Part shown: positions 1 through 64,000 of the stretch, piece by piece
Position numbering within the stretch: position 1 is the stretch's first letter
Layout of the letters: each line of letters starts with the position of its first letter
Assembly (NCBI RefSeq): GCF_004010195.1
Contig: NC_057752.1
Coordinates: 8,816,387-8,880,386, forward strand
Direction of reading: 5' to 3'
From: Chiloscyllium plagiosum
Lineage: Eukaryota
Length of the DNA: 64,000 nt
Made by a program: the position numbers and the translations under genes
Notes under the pieces: generated by a model
Databases searched by the model: none
What the model saw: the letters and a program-made list of their open reading frames with translations, nothing else
Told to the model about the DNA's origin: nothing

Positions 1-242
1 CTGAAAGTAAGCAAGAAGAAGAATCATGAGAAAACAGAAAGATTTTGACGAAAATATATTTCTCACCTTTAAACATTTTAAAAGAGGATATGGAAACAGA
101 AAATGGAACTATGCAGAAGTTCGGTCAGAGTCTGAGAGAGACAGATGGGTTAGAATTCACTACACGGACAATGGACAATTTGCTTATGTTGAGCCATGGG
201 TCCACAAATGTTGGACACCCTTAGAAAACTACAGCTGGGGGG

Positions 243-541
243 GAATAGCATCAAAATAAGAGGGTTCAGATTTTGGACTGAGCTGAGGAGCAACTTCTTC
301 ACCCAAACAATTGTGAATCTGTGGAATTCCCTGCCCAGTGAAGAAGCCGAGGCTATCTCATTGAATTTGTTTAAGGCAAAGATAATATATTTTTGAACAG
401 TAAAAGAATTAAGGGTTATGGTGAGCAGGTAGATAAGTGGAAATGAGGCCACAAAAAGATCAGCCATAATGTTATTGAATGCTGCAGCACGTTCGATGGG
501 TAAGATGGCCTCCTCCTGCTCCTATTTCCTATGTTCTTATA
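243..541 (+). mobile_element. CR1-group LINE 3' fragment
   Basis: Translates as ORF2 C-terminus (IRGFRFWTELRSNFFTQTIVNLWNSLP) followed by 3' UTR ending in a tatgttcttat-type tail. Confidence 0.8.
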
Positions 542-1109
542 TCTCACTGAAGTTTGCATTATTCATGCATAACACTTTCTGGTAAGTTCCAGTCAGGGCA
601 TTGCTGCCAAAATTGATCCTGTCCACATTCAATATGCACACATTCCAGTGGGGATTGCTGCATCATGTCCAAGACCAATTTCCCTCTGCAATCCAGAGGA
701 AATGCAGCTAATTGTGACCTACCCCTCCACCACCATTAACTGAGATCAGCTTTCTTGGCACAGCCTGGGAACAGAATCTGGGATTGCTCTGCTCACTGGA
801 TAAATTTGTCTCTTGCATTCATAATCCATGCCAACATATAAATAGGAGTGCTCCAAGGGTTTTGGTGACACCAACTATATTACAGCAGTTCGGCAGCTCT
901 GCAACGTCATTGGATTCAAGCTGAAGTGCAAGCATGAGACGCCTGACTACATTCTTTGGTGTCAACATGGCAATTCTGACAGTTTGATAAAAATAAGAAC
1001 CAACATCAGTTGATAAGTGCCCCATTAGCAGTGCCTCTAACCATTGGGGGGGCAGCACTAGTGTAAATACATCAACATGCATATTCACGATATCACTGTA
1101 CATAAATAA

Positions 1110-1345
1110 AAACCTTGCATTTATGCAGCACCTATAATGAACACAGGATATCATAAAGTACTGCAAGCCAACGTATTTCGCTTGAAGTGTTGTTTTGAAG
1201 GTTAATGAAGCAGCTAATTTGTGCAAAACAAAATCCCACAAACAGTAAGCAAATGAATGCCCAATTTATCTGTGTTGAGTGTGTTGACTGAGGGGAGAAT
1301 GTCGGCCAAGTCTTTAGACAAACCCCCTGCTATGGGATTTGGGGC
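1110..1345 (-). mobile_element. DeuSINE/SacSINE-like relic
   Basis: Resembles the reverse of the Deu domain as recalled (aatttgtgca...cccacaaacag...tgttgactgaggggagaatgtcggcca...gggatt); highly decayed. Confidence 0.5.
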
Positions 1346-1394
1346 CATCAGGGGAGTCAGAAACAAGTGGGAAAATCTTGAAGTTAGAATTTAG

Positions 1395-1640
1395 GGGACC
1401 AAAGGGGCAGATTTTCATACAGAGGGTGGTGCGTGTATGGAATGAGCTGCCAGAGGAAGTGCTGGAGACAGGTACAATTGCAACATTTAAAAGGCATCTG
1501 GATGGGTATATGAATAGGAAGGTTTCAGAGGGATATGGACCAAATACTGGCAAATGGGATGAGATGAATTTAGGATATCGGGTCAGCGTGGACAAGTTGA
1601 GCTGAAGGGTCTGTTTCCGTGCTGTACAACTCTATGACTC
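1395..1640 (+). mobile_element. CR1 LINE 3' fragment (young family)
   Basis: QRVVRVWNELPEEV...GYGP...W followed by 3' UTR and ctctatgact tail; same family as 13400-20200. Confidence 0.85.
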
Positions 1641-2192
1641 CTTGATTTCAAGGTGAATTCAAGAGGCACACTTTCACACTAAGATGATCAGCATTCTCTT
1701 TGTCCAAAAGGTTGTGGGTGATGGATCAATCAAAATTTTCCAAGGTTGAGATTGATAAATTTTGCTTTGAATAAGGGAGGTCAGGAGGTAAATGGAGCGA
1801 GGTGCAGATTCGCAATGATCTAATTGAACAGCAGAACATTTCTGAAGGAATGAATGGCCCCCTGCTGTTCCTCCATTCCTCAATGAAAGCTAGTTCTGAA
1901 AGGAAAAATAAGCTTTCATGTCAAGGAGTAGACCTGTTGTGTTAATCTCTTCACAATTCTTGCATTATTTCACCATTGTTCACCTTGATGAGAAAGGTTC
2001 TCTGCATAAAACACACACATACACCAATGGATATAATATTCTAAGTGCTGCATGATCTTCCTTTTAATCTTAAATCAATTCCTGTAGAATTTTGTCCCTT
2101 CACCTTTTATGCTACACTTTATTGATAACATCTCTTGTCAAATGAAAAAAAGTACATCTTCCATCTAACCAACAACTAATGGGAAACTTGGC

Positions 2193-2490
2193 GGAAGTAG
2201 GCACTGCAGATGCTGGAGATTAGAGTCAAGATTAGAGTAGTGTTGGAAAAGCACAGCAGGTCAGGCAGCATCCAAGGAGCAGGAAAATCAATGTTTTGGG
2301 AAAATCCCTTCATCAGGAATGAGGCTGGGAGCCTCGGGGGTGGAGAGATTAACAGGAGGGGGTGGGGTGGGGGAGAAGGTAGTATTTGTTTGTAAAAGTA
2401 CACATGATAACTAATTCTAATTCAAAATAGGTGGGAAGGAAGATTGACAGATGGGACAGGTCATGAGGACGGTGCTGAGCTGGAAGGTTG
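2193..2490 (-). mobile_element. Penelope-like element 3' terminal fragment
   Basis: Matches the terminal sequence of the Penelope-like copies at 48091 and 54325, including a decayed ctgatgaaggg...cccaaaac hammerhead-like motif. Confidence 0.75.
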
Positions 2491-2528
2491 CTACGGGGTC
2501 TATATTGAAAACGTTGCTCTTTACTCAC

Positions 2529-2650
2529 CAGTAGCCATTTCTCTTTTCTCAGTCAACTTCTTAATCATCTCTGCCTGCCTCTCACACACAGATTTCAATC
2601 GTCTAAACTCCTGGTACAGCAGTTCAAATGTTTCTTCCATCTCCTTCAAA
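2529..2650 (-). CDS. Coding exon of a TANK-like adaptor (TBK1/IKKepsilon-binding helical domain)
   Basis: tttccattag acceptor and G|gtgagt donor; 122-nt open frame LKEMEETFELLYQEFRRLKSVCERQAEMIKKLTEKREMAT(+G); pattern resembles the TBK1-binding helix of TANK/AZI2/TBKBP1; ATG at 2638-2640 in GAGATGG context. Confidence 0.75.
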
Positions 2651-3183
2651 CTAATGGAAAGCAAGAGTTCAGAGTTAACCATGGTAATATCACTTCATAA
2701 GGTCAGTTGATAAGTTGAGTCTGAACCATTATATTATCTAGTTTCCATTTTACTGAAAGAGCCAGATCACCCTGGTCCACACAAAGTGTTGGCCCCATAA
2801 ATCAGTTGGTAAACCTACACACTAATTTGGGTACAGAGCTGGAAAATCCCAAGGTTAATTATTGGTGTACGCTGTACTTACTGATCCTACCCAGGACAGG
2901 AATGCACGTGAAACAACTGACCTCAGAACCTCCAGGCTAGGGAAGGGTGAAGAAATTGGAGAGTTGAGTAGAGACTTGTCTCTAATAAATTAAAAACCTT
3001 GAAAACCTTGGAATCATTTGAGAACCAATTGGTGTTGCAAGAGAGACGTTTAGGGTTATTCTAGATCAATGAAGTAACATGAGTCAATTAACCTCCTGTA
3101 ACTTTAATTATCCTGTGAAGTCTCCACTTCGAAGGAAAGTTTGTTCCACAGTGTAGAAGATACAAAACACATCAAAAGAATAG

Positions 3184-3350
3184 AAATTACTGGAAAAGCT
3201 CAACAAGTCTGTTCTGAGGAAGAGTCACTGGACCTGAAATGTTAACTCTTGATTTCTCTCCACAGATTCTGCCAGACCTGCTGAGTTTTTCCAGCAATTT
3301 CTGTTTTTTGTTAATGATTTCTGATATCCACAGTTCTTTCGATTATTTAT
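3184..3350. mobile_element. Short Penelope-derived element with inverted ends
   Basis: 13-bp TSD atcaaaagaatag (3171-3183 / 3351-3363); left end is an inverted copy of the internal ctgctgagtttttccagcaatttc; decayed hammerhead-like ctgaggaag...tgaaatgtt. Confidence 0.75.
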
Positions 3351-3399
3351 ATCAAAAGAATAGCTGGAAATCAAGACTGAAAAGGGAGAGAGGAACTTA

Positions 3400-3560
3400 A
3401 TGAAGAGGCATTTGGATGGGTATTTGAATAGGAAGGGTTTGGAGGGATATGGTGCTGGCAGGTAGGACTAGTTTGGGTTGGGATATCTGGTCGGCATGGA
3501 CAGATTGGACCAAAGAGTCTGATTCCATGCTGTACATCTCTATGACTCTATGACTCTATA
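3400..3560 (+). mobile_element. CR1 LINE 3' end
   Basis: 3' UTR with (ctatgact)n tail. Confidence 0.8.
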
Positions 3561-4043
3561 AAATCACTAGAAAAAGGCTCTGGTAAACTACTGGAACTCA
3601 ATGTTGACACGTTCCCTGGACCTTAGGACCTGGATTCTAGGGTCTTAAAAGAAGTTACTTCAAAGACTGTAGATGCATTGGTTATAACTCTCAAAGAATT
3701 CCTAGATTCTGGCTCAGCCATTGGTGGATTAGAAAATAGCAAACATTCAAGAAAGGAGGAAGACAGAAAGTCGAAACCTATAGGTTAGTTGGCCTAACAT
3801 CAGTCATAGGGAAAGTTCTAGAATCCATACAACCAGGCATATACAATATGGCTTTGTGAAAGGGAAATCAGGGCTGACTAATTGGAGTTTTTGAGGAAGC
3901 GAGTAACGGGGTACCTATAGAAGCAGTTGTAGTGATTAGATTGCAGTCAGCCAGGTGGACCTCACATAGAATACAAATTCCCTGACTGGACCAGATTACT
4001 AACCCCAATCGGGGAGCTCTGGCTGATAGATATAAACGGGGTG

Positions 4044-4968
4044 TGTTATGGACCGGGCCAGACCCCATCAAAATATTTTCGGAAGGCAGCCTCTACCCTA
4101 ACTTTTTCTTATTTTAAAAGCAGATGTGAAGTGGATGTTCCAGATGTGATGCGACTGGTCAAACCACTCGACTTTAAGAAAAATAGAGTTTATTTAAACA
4201 CTACAGTTGCAACACGAACAAAAGAAAACGGAATTTAGAATAACTTAACTATTGGAAAACTTAACCGACCCAATACAGCAATATAACCAAGGAGCCATTC
4301 CAATCCAGTAACATCCCATAAACACACCCCTTGGCAAAAAGGTAAATTGAAACACCAATTTTTACAGGTAGGAGAGAACAACGTCCAGAGAGATTTTTTT
4401 TTTAGATTTTTTTTAGATTACTTTACAGTGTGGAAACAGGCCCTTCGGCCCAACAAGTCCACACCGCCCCGCCGAAGCGCAAACCACCCATACATTTACC
4501 CCTTACCTAACACTATGGGCAATTTAGCATGGCCAATTCACCTGACCTGCACATCTTTGGCCTGTGGGAGGAAACCGGAGCACCCGGAGGAAACCCACGC
4601 AGACACGGGGAGAATGTGCAAACTCCACACAGTCAGTCGCCTGAGGCGGGAATTGAACCCGGATCTCTGGCGCTGCGAGGCAGCAGTGCTAACCACTGTG
4701 CCACCCACATGTCACCGTGCCGCCCACATGTCAGAGAGAAAGTCAGTCAGGGTTCATTAGATGAAGCTTGCAAACTTCCTGGACTCCAGCATCGTGTGGT
4801 TGCCACAACTAAACCAAACAAGAGAAAACCTGAACTGGGAGAGCTGGCCACTCCCCTGCCATTGTCAAACTAGGCTCTTTCTCGACCCCTCAGCACCTCT
4901 GCTTTTATGACCTCTCTTTAAAAAACCCAAGGACAAAATAACCTTGTTAAAGTGACAGCATTGTCACA
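4044..4968 (-). mobile_element. Solo LTR nested in the 5' LTR of Gypsy element 1 (contains a V-SINE)
   Basis: tgttat...tcaca termini; homologous to the solo LTR at 24524-25140; AATAAA on the minus strand near 4190. Confidence 0.8.
4395..4725 (-). mobile_element. HE1-like tRNA-derived V-SINE
   Basis: tRNA-like head with A/B boxes (gtggcacagtggttagc...gggttcaattccc), V-domain gtggagtttgcacattctccccgtgtctgcgtggg, CR1-like tail. Confidence 0.9.
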
Positions 4969-7800
4969 ACTTCCAGAGGTTCTGTTCACTCTAAGAGCTG
5001 GCTCTGAGGGAGCTGGATCAGTGTCAATGACTCTCCACATGGAAATAAAGGATAACTTGGTGACAGGATACTGGCCTCTGTGGAGTTATTTCAGGGGTGA
5101 CAAGAGAAAAACACGGTCCTGGAGAAATTCACTCGCAACAGTTGTCTTTGAGTTGGGGGTAAGCATTTCTGACATCCTGCTGTTATTTGGGAAGGTTGAC
5201 TCATTTGATCCAGCCATCGAAGACTGGGCCTAGCATATTGAAAGAATGTGTTATTTTTTCTGGGCAAATGACATGGTGCAGATTGAAAGCAATGCGGACT
5301 CGAGACAGCAAAAGAGTCCCATTAAGCCTGAACTGAGTAAGAGAACTATAGACTGGTTTCCCAGAGAGTGCACACTCTGGAAAGTCCACTTATGTGTGGG
5401 TTGGAAGAGTTAACTTGTTAAGCAATATCCAAATCCGAACCAATCAAAATAAACGTCTAGTTAAATGGTCACCGAGTTCTAATGGAGATTGATGCTGGTG
5501 CAGCTATAGTAGTGATCGCAGAATCAGTCTTTAACAAAATTCATTCTGGATTCCCAACCCTATTGTTTGTGCAAGACCACAGCTAGACTGAGAACCTATA
5601 CCAGGGAACTGTTACAGATGAAGGGTACAATTTCAGTTCCGGTCCCTTATGAGAAGCAGCTGGTTCAGTTCCCACTGATTGTAGTAAAAGGCTCAGGCCG
5701 AAGCTGGATGGGGTAGAATTGGTTGAGAAAGATTCAACTTGATTGGCTCAACATTTTCCAATTAGAAAATAGTTGCCTGAGTGACGTCCTAATTAAATAC
5801 CCAAAAGTTTTTTAAGAAGGTTGAGGGACTATCAAAGGAGCCAAGGCCACCTTATATGTTTCCCGGGAAGCAGTTCCATGATTCTGCAAGGCCTGCCCTG
5901 TGCCATTTGCCTTACGGGCAAAAGTAGAGGCAGAAATCAGGAGGCTGGAAAGGGAAGGAATCATCAAACCAATCCAGTTTGTGGAACGGGCAACACCAGT
6001 TGTATCGATTGTGAAGCCTGATGGGCTTTGTGGTGATTTTAAACAAACGGTAAGTGCTTTTCACAGCTGGATAAATATCCAAAGCCTCCTATAGGGGGTT
6101 TATATGCAAAACTGGCAGGGGTCCTGGTCTTCACAAAGCTGGACATGAGCCATGCATACTTGCAATTGCGGTTAGATGAGAATTCTCAAAGTATGCTACA
6201 AATAATACTCATAAAGGTTTGTCCCAACATATGAGACTGCCATTTGGGATATCATCAACCTGTGCCATTTTCCAGTGGGCAATGGAGAACATCTTACAAG
6301 GTCTACCCCAAGTCATTATTTATTTGGAGGATGTGCATAACAGGGAAGACCAATAAAGAACATTTAGAGAATTTGGACATAGTGCTTAAATGTTTTTCCC
6401 AGGAGAGTATATGCCTTGAGAGGGAAAAATATATGCTCCAGGCACACCAAGTGATCTACTTGGGCTACAGAGTTGACAAGACCAGGTTACACCCTTTGAA
6501 AGATAAAGTGAGGGCAATCAAAGGTGCCCCGATTCCCACATCTATACCAGAGCTTCGGTTTGAAAAAGGGCTAACCTTGTTTAAATGGTCACGTAGGCAA
6601 GACATAGCCTTTAGGGAAGTGAAGAAGCAGCTGTCATTGTCTAAGCTGTTGGCTCACTGTGATCCCAAGCAAGATCTGGTGCTGACATGTGATACTTCCC
6701 TGTAAAGTGCTGTGTTCGCTCACAGATGGCCCAATGGAGAGGAATGCCCGATAGCGTGTACCTCCTGGACTTTGGCTGATGCAGAGTGCAAATACAATGA
6801 GATACAGAAGGAAATTTTGGTGTGAGAATGTTCTACCAATACCTTTACGGATATAAATTTGTCATAGCAATGGACCACAAACCCCTGCTAGGGCTACTGA
6901 AAGAGGACAAGGCTGTGCCAACCATAGCTTCAGGTCGAATTCAGTGGTGGGCTCTCATTGAGTGCATACAATTACAAATTGGAACACTGTCCGTGAGGCC
7001 AAGTAGCAAATGCGATGCCTTGAGCCGCCTCTCACTGGCAGATACTTCACCAGTGTCGCTGCCACTGGAACAGTCCATTCTGGTTTAAACTTTCTGGACA
7101 TCCTTCCCGTTATTACTGACAATATCCGACTGTGGATACAAAAAGATCCGATCCTGGCAAAACTAAAACAGCTGGTGGTAATGAGGGAAACAAAAGGGCC
7201 GTCACAACCAGAAATGAAACCTTTCTGGACCTGGTGAGACCAGATCAGCATGAAGGGTGGCACATTATTATGTGGAGCAAGAGTGATTGTCCTTTGCAAA
7301 GGTAGCCGCCAGATACTGACTGAACTCCACCAGGGTTTCCAAAATGAAAATGTTGGGGAGACATTATGTCTGGTGGCCAGGGTTGGATGTTGACATAGCT
7401 GCATTGGTGTGGCAGTGCCCAGAGTGCCAATAAAGGAGAAGGATTATCGCCAGCAGCTCCCCCACACTCGTGGGAATGGCCAGGTAAATCCTGGACTCGG
7501 TTACGCATTGACTTTGCTGGTCCTTTCATGGGCTCTATGTTTTTAGTCATTGGGGACGCCCAATCAAAGTGGTTGGACATGCATAGAGTTCATTTGTCAA
7601 ACACAACGACATCTTTTGCAATGCACAGAGGCTCCCAGAAGTGTTGGTCACAGAAAATGGGCCACCATTAACCAGCAGGGAACTTGAGTATTTCCTAAAG
7701 TCAAATGGCATTCGACATGTAAGAACAGCTCCATACCATCCATCATGCAATGGTCTGGCAGAAAAAGCATTCCAAACTTTGAAAGCAGGCTTAAAAATAC

Positions 7801-8499
7801 TGAAGATCTAGACTCCCAGCGGGGTCTCTCGGTTCCACGATCGGTCAATAAATACTCGCAATTGGTCTGGCTTTTAAGACTTCATTTTTTATTTTTCATA
7901 TGGACAGGCACAGAACATCCAGAAGCACAAAAGTTATACATTTCCGTGTTCCTCAGAGGAGTTGTGTACATGGCTTAAAATATAGGTATTTTTATATTTT
8001 TCTCAAAGAAGGGTACAGGCCATGATCGCACAGTACATTCAAACAAATACCAATTAATACACAATACCACTTTATTTGACAGTTACTTGGTCCAATGATA
8101 TTTCCTGGGAACCAACTTTCTTTTCTAACACTCAGGCCACCCTTATCCCACTAACCGAGTCATTGCACCTGCAGCTGAAGTTCAGCTAGGAACGGCCAGT
8201 AATGTCTTATCTAGTCTAGTTATTTCTATGCTGTAAAGGGTGCATTGTTGGCTAATTTCTATTAAAGCAGACTGGTTACTCAATTATGCAGCTATAGCAG
8301 TATTAGAAGTAAGTAACTTTAAAAGCCATTTTATGCAGCTTTCGCAGAATTGTCAATTTGCAGCCTAGAAGCCATTTTGTCATATTATTTGCATCGAGAA
8401 GTCATTTTATTGCCGCCTAAGTTATTAAGAGCATCTGTTAAGTGGTTGTTCCTGACAACAACTAGTTACTTCAGCCTGTATTCAGGTTTCAGATCCTCA
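7801..8499 (-). mobile_element. Solo LTR (ERV1- or Gypsy-type) inserted in the Gypsy integrase
   Basis: TG...CA with short inverted termini tgaagatct/agatcctca; perfect 4-bp TSD atac; minus-strand TATA (about 7990) and AATAAA (about 7890). Confidence 0.85.
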
Positions 8500-9059
8500 A
8501 TACCAAACTGTCCCAGTTCCTATTTGATTATAAGAACACCCCTCATGCAACTACAGGGATAGCTCCAGCAGTTGATAATGGGGAGAATACTCCACCATTA
8601 AACCTGATCTTACAGACATGGGAAGGGAAATGGGTAAAATGGCATCAGGAACACCAATGCCAGGCACAAGACCCCTCTAAGCGGGAGAGGCAGTTTATTT
8701 CAGGGGACGAAGTTTAATGTCAAAATCACTGAAACAGCCCTGTGTGGTTAAAAGGCATGGTTGACACAAGGTCTGATCTCATGACATACAAAGTTTAGGT
8801 AGGTGAGGCAGTCCTGAACAGGCACATGGATCATGTGAATGCTGCAAATTCGTAAATGGAGCAGAAGAATAATATACGTGGCCCCTCAGAACAGCCTGAA
8901 AGGCTGTCAGAACCCATGAGTTCTGCACCTCTATCTTGTGTTGAGGAAACCTGAAGTCTCAACACTGTTACTGCCTGAAGGTGAATTTCAGTCAAGATGC
9001 TTTGGGCGTAACAGGTGGGTCCAGTACACACTGCTGGTATCCAAGGCAGAGTTGGCAGA

Positions 9060-10949
9060 GCTTCATGCTCTCACCCTGACCTGGAAAAATTCATAAACTT
9101 CGCTTCCAGTTTCCATCCCTCCATCACCTTCACCTGGCCCATCTCCGACACTTGCCATAAGACCATAAGACCATAAGACATAGGAGTGGAAGTAAGGCCA
9201 TTTGGCCCATCGAGTCCACTCCGCCATTCAATCATGGCTGATGGGCATTTCAACTCCACTTACCCGCATTCTCCCCGTGGCCCTTAATTCCTTGTGACAT
9301 CAAGAATTTATCAATCTCTCACTTGAAGACATTTAGCATCCCGGCCTCCACTGCACTCCGCGGCAATGAATTCCACAGACCCACCACTCTCTGGCTGAAG
9401 AAATGTCTCTGCATTTCTGTTCTGAATTGACCCCCTCTAATTCTAAGGCTGTGCCCACGGGTCCTAGTCTCCTCACATAACGGAAACAATTTCTTAGCGT
9501 CCACCCTTTCCAAGCCATACTTTCCTTGACCTTTCTGTCTCCATTTCCGGCAATAGTCTATCCACTAATGTCCATTACAAGCCCACTGACTCCCACAGCT
9601 ATCTGGACTACAGCTTTTCTCACCCTACGTCCTGTAAGGACTCTATCCCTTTCTCTCAGCTCCTTCGCCTCTGCCGCATTTGTTCCAATGAGGCCACTTT
9701 CCAAAGTGGTGCTCTTAATATGTGCTCCTTCTTCTCCAACCGTGGCTTCCCACCTACAGTTGTTGACAGGGCTCTCGACATCGTGCGGTCCATCTCATGC
9801 GCCACGACCCTCACCCCCTCCCTCCCCTCCCAGAACAAGGATAGGGTCCCTCTTGTTCTCACCTTTCACCCCACCAAGCTTCACATGCAAAGAATAATCC
9901 TCCGCCATTTCGCCAACTCCAACACGACGCCACCACTAATCACATCTTCCCTTCTCTCCGCCTGTCTGCATTCCGCAGAGATCATTCCCTCCGGGACAAC
10001 CTAACCCACTCGTCCATCACACCTAACACCTCTCCCATCATACACGGCACCTTCCCATGCAATCGCAGAAGGTGCAACACCTGCCCCTTTACCTCCTCCG
10101 TGCTCACCATCGAAGGCCCCAAACACTCATTTCAGATTAAGCAGCGTTTCACTTGTACCTCTTTCAATCTGGTCTATTGCATTCGTTGCTCCCAATGTGG
10201 TCTCCTCTATATCGGAGAGACAAAACGCCGACTGGGTGATCGCTTTGCTGAGCACCTTCGGTCTGTACGCAATCAGGTCCTGGACCTCCCTGTGGCTTGC
10301 CACTACAACACACAATCCTGCTCCCATGCCCACATGTCTGTCCTGGGCCTGCTGCAATGTTCCAGTGAAGCTCAACGCAAACTGGATGAACAGCATCTCA
10401 TCTTCTGACTAGGCACATTACAATCTGCCAGTCTCAACACTGAATTCAACAACTTCAGATGATTATCCCATCTTGACCCCTCTGTTTTCATTCTGCTCCG
10501 TAATTTTATTTCATTTATTTTAGTTTTTATTTTCACTGTTCTGTACCTCTTATTTCTTGATTGTCTCTCTTTCTCTCGCTCCCTACTCTCTCATCACCTT
10601 TTTCCTCTCCTCTTCCCTCTTTGCTACCCTTCTCCCCTGTTTTCCATTTTGCCTCTGCTTCACCCATCCCCCACATATTTTGTCACATAGCACTGGTTTC
10701 AGCCTTGGTCATTCACAGCTCCTAATCTCCCTATAATCTCTCTATGCACTGTCATTATCATCTCTTTATTGCTACCTTTGCTTCTGGAGCCATGACTCAC
10801 CTTCCCTCAGCCTCATATAAATACCTCCCTATTTCTCCCTTTTTTTAGCTTTGACAAAGGGTCAGTTGGACTCGAAACGTCAGCTCTTTTCTCACCTTAC
10901 AGATGCTGCTAGACCTGCTGAGATTTTCTAGCATTTTCTCTTTTGGTTT
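9060..10949 (+). mobile_element. 5'-truncated Penelope-like retroelement (RT C-terminus + GIY-YIG endonuclease)
   Basis: VYCIRCSQCGLLYIGETKRRLGDRFAEH GIY-YIG motif; 13-bp TSD cagagtt(g/a)gcaga; hammerhead-like motif near 10850-10885. Confidence 0.9.
9156..9517 (-). mobile_element. CR1 3' fragment nested in the Penelope-like element
   Basis: TRTRGHSLRIRGGQFRTE...WNSLP; (tcttatgg)n tail. Confidence 0.85.
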
Positions 10950-11160
10950 CAGAGTTAGCAGAACTAGACCTGGTACAAAAACGTCCCAGGAGAACATTAC
11001 AGGAAAAAGAACAGGCCTACGTTCCAGGACTTGGAGGGGGAGGGATGCAGTGATTATAATAAGGTCAGCCAGGTGGACCTCATAGAATGAGTTCCCTGAT
11101 TGGGGCTGTTAACCTGGTCCAATCAGGGAGCCCTGGCTGACAGATAAAAACTGGAGTGTC

Positions 11161-11274
11161 CCACACCTGCACACACACACCATGGGTGCTGGGGAAAAAA
11201 TAAGCACTACCGCACTTAGGTGGTAGTGTGGGGGAAAAAAAAGAAGAAGAAAAAACAACAAAAAAAAAATTAAA
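11161..11274 (+). mobile_element. Short A-tailed retroposed insert (probable Tx1/L1 3' tip) in the Gypsy 3' LTR
   Basis: Perfect 15-bp TSD aaaaactggagtgtc (11146-11160 / 11275-11289), A-rich tail, hairpin cactacc...ggtagtg; partial similarity to the 3' end of the Tx1 fragment at 26174-26775. Confidence 0.75.
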
Positions 11275-14200
11275 AAAAACTGGAGTGTCAGAGGTTCTGC
11301 TCATTCTGAGACATGGCTCTGAGGAAGTGGATTAGTGTCAAAGTCATAAAGGGTGACCTGGTGACAGGATACTGGCCTCTGTGGAGTTATTTCAGTGGTG
11401 TATTTGGATTTCCAAAAGACATTCATTAAGGTGCTGTTTAAAAGATGACACCACAAAATAAGAGCTAATTGTGTCAGGGGTGATGTGTTAGGAAGGATAG
11501 AGGACTGGCTAACTAACAGGAAGCAGACAGTTGAGATAAGTGGTTGTTTCATTTTGGCAGACTGTATTAGTGGAATGTAACAGGGATCAGTGATTAGGCA
11601 TTAGGTATCAATAACTTTGAAGGCATGAAATGTTTGGTCACTAAATTTACTGGTGATACACAGATGTGTAGGAAAGAAAGTTGGGAAGAGGACACAGAGT
11701 TTTGAAAGGGGATAACGTGATTAGGCATAAATTTGGCAGATGGAGTATGGTGTGGGTAAATGTGAGCTTGAATCACAAAGACTACAGTACATGTAGAGCA
11801 AGTAATTGGGAAGAAAACTGGAATGTTGACCTTTATTGCAAGATAAATGGAATATACAAGTAGAAAAGTGTTTCTACAGCTATAACAGGACTTAGAAGAA
11901 CTGCTTCTGGAGTACTATATCTGTACAATTCTGCAGGCTAAAGGTGTCAATGGAGTATGCCTTTGAATTAGAGGATCAGCTATAATCATGCTGAATGGCA
12001 GAGTGGGCTCAATGGGCTGAATGGCCTACTGCTGCTCCTATTTGCTATATTATGGAGGGATATAGTTGCATTGCAAGGTTAGCTCAGCTGATTATAAGAT
12101 TTAAGAAGCTGGCTTACGACAAAAGCTTGAGCAGGTTTGGCCTACACGTATTGAAGAGAACATTTCCTTTTTGCATATAAGTCTAGAACTAAGGACATGG
12201 CTTACAAATAAGACACTTCCCATTTAAATCGAAGATGATGGGAAATTTCATCTTTCATAAGGTCACTTGTCTTCGGAATTCACTACATCAGAAAGCAGAG
12301 GGAACTGCGTTGTAGTGAATATAATCCAAGGCTGAGTTAGACAGATTTTTGATTGGAGGGGATTTTTATCATCTAACTAAAGGAGAGACAAGTGAAAAAG
12401 GGCCACAGAAAAGATTAACTAATGGCAGAAATCAGAGATAGCCTTTTTTAGAACATGCACAAAGCTAAGTAAATGTTAGATCAGATTTGAGCATTCACTC
12501 CCCCTCGTATCCCACATACACTTATGTTCTGATGATCATTGTACCATTACAATACGGTTAGAGGTCAAATGTACAACATTTTATTTTTAGGAAAACACAT
12601 CTGTTGGATATTCCTTACACCAGTACCAGAAGGACATAAACATAGCTGAAAACTCAGTCTGGTTGGTATAGTGTTGCACATGAGCAGTGAAGTATCCCAT
12701 TGCACGTGCAAAGAATCATTAACTGTGGGAGACACTTACACCAGAATCCGATTAAAATTTCATTGTTAATTTGTTCTGCATAAAGTTGAAATTCATTTTG
12801 TAATTTGGTTGATATGGTTCTAGCAGAAAGTGAGGTAAACCTCAAACAAACAAACAGAAAATACTCAACAAGTCAGGCAGCATCTGTGAAGAGAAACAGA
12901 GTTAATATCTCAGATCACCAGAGGTAAACCTCACTGGTAACCTCCTACTCAAGGGGACCAGCAACCCACTTAACAGTCAAATATACTCCAAATTATCACA
13001 CTCTCTTTCAAACTGAATGTGTTGAATGGGTCTTTTTGTTCTATGGTGTGTCTGTCTACTTTAATGTGGATTTGTTATTTCTTGTATGGTGAATATTTAT
13101 TTTACTTGTTTTAAGATGAGTTCATTTGTGTTGCCTGAAGTCAATATTTAACAATGAATCTATTCACTTTATTCAGGTGGAGACACATGTTTTAAAGCAA
13201 ACAATTCCCTCCTGCCCCTCTCAGGCCAGAGAACCAATCTGAACATTCTAAACAAATGAGGTCTTGTTAAGTTGGATAACAAGGAAGTCTTCCACAAGTG
13301 ACCCTTGGTCAAATTGATCAGTGAAGTGTTGGCACAAATTAGATCGGTGTTTCCATGTATTTGATGATGCCCTAATGTTACTATTTTACTAAAGGTATAT
13401 AGGTAATCCAAGATGGAGGACGGGAAAAATTTCTGGCTGTAACAGCTGCTCCTTTATTGAGGTATTTTAGGTACTGGAGATGATTTCCTCAAATTCCAGG
13501 AGCAGCAATTACTGTTTTATATGCTGTTGCATTGTTTTGGAACTTTGAAAAAAAAAGTCAAAACAATAGCAGTTTTAAAAGGGAGAAGAACAAAGAAAGC
13601 ACATGTTGAGGTCAGTGCAGGAGAGAAAGAGAGAGAGAGAGAGAAAGAAACTGACACAGCAGTGAACCTGCACAGTAACTGCCTTTCCTGTTTGAATTCA
13701 TGTAATGCTGGACATCGGAGTGCATCTGGGAAAATTAACAAACAGTGAAATTCACAACTGATCTTGGAGGAACCGTTTGGGCGAAGTTCAGAGCACAGAA
13801 GTAGATAAGTGTATTGTTTTTAAGTGGGACCTACAGAACGTCTGCAGTAGTGAGTAGAGTGGGTTCATCCTTGATTATATGTTTTTTGAGACATGTCTCT
13901 TGATTAAACTTAAAATATAAGCCATAACTATTAATTTAACGTGGGGCAGTGTTTTGTAGAGGAATAAGACAATGTTATTTTCTGGGTCTGTAGATTGTGA
14001 AGGAGCAAAAATGGCCTTTAGTAGAGTGATATGTGCTTCTTGTCAGATGTGGGAGTTTAAAGAGAGTTGAAGGGTTACTGCAGATTATATCTGCAATAAA
14101 TGCTGTTGGTTGTGAATCTTATCAGATCGAATGGATCGGTTGGAGAGACAGTTAGAAGCAATGAGGAATTTGTAACAGCAACAGTATGTGATGGATAGCA

Positions 14201-16124
14201 GTTGTAGGAAGGGGGGGGGAAGTCTCAGATACAGTTACAGAGATGGGTTAACTCCAGAAAAGGTAAGAACGGTAGGCAGCTAGTGCAGGAGCCTTCTGTG
14301 GCTATACCCATTTCAAACAAGTATGCTGTTTTGGAAAATGTAGAGGGTGATGGATTCTCAGAGGAACGTAGCATGAACAGCCACGTTTCTGGTATTGAGA
14401 CCGGCTCTAATGCAATGAGGGGTACGTCGGGTTCCAAGAGATCAATTGTGTTATGGGACTCTCTAGTCCGAGGTACAGACAGACGTTTCTGTGGCCAGCA
14501 GCGAAAAATCAGAATGGTGTGTTACTTCCCTGGTGCCAGGATCAAGGCTGTTTCAGAGAGGATGCAGAATGTTCTCAAGGGGAGAAGGGCCAGCAAGACG
14601 TCATTGTCCACATTGGAACCAAAGACATAAGAAGGGAAAAGGTTGAGATTCTGAAGGGAGATTACAGAAAGTTAGGCAGAAATTTAAAAAGGAGGTCCTC
14701 GAGATAGTAATATCTGGATTACTCCCGGTGCTACGAGCTAGTGAGGGCAGGATTAGGAGGACAGAGCAGATGAATGCATGGTGGAGGAGTTGGTGTATGG
14801 GAGAAGGATTCACATTTTTGGATCATTGGAATCTCTTTTGGGGTAGAAGTGACCTGTACAAGAAGGACGGATTGCACCTAAATTGGAAGTGGACTAATAT
14901 ACTGGCAGAGAAATTTGCTAGAACTGCTCGGGAGGATTTAAACTAGTAAGGTGGGGGGGGATCCCAGGGAGATAGTGAGGAAAGAGATCAATCTGAGACT
15001 GGTACAGTTGAAAACAGAAGTGAATCAGTCAGGGCAGGCAGGGACAAGGTAGGACTAATAAATTAAATTGCATTTATTTCAATGCAAGGGGCCTTACTGG
15101 GAAGGCAGATGAACTCAGGGCATGGTTAGGAACATGGGACTGGGATATTATAACAATTACAGAAACATGGCTCAAGGATGGGCAGGACTGGCAGCTTAAG
15201 GTTCCAGGATACAAATGCTACAGGAAGGATAGAAAGGGAGGCAAGAGAGGAGGGGGAGTGGCATTTTTGATAAGGGATAGCATTACAGCTGTGCTGATGG
15301 AGGATATTCCCGGAAATACATCCAGGGAAGTTATTTGGGTGGAACTGAGAAATAAGAAAGGGATGATTGCGATTGTATTATAGACCCCCTAATAGTCAGA
15401 GGGAAATTGAGAAACAAACTTGTGAGGAGATCTCAGATATCTGTAAGAATAATAGGGTGATTATAGTAGGGGATTTTAACTTTCTGACTGGGACTGCCAC
15501 AGTGTTAAGGGTTTAGATGGAGAGAAATTTAAGTGTGCACAAGAAATTTTTCTGATTCAGTATGTGGATGTATCTACTAGAGAAGGTGCAAAACTTGACC
15601 TACTCTTGGGAAATAAGGCAGGGCAGGTGACTGAGGTGTCAGTGGGGGAGCACTTTGGGGCCAGCAACCATAATTCTATTAGATTTTAAATAGTGATGGA
15701 AAAGGATCGACCAGATCTAAAAGTTGAAGTTCTAAATTGGAGCAAGGTATTAGGCAAGAACTTTCAAAAACTGATTGGAGGCAGATGTTCGCAGGTAAAG
15801 GGACGGCTGGAAAATGGGAACCCTTCAGAAATGAGATAACGAGAATCCAGAGAAAGTATATTCCTGTTTGGGTGAAAGGAAAGGCTGGTAGATACAGGGA
15901 ATGCTGGATGACTAAGAAATTGAGGGTTTGGTTAAGAAAAAGAAGGAAACATATGTAAGGTATGGACAGGATAGATCGAGTGAATCCTTAGAGTATAAAG
16001 GAAGTAGGAGTATACTTAAGAGGGAAATCAGGACGGGCAAAAAGGAGACGTGAGATAGCTTTGGAAAATAGAATTAAGGAGAATCCAAAGGGTTTTTACA
16101 AATACATTAAGGACAAAAGGGTAA

Positions 16125-18407
16125 GGGTGTAGGTTTGCTCGCTGAGCTGTAGGTTTGATATCCAGACATTTCATTACCTGGCTAGGTAACATCATTAGTG
16201 GCGACCTCCAAGTGAAGCGAAGCTGTTGTCTCCTGCTTTCTATTTATATCTTTCTCCTGGATGGGGTTCCTGAGGTTTGTGGTGATGTAATTTCCTGTTC
16301 ATTTTCTGATGGGTTGATAGATGGCATCTAGATCTATGTGTTTGTTTATGGCGTTGTGGTTGGAGTGCCAGGCCTCTAGGAATTCTCTGGCATGTCTTTG
16401 TTTAGCCTGTTCCAGGATAGATGTGTTGTCCCAGTCGAAATGGTGATTTTTTTAACCATGCATAGGGCTACGAGGCAGAGAGGGTCGTGTCTTTTTGTGG
16501 CTANNNNNNNNNNNNNNNNNNNNNNNNNNNNNNNNNNNNNNNNNNNNNNNNNNNNNNNNNNNNNNNNNNNNNNNNNNNNNNNNNNNNNNNNNNNNNNNNN
16601 NNNNNNNNNNNNNNNNNNNNNNNNNNNNNNNNNNNNNNNNNNNNNNNNNNNNNNNNNNNNNNNNNNNNNNNNNNNNNNNNNNNNNNNNNNNNNNNNNNNN
16701 NNNNNNNNNNNNNNNNNNNNNNNNNNNNNNNNNNNNNNNNNNNNNNNNNNNNNNNNNNNNNNNNNNNNNNNNNNNNNNNNNNNNNNNNNNNNNNNNNNNN
16801 NNNNNNNNNNNNNNNNNNNNNNNNNNNNNNNNNNNNNNNNNNNNNNNNNNNNNNNNNNNNNNNNNNNNNNNNNNNNNNNNNNNNNNNNNNNNNNNNNNNN
16901 NNNNNNNNNNNNNNNNNNNNNNNNNNNNNNNNNNNNNNNNNNNNNNNNNNNNNNNNNNNNNNNNNNNNNNNNNNNNNNNNNNNNNNNNNNNNNNNNNNNN
17001 NNNNNNNNNNNNNNNNNNNNNNNNNNNNNNNNNNNNNNNNNNNNNNNNNNNNNNNNNNNNNNNNNNNNNNNNNNNNNNNNNNNNNNNNNNNNNNNNNNNN
17101 NNNNNNNNNNNNNNNNNNNNNNNNNNNNNNNNNNNNNNNNNNNNNNNNNNNNNNNNNNNNNNNNNNNNNNNNNNNNNNNNNNNNNNNNNNNNNNNNNNNN
17201 NNNNNNNNNNNNNNNNNNNNNNNNNNNNNNNNNNNNNNNNNNNNNNNNNNNNNNNNNNNNNNNNNNNNNNNNNNNNNNNNNNNNNNNNNNNNNNNNNNNN
17301 NNNNNNNNNNNNNNNNNNNNNNNNNNNNNNNNNNNNNNNNNNNNNNNNNNNNNNNNNNNNNNNNNNNNNNNNNNNNNNNNNNNNNNNNNNNNNNNNNNNN
17401 NNNNNNNNNNNNNNNNNNNNNNNNNNNNNNNNNNNNNNNNNAACCGACAACAAACTCGCATTCCTGGACGTCACAGTCTGAAGAAAGGACAACGGAGAAC
17501 TACAAACCAGCGTATACAGAAAACCGACAAACACTGACTAAATACTTAACTACACCAGCAACCATCCCAACACACACAACCGAAGCTGTATCAGAACACT
17601 ATTCCAACGAGCCACCACACACTGCAGCACAGACGAACTTCAGAAAACAGAGGAGAACCACCTATACAACGTATTCAAGAAGAACGGATACTCAAAAAAA
17701 ACTATAGTGCGCAGATTCCTCAAGAACAAACCACGACAAGCAGATCAAACACAGCCAGAAACCCTAACCACCTTACCATACATCAAAGAAGTTTCAGAAA
17801 TGACAGCCAGACAACTAAGACCCCTCAGAATCCGAATAGCACACAAACCCACCAACACTCTCAAACAAAATCCAACAAACTTAAAAGACCCAGTACAACC
17901 CATGGACAAAACCAACGTCATCGACAAAATTCCATGCAAGGACTGCCACAAACACTACGTAGGACAAACAGGAAGAAAGTTAGCCACCAGGATATACAAA
18001 CACTAGCAAGCTACAAAAAGACACGACCCTCTCTTCCTCGTAGCCCTACACATGGATGAAAAAAAAACACCATTTCGACTGGGACAACACATCTATCGTG
18101 GGACAGGCTGAGCAAAGACATGTCAGAGAATTCCTAGAGGCCTGGCAATCCAACCACAAAGCCATAAACAAGCACATAGATCGAGATGCCATCTATCAAC
18201 CCCTCAGAAAACGAACAGGAAATTACATCACCACAAACCCCAGGAACCCCATCCAGGAGAAAGTTATAAATAGAAAGCAGGAGACAACAGCTTCGCTTCA
18301 CTTGGAGGTCGCCACTGATTATGTTACCTAGCCAGGTAATGAAATGTCTGGATATCAAACCTACACCCTAAACCTCAACCTGAGCTACAAACCTTCACAA
18401 ACCTTGC
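16125..18407 (+). mobile_element. Penelope (Poseidon-like) element with inverted 5' pseudo-LTR, nested in CR1 ORF2
   Basis: 12-bp TSD acaaaagggtaa (16113-16124 / 18408-18419); GIY-YIG IPCKDCHKHYVGQTGRKLATR; 16125-16503 is the reverse complement of about 18010-18370. Confidence 0.9.
16504..17441. other. Assembly gap (N run)
   Basis: Ns. Confidence 1.
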
Positions 18408-20199
18408 ACAAAAGGGTAACTAGGGAGAGAATAGGGCCCCTCAAAGATCAGCATGCCGGCTTTTGTGTGGAGCTGCAGAAAATGGGGGAGATACTAAACG
18501 AGTATTTTGCATCAGTATTTACTGTGCAAAAGGATTTGGAAGATATAGAAAGTAGTGAAATAGATGGTGACATCTTGCAAAATGTCCATATTACAGAGGA
18601 GGAAGTGCTGGATGTCTTGAAATGGGTAGAGGTGGATAAATCCCCAGGACTTGATCAGGTGTACTCTAGAACTCTGTGGGAAGCTAGAGGAGTGATCGCT
18701 GGGCCTCTTGCTGAGATATTTGTATCATCGATAGTCACAGGTGAAGTGCCAGAAGACAGGAGGTTGGCTAACGTGGTGCCACTGTTTAAGAAGGGTGGTA
18801 AGGACAAGCCAGGGAACTATAGACCAGTGAGCCTGACGTCGGTAGTGGGCAAGTTGTTCGAGGGAATCCTGAGGGACAGGATGTACCTGTATTTGGAAAG
18901 GCAAGGACTGATCAGGGATAGTCAACACGGCTTTGTGTAGGGGAAATCATGTCTCTCAAACTTGATTGAGGTTTTTGAAGAAGTAACAAAGAGGACTGAT
19001 GAGGGCAGAGTGGTAGATGTGATTTATATGGACTTCAGTAAGGCGTTCCACAAGGTTCCACATGGGAGACTGATTAGCAAGGTTAGATCTCATGGAATAC
19101 AGGGAGAAGTAGCCATTTGGATACAGAACTGACTCAAAGGTAGAAGACAGAGGGTGGTGGTGGAAGGTTGTTTTTCAGACTGGAGGCCTGTGACCAGTGG
19201 AGTGCCACAAGGATCGGTGCTGGGTCCTCTACTTTTTGTCATTTACATAAATTATTTGGATGCAAGCATAAGAGGTACCGTTAGGAAGTTTGCTGATGAC
19301 ACCAAAATTGGAGGTGTAGTGGACAGCGAAGAAGGTTTCCTCAGATTACAACAGGATCTTGATCAGATGGGCCAATGGGCTGAGAAGTGGCAGAAGGAGT
19401 TTAATTCAGATAAATGTGAGGTGCTGCATTTTGGGAAAGCAAATCTTAGCAGGACTTATACACTTAATGGTAAGGTCCTAGGGAGTGTTGCTGAACAAAG
19501 AGACCTTGGAGTGCAGGTTCATAGCTCCTTGAAAGTGGAGTCGCAGGTAGATAGGATAGTGAAGAAGGCGTTTGGTATGCTTTCTTTTATTGGTACAGGA
19601 GTTGGGAGGTCATGTTGAGGCTGTACATGACATTGGTTAGGCCACTGTTAGAATATTGCGTGCAATTCTGATCTCCTTCCTATCGGAAAGATGTTGTGAA
19701 ACTTGAAAGGGTTCACAAAAGATTTGCAATGATGTTGCCAGGGTTGGAGGATTTGAGCTATAGAGAGAGGCTGAACAGGCTGAGGCTGTTTTCCCTGGAG
19801 CGTTGAGGCTGAGGTGTGACCTTATAAAGGTTTACAAAATTATGTGGGGCATGGATAGAATAAATAGACAAAGTCTTTTCCCTGGGGTGGGGGAGTCCAG
19901 AACTAGAGGGCATAGGTTTAGGGTGAGAGGGGAAAGATATAAAAGGGACCTAAGGGGCAATGTTTTCACGCAGCGAGTGGTACGTGTATGGAATGAGCTG
20001 CCAGAGGAAGTGGTGGGGACAGCTACAATTGCAACATTTAAAAGGCATTTGGATGGGTATATGAATAGGAAGGGTTTGGAGGGATATGGGCCGGGTGCTG
20101 GCAGGTGGGACTAGATTGGGTTGGGATTTCTGGTCGGCATGGACAGGTTGGACCGATGGGTCTGTTTCCATGCTGTACATCTCTATGACTTTATAACTC

Positions 20200-20362
20200 T
20201 ACTGCAGATGCTGGAAATCTGAAACAGAGAAATGCTGGAGAAACTCGGCAGGTCTAGCTGCATCTGTGGAGAGAAAAACAGAGTTAATGTTTCAAGGCTG
20301 ATATGACCGCTTCAGAAGAGTTTTTTCTCACTACAGATGCTATTAATCCTACTGAGTTGGAA
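20200..20362. mobile_element. Short Penelope-derived terminal fragment with inverted copy
   Basis: ctgcagatgctggaaatctgaa...catctgtggagagaaaaa followed by the inverted ttttctcactacagatgct. Confidence 0.6.
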
Positions 20363-21576
20363 TTGTTGTAATATTTAATTACATATTAAAGGAATATAAA
20401 TATGTCCACTGTTAGAGACTGATTTCATTTACTGTTTGATGTCTCAGTTTTAACTTCATTATAGTCTGATTATAGAATACTAATGGATCACTGTCTCTCT
20501 CATTTGCCTGGGGATTGCCAGTTATCCATCCAGTATTCGTGTCACCTATTCTGTAGATTACAGGAATTTCTGTAGCTATGAAAGCACTGGAAATCAGATT
20601 CCATTCCATTGCTACAGATTCCATTCCAGGCAATGTGCTAAAGTGAGTTAATATAGTGGTGATGGAGGAGAAGGAAGAAGTAAATTAACCATAGCAATAA
20701 TGACATTGTTCTAAAAAGGAGTTTTATTTATGGTTAAGTTGCACAAGAACCTGTGGGTCTTGCTGTGTATATCATGAATCATGAAGGGACTGCCATGGTC
20801 CCAGGCTATGGTGCACAAAATGAGAGATTTGAGTGTCAAGCCAGAGTCAAGATTTTAAAAGACAAGAAACTAGACACTGAGAATTTCCAACATGAAAATC
20901 AGAGCTGGCAGCAGGGATGACAGCCTATTCTGTGATATCCCAGTGTTGGTGAGTTCTTCCAGCCACGGCAAGTGGTCGACTTGTGTTAGCATTGGACAAG
21001 AGGGTTGACATAGAGGAAGGGTATTTGGAATAATTAGATGAGATTGGGGATGATGGCACAAAAAAACTCATTCGGCCTCATGGAAAGAAACCCTCCATGA
21101 AAGTCAACAAAATTAATATGCACCCCAAGAAAATAAGGTTCAACCCCACATCTTGAAATAAGATGGATGATGGGCAAGCAGGAGAGGCTTATTATTGCGG
21201 TAAACATGTACCTGGCAAAAAAGCAAGAGCCAGTCTGTCTTGCACAATTATCAATTTATTATACAAACAAGTGACAAGCTATGTCCATCACGTAAAACCT
21301 GGGAGATGCTAATCACCACAAATATTTTTATTTTCTCACCACTTCTCTGTTTCTCTCTTCCTGTTATTTCTATTTGTCTTTCTCTGCTCACAGTATATCT
21401 GGGTTTGCAATTACAAGTGCTACTTTTTAGTTATTGGTGAGTGAGAGAAAATTCGAGGCAATTATGCAGGCGCGATGATCCCAACATTCACTGAAGCAGT
21501 GGTAGATCTCCATTAAAATATATAGGTTTTATTTTATAGGGCTGATAGCTTTAACACAGTATCTAAATTAACATAA

Positions 21577-21850
21577 GGGCGACATGGTGGCACAGTGGTT
21601 AGCACTGCTGCCTCACAGCGCCAGAGACCTGGGTTCAATTCCCGCCTCGGGCAACTGTTTGTGTAGAGTTTGCACATTGTCTGCGTGGGTTTTCTCCGGT
21701 TTCCTCCCACAGTCCAAAAATGTGGAGGTTAGGTGAATTGTCCATAGTGTTAGTTGTAGGGGAATGGGTCTGGGTGGGTTGCTCTTCGGAGGGCCAGTGT
21801 GGACTTGTTGGGCTGAAGTGCCTGTTTCCACACTGTAAGTAATCTAATTT
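21577..21850 (+). mobile_element. HE1-like V-SINE
   Basis: tRNA head, V-domain, tail; aaattaa flanks. Confidence 0.88.
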
Positions 21851-23733
21851 TTAAAAATTAATAATAGCAGGATGATTCCCTATCTCCACCAACCACAACA
21901 AACACGCAGTAGATTCTGCTGGGGAGCTACAGCCAATAATCTTATTCCTTGTTATTATTGCTATGAAAGAATCCCTCTGTCTGGAGCTTGTCCAGTGTCA
22001 GCTAGACTGGCTGATCAGACTACTTCACTTGTCAGGCTTTGAAGAAAACTCCAAACAATGCAGTACCTCTCAGCCCGAGAATTAGTGATGCAAAAGCAAA
22101 GTCAAGTCGATGCTAGAATCTGAAATAAGAACAGAAACTGCTGGAAATACACAGCAGGTCAGGAAGCATCTGTAGAGAAGGAAAGTTAATGTCTCAGATC
22201 TGTGACCTTTCATCAGAACAGAAAATGAATGGCTAAGAATCATTGTTCACAGCAGCAAACACAGAAAAAACCTAACTCACAGGCAATGCAAGGTGACCGG
22301 TGTCAGTGGCAGCATGTGTCAGCCCAAATGAAAGCCTTTGTGACAAGAAAATAAAAAGTGGTAACAAACTGAAGTCAGTCTAAGTATCTGTAGTATAACA
22401 ATATTTTTACAGGAGAACAAAAGCACTGTTTGACCTAACTTCTCTTCAAAGGCAGGATAGTGAAAATGGATCTGTTTTGCTGTGTGTAGCTCTTCTCTCC
22501 TCTTTCTCCTCCCCACCCCTATCAAGTACTCTTGTGCTCTTGTGAAAATGCTGATGGTTACAGACGATGCCTGATTAAAACGATCAATCCACAGCACAGA
22601 GGCACTGCAAAGGCTCAAACTGGGACAACCTTCACCTATATTACTTCCAGTTTCAGATAGCCAAGTGAGTTTTTGAAAAGCAGAAGTAAAACACAATTAT
22701 AACTGATATACAAACGAGAATAAAAATACACAATGAGAATTTCCTGTATTTATATGATGGGGAAGGAGAGTGGATAAGTTGGAAAAATGTGAAACCCCTG
22801 AATATGTCCTGAAACGTTCCATTCTGTCTACATAACCCATTGGGTTAACCAATGCTTTGAATAGCATAGAGAAGAATATATTCAAATAGGTCCCAATGAG
22901 ACACAGTGCATAGAAACAGCAATAGAAACAGTTTTTCTCAATATTCACCATAATCCTTTTACAAAAGAAACATTTGTTACGAGACTATTAAAGCTGAAGA
23001 ATGAAGTAACACAGTGCACCTGGTCATATCGCTTCCCATTGAGATAGCAGAGAAAGGGGAAACTGGTTACTGGATTCCTTTCACAGATCTGATGCTTGCT
23101 GGTTTCAAAGAATAAAAGAATGATAACAGACAAGAGTCCATTATCCTTTGCTTCTCTGCAAAAACAATCCCTTGCCACTCTCCTGCAGCCTGCAAATATT
23201 CTCTCAGACAATCTCTTTTGAGACCTTGATTGAACCTGCCTGCACCACACTCTCAGGCAGTACATTCCAGATGCTCACCACTCACTGCATAAAGTTTTAT
23301 TTTCTCACGTTGCATCTTTTGCCCATCACCTCAAATCAGAATCCTCTGGATCTCAATCCTTCCTCCAATGAGACTAGTTTCTCCCGATCTACTCTGCACA
23401 GACTTTTCATGATTTTCAAATCCCCTCTTAATCCTCTATTTTCCAAGGAGAACACACCCAGCTTCTCCAATCTATGTAGGTAATTGAGCAGAATTGGTGG
23501 AGATCTAAATAAACAATTTGATTTTCTTATTCATTACCTGTTTATTCTGATCATCCCAAGCTCCAGTATTTGGACCAGTAACAGAAATAATTACAAATTA
23601 CAGTAAAATGACAGCAAAAGTAGCTTTTAGATTTATTGTTCCTGGATTTTCAAAGTCATTGCACAACTGACTTTGATATCAAAAGTGATAGCAAAAATAA
23701 AGCACATTGGTGTATTTGTCTGCACGAACTTAC

Positions 23734-23999
23734 TGGATTTTCCCTGCCATCTCCTTGGTGGTGGTGATCAGTTGGCCTGAAATTGTCCGTCTTTACACCA
23801 GTTGTCTCTCCAATGTACCACTGCATTTGCTCAGAATCTTTACTAGGAGCACAAATGCTGACTTCTGGTTTCGGTGGGACTTTCCCAGCAGCTGTACCAA
23901 ACAACCGTAACAAGTCAGTGGAACAGGAAACACTGAGATCTGTTCTCTTTTCATTTTAGAATCATCTTTTTTGTAACTCTTGTTTGCTCCAAACATTCA
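23734..23999 (-). other. Candidate upstream (mainly 5'UTR) exon of the TANK-like gene
   Basis: Non-repetitive segment with tattttcag acceptor and CCA|gtaagt donor; ends ATG GCA GGG AAA ATC CA, phase-compatible with the 2529-2650 exon. Confidence 0.3.
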
Positions 24000-24078
24000 C
24001 TGAAAATATGAATGTTTGCCATTGCCTTTCCGCCATCATCCCTTTAAGTAACATTCCCCAATCTATCATAGCCAACAT

Positions 24079-24428
24079 CACAGAATCCCTACAGTATGGA
24101 AACAGGCCATTTGACCCAACAAATCCACATTGACCGTCCGAAGCATAACCCACGCAGACCCATTTCCCTCCCCTATTGCTCTACATTTACCCCTGACTAA
24201 TGCACATAACCTACACATCCCTGAACACTATGGGCATATTAGCATGGTCAATTCACCTAACTTGCACATGTTTGGACTGTGGGAGGAAATTGGAGCACCC
24301 CGAGGAAACCCACACAGACACAGGGAGAATGTGCAAACTCCACACAGACAGTTGCCGGAGGCTGGAATTGAGCCCGGGTCCCTGGTGCTGTGAGGCAACA
24401 GTGCTAACCACTGAGCCACCGTGCCACC
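24079..24428 (-). mobile_element. HE1-like V-SINE
   Basis: Reverse-complement tRNA head and V-domain. Confidence 0.88.
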
Positions 24429-24523
24429 TCATACCATCATAGTTTCCACTGTTTAGATTCATGACCTGAGTTGCATAATCAACTATGTTACTGTCCATCT
24501 TGATGAGGAATTCTATTATATTA

Positions 24524-25140
24524 TGTTATAGACCAGGCCAGACCCCTTGAAAACATTTCAAGAAGGCAGCCCAGCCCCTGCCTTTTCTAGTTGTATTTAG
24601 CAGAAAGAGTGGATATTCCAGGAGTGATGCAGCTGGCCCAACCACTCCGTTTTAAACAAAACAGAATTTATTTATACACGAGCAAAAGAGAACAGAACAT
24701 GGAATAACATAACATATCTGAAAACTCCATCAACTCTATCACAACTTAATGATGCTGTTCCAAATACTTGCAACATCCCCATAAACACCCCCTTGGCAAA
24801 CAAAAGGTAAAATTAAACACAGGTTCTGACAGGAGAGATGTCAGAGAGAGAGGGGATCAGCTCAGAACTGCTTCTTTGGGTCAAGCAGCTTCTCTGGATT
24901 CCCAGCTAAAACCTGACCAGCAGCTGTAAACAAACAGCCAGACTGCTAAACCCAAACCAAACTAAACCCTGAACTATGAGAAACTGGCCACTCCCCTTTC
25001 ATTGTACAAGTGTTTTTAAAAAACTCTTGAAAGGCTTCTCAAGTAGATTTTTCCAGACATACCGGAACCTCTGCCTTTAAGATCCCTTGAAAACAAAACC
25101 AAGCACAACATAACCTTGTTAAAGGCGCAGCATCATCACA
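24524..25140 (-). mobile_element. Solo LTR, same family as 4044-4968
   Basis: tgttat...tcaca termini; near TSD atta/gtta; collinear similarity to 4044-4968. Confidence 0.82.
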
Positions 25141-25149
25141 GTTATGGTC

Positions 25150-26030
25150 GCTCATTCTCAAGGGGCCTTGCACAGCTAGTTTGCAAATTATTCCTTTCTC
25201 ACTACACAATACCTAGTCTAGGATGGCCTGTTCTCCAGCTGCTTCCTCAATGTACTGGCCCAGAAAACCATACCATATGCACTCCAGAGTTCCTCCTCTC
25301 CAATATTGTTACTAATTTGACCTGTCCAATCTCTATTCAAATTAAAGTCACCATAATTACAGATGTTCATTTATTGCTTGTGTCTCTAATTCTTTGTTAA
25401 ATGCTGTCCTCAACATTACTACTACAGTTTAGGGATCAATATAGAACCCCCATTAATGTTTTCTGCCCCTGGTTGTTTCTCAACCCTACCCATACAGATT
25501 CCACATATTCAGGGCTGACATCCTTCTTCACTATTGCGTTCATTTCCTCTTTAAGTGGCAATGCAACTCCACTGCTTTTTCCTTTTTTTCTGTCCTTCCA
25601 AAATATTGGATACCCCTGGTCACCCTGCAGTCATGTCTCCATAATCCCACCTATATCAGACCTGTTTTCATCTATGTGCATGATTAATTCACCCACTTTA
25701 TTGCAAATACTCTGCACATTAAGGCACAAAGCTTAAAGGTTTGTCGTTTTCACATTATTTGTGCCATTCCCATTATTTTCACTGTTTCCTTGTTTGCTCC
25801 TGGCCCTTGATTTCTCTGCATATCACTTTTCTTGAATAAACTTTCTATCGTTTGCTCTTGTCCTTGATTCCTCTTCCTCTGACTCCTGGCATAGGTTCCC
25901 ATCCTCAAGCCATTTTAGTTTAGAGCCTCCCCAACCACTCTAGCAAACACTCCACATAGGACATCAGTTCTGGTCTTGCCCAAGTGTAATCCATCTAGTT
26001 TGTGCTGGTCCAGGAATCTGGAAACCTCCC
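25150..26030 (-). mobile_element. Old CR1 ORF1-end/endonuclease relic
   Basis: Decayed APE-region motifs on the minus strand (ETW, GYPIFWKDRK, YR/NGVL). Confidence 0.55.
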
Positions 26031-26173
26031 TGGCACTTAAAATAACCCCACAAAGGCCAGTATCCCATCACCAAGTGACCCTTTATTTACACGTGCATAG
26101 TACTTGACATGGACCCAACTAGCTCAGAGCCAGCTCCTAGAATGAGCAGAACCCCTAACACGCCTGCTAATAT

Positions 26174-26228
26174 TTTTCATCCTTTTTTTCTCTTTTATTC
26201 TATATCTTCCCCAACTCACTCATGGCTC

Positions 26229-26265
<37 letters not shown>

Positions 26266-26775
26266 TTGCAAAAACTTTATTCTATCTTTTCCACCACCAG
26301 GAAAACACCTCTGTGGCTAGTGAAACATTAACAAACAAAGCTTGATAAGGACAAAGCTTACATCAAAGGGTAAAAGGGATGAGGGTGAGGAAGGGAGAGT
26401 AAGAGGGGACTAAATCAAAATACTGTTGGAGGGGGAAATAAAGCACTCCTCACCCCGTGGTGCCCACTTCTCCCTAAAGGCATTGAGAGCATTGGCAGGC
26501 ACCACATTTCCTTCTCCAGGGACACCCGGGCTCAAACGTAACCATGGCAGAGGGGGCAGGCAGTCAGCAGAGATGACCCCCTCCACAGCCCGCTGCCTGG
26601 ACCCGTTTATGGCTAGCTTTGCTAGGCCCAGGAGCAGACCCACGAGGAGATCCTCCGATCTGCCTGGGTACCCACTCGAGTGGGGCTGATGTACAACCAA
26701 AAGCAAAACAGAAGACCTTTCAGGTAACTAAAAAGGGGAAGCAAATGCCCACAACCGATATATAAATGGTCCATG
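26174..26775 (-). mobile_element. Tx1/L1-clade non-LTR retrotransposon 3' fragment inside the Gypsy 3' LTR
   Basis: ORF2 C-terminus LLVGLLLGLAKLAI..SR...FREKW; 3' UTR with AATAAA, (TA)n(CA)n and A-rich tail; decayed TSD 26157-26173 / 26776-26792. Confidence 0.75.
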
Positions 26776-29700
26776 GATACTCCTGTTTATTTCTGTCAGC
26801 TAGGACTTCCTGATTGGACCAGATTAACAGCCCTATTCAGAGAACTCATACTCTGAGATCCACCTGGCTGATCTGGTTCCAATCACTATATCCCTTCCCT
26901 CTGAGTCTGGGGACACAGGCCTCTTCTTTGTCTTGTAGCTTCTCCTGGGGTGTTTTTGTATTAGGTCCAGTTCCTCAGATTCTACCTCGGATACTGGCAG
27001 TGTACACCGAACCGTGACCCGTCTCTTGCACCCCGAGTACCATGGTCCAAAGTCATCTTCTTCTGCAGCTGGCATTGAGATTGTGACGTCTGCCGTGTCT
27101 ATCTCGTCCTCAGAGGCTTCTTTGACACTCGCCAGAAGAGAGAATACATAGGTTCTGACAGCCTTGCCAGATGTTCGCGGGGCCAGGTATGTTTTTCTCC
27201 CACCCTATTTGCAGGTTTGCAGTTTTCATGTGTTCCATGTGCTTACTTAGGAACACCTCTCCTACCTGAACTTTGTACATCACGGGACCTCACATTGGCC
27301 ATGTGTCTTACCTGTGCAGGGCCATTCCTGTGGTTCCTATACCAAACTTCGTCCCCTGAAGTAGGCTACTTCTCTCGCTTAGTGGTGTCTTGTGTCTGAT
27401 AATCACATCCTTGATGCAATTTCACCTTCCCCTACCAAGTCTAGGACGATCAGATTTAACCTCCCCATTAGCAACCCTGCTGGAGCTATCCCTGTAGTTG
27501 CGTGAGGGGTGGTCCTACGATCAAATAGGAACCAGAACAGTTTGGTAACATGTGATGCTGTAGGCTGTTTCATTAAGCCAGCCTTCAAAGTTCAGACAGT
27601 GCTTTCCACCAGACCATTGGACAATGAATGGTATACAGGTGTCATTACATGCTAAATGGCATTCAACCTCAGGAAATACTCAAATTCTCTGCTAATAAAT
27701 GATGGCCTCTTATATGTGACCAACACCTCCGGGAGTCTGTGTATTAAAAAAGATGCTCACAAATTTTCAAGTGTTGCCTCTGTGTTTGATGAATGAACTG
27801 TATGCACATCCAACCACTTTGAGTGGGTGTCCACAATGACTAAATAATAGAGTCCATGAAAGGACCTGCAACATGTAACCGAGTCCAGGATTTACCCAGC
27901 CATTCCCATGAACATGGGGGAACTGCTGATGGTAATGTTTGTCCTTGTTGGCCTTCTGTGCACTGCCCCACCAATGTGATTACATCTGCATCCAATCCTG
28001 GCCACCAGACATAACTTCTCGCTAATATCTTCACTGGATAACCCTGGTAGAGTTCAGCCAGTATGTTGTCCTCCACTGTGATACGTCCCGTTGGGTCCAA
28101 AAAGGTTTCAATTCTACTTGTGATGGCCCTTTTGTTTCCCCCATCACCTTCAGCAGTTTTGTTTTGCCAGGCAGCCACCATCTGATACTTTTATCGGTGA
28201 CTGGAAGGGTGTGCAGAAAGTTGAAAACCTGAACGGACTATTCTAGTGGCAGCACCACTGGTTGTGCATCTGCCAGTGGGAGGTGGCTCAAGGCATCCAC
28301 GTTTGCTACGTGACCTCCCAGATGGTGTTCCAACATGTCATTGTATGCACTTAGAATGAAAGCACACTGCTGAATTCATCTTCAAGCTATGAGACTCCTA
28401 AAGTAGCCCGAGCAGTGGTTTGTGGTCTGTTGCCATTACAAGTTTACATCTGTAAAGATATTGGTGGAACTTTCTCACACCAATGATGACTGCCAAACCT
28501 TGTTTCTCTTCTTTTGGCAACAGCCAAAATCGGGGAAGTATAAGCTATTGGGCGTTCCTCTCCGCTGGGCTAACACTATCTGATATTGTACGGGGAAGCA
28601 TTGCATGTCATCACCAGATCTTGCCTGGGATCATAGTGTGCCAAGATCTTCGACGACAATAGCTTCTTCTTCACTAAAGGCTACATTTGGGCTACGAGAT
28701 TGTTTCAAAGGCTAACCCTTTTTCATTAGCAGATGTAAGGGTAATAGGATGAACATCAGTTTATGTATGAATTTTCTATAATAATTCACCAACCTAAGGA
28801 AAGACCTAAGCTGTGGTACAGACGTGGAGGCCAGGGCACCTTTGATCACACTCATTTTATCCTCCAACAGGTGTAACCTGGTCTTGTCAACTCTGTAACC
28901 CAAGTAGGTCTCTTGGGGTGCTTGGAACACACCTTTTTCCCTCCGGAGGTGTATACCCACCTTGGAGAAATGTTGAAGCATTATGTCCAAGTTCTCTAAA
29001 TGTTCTTTTTTAGTCTTCCTGGTTTTCAGCACGTCACCTCAATAAATGGCAACCTGGGGTAAACCTTGTAAGATGTTCTCCATGGTCCACTGGAAAATGG
29101 CACAGGATGACGATACCCCAAATGGCAGTCTCACATATTGGTACAAACCCTTATGGGTATTCATTGTAGCATACTTCTGGGAATCCTCATCTAATCGCAA
29201 TTGCAGGTATGCATGGCTCATGTCCAGCTTTATGAAGGACAGCTGCCCTGCCAGATTTGCGTTAAGTCCTCTATGCAAGGGATTGGGTATTTATCCAACT
29301 GCAAAAAGCAGTTTCCTGTTATTTAAAATCCTCACAAAGGCGAACCGACCCAATGGGGCTTCACAATCGGTATGACAGGTGCTGCCCATTCCACAAACTA
29401 CACTGGTTGGATGATTCCTTCACTTTCCAGCCCCTGATTTCTGCCTCTACTTTCATAAGGCAGATGGCACTGCGCAGGTCTCGCAGAATCATGGAATTGC
29501 TTCCTGGTCAACATGCCAGGTGGCCTTGGCTCCTTTGATAGTCCCTCAACCTTCCTGATAAATTTCCAGGTATTTAGTTAGGCATTCACTCAGGTAGACA
29601 TTTTCTAATCAAAACACGTTGGGATAATCAAGGTGAATCTTTCTCAACCAATTCTGCCCCATCCAGCTTGGGCCTGAGCCTTTTACTACAATCAGTGGGA

Positions 29701-30604
29701 ACTGAGCCAGCTGCTTCTCATAAGGGACCAGAACTGAACTTGTACTCTTAATCTGTAAAGGTTCCCCGGTATAGGTTTTTCAGCTTGTCTGAGGTCTTGC
29801 ACATGCTGAAGAATTGGAGTCCAGAGTAAATTTTGGTGAAGTTCCGCAATCACTGAAACAGCCACTCCAGTCAAGCAGCATCAGAGAAACCTAGACCTGA
29901 AACGTTAACTCCCCTGCTCCCCTGAAGCTGCTTGATCTGCTGTACTTTTTGCAGCTCCATGCTTTATCAATTGCACATCATTAATCCCACATACCAAACA
30001 GTCTCTCAGCACTTCATTAAGGGTTAAACCAAAATCACAAGCCTTTGCCAGTAGTCTTAACCTCATCAAAAATTCTGATGGATTCTCCTGGTTCTCGAAG
30101 TGCCAAATAAAACCAATCACGTCTCAAAATTGGGGGAGGCTTGGGGTGGTAATATTCCTCAGCTAAATCAGTCAACTCTTGAAAGGTTTTAGTATCTCGT
30201 GCCTCAGGGAAATGTTAGGCTTCTAACAACCACAAAAGCTGTGGATCCACAAGTGGTCAGGAGAATTACTAAATTGCTTTTTATCTGCCTCAGTGTCATT
30301 TGCCCAGAGAAAACCTCATTCTTTCCACATACTAGACCCAGTCTTCAACAGCAGGATCAAACAAGTCAAGCTTCCCAAATAGCAGCATGATACCAGAAAT
30401 GCTTACCCCAATTCCAAGATGATTGTTGAAGCGAATGTTTTCAGGGATATGTATTCCTTTCATCGCCACTGGAAATACCTCCATGAAGGCCGATATCCTG
30501 TCACCAAGTCAGCCTTTATCTACACGTGCACAGTACATGACACTGACCCAGCTAGCACAGAGTCAGCTCCTAGAGTGAACAGAACCCCGCACATTCCTGT
30601 TTAT

Positions 30605-31029
30605 TTCTTTTCTTTCCCTTTTTTAGGAAGTGACAATGGAAATTGAAGAGGTACTGGCCAGAAACTTTAAGTCTTCCTTTGTCTCAGAGGTGATGTCACC
30701 TGACTGCAGAATCTGAACACGTTACATCCTTGCTCAAAACATTTTGCTGGGCTCAACCTAGCAATTACAGATCAGTTAATTGGACTAACAGGCACATGAA
30801 GAAATGTAGATCCATTAGAGTGAGCTGGCATGACTTCTTAAGGGACAATCGCATTTCATTAATTCATCTGCAAGGACTATGTATCATTCTATTTTGAAAT
30901 TTAAATGGTAAAATGGAGGAATGGACTGCTCCAATGTGGAGAATGAACCATATAATCAAAGGGACAGTGGAAAATATGTGGGTGTTCTTCTATTAGTTAC
31001 ACAAGAGCCCTGAAATAACTGCACAGAAA
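30605..31029 (-). mobile_element. A-tailed retroposed passenger sequence inside the Gypsy 5' LTR
   Basis: Decayed TSD cacattcctgtttat / gatactccagtttgt; minus-strand A-rich tail; body resembles an old CR1 ORF2 piece in antisense. Confidence 0.6.
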
Positions 31030-31189
31030 GATACTCCAGTTTGTATCTGTCAGCCAGGGCTCCCTGACTGGACCAGATTAACAGCCCCAATCAGGGAACT
31101 CATATTCTTTGAGATCCACCTGGTTAACCTCGTCACAATCACTGCAGATACTTTCTGGAGTTGAACATTACTCATTTTCTGGGTTCACG

Positions 31190-31640
31190 CAAGACCACAT
31201 GAGATAGGAACTGAAGCAGGCCATCCAGTCCATCGAGCCTGTTACACAATTCACTGAGATCATGGCTGATCTAATAATCCTCAACTCTATTTTCGCCATT
31301 TTCAACTCTCCCACAGGCGGAAACAACCATTCTGCACCTATCCTGTCAAGTCCTCTAAGAATCTTGTATGTTTCAATAAGGTCACCTCTCTTTCTTCTAA
31401 ACTCCAATGAGTACAGGCCCAACCTACTGAACCTCTCCTCATAAGACAGCTCCTCCAAACCCAAGATAGGCTGAGTGAACTTCATCTGGAATCTCTCTAA
31501 TGCCAATATATCTTTCCTTAGATAAGGGACCCAAGATTGTTCTCAGTACTATATTCCACTGTGTCTGACTAGTATCTTGCATAACTTTTAAACAAGGCTT
31601 CCTGACTTTTACACTCCATTAACTTTGAATTAAAGGCCAA
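31190..31640 (-). mobile_element. CR1-group LINE 3' fragment
   Basis: GLEELSYEERFSRLGLYSLEFRRKRGDLIETYKIL. Confidence 0.85.
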
Positions 31641-32709
31641 CATTCCATTTGCGTTTCCTGTTGAACTTGGATGCCATTCACTCATGGGATGTGAGTATCG
31701 CTGGCTGGGCCAGCATTTATTGCCCATTCCTTGTTGCTCTTGAGAAGGTGGTGGTGAGCTACCTTCTTGAACTTCTACAGTCCAGTTGGTGTTGTTCCAC
31801 CCACAATGCCAATAGGGAGAGAGTTGCAAGATTTTGAGCCAGGTAGATATATTCTTGTTAAGCAAGTGGGTGAAAGGTTATCTGGATAGATGGGGATGAA
31901 GATCTGAGGTTACATCAGAAGCTGAAAGAATTGGGGATACTGTAAATCAGAAACAAAAACAAAATGTTAACTCTGATTTCTCTTTACAGATGCTGCCTGA
32001 TCTCCTGAGCTTTTCCAGGAACTTCTGTTTTTGTTTCTGAGGATACAACCACATCAGCCACGATCTTAGTGAATGGCTGAGTAGGTTGAGGAGCTGAATG
32101 GTCTACTCCTGCTCCTTGTCCATATGTTTCTTTATTCATATACAGTACTAAGGAAATGTTGTATCATCAGGGATACCACCTTGTCGCATTAAGCTGAGCC
32201 CCCTGATGGAACATATAATGGCATTATTAGAAAAAGAAATGGAAGTTCTCCTTTTCCTTTCCCTTGACCAACGCCATCGAAAACAGGTTGTCTATAAGCT
32301 CATCTCATTGCATTTTGTGAAATCTTGTTGCCATGTCACTGAACTACAACTGCCCTTCATATCTGAGTTAGGGATGGGGGAAAACTTGCCATTTATCAAC
32401 CCAAGCCTGAACATTGCCCAAGACTTGCTGCATGTGGACACAGACCATTCCCATATCTGAGGAGTTATGAATAGTGCTGAACATTGTGCAGTCATCAGCA
32501 AACATCCCCACTTCTGACCTTATCATGGAAGGAAGGTCATTGATGAAGCAGTTGAAGATGATTGGGCCTGGGAAATTACCCTGAGGAACTCCTGCAGAAA
32601 TGTCCTGGGACTGAGATGATCAGCCTCCAACAACTATAACCATATTCTTTTTACGAGGTATGAGTCCAATTATTTGCCCCCTCATTCCTCTCAAGTTTGG
32701 TTTTGCCAT

Positions 32710-33225
32710 GGCTCTTTGAGCTGGAGTATGGAGTACAGTTCCGGTTGCCACATTTTAGGAAGGATATGAAGAGAGTTTACAAGAATGGTTCCGAGGGTGA
32801 AAAACTTTAGGTTTGAGGATAGATTGGAGAAGTTGAGTCTGTTTTCCTTGAAGAGGAGAATGCTAAGAGAAGATCTGATTGAGATTTTCAAAATTGTGAA
32901 AGATCTGGTCAGAGTAGTCAGGGAGAAGCTGCTCCTGCTTGTAAACAGATCAAGAACCAGAGGACACAGATTTCAAGTGATTTGCAAAATAAGTAAATGC
33001 GACATGAGAAAAAAAAAGCAAGTGGTTCAGATCTGGCATGTACTGCATGGAAGTGTGGTGGAAGCAGGTTCAGTTGAGACAAATGGAAGGTATTAGATGA
33101 TTGTTTGAATAGACATAGTATGCAGGGTTATGGGGAAAGGACAGGAAAATGGCAATAAGTCATTTGAAGAATCAGTGCTGGCACAACTGGCTGAGTGATC
33201 TCCTGCATCCTAACACTTCTGTCAT
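32710..33225 (+). mobile_element. CR1-group LINE 3' fragment
   Basis: EDRLEKLSLFSLKRRMLREDLIEIFKI...SRTRGHRF. Confidence 0.8.
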
Positions 33226-35318
33226 TCTGTGGTGCCATATTCAGTCAAATGTTTAGATTTAGATTTTATTGCCATGTGTACTCAAGTATAGAAGTACAGG
33301 AACATAGTGGAAAGTATCTAATGGCGCCACACACTGCACTATCCTAGGTTCGAAGGTACCTAAGTGCAAAAAACTCAGGGACAAAGTAGTAAAAGAAACA
33401 AAATTAACAAGTTAAGCATTACAGACCTTCATAGAATAAGTAGAAAAATAAAGAAATAAGGTAATAATTAACATTAAAGTCCATCTTAATATAAATGAGA
33501 AAAATAAAGGAATAAAGTTAGAAGTTCAACAGTTTCTGATGACTGCTTGCTGAGGCCTCATCTCTGCTTAGCTCACTCTCCAGGAGACCTCAGCTGCCTG
33601 TTCTCAAAATTACTGCCGCAGATACCAGGGGACCGCCCTCACTGTTCGCTCTTCCTGCATCAGGCTGCAATGCCATCACTGCTGCTAATGCTTCTGAAGC
33701 TGTTGCCTCTGATCTCTTCTTGCTGCCTCTGGAATATGTCCGGACAGGACCCACTCGCAGTCTCTGATCACCGGGTACGCGCTGGGTCCCACTCTCACCA
33801 ACGATTGCCTCGGACACCAGAATAAGACACTATCCTGGGCTCCAAAAGACTCCCACTCCGAGCCGAGAGACCGCCATGGGCCACCAAGAGACCACCACAG
33901 GTCACTGAAAGACCCCCACGCCAGGCCGGGAGGCTGCCATGCTGAGAGGACACCTTGCCGGATCCCTGATGAGGTTGGGAGAAGAAAGAATGTTGCCTTG
34001 ATAATAAGTTACACTCTTTTTCCCTTTTGAGTTCATGTTTGGACTAAGACTGTAATGAGGTCAGGAGGCGAGTGCCCCTGGCAGAATCCAAACTGAGCAT
34101 TAGTAAGCATGTTATTACTGTGAAAATGGGATGATATCCCTTGATCCTGGTGCAGAGCAGACTTGATGGGCAGAATGGCCTACCTTCACTCCTACATCTA
34201 ATGTGACTTCAATTTATTAGTTTTCTGCAGGTAAACACAACTTAGTTTCCTACCATGTGTTGCTTTCCAGTTTATATTATGGAACCATAAACTAGTAGAA
34301 ATACTATATTAAAGGGAAAGTGAAATGTTCTTCTGTTCCCATTGTTACAAGCAGTTCCTTTTTCTTTGTGGCAGTGATTCATGAGGGACAAATTGCATCT
34401 TGTTCATTGCAGCCATGTGAGTGGCAGATGGAACCTGGACACAAAGTGCTCCACAGGGCTACTGATGAAGTTCACCACAGAATGAGTCGCTGACGTCACC
34501 CATGCTCTACCATGAGGGAGAATAACACTTGGACTTAATTATCATACATCCTCTGAATTAGTTATTGAGTGGTACTAGCAGATGCAGTCCTCTCACTTCA
34601 ATGTAACTTGTGTGATGCAATATTTAAGTTTCTAATCATTTAGAACATTTTTTTAAAACTAACATGGTGAACTGCTTCAATTTCTCAGTCACATAATCTG
34701 TGACTTCTGATGACTTGTTTTAGGTAAGTGCTCAGAGTTTTGTCCCAGCGCAGTAACTTGGAAATAGGACTGAACTGAGTGAATTCAAGACAGAACAGAA
34801 GGTTGCATCACTTAATAGGTGGTCCAGGCAGCTTCTTACCCTTCAGATCAAAAGCCTTCACACTTTGCCATTCAAGTTACCTAAAAGATGCCCAAATTCT
34901 CTCTCATTTAAAAAACAGGTTATCAGCAAATTACATCTTACAAGGCTGGCAGAGCAGTCATCTACCTCTGGATAGGTTACTGAGTGATCACATTTTCCTA
35001 ATTCTTTCTTCAACACAACCTTACAAACGCCACGTGTATTGTAATGTTGAACTAATGTAAGGATGCCTGCAAAAAGGCATAACCTAGATCGGACTTACAG
35101 TGGATAGGGGCTCTGGCACAATTTAAATAATGGGGACTGCTATATTTAAAATAATTATGTGATATAGCTGCGTATTGTAATTTTGGTTACTGCTTGCTTG
35201 GAGGCACTCACTCAATTACTTGTATTTCTTACCGCTGTCTCTTACTCCTTGTATTTGTTGATTTGGAAGATAGCAATATGCATCCCTTTGAAAATATAAT
35301 CTAAATGCAAAGCAAGTA

Positions 35319-35511
35319 CAGGTCATTCTGCTTTAACACGCCAGTTGTGTTCCTCTGCAACCTCGCGCTACGCTCTGTGGAAAACCGCTATAGAAAAATT
35401 GCAAAACCCGTTCAGGAGAAAGTTCATGTTATCCAAACAATGTCCATAATTGGTCAATTGCGTTATAGCCAATTTGCACTGACGAAACGTACATTATAGC
35501 AGAATGATGTG
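35319..35511. mobile_element. Tc1/mariner (Tigger/pogo-like) MITE
   Basis: About 19-bp TIRs caggtcattctgctttaac / attatagcagaatgatgtg, preceded by TA. Confidence 0.65.
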
Positions 35512-36336
35512 CAGAAATGACGGATGTGGTCCGTTTACTTTGAATGCACAGCAGCCAATAATGGAGCAATAGAAGGTTGAATCCGATGTCCATGACTATC
35601 AGTGGAGAATGCTTTCACCAGGCAGCAAATAATTGGTTCATCGTTAAACAAATCAGAAGGAAGAAATAGGGTGTTATAGACACAAAATATAATGCAACAT
35701 AGTCGCATCAAATTGAACGAAATTAGACTTTTGGAAGTACTTCCATTGCTCATAATGGTGAGCCTGCATTCTTAATTGTGCTGTCATGAGGAAATTAAGA
35801 CTGCAAAGCAAACAGTTCTCTGTCTCTGGCAAAGTATCAGTTTGCAAATTCTGCTGCTTTCTGTGGCACTAACCAGAAAGAAAGATTTGTTTTAAATAAT
35901 CACTACATTATTAATCCATTTTTTTTGGCTGCCTATTTTAATCACAAGGTAATCTGACATACAATGATTCATGCTCCCATTCTGATATAATTCATATCTC
36001 ATGTCATGTCATTGCACACTCATCCATTATTGTTTGATTTAACTCCTGCTTTCTTGCTCCTTTGTAACTTTGTTTTTATTCACTCGGGAGGAGGGCATCA
36101 TTGGCAAGGCCAGTATTTATTGTCCAGAGAGTAGTTAAGAGTCAACCACATTGCTGTGGGTTTGGAGTCACATGTAGGTCAGAGCAGGTGAGAATGGCAG
36201 TTTCCTTCCCGAAAGGACATTAGTGAACCAGATGGGTTTTTCTAACAATTGATTCATGGGCATCATTAGATCCTTAATTGTAGATTTTTACCTTACTATG
36301 TCCAAACTGGCTGTCATGTTTCTTCTGTACAACAGT

Positions 36337-39300
36337 GACCTGTACAAGAAGACCGGATTGCACCTAAATTGGAAGGGGACTAATATACTGGCAGGGAAAT
36401 TTGCAAGAGCTGTTTGGGAGGATTTAAACTAGTGAGGTGGGGTGGGGGGGGTGAGGGGTTGGTGGCTGGCTGGGGTGGTGGGGCAGATGAACTCAGGGCA
36501 TGGTTAGGAACATGGGACTGGGATATCATAGCAATTACGGAAACATGGCTCAGGGATGGGCAGGACTGGCAGCTTAATGTTCCAGGATACAAATGCTACA
36601 GGAAGGATAGAAAGGGAGGCAAGAGAGGAGGGGGAGTGGCATTTTTGATAAGGGATAGCATTACAGCTGTGCTGATGGAGGATATTCCCGGAAATACATC
36701 CAGGGAAGTTATTGGGTGGAACTGAGAAATAAGAAAGGGATGATCACCTTACTGGGATTGTATTATAGACCTCCCAATAGTCAGCAGGAAATTGAGAAAC
36801 AAACTTGTGAGGAGATCTCAGCTATCTGTAAGAATAATAGGGTAGTTATGGTAGGGGATTTTAACTTCCCAAACATAGACTGGGACTGCCATAGTGTAAA
36901 AGGTTTAGATGGAGAGGAATTTCTTAAGTGTGTACAAGACAACTTTCTGATCCAGTATGTGGATGTACCTACTAGAGAAGGTGCAAAACTTGACCTACGC
37001 TTGGGAAATAAGGCAGGGCAGGTGGCTGAGGTGTCAGTTGGGGAGCACTTTGGGGCCAGCGACCATAATTCTATTAGATTTTTAAAAATCATGGAAAAGA
37101 ATAGACCAGATATAAAAGTTGAAGTTCTAAATTGGAGAAAGGCAAATTTTGATGGTATTAGGCAAGAATTTTCGATTGGGGACAGATGTTCGCAGGTAAA
37201 GATTAGATTAGATTACTTACAGATTACTTACAGTGTGGAAACAGGCCCTTCGGCCCAAAAAGTCCACACCGCCCCACCGAAGCGCAACCCACCCATACCC
37301 CTACATTTACCCCTTACCTAATACTACAGGCAATTTAGCATGGCCAATTCACCTGACCTGCACATCTTTGGACTGTGGGAGGAAACCGGAGCACCAGGAG
37401 GAAACCCACGCAGACACGGGGAGAACGTGCAAACTCCACACAGTCAGTCGCCTGAGGTGGGAATTGAACCCGGGTCTCTGGCGCTGTGAGGCAGCAGTGC
37501 TAACCACTGTGCCACCGTGCTGCCCACGGCAAAGGGACGGCAGGAAAATGGGAAGCCTTCAGAAATGAGATAACGAGAATCCAGAGAAAGTATATTCCTG
37601 TTTGGGTGAAAGGAAAGGCTGGTAGGTATCGGGAATGCTGGATGACTAAAGAAATTGAGGGTTTGGTTAAGAAAAAGCAGGAAGCATATGTAAGATATAG
37701 ACAGGATAGATCGAGTGAATCCTTAGAAGAGTATAAAGGAAGTAGGAGTATACTTAAGAGGGAAATCAGGAGGACAAAAAAGGGGTCAAGTGATAGTTTT
37801 GGCAAATAGAATTAAGGAGAATCCAAAGGGTTTTTACAAATACATTAAGGACAAAAGGGTAACTCGGGAGAGAATAGGGCCCCTCAAAGATCAGCAAGGC
37901 AGGCTTTGTGTGGAGCCGCAGAAAATGGGGGAGATACTAAACGAGTATTTTGCATCAGTATTTAGGGAAATAGATGGTGACACCTTGCAAAATGTCCATA
38001 TCACAGGGGAGGAACTGCTGGATATCTTGAAACGGGTAAAGGTGGATAAATCTCCAGGACCTGATCAGGTGTACCCTAGAACTCTGTGGGAAGCGAGAGA
38101 AGTGATTGCTGGGCCTCTTGCTGAGATATTTGTATTATCAATAGTCACAGGTGAGGTGCCAGAAGACTGGAGGTTGGCTAACGTGGTGCCACTGTTTAAG
38201 AAGGGTGGTAAGGACAAGCCAGGGAACCATAGACCAGTGAGCCTGACGTCGGTGGTGGGCAAGTTGTTGGAGGGAATCCTGAGGGACTGGATTTACATGT
38301 ATTTGGAAAGGCAAGGACTGATCAGGGATAGTCAACATGGCTTTGTGCGTGGAAAATCATGTCTCACAAACTTGATTGAGTTTTTTGAAGAAGTATCAAA
38401 GAGGATTGATGAGGGCAGGGCAGTCGATGTGATCTATATGGACTTCAGTAAGGTTCGACAAGGTTCCCCACGGGAGATTGATTAGCAAGGTTAGATCTCA
38501 CTGAGAACAGGGAGAACTAGTCATTTGGATACAGAACTGGCTCAAAGGTAGAAGACAGAGGGTGGTGGTGGAGGGTTGTTTTTCAGACTGGAGGCCTGTG
38601 ACCAAATGGAGTGCCACAAGGATCGGTGCTGGGTCCTCTACTTTTTGTCATTTACATAAATTATTTGGATGCAAGCATAAGAGGTACAGTTAGTAAGTTT
38701 GCAGATGACACCAAAATTGGAAGGAAAGTGGAGTCGCAAATAGATAGGATAGTGAAGAAGGCGTTTGGAATGCTTTCTTTTATTGGTCAGAGTATTGAGT
38801 ACAGGAGTTGAGAGATCATGTTGCGGCTGTACAGGACATTGGTTAGGCCACTGTTGGAATACTGCGTGCAATTCTGGTCTCCTTCCTATCGGAAAGATGT
38901 TGTGAAACTTGAAAGGGTTCAGGAAAGATTTATAAGGATGTTGCCGGGGCTGGAGGATTTGAATTATAGGGAGAGGTTGAACAGGCTGGGGCTGTTTTCC
39001 CTGGAGCATCGGAGGCTGAGGGGTGACCTTATAGAGGTTTACAAAATTATGAGGGGCTTGGATAGAGTAAATAGCCAAAGTCTTTTCCCTGGGGCGGGGG
39101 AGTCCAGAACTAGAGGGCAGAGGTTTAGGGTGAGAGGGGAAAGATATAAAAGAGACCGAAGGGGCAACTTTTTCACACAGAAGGTGGTACGTGTATGGAA
39201 TGAGCTAGCAGAGGAAGTGGTGGAGGCTGGTACAATTGCAACATTTAAGAGGCATTTGGATGGGTATATGAATAGCAAGGGTTTGGAGGGATATGGGCCG

Positions 39301-39400
39301 GGTGCTGGCAGGTGGGACTAGATTGGGTTGGGATATTTGGTCTGCATGGACAGGTTGGACCGAAGGGTCTGTTTCCGTGCTGCACGTCTCTATGACTCTA
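36337..39400 (+). mobile_element. 5'-truncated CR1 LINE with internal deletions, same young family as 13400-20200
   Basis: ORF1 tail (GLHLN), ORF2 APE and RT fragments very similar to the other copy; ta(c/t)aacagt flanks; ctatgact tail. Confidence 0.92.
37201..37525 (-). mobile_element. HE1-like V-SINE nested in CR1 ORF2
   Basis: Near-intact tRNA head, V-domain and (aatct)n tail; CR1 resumes in register afterwards. Confidence 0.9.
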
Positions 39401-39929
39401 TAACAGTATTAACACTTCAAAAGGCACTTCTATAGCTGGATAGCGCTTTAGGATCTCCTGAATCAGACGAGATGTTCTGTGAGGCCAATCTTGCTATTTT
39501 GGTTGCACCTCCCTCTCACCATCATTGCTGCGGGAACTCCCTCAGATATACATTCCAGCACATGGAGCCAGTTAATAGCAGGCAATGATGAGGGGTGGGA
39601 TCCTAAGGTGCTGAAGTCAGTCAATGCCATTCATACACATTGATATTCCTGCTATCACATGATGTATTTGGTGCTTTTCATACAACCCCAACCATAGCGC
39701 CTTGTTACTGGCCAAGGAGTGATGCCACAAGACACTATGAAACACCGACAGGCAAAACAGTTACAGTGAGAGCCACACAAATGGTGAAATGCAAGAGTTT
39801 ATTAAATATAATAACTTCAACTAAGATTGTATGAAAAACAAACTTACATGGCATTACTGGGGAAAAGAAACTAGACACATGACATCAGATGACGAACAAA
39901 AGCTATTTACATCACATCATATACTGCAC

Positions 39930-41385
39930 AAACTACTTATGAATTTCCCAGCTGTCGTCCACGTACGGTTTTGTTAAGATTTCTCCTCCTCTCTCTCCTA
40001 CTGTGACACAGGATGGAGTAAGCCTCGTCCATTGTGGACCACATTGCCTCCAGGAGGCAATCCTGGGGATGTACATGTCTGGACAGCCCTGACATGCTGA
40101 GGATCTTCTTGCCAGAGACATGTTCACCATCCTTGGATGGAATTTCCAAGAGCTGAGTGGGGGCAGGTAGGTGGAGTGCCCTCCAACTTGGCAGTTTCCT
40201 GAGTGGAGATTGTAGATGGGCTCCTTCAACTGGTGCCTCATGGCCCACCCTATCTTCTGGTGACAAGGGCACCTGGACTAGGTTTGAGGTTCTCTATCCC
40301 ACTTTCACCCCACTTTCACTCCTGAAAGCAATAGGTATGGTGATGGAGTGCAGGTGTTGTTGACTCTCCAGCAAACCCTATTGGTGCTGGACCTGGCTCT
40401 CCATTGCTCACCAACCTCTCCATGGGGCCAGGCAGGGAGTCGCAGGAGGGGTTGGAGTGTTGCAGAGCAATAAGAGACAACATGTTGATGGGCTGCCTGC
40501 ACTACTGCAGCGTCTGAGCAATGAAACGCAGTGGGTGGTTGGACTGACTGCATCACTCCAGTATCTCTGCTATGAAGGCCAGTGACTCCTGTACACCTGC
40601 CTACCACTGCTGCTCCTCTCTGCACATTGAGATGAAATCCCTCATTGCCAAGACCACAGGGTTACCTCCTGCCAGAGGCTCAGCAGCTGCCTGCTCTCTG
40701 GCAATCCTCCGAATGACCTGGGCATTTATCCCTCACCCATGTGCAGAGCTGTGATTCTCTGAACTCACTGTGGGCCCTTATAGAGCCCACAGAGATGCCT
40801 GCATCCATGATGAGGGTGCGGGGATGGGAGAATCCAGGAGTAGTGTAGATAATGATTCCTTCAATGTACTGTCATCCAAGAGGGTCAAAACGCTCTCATC
40901 TAGTGGTGTTTGGGAGGCAGGCTGGTGTTTGGGAGGGTGGCTGAAGAGACAAAAGGCTTTGGGGTAACTGATTGGTCATGGCTCCTCTCCTCTCCACTAC
41001 CCTGTCCACAAGGACCTCCAGCTCCCTCTTAAAGAAACATGATGCTAACTTCCCCTTCTCACTCAGTTCTCCTCACCCTTCCACAGCTGACCTGTGCTAC
41101 ATCTAATTGGGAGCACTCCTGCATGTGCACAACAGACCTTGGATGCTGACATGGCCACAAGGGAGGATCTCCTGAGGACCCAAGGAATGGGAAATAGCTC
41201 CAGGAATGACACATGATAAGATGGGGTGAAAATCAAACACATCTCTCTCACAAGGGCTCAAACAGCAATTCATGCAATGAGTTTGGGAAGATACAGTGAG
41301 AAAACACACACGGCGTTGTGGCAAGAATCACTCTATCGAACTTGAAGTGACTCATACGCTACCAAATAAAACATAAGATTCAGCC
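39930..41385 (-). mobile_element. Probable PIF/Harbinger relic (Myb/SANT-like ORF)
   Basis: Minus strand EKGKLASCFFKRELEVLVDRVVEE resembles the N-terminus of Harbinger Myb-like proteins; TIR-like gggctgaatctt at about 41375; homologous to 44800-46620. Confidence 0.45.
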
Positions 41386-41559
41386 CAGTATCTCTGATGT
41401 ACTCTGTTGTCTTACTGCAATTGTTTCAAGTAATGTGTTTTAACGGTTTCTCATTCTAAAGTGAAAGCAAGTTACAACAGAGGTAACAGTAACATCATTA
41501 TAGCAAACTCCCACTGTACAAATATATTTCTGCAAGTATTTTCGAATGATGCCAACCTG

Positions 41560-42400
41560 TATGATGGAAAATCAGAATCATCAGCTGACATCTCCCCAGC
41601 AGTCAAGGCTTTGTTTCATTTTAGCTAAACACTTGCATGATTCAGCTTCTTGCATTTAGACGACCACTTTCTCCACACTGGACGTGCTTCTTTTTCTCTT
41701 GTGTAGTATTCTCTGCAATATTTACATTCTATCCTCTGGCCTTAATCTTTCTGCTGTTTCTTCTGCAAGTATTTCTCCCTTTGTTCCATTTGGTGTAGAA
41801 CATCTATCTGCAAAATGCAAAGCCTTGTCTGATCTCCCATTAGTACACTCTAGCAGATGGTTGACAACCTCCGAGCTTCTGCACATACCGATAGCCTTCC
41901 TGAGATAAGTTTTTCCTCTCTCAGCAGACATGTCCTCATGGTAGGATCTTGCATGCCCAAGATAATCTGATCTCTGATGAAATCATCTTTCAGTTGTCCA
42001 AACTTATAGGACTCAGTTAGAAAATTCGGTGCAATCATATATTGATCAATAGTCCCATGTTCCCTCAGAACTCTGGCATTGAACACATACTATTCATAAG
42101 GAAATATTAATATGAAGCTCAAAGTATGTCTTCAAAGCCTGCAAAATTTCTGCTCCTGAGTGAGGTCAAGGATGCAACACAGCTTGTAGCATGCTTTTGC
42201 CAACATTGATAACAAGTTTGCAGTTCTTATTTACTTAGTCTTGTCTTATGTTATTGCACTTATTTTGTTTAATTATGTAGTTATTTCACAGGTTTGCCAC
42301 TGAGACCAGAGCAAATTGCAATTCTGTCTCATATCTCCTTTTATTACAATAGTATTAAGGAAATGGAAAAATCACTGCCATTCTATCTCACCCAGCATTT
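41560..42400 (-). mobile_element. Gypsy gag relic (different family)
   Basis: LKDDFIRDQIILGMQD...LLREEKL / KAIGMCRSSE. Confidence 0.65.
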
Positions 42401-43659
42401 CAAAGGTGCAAATTGCTGTTTTTAATGTTTTCTTTTTCTTGGAGTAGCTGGCTCTCTTGCAACTCTGAAAATTCACTCAATCTTTGTTTTACACTTGATG
42501 TTCCGAGTCTGGGTCATTTTAGTAGAACTATCATTAACTTCAGGCAGAGGAAAGGAACAAAAATCAGCTTGGTTCCACCCTAGTGAGCCCTCTGTGTGGA
42601 CTCGATTGGGTTTGGAATGAATACCTCCTCAGGGTAGGATAATACACTGGTATTCACTATGTTGGCTCAAGCTTTCTTTTTTATAATTCATTCACAGGAT
42701 GTGGATAACAGATTTCCTTCCATAAAGCATATTAATGAACTAAGTGGGTTTTTACAACAATTGGCTAATTTTATGGTTATCTTTATTGATACTGGTGTTC
42801 TGCAGGCAGATTTTATTTTATTAACTGAATTTAAATTCGCCAATTGCCCAGTGGTGGGATCTGAATTTGTATCTGCAGATCATTAGTCCTGTCTGCTTGA
42901 TTACTAGTTCAGCAACAAAACCACTATATATTCTCAAAGAACCAAAAAAATGGCTGCTTGGGTGAGTTACTGGAGACCACATACCAGCCATCGAACTGTA
43001 TCCTAATGGGAGACAGAACATTCAAGACATAGGGAAGAAAGCATAGACAGAACCAGTGCTAATATTCAAGAAAATAACAAAACTGTAAATGGAAAATGCA
43101 ACAATCCTTTAGCTGCAATACTGACCTTTGTATCTACTTATTAAAAAGTTACTTGTGCCTATTTTTTAACACAACGGATACAATAATGTGCACTTTTAAA
43201 GCACTTCAATATCAAAAAGTGTCCCAAGTCAAGAAAAAAAACTAAGAAGGTGGAAGTTTCCATCTCCAATCCCTGGATCACTATACATGGTGAAGCTCTT
43301 CATTAATTGCTTATAGGATTGTAATTATTAATTAATTATCAAAAGGATTACATTTGTATCTAATTGAAAATGTCCGTAACGAGACACTGGTTCTGGAATG
43401 ACACTAGTTCACACTAATTATAGTATTAACATAATGGTGTCCCATGTGTCACTATTGTTTATTAATCATGTTATTTATAAAGTCTTCATGGATGAAGTGA
43501 TACTAAACAAAAGAAATTAGCAGTCTAATCTGACTGATGCTCTCCTCCATGCAATGTATGCTTACAAAGTTGTCTCTATTCCAGCCAATCATTCAATCTT
43601 GATGCTTATTGAACTAAAACCTCATAATACAGAGAATGTCTGGGAAAAAGATTCTGACC

Positions 43660-44205
43660 ATCAACCCTATCTATATATCTCATAATTTTATAGGCTTCTA
43701 TCAAGTCTCCCCTCAGCCTCTGCCATTCCAGAGAAAACAACCAGAGTTTATCTAGTCTCTCCTTATAGCTCATACCCTCTAATCAAGGCAGTATCCCGGT
43801 TAACCTGTTCTGCACCCTGTCCAAAGCCTCTACATCCTTCCTGTAATGTGGCGACCAGAACTGAACACATTACTCAAGGTTACCAAAATCTTATAAAGCT
43901 GCAATATGATGTCCTGACTCTTGTACTCAATTCCCTGACCAATAAAGGCAAGCTATACACTTTTGTTTACCACTCTATCTACTTGGATGGTCACTTTCAG
44001 GGAGCTTGAACCCCAAGATCCCTCTGTCCATCAATACTGTTCATGGTCCTGCCATTAACTGTGTACTTTTCCTTAACATTTGATCTCCCAAAGTGAAGCA
44101 TCTCACACTTATCCAGATTAAACTCTATCTGCCATTTCTCCACCCAAATCTGTAACTGGTATATATCCTGCTGTATCCCTTGACAATCTTCTACACTATC
44201 CACTC
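43660..44205 (-). mobile_element. CR1 ORF2 fragment
   Basis: WQIEFNLDKCEMLHFGRSN...QRDLGVQ. Confidence 0.85.
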
Positions 44206-44566
44206 CATGTTGGACACTGGTCACAAACACCTCATGGCATTCTCCATGAGCACCGGCCACATGCACCCCATGTCCACAGACACTGGCATCTGATATTTGC
44301 CAACTCTTTGCTCATGGCACCTCTCTGGACCTCATGTATGATGTGCTGACTTGCATTGCAGGATGCACCAGCAACTAGCATTGAAAGGACTGCTGCAAGT
44401 ACATGTGGTGCACAGGGATGGGCACTCAGCTCACAGAATGGACCAAGCTGCATTTCAGAGCTGCTTGCTTGCTCTCTTAGCTCTCACTCACCTTCAGAGT
44501 ATCTGGATACTGCAGCAGATGCTCAACACAGACATGATCCTTGATTTGTCCAGTGTGGCCAAGATG

Positions 44567-44791
44567 TGCAGAGGGTGGTATGTGTATGGAATGAGCTGCC
44601 AGAGGATGTGGTGGAGGCTGGTACAATTGCAACATTTAAGAGGCATTTGGATGGGTATATGAATAGGAAGGGTTTGGAGGGATATGGGCCGGGTGCTGGC
44701 AGGTGGGACTAGATTGGGTTGGGATATCTGGTCGGCATGGACGGGTTGGACCGAAGGGTCTGTTTCCATGCTGTACATCTCTATGACTCTA
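44567..44791 (+). mobile_element. CR1 3' end (young family)
   Basis: Near-identical to the 3' ends at 19970-20195 and 39175-39400. Confidence 0.9.
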
Positions 44792-44799
44792 TGTTGGGT

Positions 44800-46620
44800 G
44801 TGATGCTGGTACAGTTGCATTCTGGGCTACACAAAAATTCAAACAAACAGATAGGACACAGCAACAAGCATGTTAATACAAATGTGATACTTTATATGCA
44901 GTGCACTGTCACCAAAGTGCCCTCAAAAGGCACGTTCTTTCTCCTCTCCTTCCCACTTCATGTCAATGTACACCCAAGGTCTGTAGCTGAGTCGGAGGGA
45001 GCTTCCTGGGTAGTGCAGCCCATTGGCCTTGGAGGATCAGTTGGATCATCCCAGAGGCTTCTGTATTTGGATGTCCCTGACAACTGAGGGTCTTCTTACC
45101 AGAAGCAAGTGGATCCTCTTCAGCTTGAACTTCCAAAAGGTCAGAGGGACACAGTCAGGGTGGAGATAGTGGGCTCAGCCACCTCTGGGGTGTCATGAGA
45201 GGAGACTTCTGCAGGGCCTGGCCCTGTGGTTCCTCCTGTATCTGGGTACTTCCTGGCACCACCTGGTCTCATGGTGAGGAAGGGCAACTGGAGTCCTTGT
45301 CACATTCACCAGCCCCTGCCACCATGTCTTCGGTCCCGAGGACCAATGGCGAAGGTGATGGAATGTAGGTGTGCGCCCCACTCCAGCAGATCCTGGGGCT
45401 GCCCGACCTGCCTCTCCATGGCAACCACCAACCTCTCCAGCTGGACAGTCTCATGCTCCAGGCAGCTGGGTTACCCATAGCTCAACTGCACTGCTGCAGT
45501 CTCTGGACATGGAGGACCATGTCATACATACCTGTCTGCCGCTCCTGTTCCTCCCTGTGCATGCAGACAAAGTCCCTGATTGCTGACACCCCCCAGCTCC
45601 TCTCCTGCTTGGGACCAAGCAGGTACCTGGTCTCCAGTGCCAGTGACCCTGGGCTGTTTCTCAGACAGATGTGGAACTGTTGCTGTGAGGTGCTCCCAAA
45701 TGTTAAGTGTGCATTTCCCACCGACAGGTTCATATCGGAGCTGGAGGTGGGTGCAGCAAGCAGCCTCCCTGATACTTGCTGAGGTTTCGGGTATTTCCTC
45801 TTCAGAATTCAAAGAGAAGCTAGTGCTGGGTGAAATGGACATCCCACCTGCAGGAAACAAGGGAGAAATGGCATTGCAAGCAACAGTCAGAAATGGTGTG
45901 CAATGAATGACACTGACAGTAGGAGGTGGTCAGAGAGTCACAGTGGATGAAGAGTGGGAACACAGATGTCTCAGCATCCCAACAGGAGCAGTCCCAGTCT
46001 TCAGCTCCAAGGGACAGCATCCTCTTGGCACCCCTCCACCCAGCTGGGTCTTTCTGCCCTTCTGGGAGCTGTTTTCTGTTGAAAAAAAATAAAGGAAGAT
46101 ACTGAGTAAGTTATAAGTGGGTGGCATGGCTGTTAGTGCTGGTGAGTGAAAGCTGCTGAGGTGTCCCAGGCGAGTGAGTAGACAGTACAGAGGGCATGTG
46201 GGGTTAATGGTGTGGGAGGTTGGAGGATGAGAGCAAATGTGGGAAGATGTTGCAGGCAACAGAGAGAATGGCTAAGCATGACCCTGCGTGGAAGGTGGAT
46301 GCTCTAGTAAAGAAAAAAGAGGAGGAGGAGTGTGAGATAGCAGAGAGGAGTGTGGCACTTCCCCTGGTGCAGCAGAGAGGGTCACTGACCAATTCTGACT
46401 GCTGGCTGTTCCGCCGCACCAAGTGCAGTGTTCTTCTGAGAATGGTGTGTGGTAAGGTGGGGCTAGAATTGGTTGAGAAGGGTGCCACGGGATAAGATGG
46501 GTAGGTAATGAGGCATGTTTGGCAAGATACAACATGTTATCTTGCAAGCCCTCATGATGAGAAACACTCTAAAGAATTTGACAAAACTGACACTTCGCCA
46601 AAAAAAGTAAGATTCATCCC
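44800..46620 (-). mobile_element. Probable PIF/Harbinger relic (Myb/SANT-like gene with introns)
   Basis: ttttcaacag acceptor followed by ...RKTQLGGGVP, resembling the TGGG-P motif of Harbinger Myb proteins; TIR-like gggatgaatctt at about 46610-46620; similarity to 39930-41385. Confidence 0.45.
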
Positions 46621-48153
46621 TGTGTCATACAGAGATCTACCTTTACTTGAATCTGTGCAGATCACTGAGAGAGATATCTATACTGGGGAATGGATCTTTG
46701 GAGCAGCTTGTCTGGTGGGGGCAGGGCTGTTGTGAGCATGTGCCAGCCTCTTCAGCAGAGTTGGGGAGGAAATTATGAGAAAACACAGAAGAAAATCAAA
46801 AACAACAGTGTTAGATACAAAAAAGAACATTGTGATTCAACTGAGTGTGCTTGGACCTTGCCTTTGAACTTGAACTTGTCCTTCACTTTGCTACAGATAC
46901 TGGAAATTGAAATTCTTATACATGGTCACGTAATCAGTTTATTGAACACTTTTTTTTTCAACAAAAGCAACAAACTTTGGATGTTTAATGATACAAGGTT
47001 TTCAAAGTAGTAGTGGAATGTCTATGTTGGTCCTCCTGTCAGAATTGTATTGTTACCAATTGTAATCCATAACTTTCCAGTAAAGTGGAATGTACAAGTC
47101 TAAAATCAACCATGATTGAATGGCAGAACAGATTCGATGGACTGAGTGGCCTAATTTCTGCTCCTATACCTTATGGTCTCAAAAGCAGGAACTCAAAAAA
47201 TAATGAACATAAATAAATATATCCCTGATATAACATCACTTCACTTCTTACTTGCTATGAACATTTGCAGCTGATCCATGCCCCTCTGATCAGAAAACTT
47301 TCTAATTACATAGTCCAAGGACTTGCTCTTTTCCATTAAAGAATTCTGGATAATACAAAAATCTTATACACACCTTGCTGTCCCAAAACATGGCTGAAAT
47401 AATAAAGACTTTTGGGTGGATTTGTCCCAAACTGACAAACCTCATCAACATTAGTCAACAACTCGTGCCACAATCCAAGTGCAAGATATGAGCAGAGTAC
47501 TCTGATTCAAGACATGTAAAAGGGCTTGGAGTTGTTAAAAAGAAATGCTAGTAAGCCAAAAATCAGAGCATTTCAGTCATGATTTTAACATGGCTACATA
47601 TTATATCGAAACTCATTTCTCAAACCAGGGTAACGTGCAAATTGATTAGCTGGAGCTTTGAGGCCTTTTATATTGGATTATTCACACTGCCCCTGCACAG
47701 TAGCTGAAACTAAATCCCTCATTTTACTTCACAGATATAAGTAACAGGAATTGGCTGATTGACAATGTGACAAGGGAAATAACACTCTGTTCTACTGTGA
47801 GTAATCCCTTCTGACTCAGGCAGGACTTTCTGCAGTGCCAGCAACAAAATTTCCTGAAATATTCACAACCAACTCTCTGGAGCGCCCACATCAGAATAAC
47901 ATATAGAATTAGGAGGAGGCAAAATAAGCAGGGATTTATGTTGTTAGCCCCTAAGTAACACCTAAATAAAATTTACGAATTGTCAAAATCAGATTTCCCA
48001 TTTCAGGCATCCAAAAACATTGTCAAGCATTCTCAGATCAAACTGTCACTTTTCTTCCTTTGATATCAAACTCGACAGCCAGAATATCATTCTGGATCAA
48101 TGGTGCTGGAAGAGCACAGCAGTTCAGGCAGCATCCAAGGAGCTTCAGCAAAA

Positions 48154-48186
48154 TCGACGTTTCGGGCAATAGCCCTTCATCAGGAA
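48154..48186 (-). ncRNA. Minimal type I hammerhead-ribozyme-like motif (Penelope-associated)
   Basis: CUGAUGA-A-GGGC(UAUU)GCCC-GAAA-CG-UC. Confidence 0.6.
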
Positions 48187-48224
48187 TAAAGGCAGAGAGC
48201 CTGAAGCGTGGAGAGATAAGCTAG

Positions 48225-48400
48225 NNNNNNNNNNNNNNNNNNNNNNNNNNNNNNNNNNNNNNNNNNNNNNNNNNNNNNNNNNNNNNNNNNNNNNNNNNNN
48301 NNNNNNNNNNNNNNNNNNNNNNNNNNNNNNNNNNNNNNNNNNNNNNNNNNNNNNNNNNNNNNNNNNNNNNNNNNNNNNNNNNNNNNNNNNNNNNNNNNNN
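48225..48400. other. Assembly gap (N run)
   Basis: Ns. Confidence 1.
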
Positions 48401-48693
48401 AGTGCTCTGCTAGGAGGCGCCCAGTCTCCCCAATGTAGAGGAGACCGCATTGGGAGCAACGGATACAATAAATGATATTAGTGGATGTGCAGGTAAAATT
48501 TTGATGGATATGGAAGGCTCCTTTAGGGCCTTGGATAGAGGTGAGGGAGGAGGTGAGGGAGCCAGAATATCATGTCAGTTTTCACAGAGAGTGTTTTCAT
48601 GACCAATGACACCTAGTTTTTCTGGGAATGACTATATGCAGAGTCAGCAATGAATCCTGAGTTAGGGAGTTTGAGTTTTCAGACTAGGCCCCC

Positions 48694-48885
48694 TCAGTCA
48701 ATGTTCACATTTGGTAACAGCAATGCGACAGGCTTCATAGTAAAAGATGCATTCATCAATGGGTTTTCAATGTGCTTTCTCATCTTCAGCCAATGACTAT
48801 CAATACCCCAATGTTTCATTGTTGCCTTTAAGCGGTCCTTGTAGCTCTTCTGCTGATTGCCACAAAACTGCTTCCCAACGTCTGT
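48694..48885 (-). mobile_element. RTE-clade LINE relic
   Basis: GNQQKSYKDRLKATMKHWGID resembles the RTE ORF C-terminus. Confidence 0.5.
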
Positions 48886-48889
48886 GGAC

Positions 48890-49400
48890 CAGCTACAAGA
48901 CACAAGCCAGAAGTGTGGTAGAATACTTTCCACTTGTCTGGATGGGTGCAGCTCCTACAACATTCAAGAGGCTTGATGCTATTCAGGACAAAGCAGCCCA
49001 CTTAATTGGCACTACATTCATCACCTTCAACATTAACTCCTCAGTAGTAGCAGTGTACCATCTACAAGATGCACTGCAGAAAGGCTCCTGAGGCAGCATC
49101 TTCTAACCCACAATCACGACCAGATAGAATGACAAGAGCACAGATACTTGGGATCACAACCACCCAAATGTCTTCCCCCACAAGCCACACACCATCATGA
49201 CTTGGAAATATGTTGTTGTTTTTTCACTGTCAGTGGAAGATCCTGCAATTCCCTCCCTAGCAGCATTATGGTGGTGTACACACTAACAAAAATGTACTAG
49301 TTCGTGAAGATGACTCACCACCACCTTCTCAAGGGAAACTAGGGACAGGTAACAAATGCTGGCCTAGCCAGCAATATTCACATCCTGTGAATGAATTTTA
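48890..49400 (+). mobile_element. 3' part of a second CR1-group LINE family
   Basis: RSVVEYFPLVWMGAAPTTFKRLDAIQDKAAHLIG; tail catcctgtgaatgaat. Confidence 0.75.
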
Positions 49401-49521
49401 AAAAACTGTCAACCAGCAGAATATTTTTGTATCCTGTGAATTCATATGAATTAAGGGCAGTTTTGTACTTTTGTAGTTATCCATAAGAAAAAGATTTGAG
49501 ATGTACAAAGTCATTTCAATT

Positions 49522-49621
49522 GGTACTCTGACATTCAGAAGACATAAGAGACTTGCATCCCAGCATTCTGGGTACTCTTACATTCAGAAGACATAAGAGA
49601 CTTGCATCCCAGCATTCTGGG
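49522..49621. repeat. 49-bp tandem duplication
   Basis: ggtactct(g/t)acattcagaagacataagagacttgcatcccagcattctg x2, one mismatch. Confidence 0.95.
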
Positions 49622-50621
49622 CTGAATTTGGCTCTCGATGAAATGTCAATATTTAAAACAACTCAATTCACTTTTTAAGACTTTAATCTGCTGGATTAAC
49701 AACTGTTTTAAAATAGCACATAATATTTTTTTAAAAACAAATCATTAGTTAGGCAAAGGAAATGAAACCCCAGCCTGTTCTGGCAGTGTAGGAGAATTGT
49801 ATATTCTTAACAAATGATCTATCAGTGCTGAATATAAATAAACTGAGAGTCCATATGGCTGTTATTTGGTGCAACAAACACTAACTGGAAAAATGTCAAA
49901 TTCAGGGCATATTTGCACAGTAATGGCTTGGATCTTAAGTTTGAAAAACAAAACCTGTCTTATAATACAAACTTGAATGTAATAGATGAATGGTAGTAAC
50001 ATTATCACAGAAACCAGGTAAGTATTTGTTCAAGATATGGATCCAATATAAACCATTGCCAATTGCACCATTTTGCTGGCAAAAACAATGCAACAGATTG
50101 AACGCCATTGAAATAAATAGATGAGTTTTTTTTAACACAGAAACAGATTGCTAACTCATTGAAATGCTGTGTTTGTTTTTTTCCATCATCCAGACAGAAG
50201 CATATTGGGACTAATCTTGAAGCTTGACACTTGCACCCTTCAGTTCAAAATATTTTAAACTTTTTAAAAGGGCGAGTTTATAATAGGCAATGGGACATTG
50301 TTGGTCCCATTGATAATCAAGGTCACAGTCTGTCTCAAGAATCAGTGAGAAGCAGAGGAATGATGAATGAAGAAAGACGAATTAAGTCAAATCAGATACA
50401 CAAAGAGCAATGGAGGGAATGAAAGACTGGATTTACAGAGAGGAAAGAGAAATAACAGTAAGAAGAAAGTTTTAAGTCATAAGAATAGACATTAAAATAT
50501 CTAACAACAATGTATTACAGGGAGAAATGACAAAGCTTAAACTGTTCTCTATTTGGTCCGAAAAATTAATATTAAATGAAGTGAGAATTGTGCACATAAA
50601 GAGTGGCTTATGCAATTAATT

Positions 50622-51368
50622 ATAGAGTCATACAGCATGAAAATAGACCCTTCAATCCAACTAGTCCATGCCGACCATGTTCCCAAACTATACTCGTCCT
50701 ACCTGTCTGTGCATGGCCCATATGCCTCCAAACCGTTCCTTTGCATGAACTTATTCAAATGTCTTTTAAATGTTTTAACTGTACCTGTACCCACCACTTT
50801 CTCTGGCAGTTCATTCCACACATTCCACATCATGTCCTTTTTCAATCTTTCTCCTCTCACCATAAAAATATGCCCCCTACTTTTGAACTCTCCCACCCTA
50901 GGGAAAAGACCCTTGTCAATGCCCCTCATGATTTTATAAATGTTAATAAGGTCATCCCTCAACCTCCTACACTCCAGCAAAAAAATGTACCAGCCTTTCC
51001 AATCAATTTTTATAACTCAAACACTCCATTCCCAGCAACTTTCTGGTAAATATCTTCTGAATCCTCTCCAATTTAATAACATCCTTCCTATAATAGGGCG
51101 ATCAGAACAGCATACAGTACTCCAAGAGAAGCCTCATCAACGTCCTGTATAACCTCAACATGATAGCCCAACTCCTATAAGCAATGGTCTGAGTAATGAA
51201 GGCAAGTGTGCTAAATGCCTTCTTAACCACCCTGTCAACCTGTAATGCAAATTTCAAAGCATTATGTACCTGAATCCCTAGGTCTCTCTGTTTGATTAAC
51301 ATTAATTGTATAAGTCCTTTCCTTGATTGTATTACCAAAATGCAATACCTCACATTTATCCAAATTAA
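50622..51368 (-). mobile_element. CR1 3' fragment
   Basis: QRDLGIQVH...LYRTL...WNELPEKVV; tail. Confidence 0.85.
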
Positions 51369-51580
51369 ACAAATTAAATTATGAGTCCCAACTTTTTGCA
51401 GCAAGTTCAATGGACAATAATGTGCAGGTTTTTCAAAGGCTTAACAGTTGGCAAGGGCAAAATGCCATTTGTGCAAAGCAAATTGTAGCATAATATGATT
51501 GTCACCTATTTGACTCAGCTGAAAAAAGGCACAGTACATGCATATGTTCTTTTTGTCCACAAACATGTACAAGACCTTGT

Positions 51581-52022
51581 TATAGAGTCATAGAGATGTA
51601 CAGCATGGAAACATTCCCTTTGGTCCAACTCATCCATGCCGACCAGATATCCTAACCTAGTTGAGTCCCACTTACCAGTAGTTGGCCCATATTCCTCTAA
51701 ACCCTTCCTATTTATATTCCCATCCAGATGTTTTTTAAATGTTGTATTTGTACCAACCTCCACCACTTCTGTTGGCAGCTCATTCCATACACGTGCCACC
51801 CTCTGTGTGAAAAAGGTGCCCTTTGGGTCTCTTAAATCTTTCCCTCTCACCCTAAACCTATGCCCTCTAGTTTTGGACTTCCCTACCCTGGGCAAAATAC
51901 CTTCACTATTCATCCTATTCATGCCTCTCATGGCTTTATAAACCTCTATAAGGTCATCCCTCAGCATCCAACACTCATGGGAAAATATCCCCAGACTATT
52001 CAGCCTCTCCCTATAGCTCAAA
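51581..52022 (-). mobile_element. CR1 3' fragment
   Basis: LSYRERLNSLG...TRGHRFRVRG...WNELP; tail. Confidence 0.88.
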
Positions 52023-52639
52023 TGTGGACAGAAAAAGAATGTGCATGCACAGCGCTTGTTTCCACTCAGATTGATGCCCTGGCCAATCACTGTCATCTTG
52101 TCTGGTTTGGAATCTAAACAAAACCTGTCAGTTAACATTCAATCATCATGAACTGTTGCATTCTCCATGGCAATGTTTCTTCCAATCAATCAACACTCTC
52201 CTGTAATACCGTATAAATGTTGGTGTTCTCTTTTATTGGTATTCTTGTGAATTGTACTGATGAATACAAGACAAAAAGCTTTGACAAAATGTGTCTTTAT
52301 TCAGTAATACTTTTTCATAGACAAAACCTTTGTCAATTTGCTTTTCTAATAATTAGAAGATCAAATGAATATCGCACAAATATCCACATTATGTGTACCA
52401 CACGTTGATGCCAGAATACGTGCTAGAATCTTGCATAAAAGCCCTAGAAGTGGTAGAAATGCCAGTTTCTCACCTAAGTAAAGGCTATTTCTTCCTAAAA
52501 CATCCCCTGATCTTTGCCTCCTACCATGTCCAGCAGTAATATTTGTGCCTGGGCCTTGGTCTAAAAGGTACTGTGGATGCCAACCTGTCTCTTGTCCTTT
52601 TGTGACAGTCCCATCTCATCTCCTTAGCAAACTGAGACA

Positions 52640-52724
52640 GAGAATCAGTGAGAATTGTCACAGTACACAGTACTTTCTGAATGAGAATCAGTGAGAATTG
52701 TTACAATATATAGTATTTTCTGAA
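52640..52724. repeat. 43-bp imperfect tandem duplication
   Basis: gagaatcagtgagaattgt(c/t)aca...tttctgaa x2. Confidence 0.85.
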
Positions 52725-54324
52725 CTTTTGCATTCACAAAATTGAATATTCAAGAATGACTTGCATTTATATGTTACCATTGCCAAGACTTCAGAGAGAG
52801 CACTTCACATACAGTGAACAGCTTCAAAGTAAAGCAACTATAACACAGTCTGTTTCCAAGCTGCAGTTTCTATCTGTATCAACTAGTTCATGTTGGTGCT
52901 CACCCTGATATGGGAGTCTCCTCATTCCATTTATCTGCTCCATTCCCATATCCTTTTATTCCCTTTTCCTACAGCCACTAAGCTAACTTAGTCATAAACA
53001 TTGACATGATTCTTACTTCAAATCACTAATGCTGGCAATGCATTTTACAGCCTCAGAATCCAATGAAGAAAATAAAATCTACTCTCTGCTAAATTATTTA
53101 ATGTTGTACCTATGCCCTCTTTTCCCAGGCCCTTCAGATCAAGGTAAACATTCTGATAGTTCAACTTCCCACATTTGCATATATTTAAATCTTTCCAAAA
53201 CTACAACTGGAAGAGTCAATTCATTAATAACTTTACCCAATAAATATAACAAGTGTATCCTATTTAATAGTTCCCTACATCACATTCATTATTCTACTTC
53301 TGGATGTTTGGTGTAAAATCCAGCAGATCTGGCAGCATCTGTGCAGAGTGAACATTTCAGATCCAGTGACCCTTCTTGAGAACCTCTTCTTCTTCTGAAG
53401 GAACAACAATCTATTTCCATATCAGGATGGTGAGGGGCTTGGAGGGGACCTTGTAATTAGTGGTGGTTCCATGTATCTGCTGCCCTTGTCCTTACAGATG
53501 GAAGTGGTCATGGATTTGGAAGGTGCTGTCGAAGGAGCCTTGGTGAATTGTATGGCACTATGACTGTGCCAAATGGGATAGACTTCAGACAAATTTTGCA
53601 TCTTAAGACAGAGCATTCATAAAGTGGTGTGGGGCATCAGCAGCAGCAGTGCTGTACTCCAAAACAATCTGCAACCACATGGCCTGGCATATCCTCCGCT
53701 CAAGCCAAGAGATCAACCCTGATTAAGAAACAGTGCAGGAGGATATGCCAGGAGCAGCACCAGGCTTATGTAAAAATAAAGTGTCAACCTGGTGAATCTA
53801 TCAAACAGGATTGTTTGCATGACAAACAATATAAGTATCAAATGACAGACAAAGCTAAGTGATTCCACACCAGCCAATCAGACTTAAGCTCTGCAGTCCT
53901 GCTGCATTCAGTCGTGAATGGTGGTGGACAATTAAATAGCTCACTGGAGGAAGGAAGCTCCATAAATATCCCCATCGTAAATGATGGGGGAGCCCAGCAT
54001 ATCAGTGCAAAAGTTAAGGCTAAGGGACTCACAGCAACCTTCAGCTAGAAGTTCCAAGTGAATGATCCATTTCAGCCTCCTTCAGAGATCCCCACCATCA
54101 GAGATACCAGTCTTCAGGCAATTTGAATCACTTCCCGTGATATCAAGAAATGGTTGGAGGCACTGGATACTGCAATGGTTATGGACCCTTACAACATTCC
54201 GGCATGGGATCTGAAGACTTGTGTTCCTGAAGTTTACTCATCCCTTCGCCAAGCTGCTCTAGCGTAGTTACAACACTGGAATCTACCCGACAATGTGGAA
54301 AATTGCCCAGTATATCCTGTATAC

Positions 54325-54932
54325 AAATTAGGTAAAAACAACGACTGCAGATGCTGGAAACCAGATTCTGGATTAGTGGTGCTGGAAAAGCACAGCAGTT
54401 CAGGCAGCATCCGAGGAGCAGGAAAATCAACGTTTCGGGCAAAAGCCCTTCATCAGGAATACAGGCAGAGTGCCTGAAGGGTGGAGAGATAAATGAGAGG
54501 GGGGTGGGGGTGGGGAGAAAGTAGCATAGAGTACAATAGGTGAGTGGGGGAGGGGATGAAGGTGATAGGTCAGGGAGGAGGGTGGAGTGGATAGGTGGAA
54601 AAGAAGATAGGCAGGTAGGACAAGTCATGGGGACAGTGCTGAGCTGGAAGTTTGGAACTGAGGTGAGGTGGGGCAAGGGGAAATGAGGAAACTGTTGAAG
54701 TCCACATTGATGCCCTGGGGTTGAAGTGTTCCGAGGCAGAAGATGAGGTGTTCTTCCTCCAGGCGTCAGGTGGTGAGGGAGCGGCGGTGAAGGAGGCCCA
54801 GGACCTCTATGTCCTCGGCAGAGTGGGAGGGGGAGTTGAAATGTTGGGCCACAGGGCGGTTTGGTTGATTGGTGCGGGTGTCCCGGAGACGTTCCCTAAA
54901 GCGCTCTGCGAGGAAGCTTCCAGTCTCCCCAA
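54325..54932 (-). mobile_element. Penelope-like 3' fragment
   Basis: IGETGSFLAERFRERLRDTRTNQPNRPVAQHFNSPSHS; hammerhead-like CUGAUGA-A-GGGC(UUUU)GCCC-GAAACGUU at about 54428-54458. Confidence 0.88.
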
Positions 54933-55141
54933 TAGTCTGCTCTCGATCATCAGTAAAGTGATGGAAACTGTCATCAACAGTGCTATCCAGCAGCACCTGC
55001 TGAGCAATGACCTGCACAAAGGAAGATGGTTGTGGCTGTTGGAGGTCAGTCACCTCAGCTCCAGGACATTGCTGTGGTAGTTCCTCAGGATAGTGTCCTA
55101 GGCCCGACCATCTTCAGCTCCTCCATCAATGATCTTCCCTC

Positions 55142-55710
55142 AAAGTTAAAAATCACACAACACCAGGTTATAGTCCAACAGGTTTATTGGAAGCACTAGC
55201 TTTTGGAGCGCTGCTCCTTCATCAGGTGGTTGTGGAGAATAAGACTGTAAGACTCAGAATTTATAGCAAAAATTTACAGTGTGATGTAACTGAAATTATA
55301 TATTGAAAAAAGACTGGGATTGTTTGTTAATCTCTCATCTTTTAGAATGACCATGTTGGTTTCAGTTCTTTCATATGTAAATTGCAAAACTTTTTTAAGA
55401 TCACTTGACAATGTAACTTTTAAAAAAAGTTTTGCAATTTACATATGAAAGAACTGAAACCAACATGGTCATTCTAAAAGATGAGAGATTAACAAACAAT
55501 TCAGGTCTTTTTCAATATATAATTTCAGTTGCATCACACTGTAAATTTTGCTATAAATTCTATGTTTTACAATCTTATTCTCCACAACCACCTGATGAAG
55601 GAGCAGTGCTCTGAAAGCTAGTGCTTCCAAATAAACCTGTTGGACTATAACCTGGTGTTATGTGATTTTTAACTTTGTACACCCCAGTCCAATACCAGCG
55701 TTCCCAAATC
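55142..55710. mobile_element. Palindromic Penelope-derived element (two inverted ~260-bp termini)
   Basis: 55141-55400 is the reverse complement of about 55418-55678; near TSD atgatcttccctc / atgatttccctc; a hammerhead-like motif in each arm. Confidence 0.85.
55589..55623 (+). ncRNA. Minimal type I hammerhead-ribozyme-like motif
   Basis: CAC-CUGAUGA-A-GGAGC(AGU)GCUCU-GAAA-GC-UA-GUG: stem I, core, stem II, palindromic AGCU. Confidence 0.6.
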
Positions 55711-56699
55711 ATGATTTCCCTCCAACGTAAGGTCAAAAGTGGCAGTGTCCACTCAGACTGCACAATGTTTAGCATCATTCATGGCTCCTCAGACACTGAA
55801 GCAGATCATGCCCAAATGCAGGAAGACCTGGACAATATCCATGGTACAGTTGACAAGTGCCAAAAAACATTCATGCCACAAAAGTGCCAGGTAATAATGA
55901 TATCCAACGAGAGATGCCCCTTGATATTGAATGTTTTGCCATCACTGAATCCCCCACTATGAAGACCTTGAGAGCTACTATTGACCAGAAACTCAACTGG
56001 ACCAGCCATATAAATACCAAAGCTAGGAATACTGCAGCAAGTAACTCACCCGCTGACCCCACGAAGCCTGTCCACCATCTACAAGGGATAGGTCAGGAGT
56101 GTGATGGAATACTCCCCACTTGTCTGAATGAATGCAGTTCCAACAACACTCAGTGAAGTTTGACACCATCCAGGTCAAAGCACCCCAATTGTTAGGCACC
56201 ACTTCCACAAGCATTCACTTCCTCCATCACCAATGCTAAGTAGCAGCAGTGTGTAATATCTACAAGATGCATCAAGGCTTCTGAGACATTCCAAACCCAC
56301 AACCACTTCCATCTAGAAAGACAACGGCAGCAGATCCATGGGAACACCACCACTTGCAAGTTTCTCTCCAAGTCCATCCTGACTTGGAAATATATTGCTG
56401 TTCCTTCAGTGTTGCTGGATCAAAATCCTGGAACTCCGTCTCTAACAGCATTGTAGGTGTACAGCAGTCCAAGAACACAGCTCGATACCACATTCTCAAG
56501 GACAATTCAGGATGGGCAATAAAGGCTGGCCCAGCCAGCAATGCCCACATCCCATGAATGAATAAAGAAAGTCATACATCATAGGCACCACTTGTTGAAA
56601 ACTTCCCCTGGGTGCTATCTGTTAGAAAAGCAGAAACTCATCAGTTCACAAACTACTGAAAAAGTTCTCCATTACTATGCGTATGGTTGAAGGAAGCAA

Positions 56700-57500
56700 G
56701 TTCTCTTTGTGCGAACAAACAAATGCTTTTGAAATCATTAGAGTTGCCTCTTTCCAGAAACGAGTACTGCTGTTCATGGGCGCTAGGACCCAACGGAATC
56801 TCCAAGCCTTGGAGTAGCTCTCCACCTGCTGCAACGGTTCGGGACCGCCGCAGTCTGGCTGTGTGTCTCTCTCCATATTAGTAGTCAGCAGGGGCTCACC
56901 CACATCACTTTGGAAATTCAAGATTATCCTTGAGTGCCCGCCCTTTCCCATTCACTAAGTGCTAGTCTGGTGAATTGTTTCTGTCACGGTTGCAAGCCTG
57001 AAGTTTTCTGCACTTCCTACACTTGCTGCTTTCCCTTTCTTCCGCTCGATCAGAGAGGTACTTGAGTTGCTCGCTTTACGTTCTGCCCAATCCTATCCTT
57101 TTTTTCACTTAAGGTTATGTCTGGACTGTATTTCAATTCTCTTTTGGGATCTTTCGGGAAATCAGACTGAATTATGTTAGAGAAGTTCTAACCCGGGAAG
57201 AAACTGAAACCGAATTGTGATTGATTCGAGAAATCGCCTTATGCCTGGATTTATACGTATTTTTTTGAAATTTCCCTCCCCCCCCATCTTATTTTCAGGA
57301 AGGGGAAGTAAATATGTAAAAGTGAAGTACCTGTGTCGTTTCCGTGACGGGTGACACTTATTCTCCGTTGGTAAGTCATTTTCTTGAAGTTTCCTGAGTG
57401 ACATTTTCCGGAACCTCCCAACACGCTGGCTGTAAGAAAAAAGTTACGGTCTTGAAGCTGCTGTTTTGTTTCTGGTAAATGATGATTCCACACGTGTGGA
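56700..57500. promoter_or_regulatory. CpG-enriched, probably bidirectional promoter region
   Basis: Local CpG excess in non-repeat DNA; minus-strand donor G|gtgagc at 56900; plus-strand donor TTG|gtaagt at 57370; ISRE-like gaaactgaaac 57200-57210, kB-like tgaaatttccc 57266-57276, ETS/PU.1-like aggggaagt 57301. Confidence 0.55.
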
Positions 57501-59264
57501 TAAAGAACACATTTTGATGCAATGGGAATTCAATGTTCGAAGTTTTTTTGTGTGTGAGGCTGTGGGATTAGCTTGAGGCGCTCAAATTATTCTTTTGAAC
57601 AATTTCACTGTTGTAGAATATGTTAAGCCACTTTAAATTATTTCAGGTGAGTAAACTCTCTATTTTAAAAAAAAGTTTTGCTGCAAATTCTTGGCTTTTC
57701 TCTTTTTCAAGGGAAGACCTACCCTGTAGGTATGCTCTTATCTTTTAAAATTTAAACTAATAATGGGTACTTGTCTCGGAAGGTGTGGATTCCAAATTTT
57801 ATTGAATAAAAATGATGGTTTTAACAGATGAATTGTTATAAATGATTGAATTGGTGGGTACAATGGCTATTATGCAGCTGAGGTGTGCAAAGCAGGCTGG
57901 CCTCTGATCTGATTCCAAGTCTCTGATAAATTAGCTGAGATCCTCTGGAGTAGCCAACATTGCCTTTGGGTTAAAGAGGGAAAAATTATGTGAAATCCTT
58001 ACTCCCAATGACTGTCCAGTATCTGTGGGCATCAAATGAGGATTAGATCAGGTTTCGGTGTGAAACAGACGAAAGTATATGCAGCAATAAAACTTGGTTG
58101 CAGTTAAGATGTACTCAAAACTTATGTCAAAGTATCTCAGATACTGAATTGTGTAGGAAGAGTAGTCATTCTGTGCATTGTAAGGTTATACAAATAATTG
58201 TTTTCACTGGTGTTTTGTGAAAGTCACAACGAGAACTTAGCAAGGAGAATCAAGTTTCATGTGTTACAGAAACAACACTAGCATTTCCCTTTCCTTATGG
58301 TAAGAATTGAGGGGGAAATAAACCAGATTCATGGTCAAGAAATGCATAGTCAGACACGTTCAATATAACTTAACCTCGCTGTTGGGTTAGATCTTTAAAT
58401 AATATAATTCAGTTTACTTGAAGGGGGAATATTCACCAGGACAACACCCTGTTATTCAAACAAGGTAATGGGATCTTTAATATCCACCTGAGCAAGCCAG
58501 CAAACTCTGACACACCTGTCTTCAATGGCAGTGTGTTGTCAGAGGTACTGTTGCATCCAGAAATGGATTTGAGCCAACTATCTTTTTAGGTGATGTTACC
58601 ACCAACTAAAGTTACTTGATACTTGTTTTCTCTTCCCATTACACAAAGTATTATGAAGTATGCAGATAACTAGTTAGTGGTTCCAATTGTATGCTTATTA
58701 ATACTATAAACTATTTGGCTCAGTCAAGCTGTTTTCTTGGAGTGTGGAACAAATTCCATATTCTACATATGTGACACATCATATCCATTTGTAACTGCTT
58801 AGACACCTATTTTTAAAAAAAACTAATGCTACACTTGTCAATTTGACACAATATATTATAATTTTACTTATTTTCAGCAGTAACTGACTTTTTATGGAAT
58901 TCTTATTTTTAAGAAACTGAAGATATATTTTTTCACATGGGATCTGGTGGTGTTTCACCATGGTAATTAATTACACAAGGCAATTTTGTGTTTCTGGATG
59001 GTGCAAAATATTGTGGTGCTAATTGTTTGAATTTGTTTAAATCACTTTGTTTTCAAATTTTTTTCTTTAATGGACTTTACTGGCAGAAGGTTTGCAGTCT
59101 CAAGTCATTTTTTCTTCTGAACATGCCCACAGCCCACAATGATCTGTTACTTGGGAGTAAATTAGGAATTTTATTTGGAGAATCTGTACAGTTCACTGGT
59201 GTGGATTTGGTGGACGTTTGTGCTTTTCCTGTCCTCCATCTAATGAAGCATTGTTCACAAGCTT

Positions 59265-59700
59265 TATTGATTTTTTTTTAAGAAGTAATGAAGAGGATTG
59301 ATGAGGGCAGATCGATGGATGTGACCTATATGAACTTCAGTAAGATGTTTGACAAGGTTCCTCATGGGAGACTAGTTAGCAAGGTTAGATCACCTGGAAT
59401 ACAGCCTTTCAGACTGGAGGCCTGTAACCAGTGGTGTGACACTGATTTGGATGTGAACATTGGAGGTAGAGTTAGTGAGTTTGCAGATGACATCAAAATT
59501 GGAGATGTAGTAGACAGCAAAGAAGGTTACCTCAGAGTACAACAGGATCTTGATCAGATGGGATATATGAATAGGAAGGGTTCAGAGGGATATGGGCCAA
59601 GTGCTGGCAATTGGTACTAGATTAGGTTGGGATATCTGGTCGGCATGGACGAGTTGGACCAAACAGTCTGATTCCATACTGTACATCTCCATGACTCTAT
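59265..59700 (+). mobile_element. CR1 ORF2/3' fragment with several internal deletions
   Basis: KRIDEGRSMDVTYMNFSKMFDKVPHGRL...FADDIK...; tail. Confidence 0.85.
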
Positions 59701-59743
59701 GGAGTGTTACTAGACAGTTGATTGTGCCTAACTTGCCTTAAAT

Positions 59744-59929
59744 CAGTGTTTCCCACTCTTTTTCCCATTGTGACTCCATTTCAAATTGAAAATTGTTATG
59801 ACGCCTTTTAGGAAGAACTGAGAGCAGGGATACAGCTGTTATGACTCTGTCAAGGTTCCATGGTTACCATTGCTGCCTCAGTGCTTGCAAACCCACTTGG
59901 GGTCCTGACCCTCATTTTGGGAGGCCCTG
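59744..59929. mobile_element. hAT (Charlie-like) MITE
   Basis: cagtgtttccca...tgggaggccctg termini; 8-bp TSD-like ccttaaat / ccttatgt. Confidence 0.7.
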
Positions 59930-62152
59930 CCTTATGTGCTGGATTAAGAAAGTGGAAACTGTGGTGTAACCCTTAAAACTTCACTTTTGAGCAGAAAACA
60001 TTGACCAAAAATAGTTATCAGAAAAACAAGTAAAAGAAAATGGATATATGTGGGATATTGCAGTCAGAGAGGAGACAGAAGGATTCAAAATCACCTTGGC
60101 AAAAACACGAGTGCAATTGTAGAGGAATGAAAACCATCAGAAATACAACAATATAAATAATTGTCTAATTGATAGTAATTCAAAAATCTTTGGTGTATTG
60201 GGACATTTTTTTCAATTAATGTATTTTCTACAGTATAGACTTCCACTCTATTGATGCTGACTTTTCTGTGCAGGTAATTTCTGATTTATAAGTTGAGTTT
60301 ACAAAGGAAAATTACCATTTATACATTCATGGGATGTGGACATCATTGGTTGGGCCAATGTTTATTGTTCATCCCAAATTTCCTGTGAACCAAATGCCTT
60401 TCTAGGCCATTTCAAAGTGCAGTTAAGAATCAATCATATTGCTGTGGGTTCAGAGTCATGTGCACCAGACCAGGTAAGGATGGCAGATTTCCTTCGAGGT
60501 AGGAAATTAGAGTGTTCATGTTCAATGTGACTGGATGTAACACTTAGCCTCATTAAAGCAAAAGAAAACTCACTGAACTATTATAGTCCAGTGCCTACAA
60601 ATAAGCCAGTTATACTTCTCTTGTTCGGGTAAATCAACTGTCAACAATTAGAACTTGAAAGTGGATCTGCATTACATTAAAGTCAATCACACATTGAAAG
60701 CTAGTCTTCCACCTATCTGTGGCACTTCCTTACCCAAGTGTGGGTTCCTTTTTATTATCACTGAACTGAAAGACCAGAGATTGTAACCAGCCAGTGGACA
60801 GAAGTAATAATGTCCTGGAATTGGTGCCAAGGGGTGGAGACTGGTTTCCTCTGAAGATAGCATGAGGGTAAAACATTCAAGTTGCGATAAATCTGGAAGC
60901 TGAGCTGGAACAGAATTTCACACTGGATTCAGCCACTGCAAACAAAGGTGGATTGGAGACAATTCTAAGAACTTTTGGGTTTTTTAAAAAATGTTTTTGT
61001 AAAAAAGCAATTTAGCATGTGAATGACAACTCACGGCAGGATTGTGTAGCTGTAATGTTTGTGTGGTTATTTCGTGGGTTGTAATTGAGAGGCAGCTTGA
61101 TTGTAGGATTCAGTCCATGATCTCATTCTTCAGCTAAGCTTTCACAACACCCACTGTGCTCCCACAGATGCTTTAAAAAAAAAGATACCGTATGTCTTCT
61201 CAAAAGACACATTCAAAGCCAGTTCTGAGTCATTTTAAAGCATTTTTTTTATATGGAAACTTTTTATAGTTGGTGAACATTTTGCTCAAGGTATTAGAGC
61301 TTGGAAATAGAAACACTTCCAGCACAGGTTAAATCATCCCACACTATCTGCAAATTATTTTGTTTTACGTAAGTCCATGTTGCAGCATGGTGGCTTTTTT
61401 TTGTTGCCCACACCAGCTATTCTGTGGGCTGAGATGAAATTTGTGCTAGGTTAATGCCTTTCATTTTGTGTTATTATTTTTGAACTCTCTAGCTGTGGCA
61501 GTGTCAGGAACTGAATGGGAGTCCATTTATATATTGGGGTGGTGAACTGACATATGTCAATGAAACTAACATCTTACTGAAACACCCTGGTTGTTAATGA
61601 CTAATGTTTGTTCATCATGTTTGTTCAAACAGGAGCAGAAGGGTGCATGGGGCCACGGCCTTGCCTTTCAAAAGTAAAGATATTGTTGCCTGGTCCTCTC
61701 TAGCTGCTGTGCAGTCCTTCCCAGATTCTATGCTGCACTACCTTCTTGTCCAGGAATACAGTAACAGATATCAAGGCATCCTCACTATGGAAGCCTCACT
61801 CTCACTCCCAGTCTATATCCTACTCTGACTTGCTCACCCTTTGGTAGTGTATGTACAGATGATGGCTGTGATCTCCCTACATGTGTGCAGATGCTTCCTG
61901 CGGATGGTTTTTGTAGTGGCCAGGTGATGTCACTGGCCATTCATGCATACTGGCCATACTATATAGAGACACAGAACTAGAAGTATTTGGCCCTTCGAGC
62001 CAATTCCACCATTCAGTGTGACCATCGGTAATCCTCCATCTCAGTACCATATCCCTTGATACTTTTTGAAAATGTAAAAAAAGTTCTCCTTTTTAGATAT
62101 ATTCAGTGATTTGGCCTCAGCCTTCTGTGGTAGAATGCTGCCTACAATCAGA

Positions 62153-62154
<2 letters not shown>

Positions 62155-62195
<41 letters not shown>
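62155..62195. repeat. Poly-C tract within Penelope-like fragments (about 62140-62740)
   Basis: About 40 C; neighbouring PGTFPCHQRKCKTC and ccagcatcagcag terminus. Confidence 0.7.
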
Positions 62196-63564
62196 ACAGC
62201 TATCAGCATTTTGGAGAGATCATTCCATCCGCAACTCCCTTGTTAAGATTCCCCCCCCCCACCTATGTTTGCAGTCGGTTGTTTTGTGGTAATGGGCTGG
62301 TTGCCTTTTTGAGAGCTGTCACTCAGCAGCTGTGGAGGAGGTAGGTAGGTGTGCCTGATTCTGCAGTCTGGGGGGGGGAATGCTGGGCTGTGCAGTTGGA
62401 CCCCTAGAGTTGCTCTTGTTTATTGTGACCAGGCTGCAGTGAGGAAGTAAGAGCTAGGGAACTGCTCGCTTTCTTGGGCTGTGAGCATTGTGGGAGGAGG
62501 GAATTGGCATGTCTGGCAGAATCCTGTGTGTGTTATAATTCCCCCCCCCCCCCCCCAAATCCAGCCCACATATCCCACTCCCGGCACCTTCCCCTGCCAC
62601 CAAAGGAAGTGCAAAACCTGCGTCTACACCCTTCCACATCCAACAGAAATTTACCTGCACCACCACTAATGTCATCTACTGTATATGTTGCACCCAATGT
62701 GGTCTGATTTCCAGCATCAGCAGTCCTCACTTTTGCCTAGTAATTTTGATCTGATTTGCTCAGCCTTTCTTCATCAGGAATCCCCTTCATCTCAAGAATT
62801 AGCCTTGTTAACCTTCTCTGAATGCTTTAAGGGAGAAGTAATGGAACAAGGTTTCAGTGCAATCTTATTTCCTCAGCATCTGCCACTAATGTCTTGATAA
62901 ACTTGCACTTCTAAATTGGATTGGAGGAAGCAAACTATTAAATTTGTTGGAACAATGCCATTCGCAAAATGAGTGCTGGTATCAGTATAGAGAGGACGGA
63001 GCCGGCCAATTCAATTCTACCTCCAACTTGAGTTCCTTTCTAGTTGGAAAAGGCATCCAGATGGATGGCTGAAGATTTTGTCGAGCATAAATCCTGCCAT
63101 GAGCTAAGAGTCTGAATGTCCTGTTTCTGAGCTTTAAGTGCGAGTTTAATTTAATTTTAAACTTAGCCAGCCAATAGTTGATGGGATAGTCGGCAGGCTC
63201 ACTAATCTTTAATTAGACTTCAATTTGTTTTGTAAATGTCACCTTACACTGGTTCCCATTTAGACCGCAGCCAGTGTCAAACTATCTTCTCCAGTGGGGT
63301 GCTAAGCACTCTGAAGAATGTAGTGCACTGTATGTTAGTTCAGTAGCTTTCCTAAGCACTTTGTTTACATGAGGACAAGCTATTTTGAATTGAATTAACT
63401 GCGTCATCAAACTGAATGGGATTGCCCTTCTTATCTAAGCATAACCACAGGATCATCAGCAATAGCTTCTCTTCCTTTGTCCTGCAGTCTCCCAAATATT
63501 CATGTAGTCCGTCCTTTTTTCCTTGTTTTACAGGTTGCTCTTTAGCATTGTCATCTTAAGATAT

Positions 63565-63812
63565 GAGCTAAGAATCCACGTGTGTATTAATGCCTCTCAG
63601 CTTGACCTTTCAACCCCTCCATTGCTGACAATTAGTCCCACATTGTCTTGGATGCCTTGCAGTTTCCTCCACTTAAACATTAGGAAGACAGGGGCCATTG
63701 TCTTTTGCCCCGCCACCAATTCTGGATCATCACTACCAATTCCAAATCTTTTCTCTGTCACTGGTGAAACAGGCTGTTTCAGAATATCTGTATTCTGTTC
63801 TATCCGATTACC
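63565..63812 (+). mobile_element. Old L2-clade RT relic
   Basis: WMPCSFLHLNIRKTGAIVF resembles L2 WMxxNFLxLNxxKTExIVF. Confidence 0.6.
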
Positions 63813-64000
63813 ATCTCCATTTCAAAGACTGGTAACTTGGTCCATCTCAGTGGATGTGCTTCTGAAAGTGAACTCCTTTGATCATCCAATGGCAAGAATT
63901 ATTATTGATGGGTTCTTTATTGTTATACCAGGAATGGCCAGTTTAGGTTTGATGCAAGCCAACCAGTTAGTCTTGTTTGTTCAGAACAGGTGTGGCATTG

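Follow-up and report, generated by a model that had tools for sequence, protein, structure and literature searches.

The Tx1 clade of LINEs, defined by RT phylogeny (Kapitonov 2009, cited in Kojima 2015), contains members that insert at specific targets. In Xenopus laevis, Tx1L inserts at a single site in Tx1D, a piggyBac-type DNA transposon (Kojima 2015; Repanas 2007, PMC1950540). According to Kojima 2015, some crocodilian Tx1 families prefer LTR retrotransposons, and crocodilian Tx1-Mar and SINEU have in common the transposon target Mariner-N4_AMi, where the guests are SINEs headed by U1 or U2; this common target was taken there as trans-mobilisation by the Tx1 enzyme. Keno is specific for U2 snRNA genes, and Kibi and Koshi for microsatellites (Kojima 2015). 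The LINE family described here, from Chiloscyllium plagiosum, occupies a defined site of 13-20 bp in a Gypsy LTR, at the TATA-like box, and its inserts there are often stacked. Mutsu and Dewa are further target-specific members of the clade; like Keno, Kibi and Koshi they insert into RNA genes or simple repeats and not into the promoter of an LTR.

The crocodilian families that prefer LTR retrotransposons, known here from the one-sentence description in Kojima 2015, resemble the present case in being Tx1-clade LINEs with an LTR retrotransposon as preferred target, while the host here is a shark-type fish. The likeness to Tx1L, in the described features, consists of a closely similar RT, an APE endonuclease in both elements and a single site within another transposon. 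The sites differ, however, with AGTT downstream of the Tx1L nick in the account of Repanas 2007 (PMC1950540), unlike the LTR site, and in the one natural copy examined a loop that reads VRVRDGHVS in Tx1L reads VRP---GVGAS. With Tx1-Mar and SINEU, as Kojima 2015 describes them, our case has in common several retroposon families and small-RNA-derived units on one transposon target, but the target in C. plagiosum is the LTR of a Gypsy element, where the guests seen comprise a second retroposon family and tail-only inserts as well as a copy of 5S rRNA and a unit headed by tRNA-Met.

Four interrupted LTRs and their inserts

The window, that is the whole stretch of 64,000 nucleotides that was analysed, contains four LTRs of about 240 bp from two decayed Gypsy-type elements (Table 1). 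When the four LTRs were aligned with the inserts removed, all of them were found to be broken at one alignment column, directly after ATAAAC(A/T)GGAGTGT(C), as a preliminary description of this DNA had claimed for a TATA-adjacent site; its insert coordinates were correct to within about 2 nt. Identity over aligned positions is 86.9% between LTR1 and LTR2, 82.4% between LTR3 and LTR4 and 78-83.5% for cross-element pairs. BLAST with the LTR halves revealed no further LTR copy anywhere in the window, and BLAST with the LINE finds its family there solely inside these LTRs, in agreement with the earlier statement that no such L1-type inserts occur elsewhere in it.

Table 1. Positions of the LTR parts, element interiors and inserts in the window
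Feature	Coordinates	Strand	Description
LTR1 left part (5' LTR of element 1)	3928..4045	+	ends in motif atataaacggggtgtg
Insert 1	4044..4968	+	unclassified ~620-bp dispersed repeat with nested tRNA-type SINE (about 4402-4705)
LTR1 right part	4974..5099	+	starts cagaggttctg
Element 1 interior	5100..11036	+	decayed pol remnants, order RT, RNase H, integrase
LTR2 left part (3' LTR of element 1)	11037..11160	+	motif aaaaactggagtgtc at 11146-11160
Insert 2	11161..11274	+	extreme 3' end of a putative Tx1-clade LINE: hairpin region and A-rich tail
LTR2 right part	11275..11400	+	opens with second motif copy (11275-11289)
LTR3 right part (3' LTR of element 2)	26040..26173	-	opens with decayed motif copy
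Insert 3	26174..26775	-	5'-truncated putative Tx1-clade LINE: ORF2 end from CCHC knuckle, 3' UTR, A-rich tail
LTR3 left part	26776..26905	-	ends in aaataaacaggagtatc
Element 2 interior	26906..30465	-	Gypsy-type pol remnants
LTR4 right part (5' LTR of element 2)	30466..30604	-	opens with decayed motif copy
Insert 4	30605..31029	-	low-copy sequence, A-rich tail, decayed motif duplication
LTR4 left part	31030..31146	-	ends in atacaaactggagtatc

The assignment of the target LTRs to Gypsy is supported by the order of the pol domains between two LTRs, RT followed by RNase H and integrase, most of the Pfam matches being below the cut-offs, and by RT similarity. Within element 1 the Pfam matches were RVT_1 at 6180-6353 (E 0.0044), RT_RNaseH_2 at 6235-6705, RT_RNaseH at 6801-7088 and rve at 7587-7808, all under the cut-offs. 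RVT_1 of element 2 (29042-29290) reaches 44.1 bits and exceeds its cut-off of 29.6; it lies, on the minus strand, upstream of a weak match to Integrase_H2C2 (27840-28190). The RT fragment of element 2 has 154 protein matches, and those listed show 55-83% identity and include long proteins with RVT_1, RT_RNaseH_2, RT_RNaseH, Integrase_H2C2 and rve, with names such as 'K02A2.6-like' and 'Gypsy retrotransposon integrase-like'.

Inserts 2, 3 and 4 have the same orientation as their LTRs, and each carries an A-rich tail and a duplication of the motif, as was first described. The duplication is perfect for insert 2 (15/15, aaaaactggagtgtc), whose A-rich tail is long, and decayed for inserts 3 and 4, with about 8/13 and 9/13 matching positions, respectively, read by eye from the alignment. 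Insert 1 shows neither a motif duplication nor an A-tail, although it stands at the same LTR junction, and other copies of its repeat with the same ends, at 24524-25140 of the window and at L030 518-1188, are not inside an LTR. The initial reading of all four interrupted LTRs as pointing to an LTR-targeting Tx1 element does not hold for this insert, which lacks the signature of retroposition; it is something else and is not attributable to the Tx1 mechanism.

A search of the own genome with insert 3 returned 3391 first-look candidates. Over 391 nt insert 3 is 74% identical to positions 7467-7856 of the near-full LINE copy L031, comprising the end of ORF2 and the 3' UTR. Its own ORF of 105 aa aligns only weakly with the C-terminus of Xenopus Tx1L ORF2 (20/67, E 0.11) and had no Pfam match. 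Insert 2 is 80-99% identical to LINE family 3' ends in 20 of the 29 non-self loci, and a 3' end of its type can be seen in context in L006. Judged by similarity, inserts 2 and 3 are the 3' ends of one LINE family, a point that goes beyond the preliminary description. Insert 4 had 17 candidates in the own-genome search, of which, besides insert 4 itself, none covers more than about 160 nt; it is a candidate for an RNA retroposed in trans.

The near-full copy L031 plus L019, of about 6.4 kb, sits in an LTR at the motif. It has an Exo_endo_phos match (PF03372, E 2.9e-10) in L031:3350-4873, corresponding to the N-terminal APE-type endonuclease of ORF2, and an RVT_1 match (Pfam, E 9.3e-29); upstream of ORF2, L031 has two ORF pieces, neither with a Pfam match. 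The RT is identical at 165/234 positions (71%) to the Xenopus Tx1L ORF2 ('Transposon TX1 149 kDa protein'), another named match being 'Transposon TX1 uncharacterized protein', and the match to human L1 ORF2p reaches just 102 bits. The APE region is only 46% identical (205/447) to Tx1L residues 21-466. A Cys/His knuckle near the ORF2 C-terminus is typical of the Tx1 clade, and translation of the junction sequences gives NCLFCGAVESVDHVYIGCG in the family's copies, directly before the point where insert 3 starts. The similarity of the RT and the presence of the APE domain support the earlier assignment of the family to the Tx1 clade (L1 group).

Site specificity across the genome

As had been proposed, insertion positions were compared across copies of the LTR. 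The sample consisted of the best 30 of 2014 candidates, ranked by similarity to the LTR2 left half; it is therefore biased to that half, and insertion positions can be read without bias in the right half alone. Nineteen of the 30 LTRs are uninterrupted and carry the motif natively, while the other 11 are interrupted, every one of them directly after AAAC(A/T)GGAGTGT(C). In the right half, which was not used for selection, none of the 30 LTRs showed a two-sided insertion at any other point; four right halves end early. The Tx1 family occupies 9 of the 11 interrupted LTRs, always in LTR orientation and with nine different 5' ends.

The 3' flanks of the LINE were examined in loci picked by similarity to insert 3 alone. 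LTR halves were found within 1.5 kb in 13/29 of these loci, and 12 of the 20 hairpin-anchored tails are followed within 80 nt by the motif, one mismatch being allowed, compared with 4.1% of random 80-nt windows. Two further tails run into the LTR right half with a mutated motif, so that 14 of the 20 sampled tails are in LTR context and six are not. Genome-wide, the tail anchor GGYGGTAGTGTGGGGG has 5790 exact matches (15 for the reversed control), and in 900 of them the exact AACAGGAG follows within 3-33 nt, against none for the reversed control and an estimated expectation of about 3. After a second tail pattern, AAACAGGAG follows in 706 cases (control 0). Two results were counted against specificity: 4890 of the 5790 anchors have no exact 8-mer AACAGGAG nearby, and of the 900 tails with the motif only 29 run on exactly into TGTCAGAGG, in the LTR right half. 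However, only 3 of the 11 uninterrupted sampled LTRs with an exact AACAGGAG read TGTCAGAGG, and we therefore attribute the low continuation, as seen in the LTR sample only, to stacking and LTR variants.

The same low continuation would be expected if the AAACAGGAG motif belonged to the 3' end of the LINE itself and travelled on its RNA, and were not the target. We regard this as extremely improbable, because the motif is native to the uninterrupted LTRs (19/30) and stands also upstream of 5' junctions, as a duplicated target should, and because in the off-target copy in L013 the tail is followed by that copy's own duplication with no such motif in between. A read-through RNA carrying a downstream copy of the target is possible, but it would be an aid to homing and not an alternative.

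It could also be argued that a generic L1-type preference for T/A-rich DNA is at work, the TATA box of the LTR being merely the best TT/AAAA-like site that a short repeat richer in GC has to offer. The duplication does start with AAAC or AAAA after a T, as in L1 sites, and one off-target copy, in L036/L013, landed at ttAAACTGCTCTGG; its own duplication, aaactgctctgg, shares with the LTR motif just the AAAC(T)G start. Nevertheless, this explanation is largely refuted and retains hardly any probability: the LTR family is a tiny share of a 3.56-Gb genome and yet accounts for the context of most sampled tails, the 8-mer follows tails far more often than expected, and the 5' junctions lie after GTGT or GTGTC in nearly all cases, which would not be expected of a loose A/T preference.

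Inserts at the LTR site are often stacked, and stacks and guests were seen in L003, L006, L010, L026, L052, L060 and L061. A second retroposon family has AACAGGAG 50-80 nt after 129 of its 555 anchors (controls 0); a 5S rRNA copy (48-bit match), a tRNA-headed unit (54.4-bit match, read as tRNA-Met) and tail-only inserts, consisting of A only, stand at the same site. Two copies in L010 have one 5' junction in common, tails cluster, for example seven within 3.5 kb on C1, and insert 3 and the first copy in L006 begin at the same LINE position. These observations would fit one or a few ancient insertions copied together with the LTR, whether by Gypsy retrotransposition, by gene conversion or by segmental or tandem duplication, and some stack members may indeed be duplications rather than new insertions. 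As a general explanation, however, copying is very unlikely, given the nine different truncation points in the nine Tx1-bearing LTRs, the differing inserts in the two LTRs of each window element, the variable spacing inside the tail clusters and the 19 LTRs of the sample that are still empty. The common start of insert 3 and the L006 copy can be ascribed to microhomology: the motif and the LINE sequence gtGGAGTccatgg have GGAGT in common, and the 5' junction of insert 3 lies there.

One site, one orientation, variable 5' truncation and a target duplication, the marks of a target-specific LINE, were thus all found. The LTR sample and the LINE-tail sample, the two checks proposed at the outset, both favour site specificity. 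From these samples and the genome-wide counts we consider it highly probable, as first suggested from the window, that the LTR of one Gypsy-type retrotransposon family contains the specific insertion site of a LINE family of the Tx1 clade.

A proposed mechanism and its meaning

By analogy with other APE-type LINEs, the ORF2 endonuclease would nick the bottom strand inside the TATA-like box gaTATAAAC or immediately upstream of it, the exposed T-rich 3' end would serve as primer on the A-rich tail for reverse transcription of the LINE RNA, and the top strand would then be cut after GGAGTGT or GGAGTGTC. The outcome seen in the sequence is a sense-oriented, usually 5'-truncated insert with a 13-20-bp duplication, (ATAT)AAAC(A/T)GGAGTGT(C). 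Since this duplication retains the sequence that is recognised, each insertion restores the site, which is then hit again and accumulates stacks of inserts. The guest RNAs, namely those of the second family, the 5S and tRNA-Met units, the tail-only inserts and probably insert 4, were most likely trans-mobilised by the same or a related enzyme. Insertion at this site may also affect the LTR promoter itself.

A tentative and rather unlikely extension is that the landing site was chosen for its promoter, with the Gypsy U3 driving full-length Tx1 and the stacks serving as a shared landing pad for retroposed RNAs. A sense insertion would keep an intact TATAAA box and about 10 nt just upstream of the LINE 5' end, and the Tx1 family, the second family and the 5S- and tRNA-derived units would form the guild of the landing pad. 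A hint comes from the two near-full copies, which both start with a stretch of 3' UTR from their own family, as expected if master transcripts start inside an upstream member of the stack.

Since target-specific Tx1 elements are already known from frogs and crocodilians, the C. plagiosum family, a clear new example of this kind, extends knowledge and overturns nothing. It provides a natural, high-copy case in which an APE-type LINE of a vertebrate has a DNA target that is long and well defined; within a single genome, tails number in the thousands and exact junctions in the hundreds, and sites are present both empty and filled. With an RT 71% identical to that of Tx1L, an endonuclease region only 46% identical and a different target, the two elements make a natural comparison for finding out what determines specificity and which part of the protein may read the target. 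Such cases are material for learning how LINE endonucleases read sequence, and they illustrate how a mobile element can live on another while sparing the genes of the host.

Two interrupted Gypsy-type elements

Both LTR retrotransposons of the window keep pol remnants in their interiors, with RT first, then RNase H and integrase. The RT fragment of element 2 gave 154 homologue matches, with 55-83% identity among the matches listed, and these include long pol proteins with a Gypsy domain set, under names such as K02A2.6-like and "Gypsy retrotransposon integrase-like"; the label "Gypsy-type" therefore holds. The homologue search with the RT/RNase H piece of element 1 returned a single, uninformative match, and the ORFs beside sampled LTR copies gave only three RVT_1 matches in Pfam, which do not aid the classification. 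A weak GIY-YIG match (E 0.00026, below cut-off) at 9845-10408 on the plus strand, within element 1, is possibly a Penelope-like fragment.

Once the inserts are taken out, about 240 bp can be aligned among the four LTRs. On aligned positions the 5' and 3' LTRs of element 1 (LTR1 and LTR2) are 86.9% identical, those of element 2 (LTR4 and LTR3) 82.4%, and the cross-element pairs 78-83.5%; from this divergence it follows that both elements are old. LTR similarity alone does not prove the pairing of the two LTRs of element 2.

Elements and inserts in the window (inserts 1 to 4 interrupt LTR1 to LTR4)
Feature	Position	Strand or orientation	Remarks
Element 1, decayed LTR retrotransposon	3928-11400	plus	
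Insert 1	4044-4968		duplication and tail absent; nested SINE inside
Insert 2	11161-11274	LTR orientation	perfect 15-bp duplication; long A-rich tail
Element 2, decayed LTR retrotransposon	26040-31146	minus	
Insert 3	26174-26775	LTR orientation	A-rich tail; decayed duplication
Insert 4	30605-31029	LTR orientation	A-rich tail; decayed duplication; low-copy

The preliminary description had proposed that all four LTRs are interrupted at the same site, and the alignment confirmed it: the breaks occupy one common column, directly after ATAAAC(A/T)GGAGTGT(C). The retroposon signature was recovered for inserts 2, 3 and 4, but not for insert 1. The latter is a copy of a dispersed repeat of ~620 bp with fixed ends (start ttatggacc.ggccagacccc, end ...catcatcaca or a variant), of which further copies are found at 24524-25140 and at position 518-1188 of the sampled locus L030, neither within an LTR. 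Inspection of insert 1 for terminal repeats, a duplication and a tail gave nothing readable, and the repeat stays unclassified; its position at exactly the Tx1 site of LTR1 is not accounted for by the Tx1 mechanism.

The window also holds four copies of one tRNA-type SINE (4402-4705, 21586-21847, 24224-24420 and 37208-37516; mutual identity 79-93%), and a large repeated block, 14848-20200 against 36334-39408, in several collinear pieces of 88-97% identity. A run of N at about 16504-17500 (a gap or masked stretch) explains why GC is low in this stretch and why every frame shows long "ORFs".

Site preference of the Tx1 family

To sample LTR copies we searched with the left half of LTR2 only, which gave 2014 candidates, and 30 loci were returned. 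Nineteen of them are unbroken, with the motif native to the LTR; in the other 11 every break lies directly after AAAC(A/T)GGAGTGT(C). The Tx1 family is present in 9 of the 11, with nine distinct 5' ends and always in the orientation of the LTR; a second retroposon family was found in 3 and tail-only inserts in 2. No two-sided insertion was seen in the unselected right halves of the sampled LTRs, four of which stop early.

The LINE sample was built from the opposite side, with loci picked by similarity to insert 3 alone; the search of the window's own 3.56-Gb assembly with this insert gave 3391 first-look candidates. LTR halves lie within 1.5 kb at 13 of 29 LINE loci. Tails were anchored on the hairpin, as BLAST-defined LINE ends fall within tails and absorb the motif (the tally on such ends, 13/34, is unsound). 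With this anchor the motif follows within 80 nt after 12 of 20 tails, against 4.1% of random windows, and after two more of the 20 an LTR right half follows whose motif is mutated; the 3' flanks of the LINE thus bear out the association as well. The genome as a whole has 5790 occurrences of the exact tail anchor GGYGGTAGTGTGGGGG, and after 900 of them exact AACAGGAG comes 3-33 nt later, where by our estimate ~3 are expected and a reversed-pattern control gave 0; a second exact pattern gave 706 matches. Taken from the LTR side, from the LINE side and genome-wide, the counts support the proposal of the preliminary description that a Tx1-clade family targets this LTR site.

Exact continuation into TGTCAGAGG is read by only 29 of the 900 motif-bearing tails, probably because of stacking and of LTR variation just past the motif, both seen in the samples: beyond most sampled tails come the motif and a further insert, and only 3 of 11 empty sampled LTRs with exact AACAGGAG read TGTCAGAGG. 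LTR context is absent for 6 of the 20 sampled tails, and one full copy (loci L036/L013) is clearly off-target, with a duplication of its own, aaactgctctgg; the preference for the site is therefore strong, not absolute. Both copies at locus L010 have one 5' junction in common, and part of the stacked inserts may have arisen by duplication. Irregularly spaced Tx1 tails, as many as seven within 3.5 kb, occur at G000 C1:10431221-10434743 and in other clusters, each of which has the look of a large stack at one target site.

Identity of the LINE family

At the sampled locus L006 the order is LTR left half, LINE 3' end, A-rich tail, motif, second LINE 3' end and LTR right half, an arrangement which shows that insert 2 belongs to the LINE family of insert 3 and represents its final ~110 nt. 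Upstream of the start of insert 3 most family copies extend into ORF2, reading ...NCLFCGAVESVDHVYIGCG, and hence insert 3 is truncated at its 5' end. In this insert and in the first copy at L006, the 5' junction falls at GGAGT, common to motif and LINE (gtGGAGTccatgg); judged from the sequence, these are microhomology junctions.

The ORF of insert 3 itself had no match in Pfam, and its similarity to the Tx1L C-terminus (E 0.11) is not significant by itself. A near-full copy of ~6.4 kb (L031 plus L019) lies at the motif of an LTR and codes for both an RT and an endonuclease of the APE type. This RT shares 165/234 residues (71%) with the Xenopus "Transposon TX1 149 kDa protein", against only 102 bits with human L1 ORF2p, and the endonuclease and linker region is identical to Tx1L at 205/447 positions (46%). 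Where Tx1L has a VRVRDGHVS loop, a single natural copy of the family, itself broken, reads VRP---GVGAS; Repanas 2007 regards this hairpin loop as a DNA-contacting element.

The near-full copies at L031 (1608-1720) and L036 (minus strand, ~6680-6540) open with a fragment of the ORF2 end or 3' UTR of their own family. In both, one and the same internal junction links this fragment to the remaining 5' region, which looks like a mosaic 5' end inherited within the family. The similarity of the joining piece to the LTR is not significant: the local alignment of this LTR-like stretch scores 24, whereas shuffled sequences reach 27.

According to Kojima 2015 (PMC4494074), Tx1L targets the piggyBac-type Tx1D, Keno U2 genes, Kibi and Koshi microsatellites, Tx1-Mar a Mariner element and Tx1-9_AMi Harbinger elements. 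The same paper describes crocodilian Tx1 families with a preference for LTR retrotransposons; which LTR elements these use, and at which positions, bears on how new the present site is. The accessible literature on Tx1 in sharks or cartilaginous fish, or on LTR insertion, yielded no account of this case.

Guests at the site and probable consequences for the LTR

The second retroposon family follows the motif in L052, L060 and L061; its 3' end, ...cccttgtaaaattgctgtt...tgtttaataaaataaa, is unlike that of the Tx1 family, and AACAGGAG comes after 129 of 555 exact anchors. Two motif copies exactly enclose a 5S rRNA sequence at L026 (1138-1257, minus strand); it is complete (48 bits to Rfam 5S_rRNA, covering 1-120 of 120), has no A-tail of its own and follows a Tx1 tail. 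Likewise between two motif copies, within a stack, L003 (2490-2640, minus strand) carries a unit headed by tRNA-Met (54.4 bits in Rfam; anticodon CAT by ARAGORN), which is extended by ~50 nt on the 3' side and has an A-tail. For insert 4 the search of the own genome gave weak partial matches only and no source gene; low-copy as it is, it fits this class of guest RNAs. The pattern agrees with that of the crocodilian Tx1-Mar families and SINEU as described in Kojima 2015.

From the anatomy of the inserts we infer every step of a mechanism in which the APE endonuclease would nick the bottom strand inside the TATA-like box or a little upstream of it, reverse transcription would prime at the A-rich tail of the LINE RNA, and the top-strand cut would follow GTGT or GTGTC; the outcome is a 13-20-bp duplication and a regenerated site. 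The left edge of the duplication is blurred by A-rich tails. Tail endings ...ATATAAACAGGAG are frequent and the duplication at L043 begins at ATAT, which suggests a nick upstream of the TATA letters.

Run X8, a poly(A) single-cell run, gave 1479 reads, mainly on 3'-UTR-like parts and in sense, and X9 gave none. Thousands of copies within other transcripts could each be the source of the X8 reads, which show no transcript start; neither a promoter nor an individual copy can be named for them, and they allow no promoter inference. Insertion leaves an intact TATAAA and ~10 nt on the upstream side and displaces the R region; the separation of the LTR promoter from R, as the preliminary description proposed, would follow.
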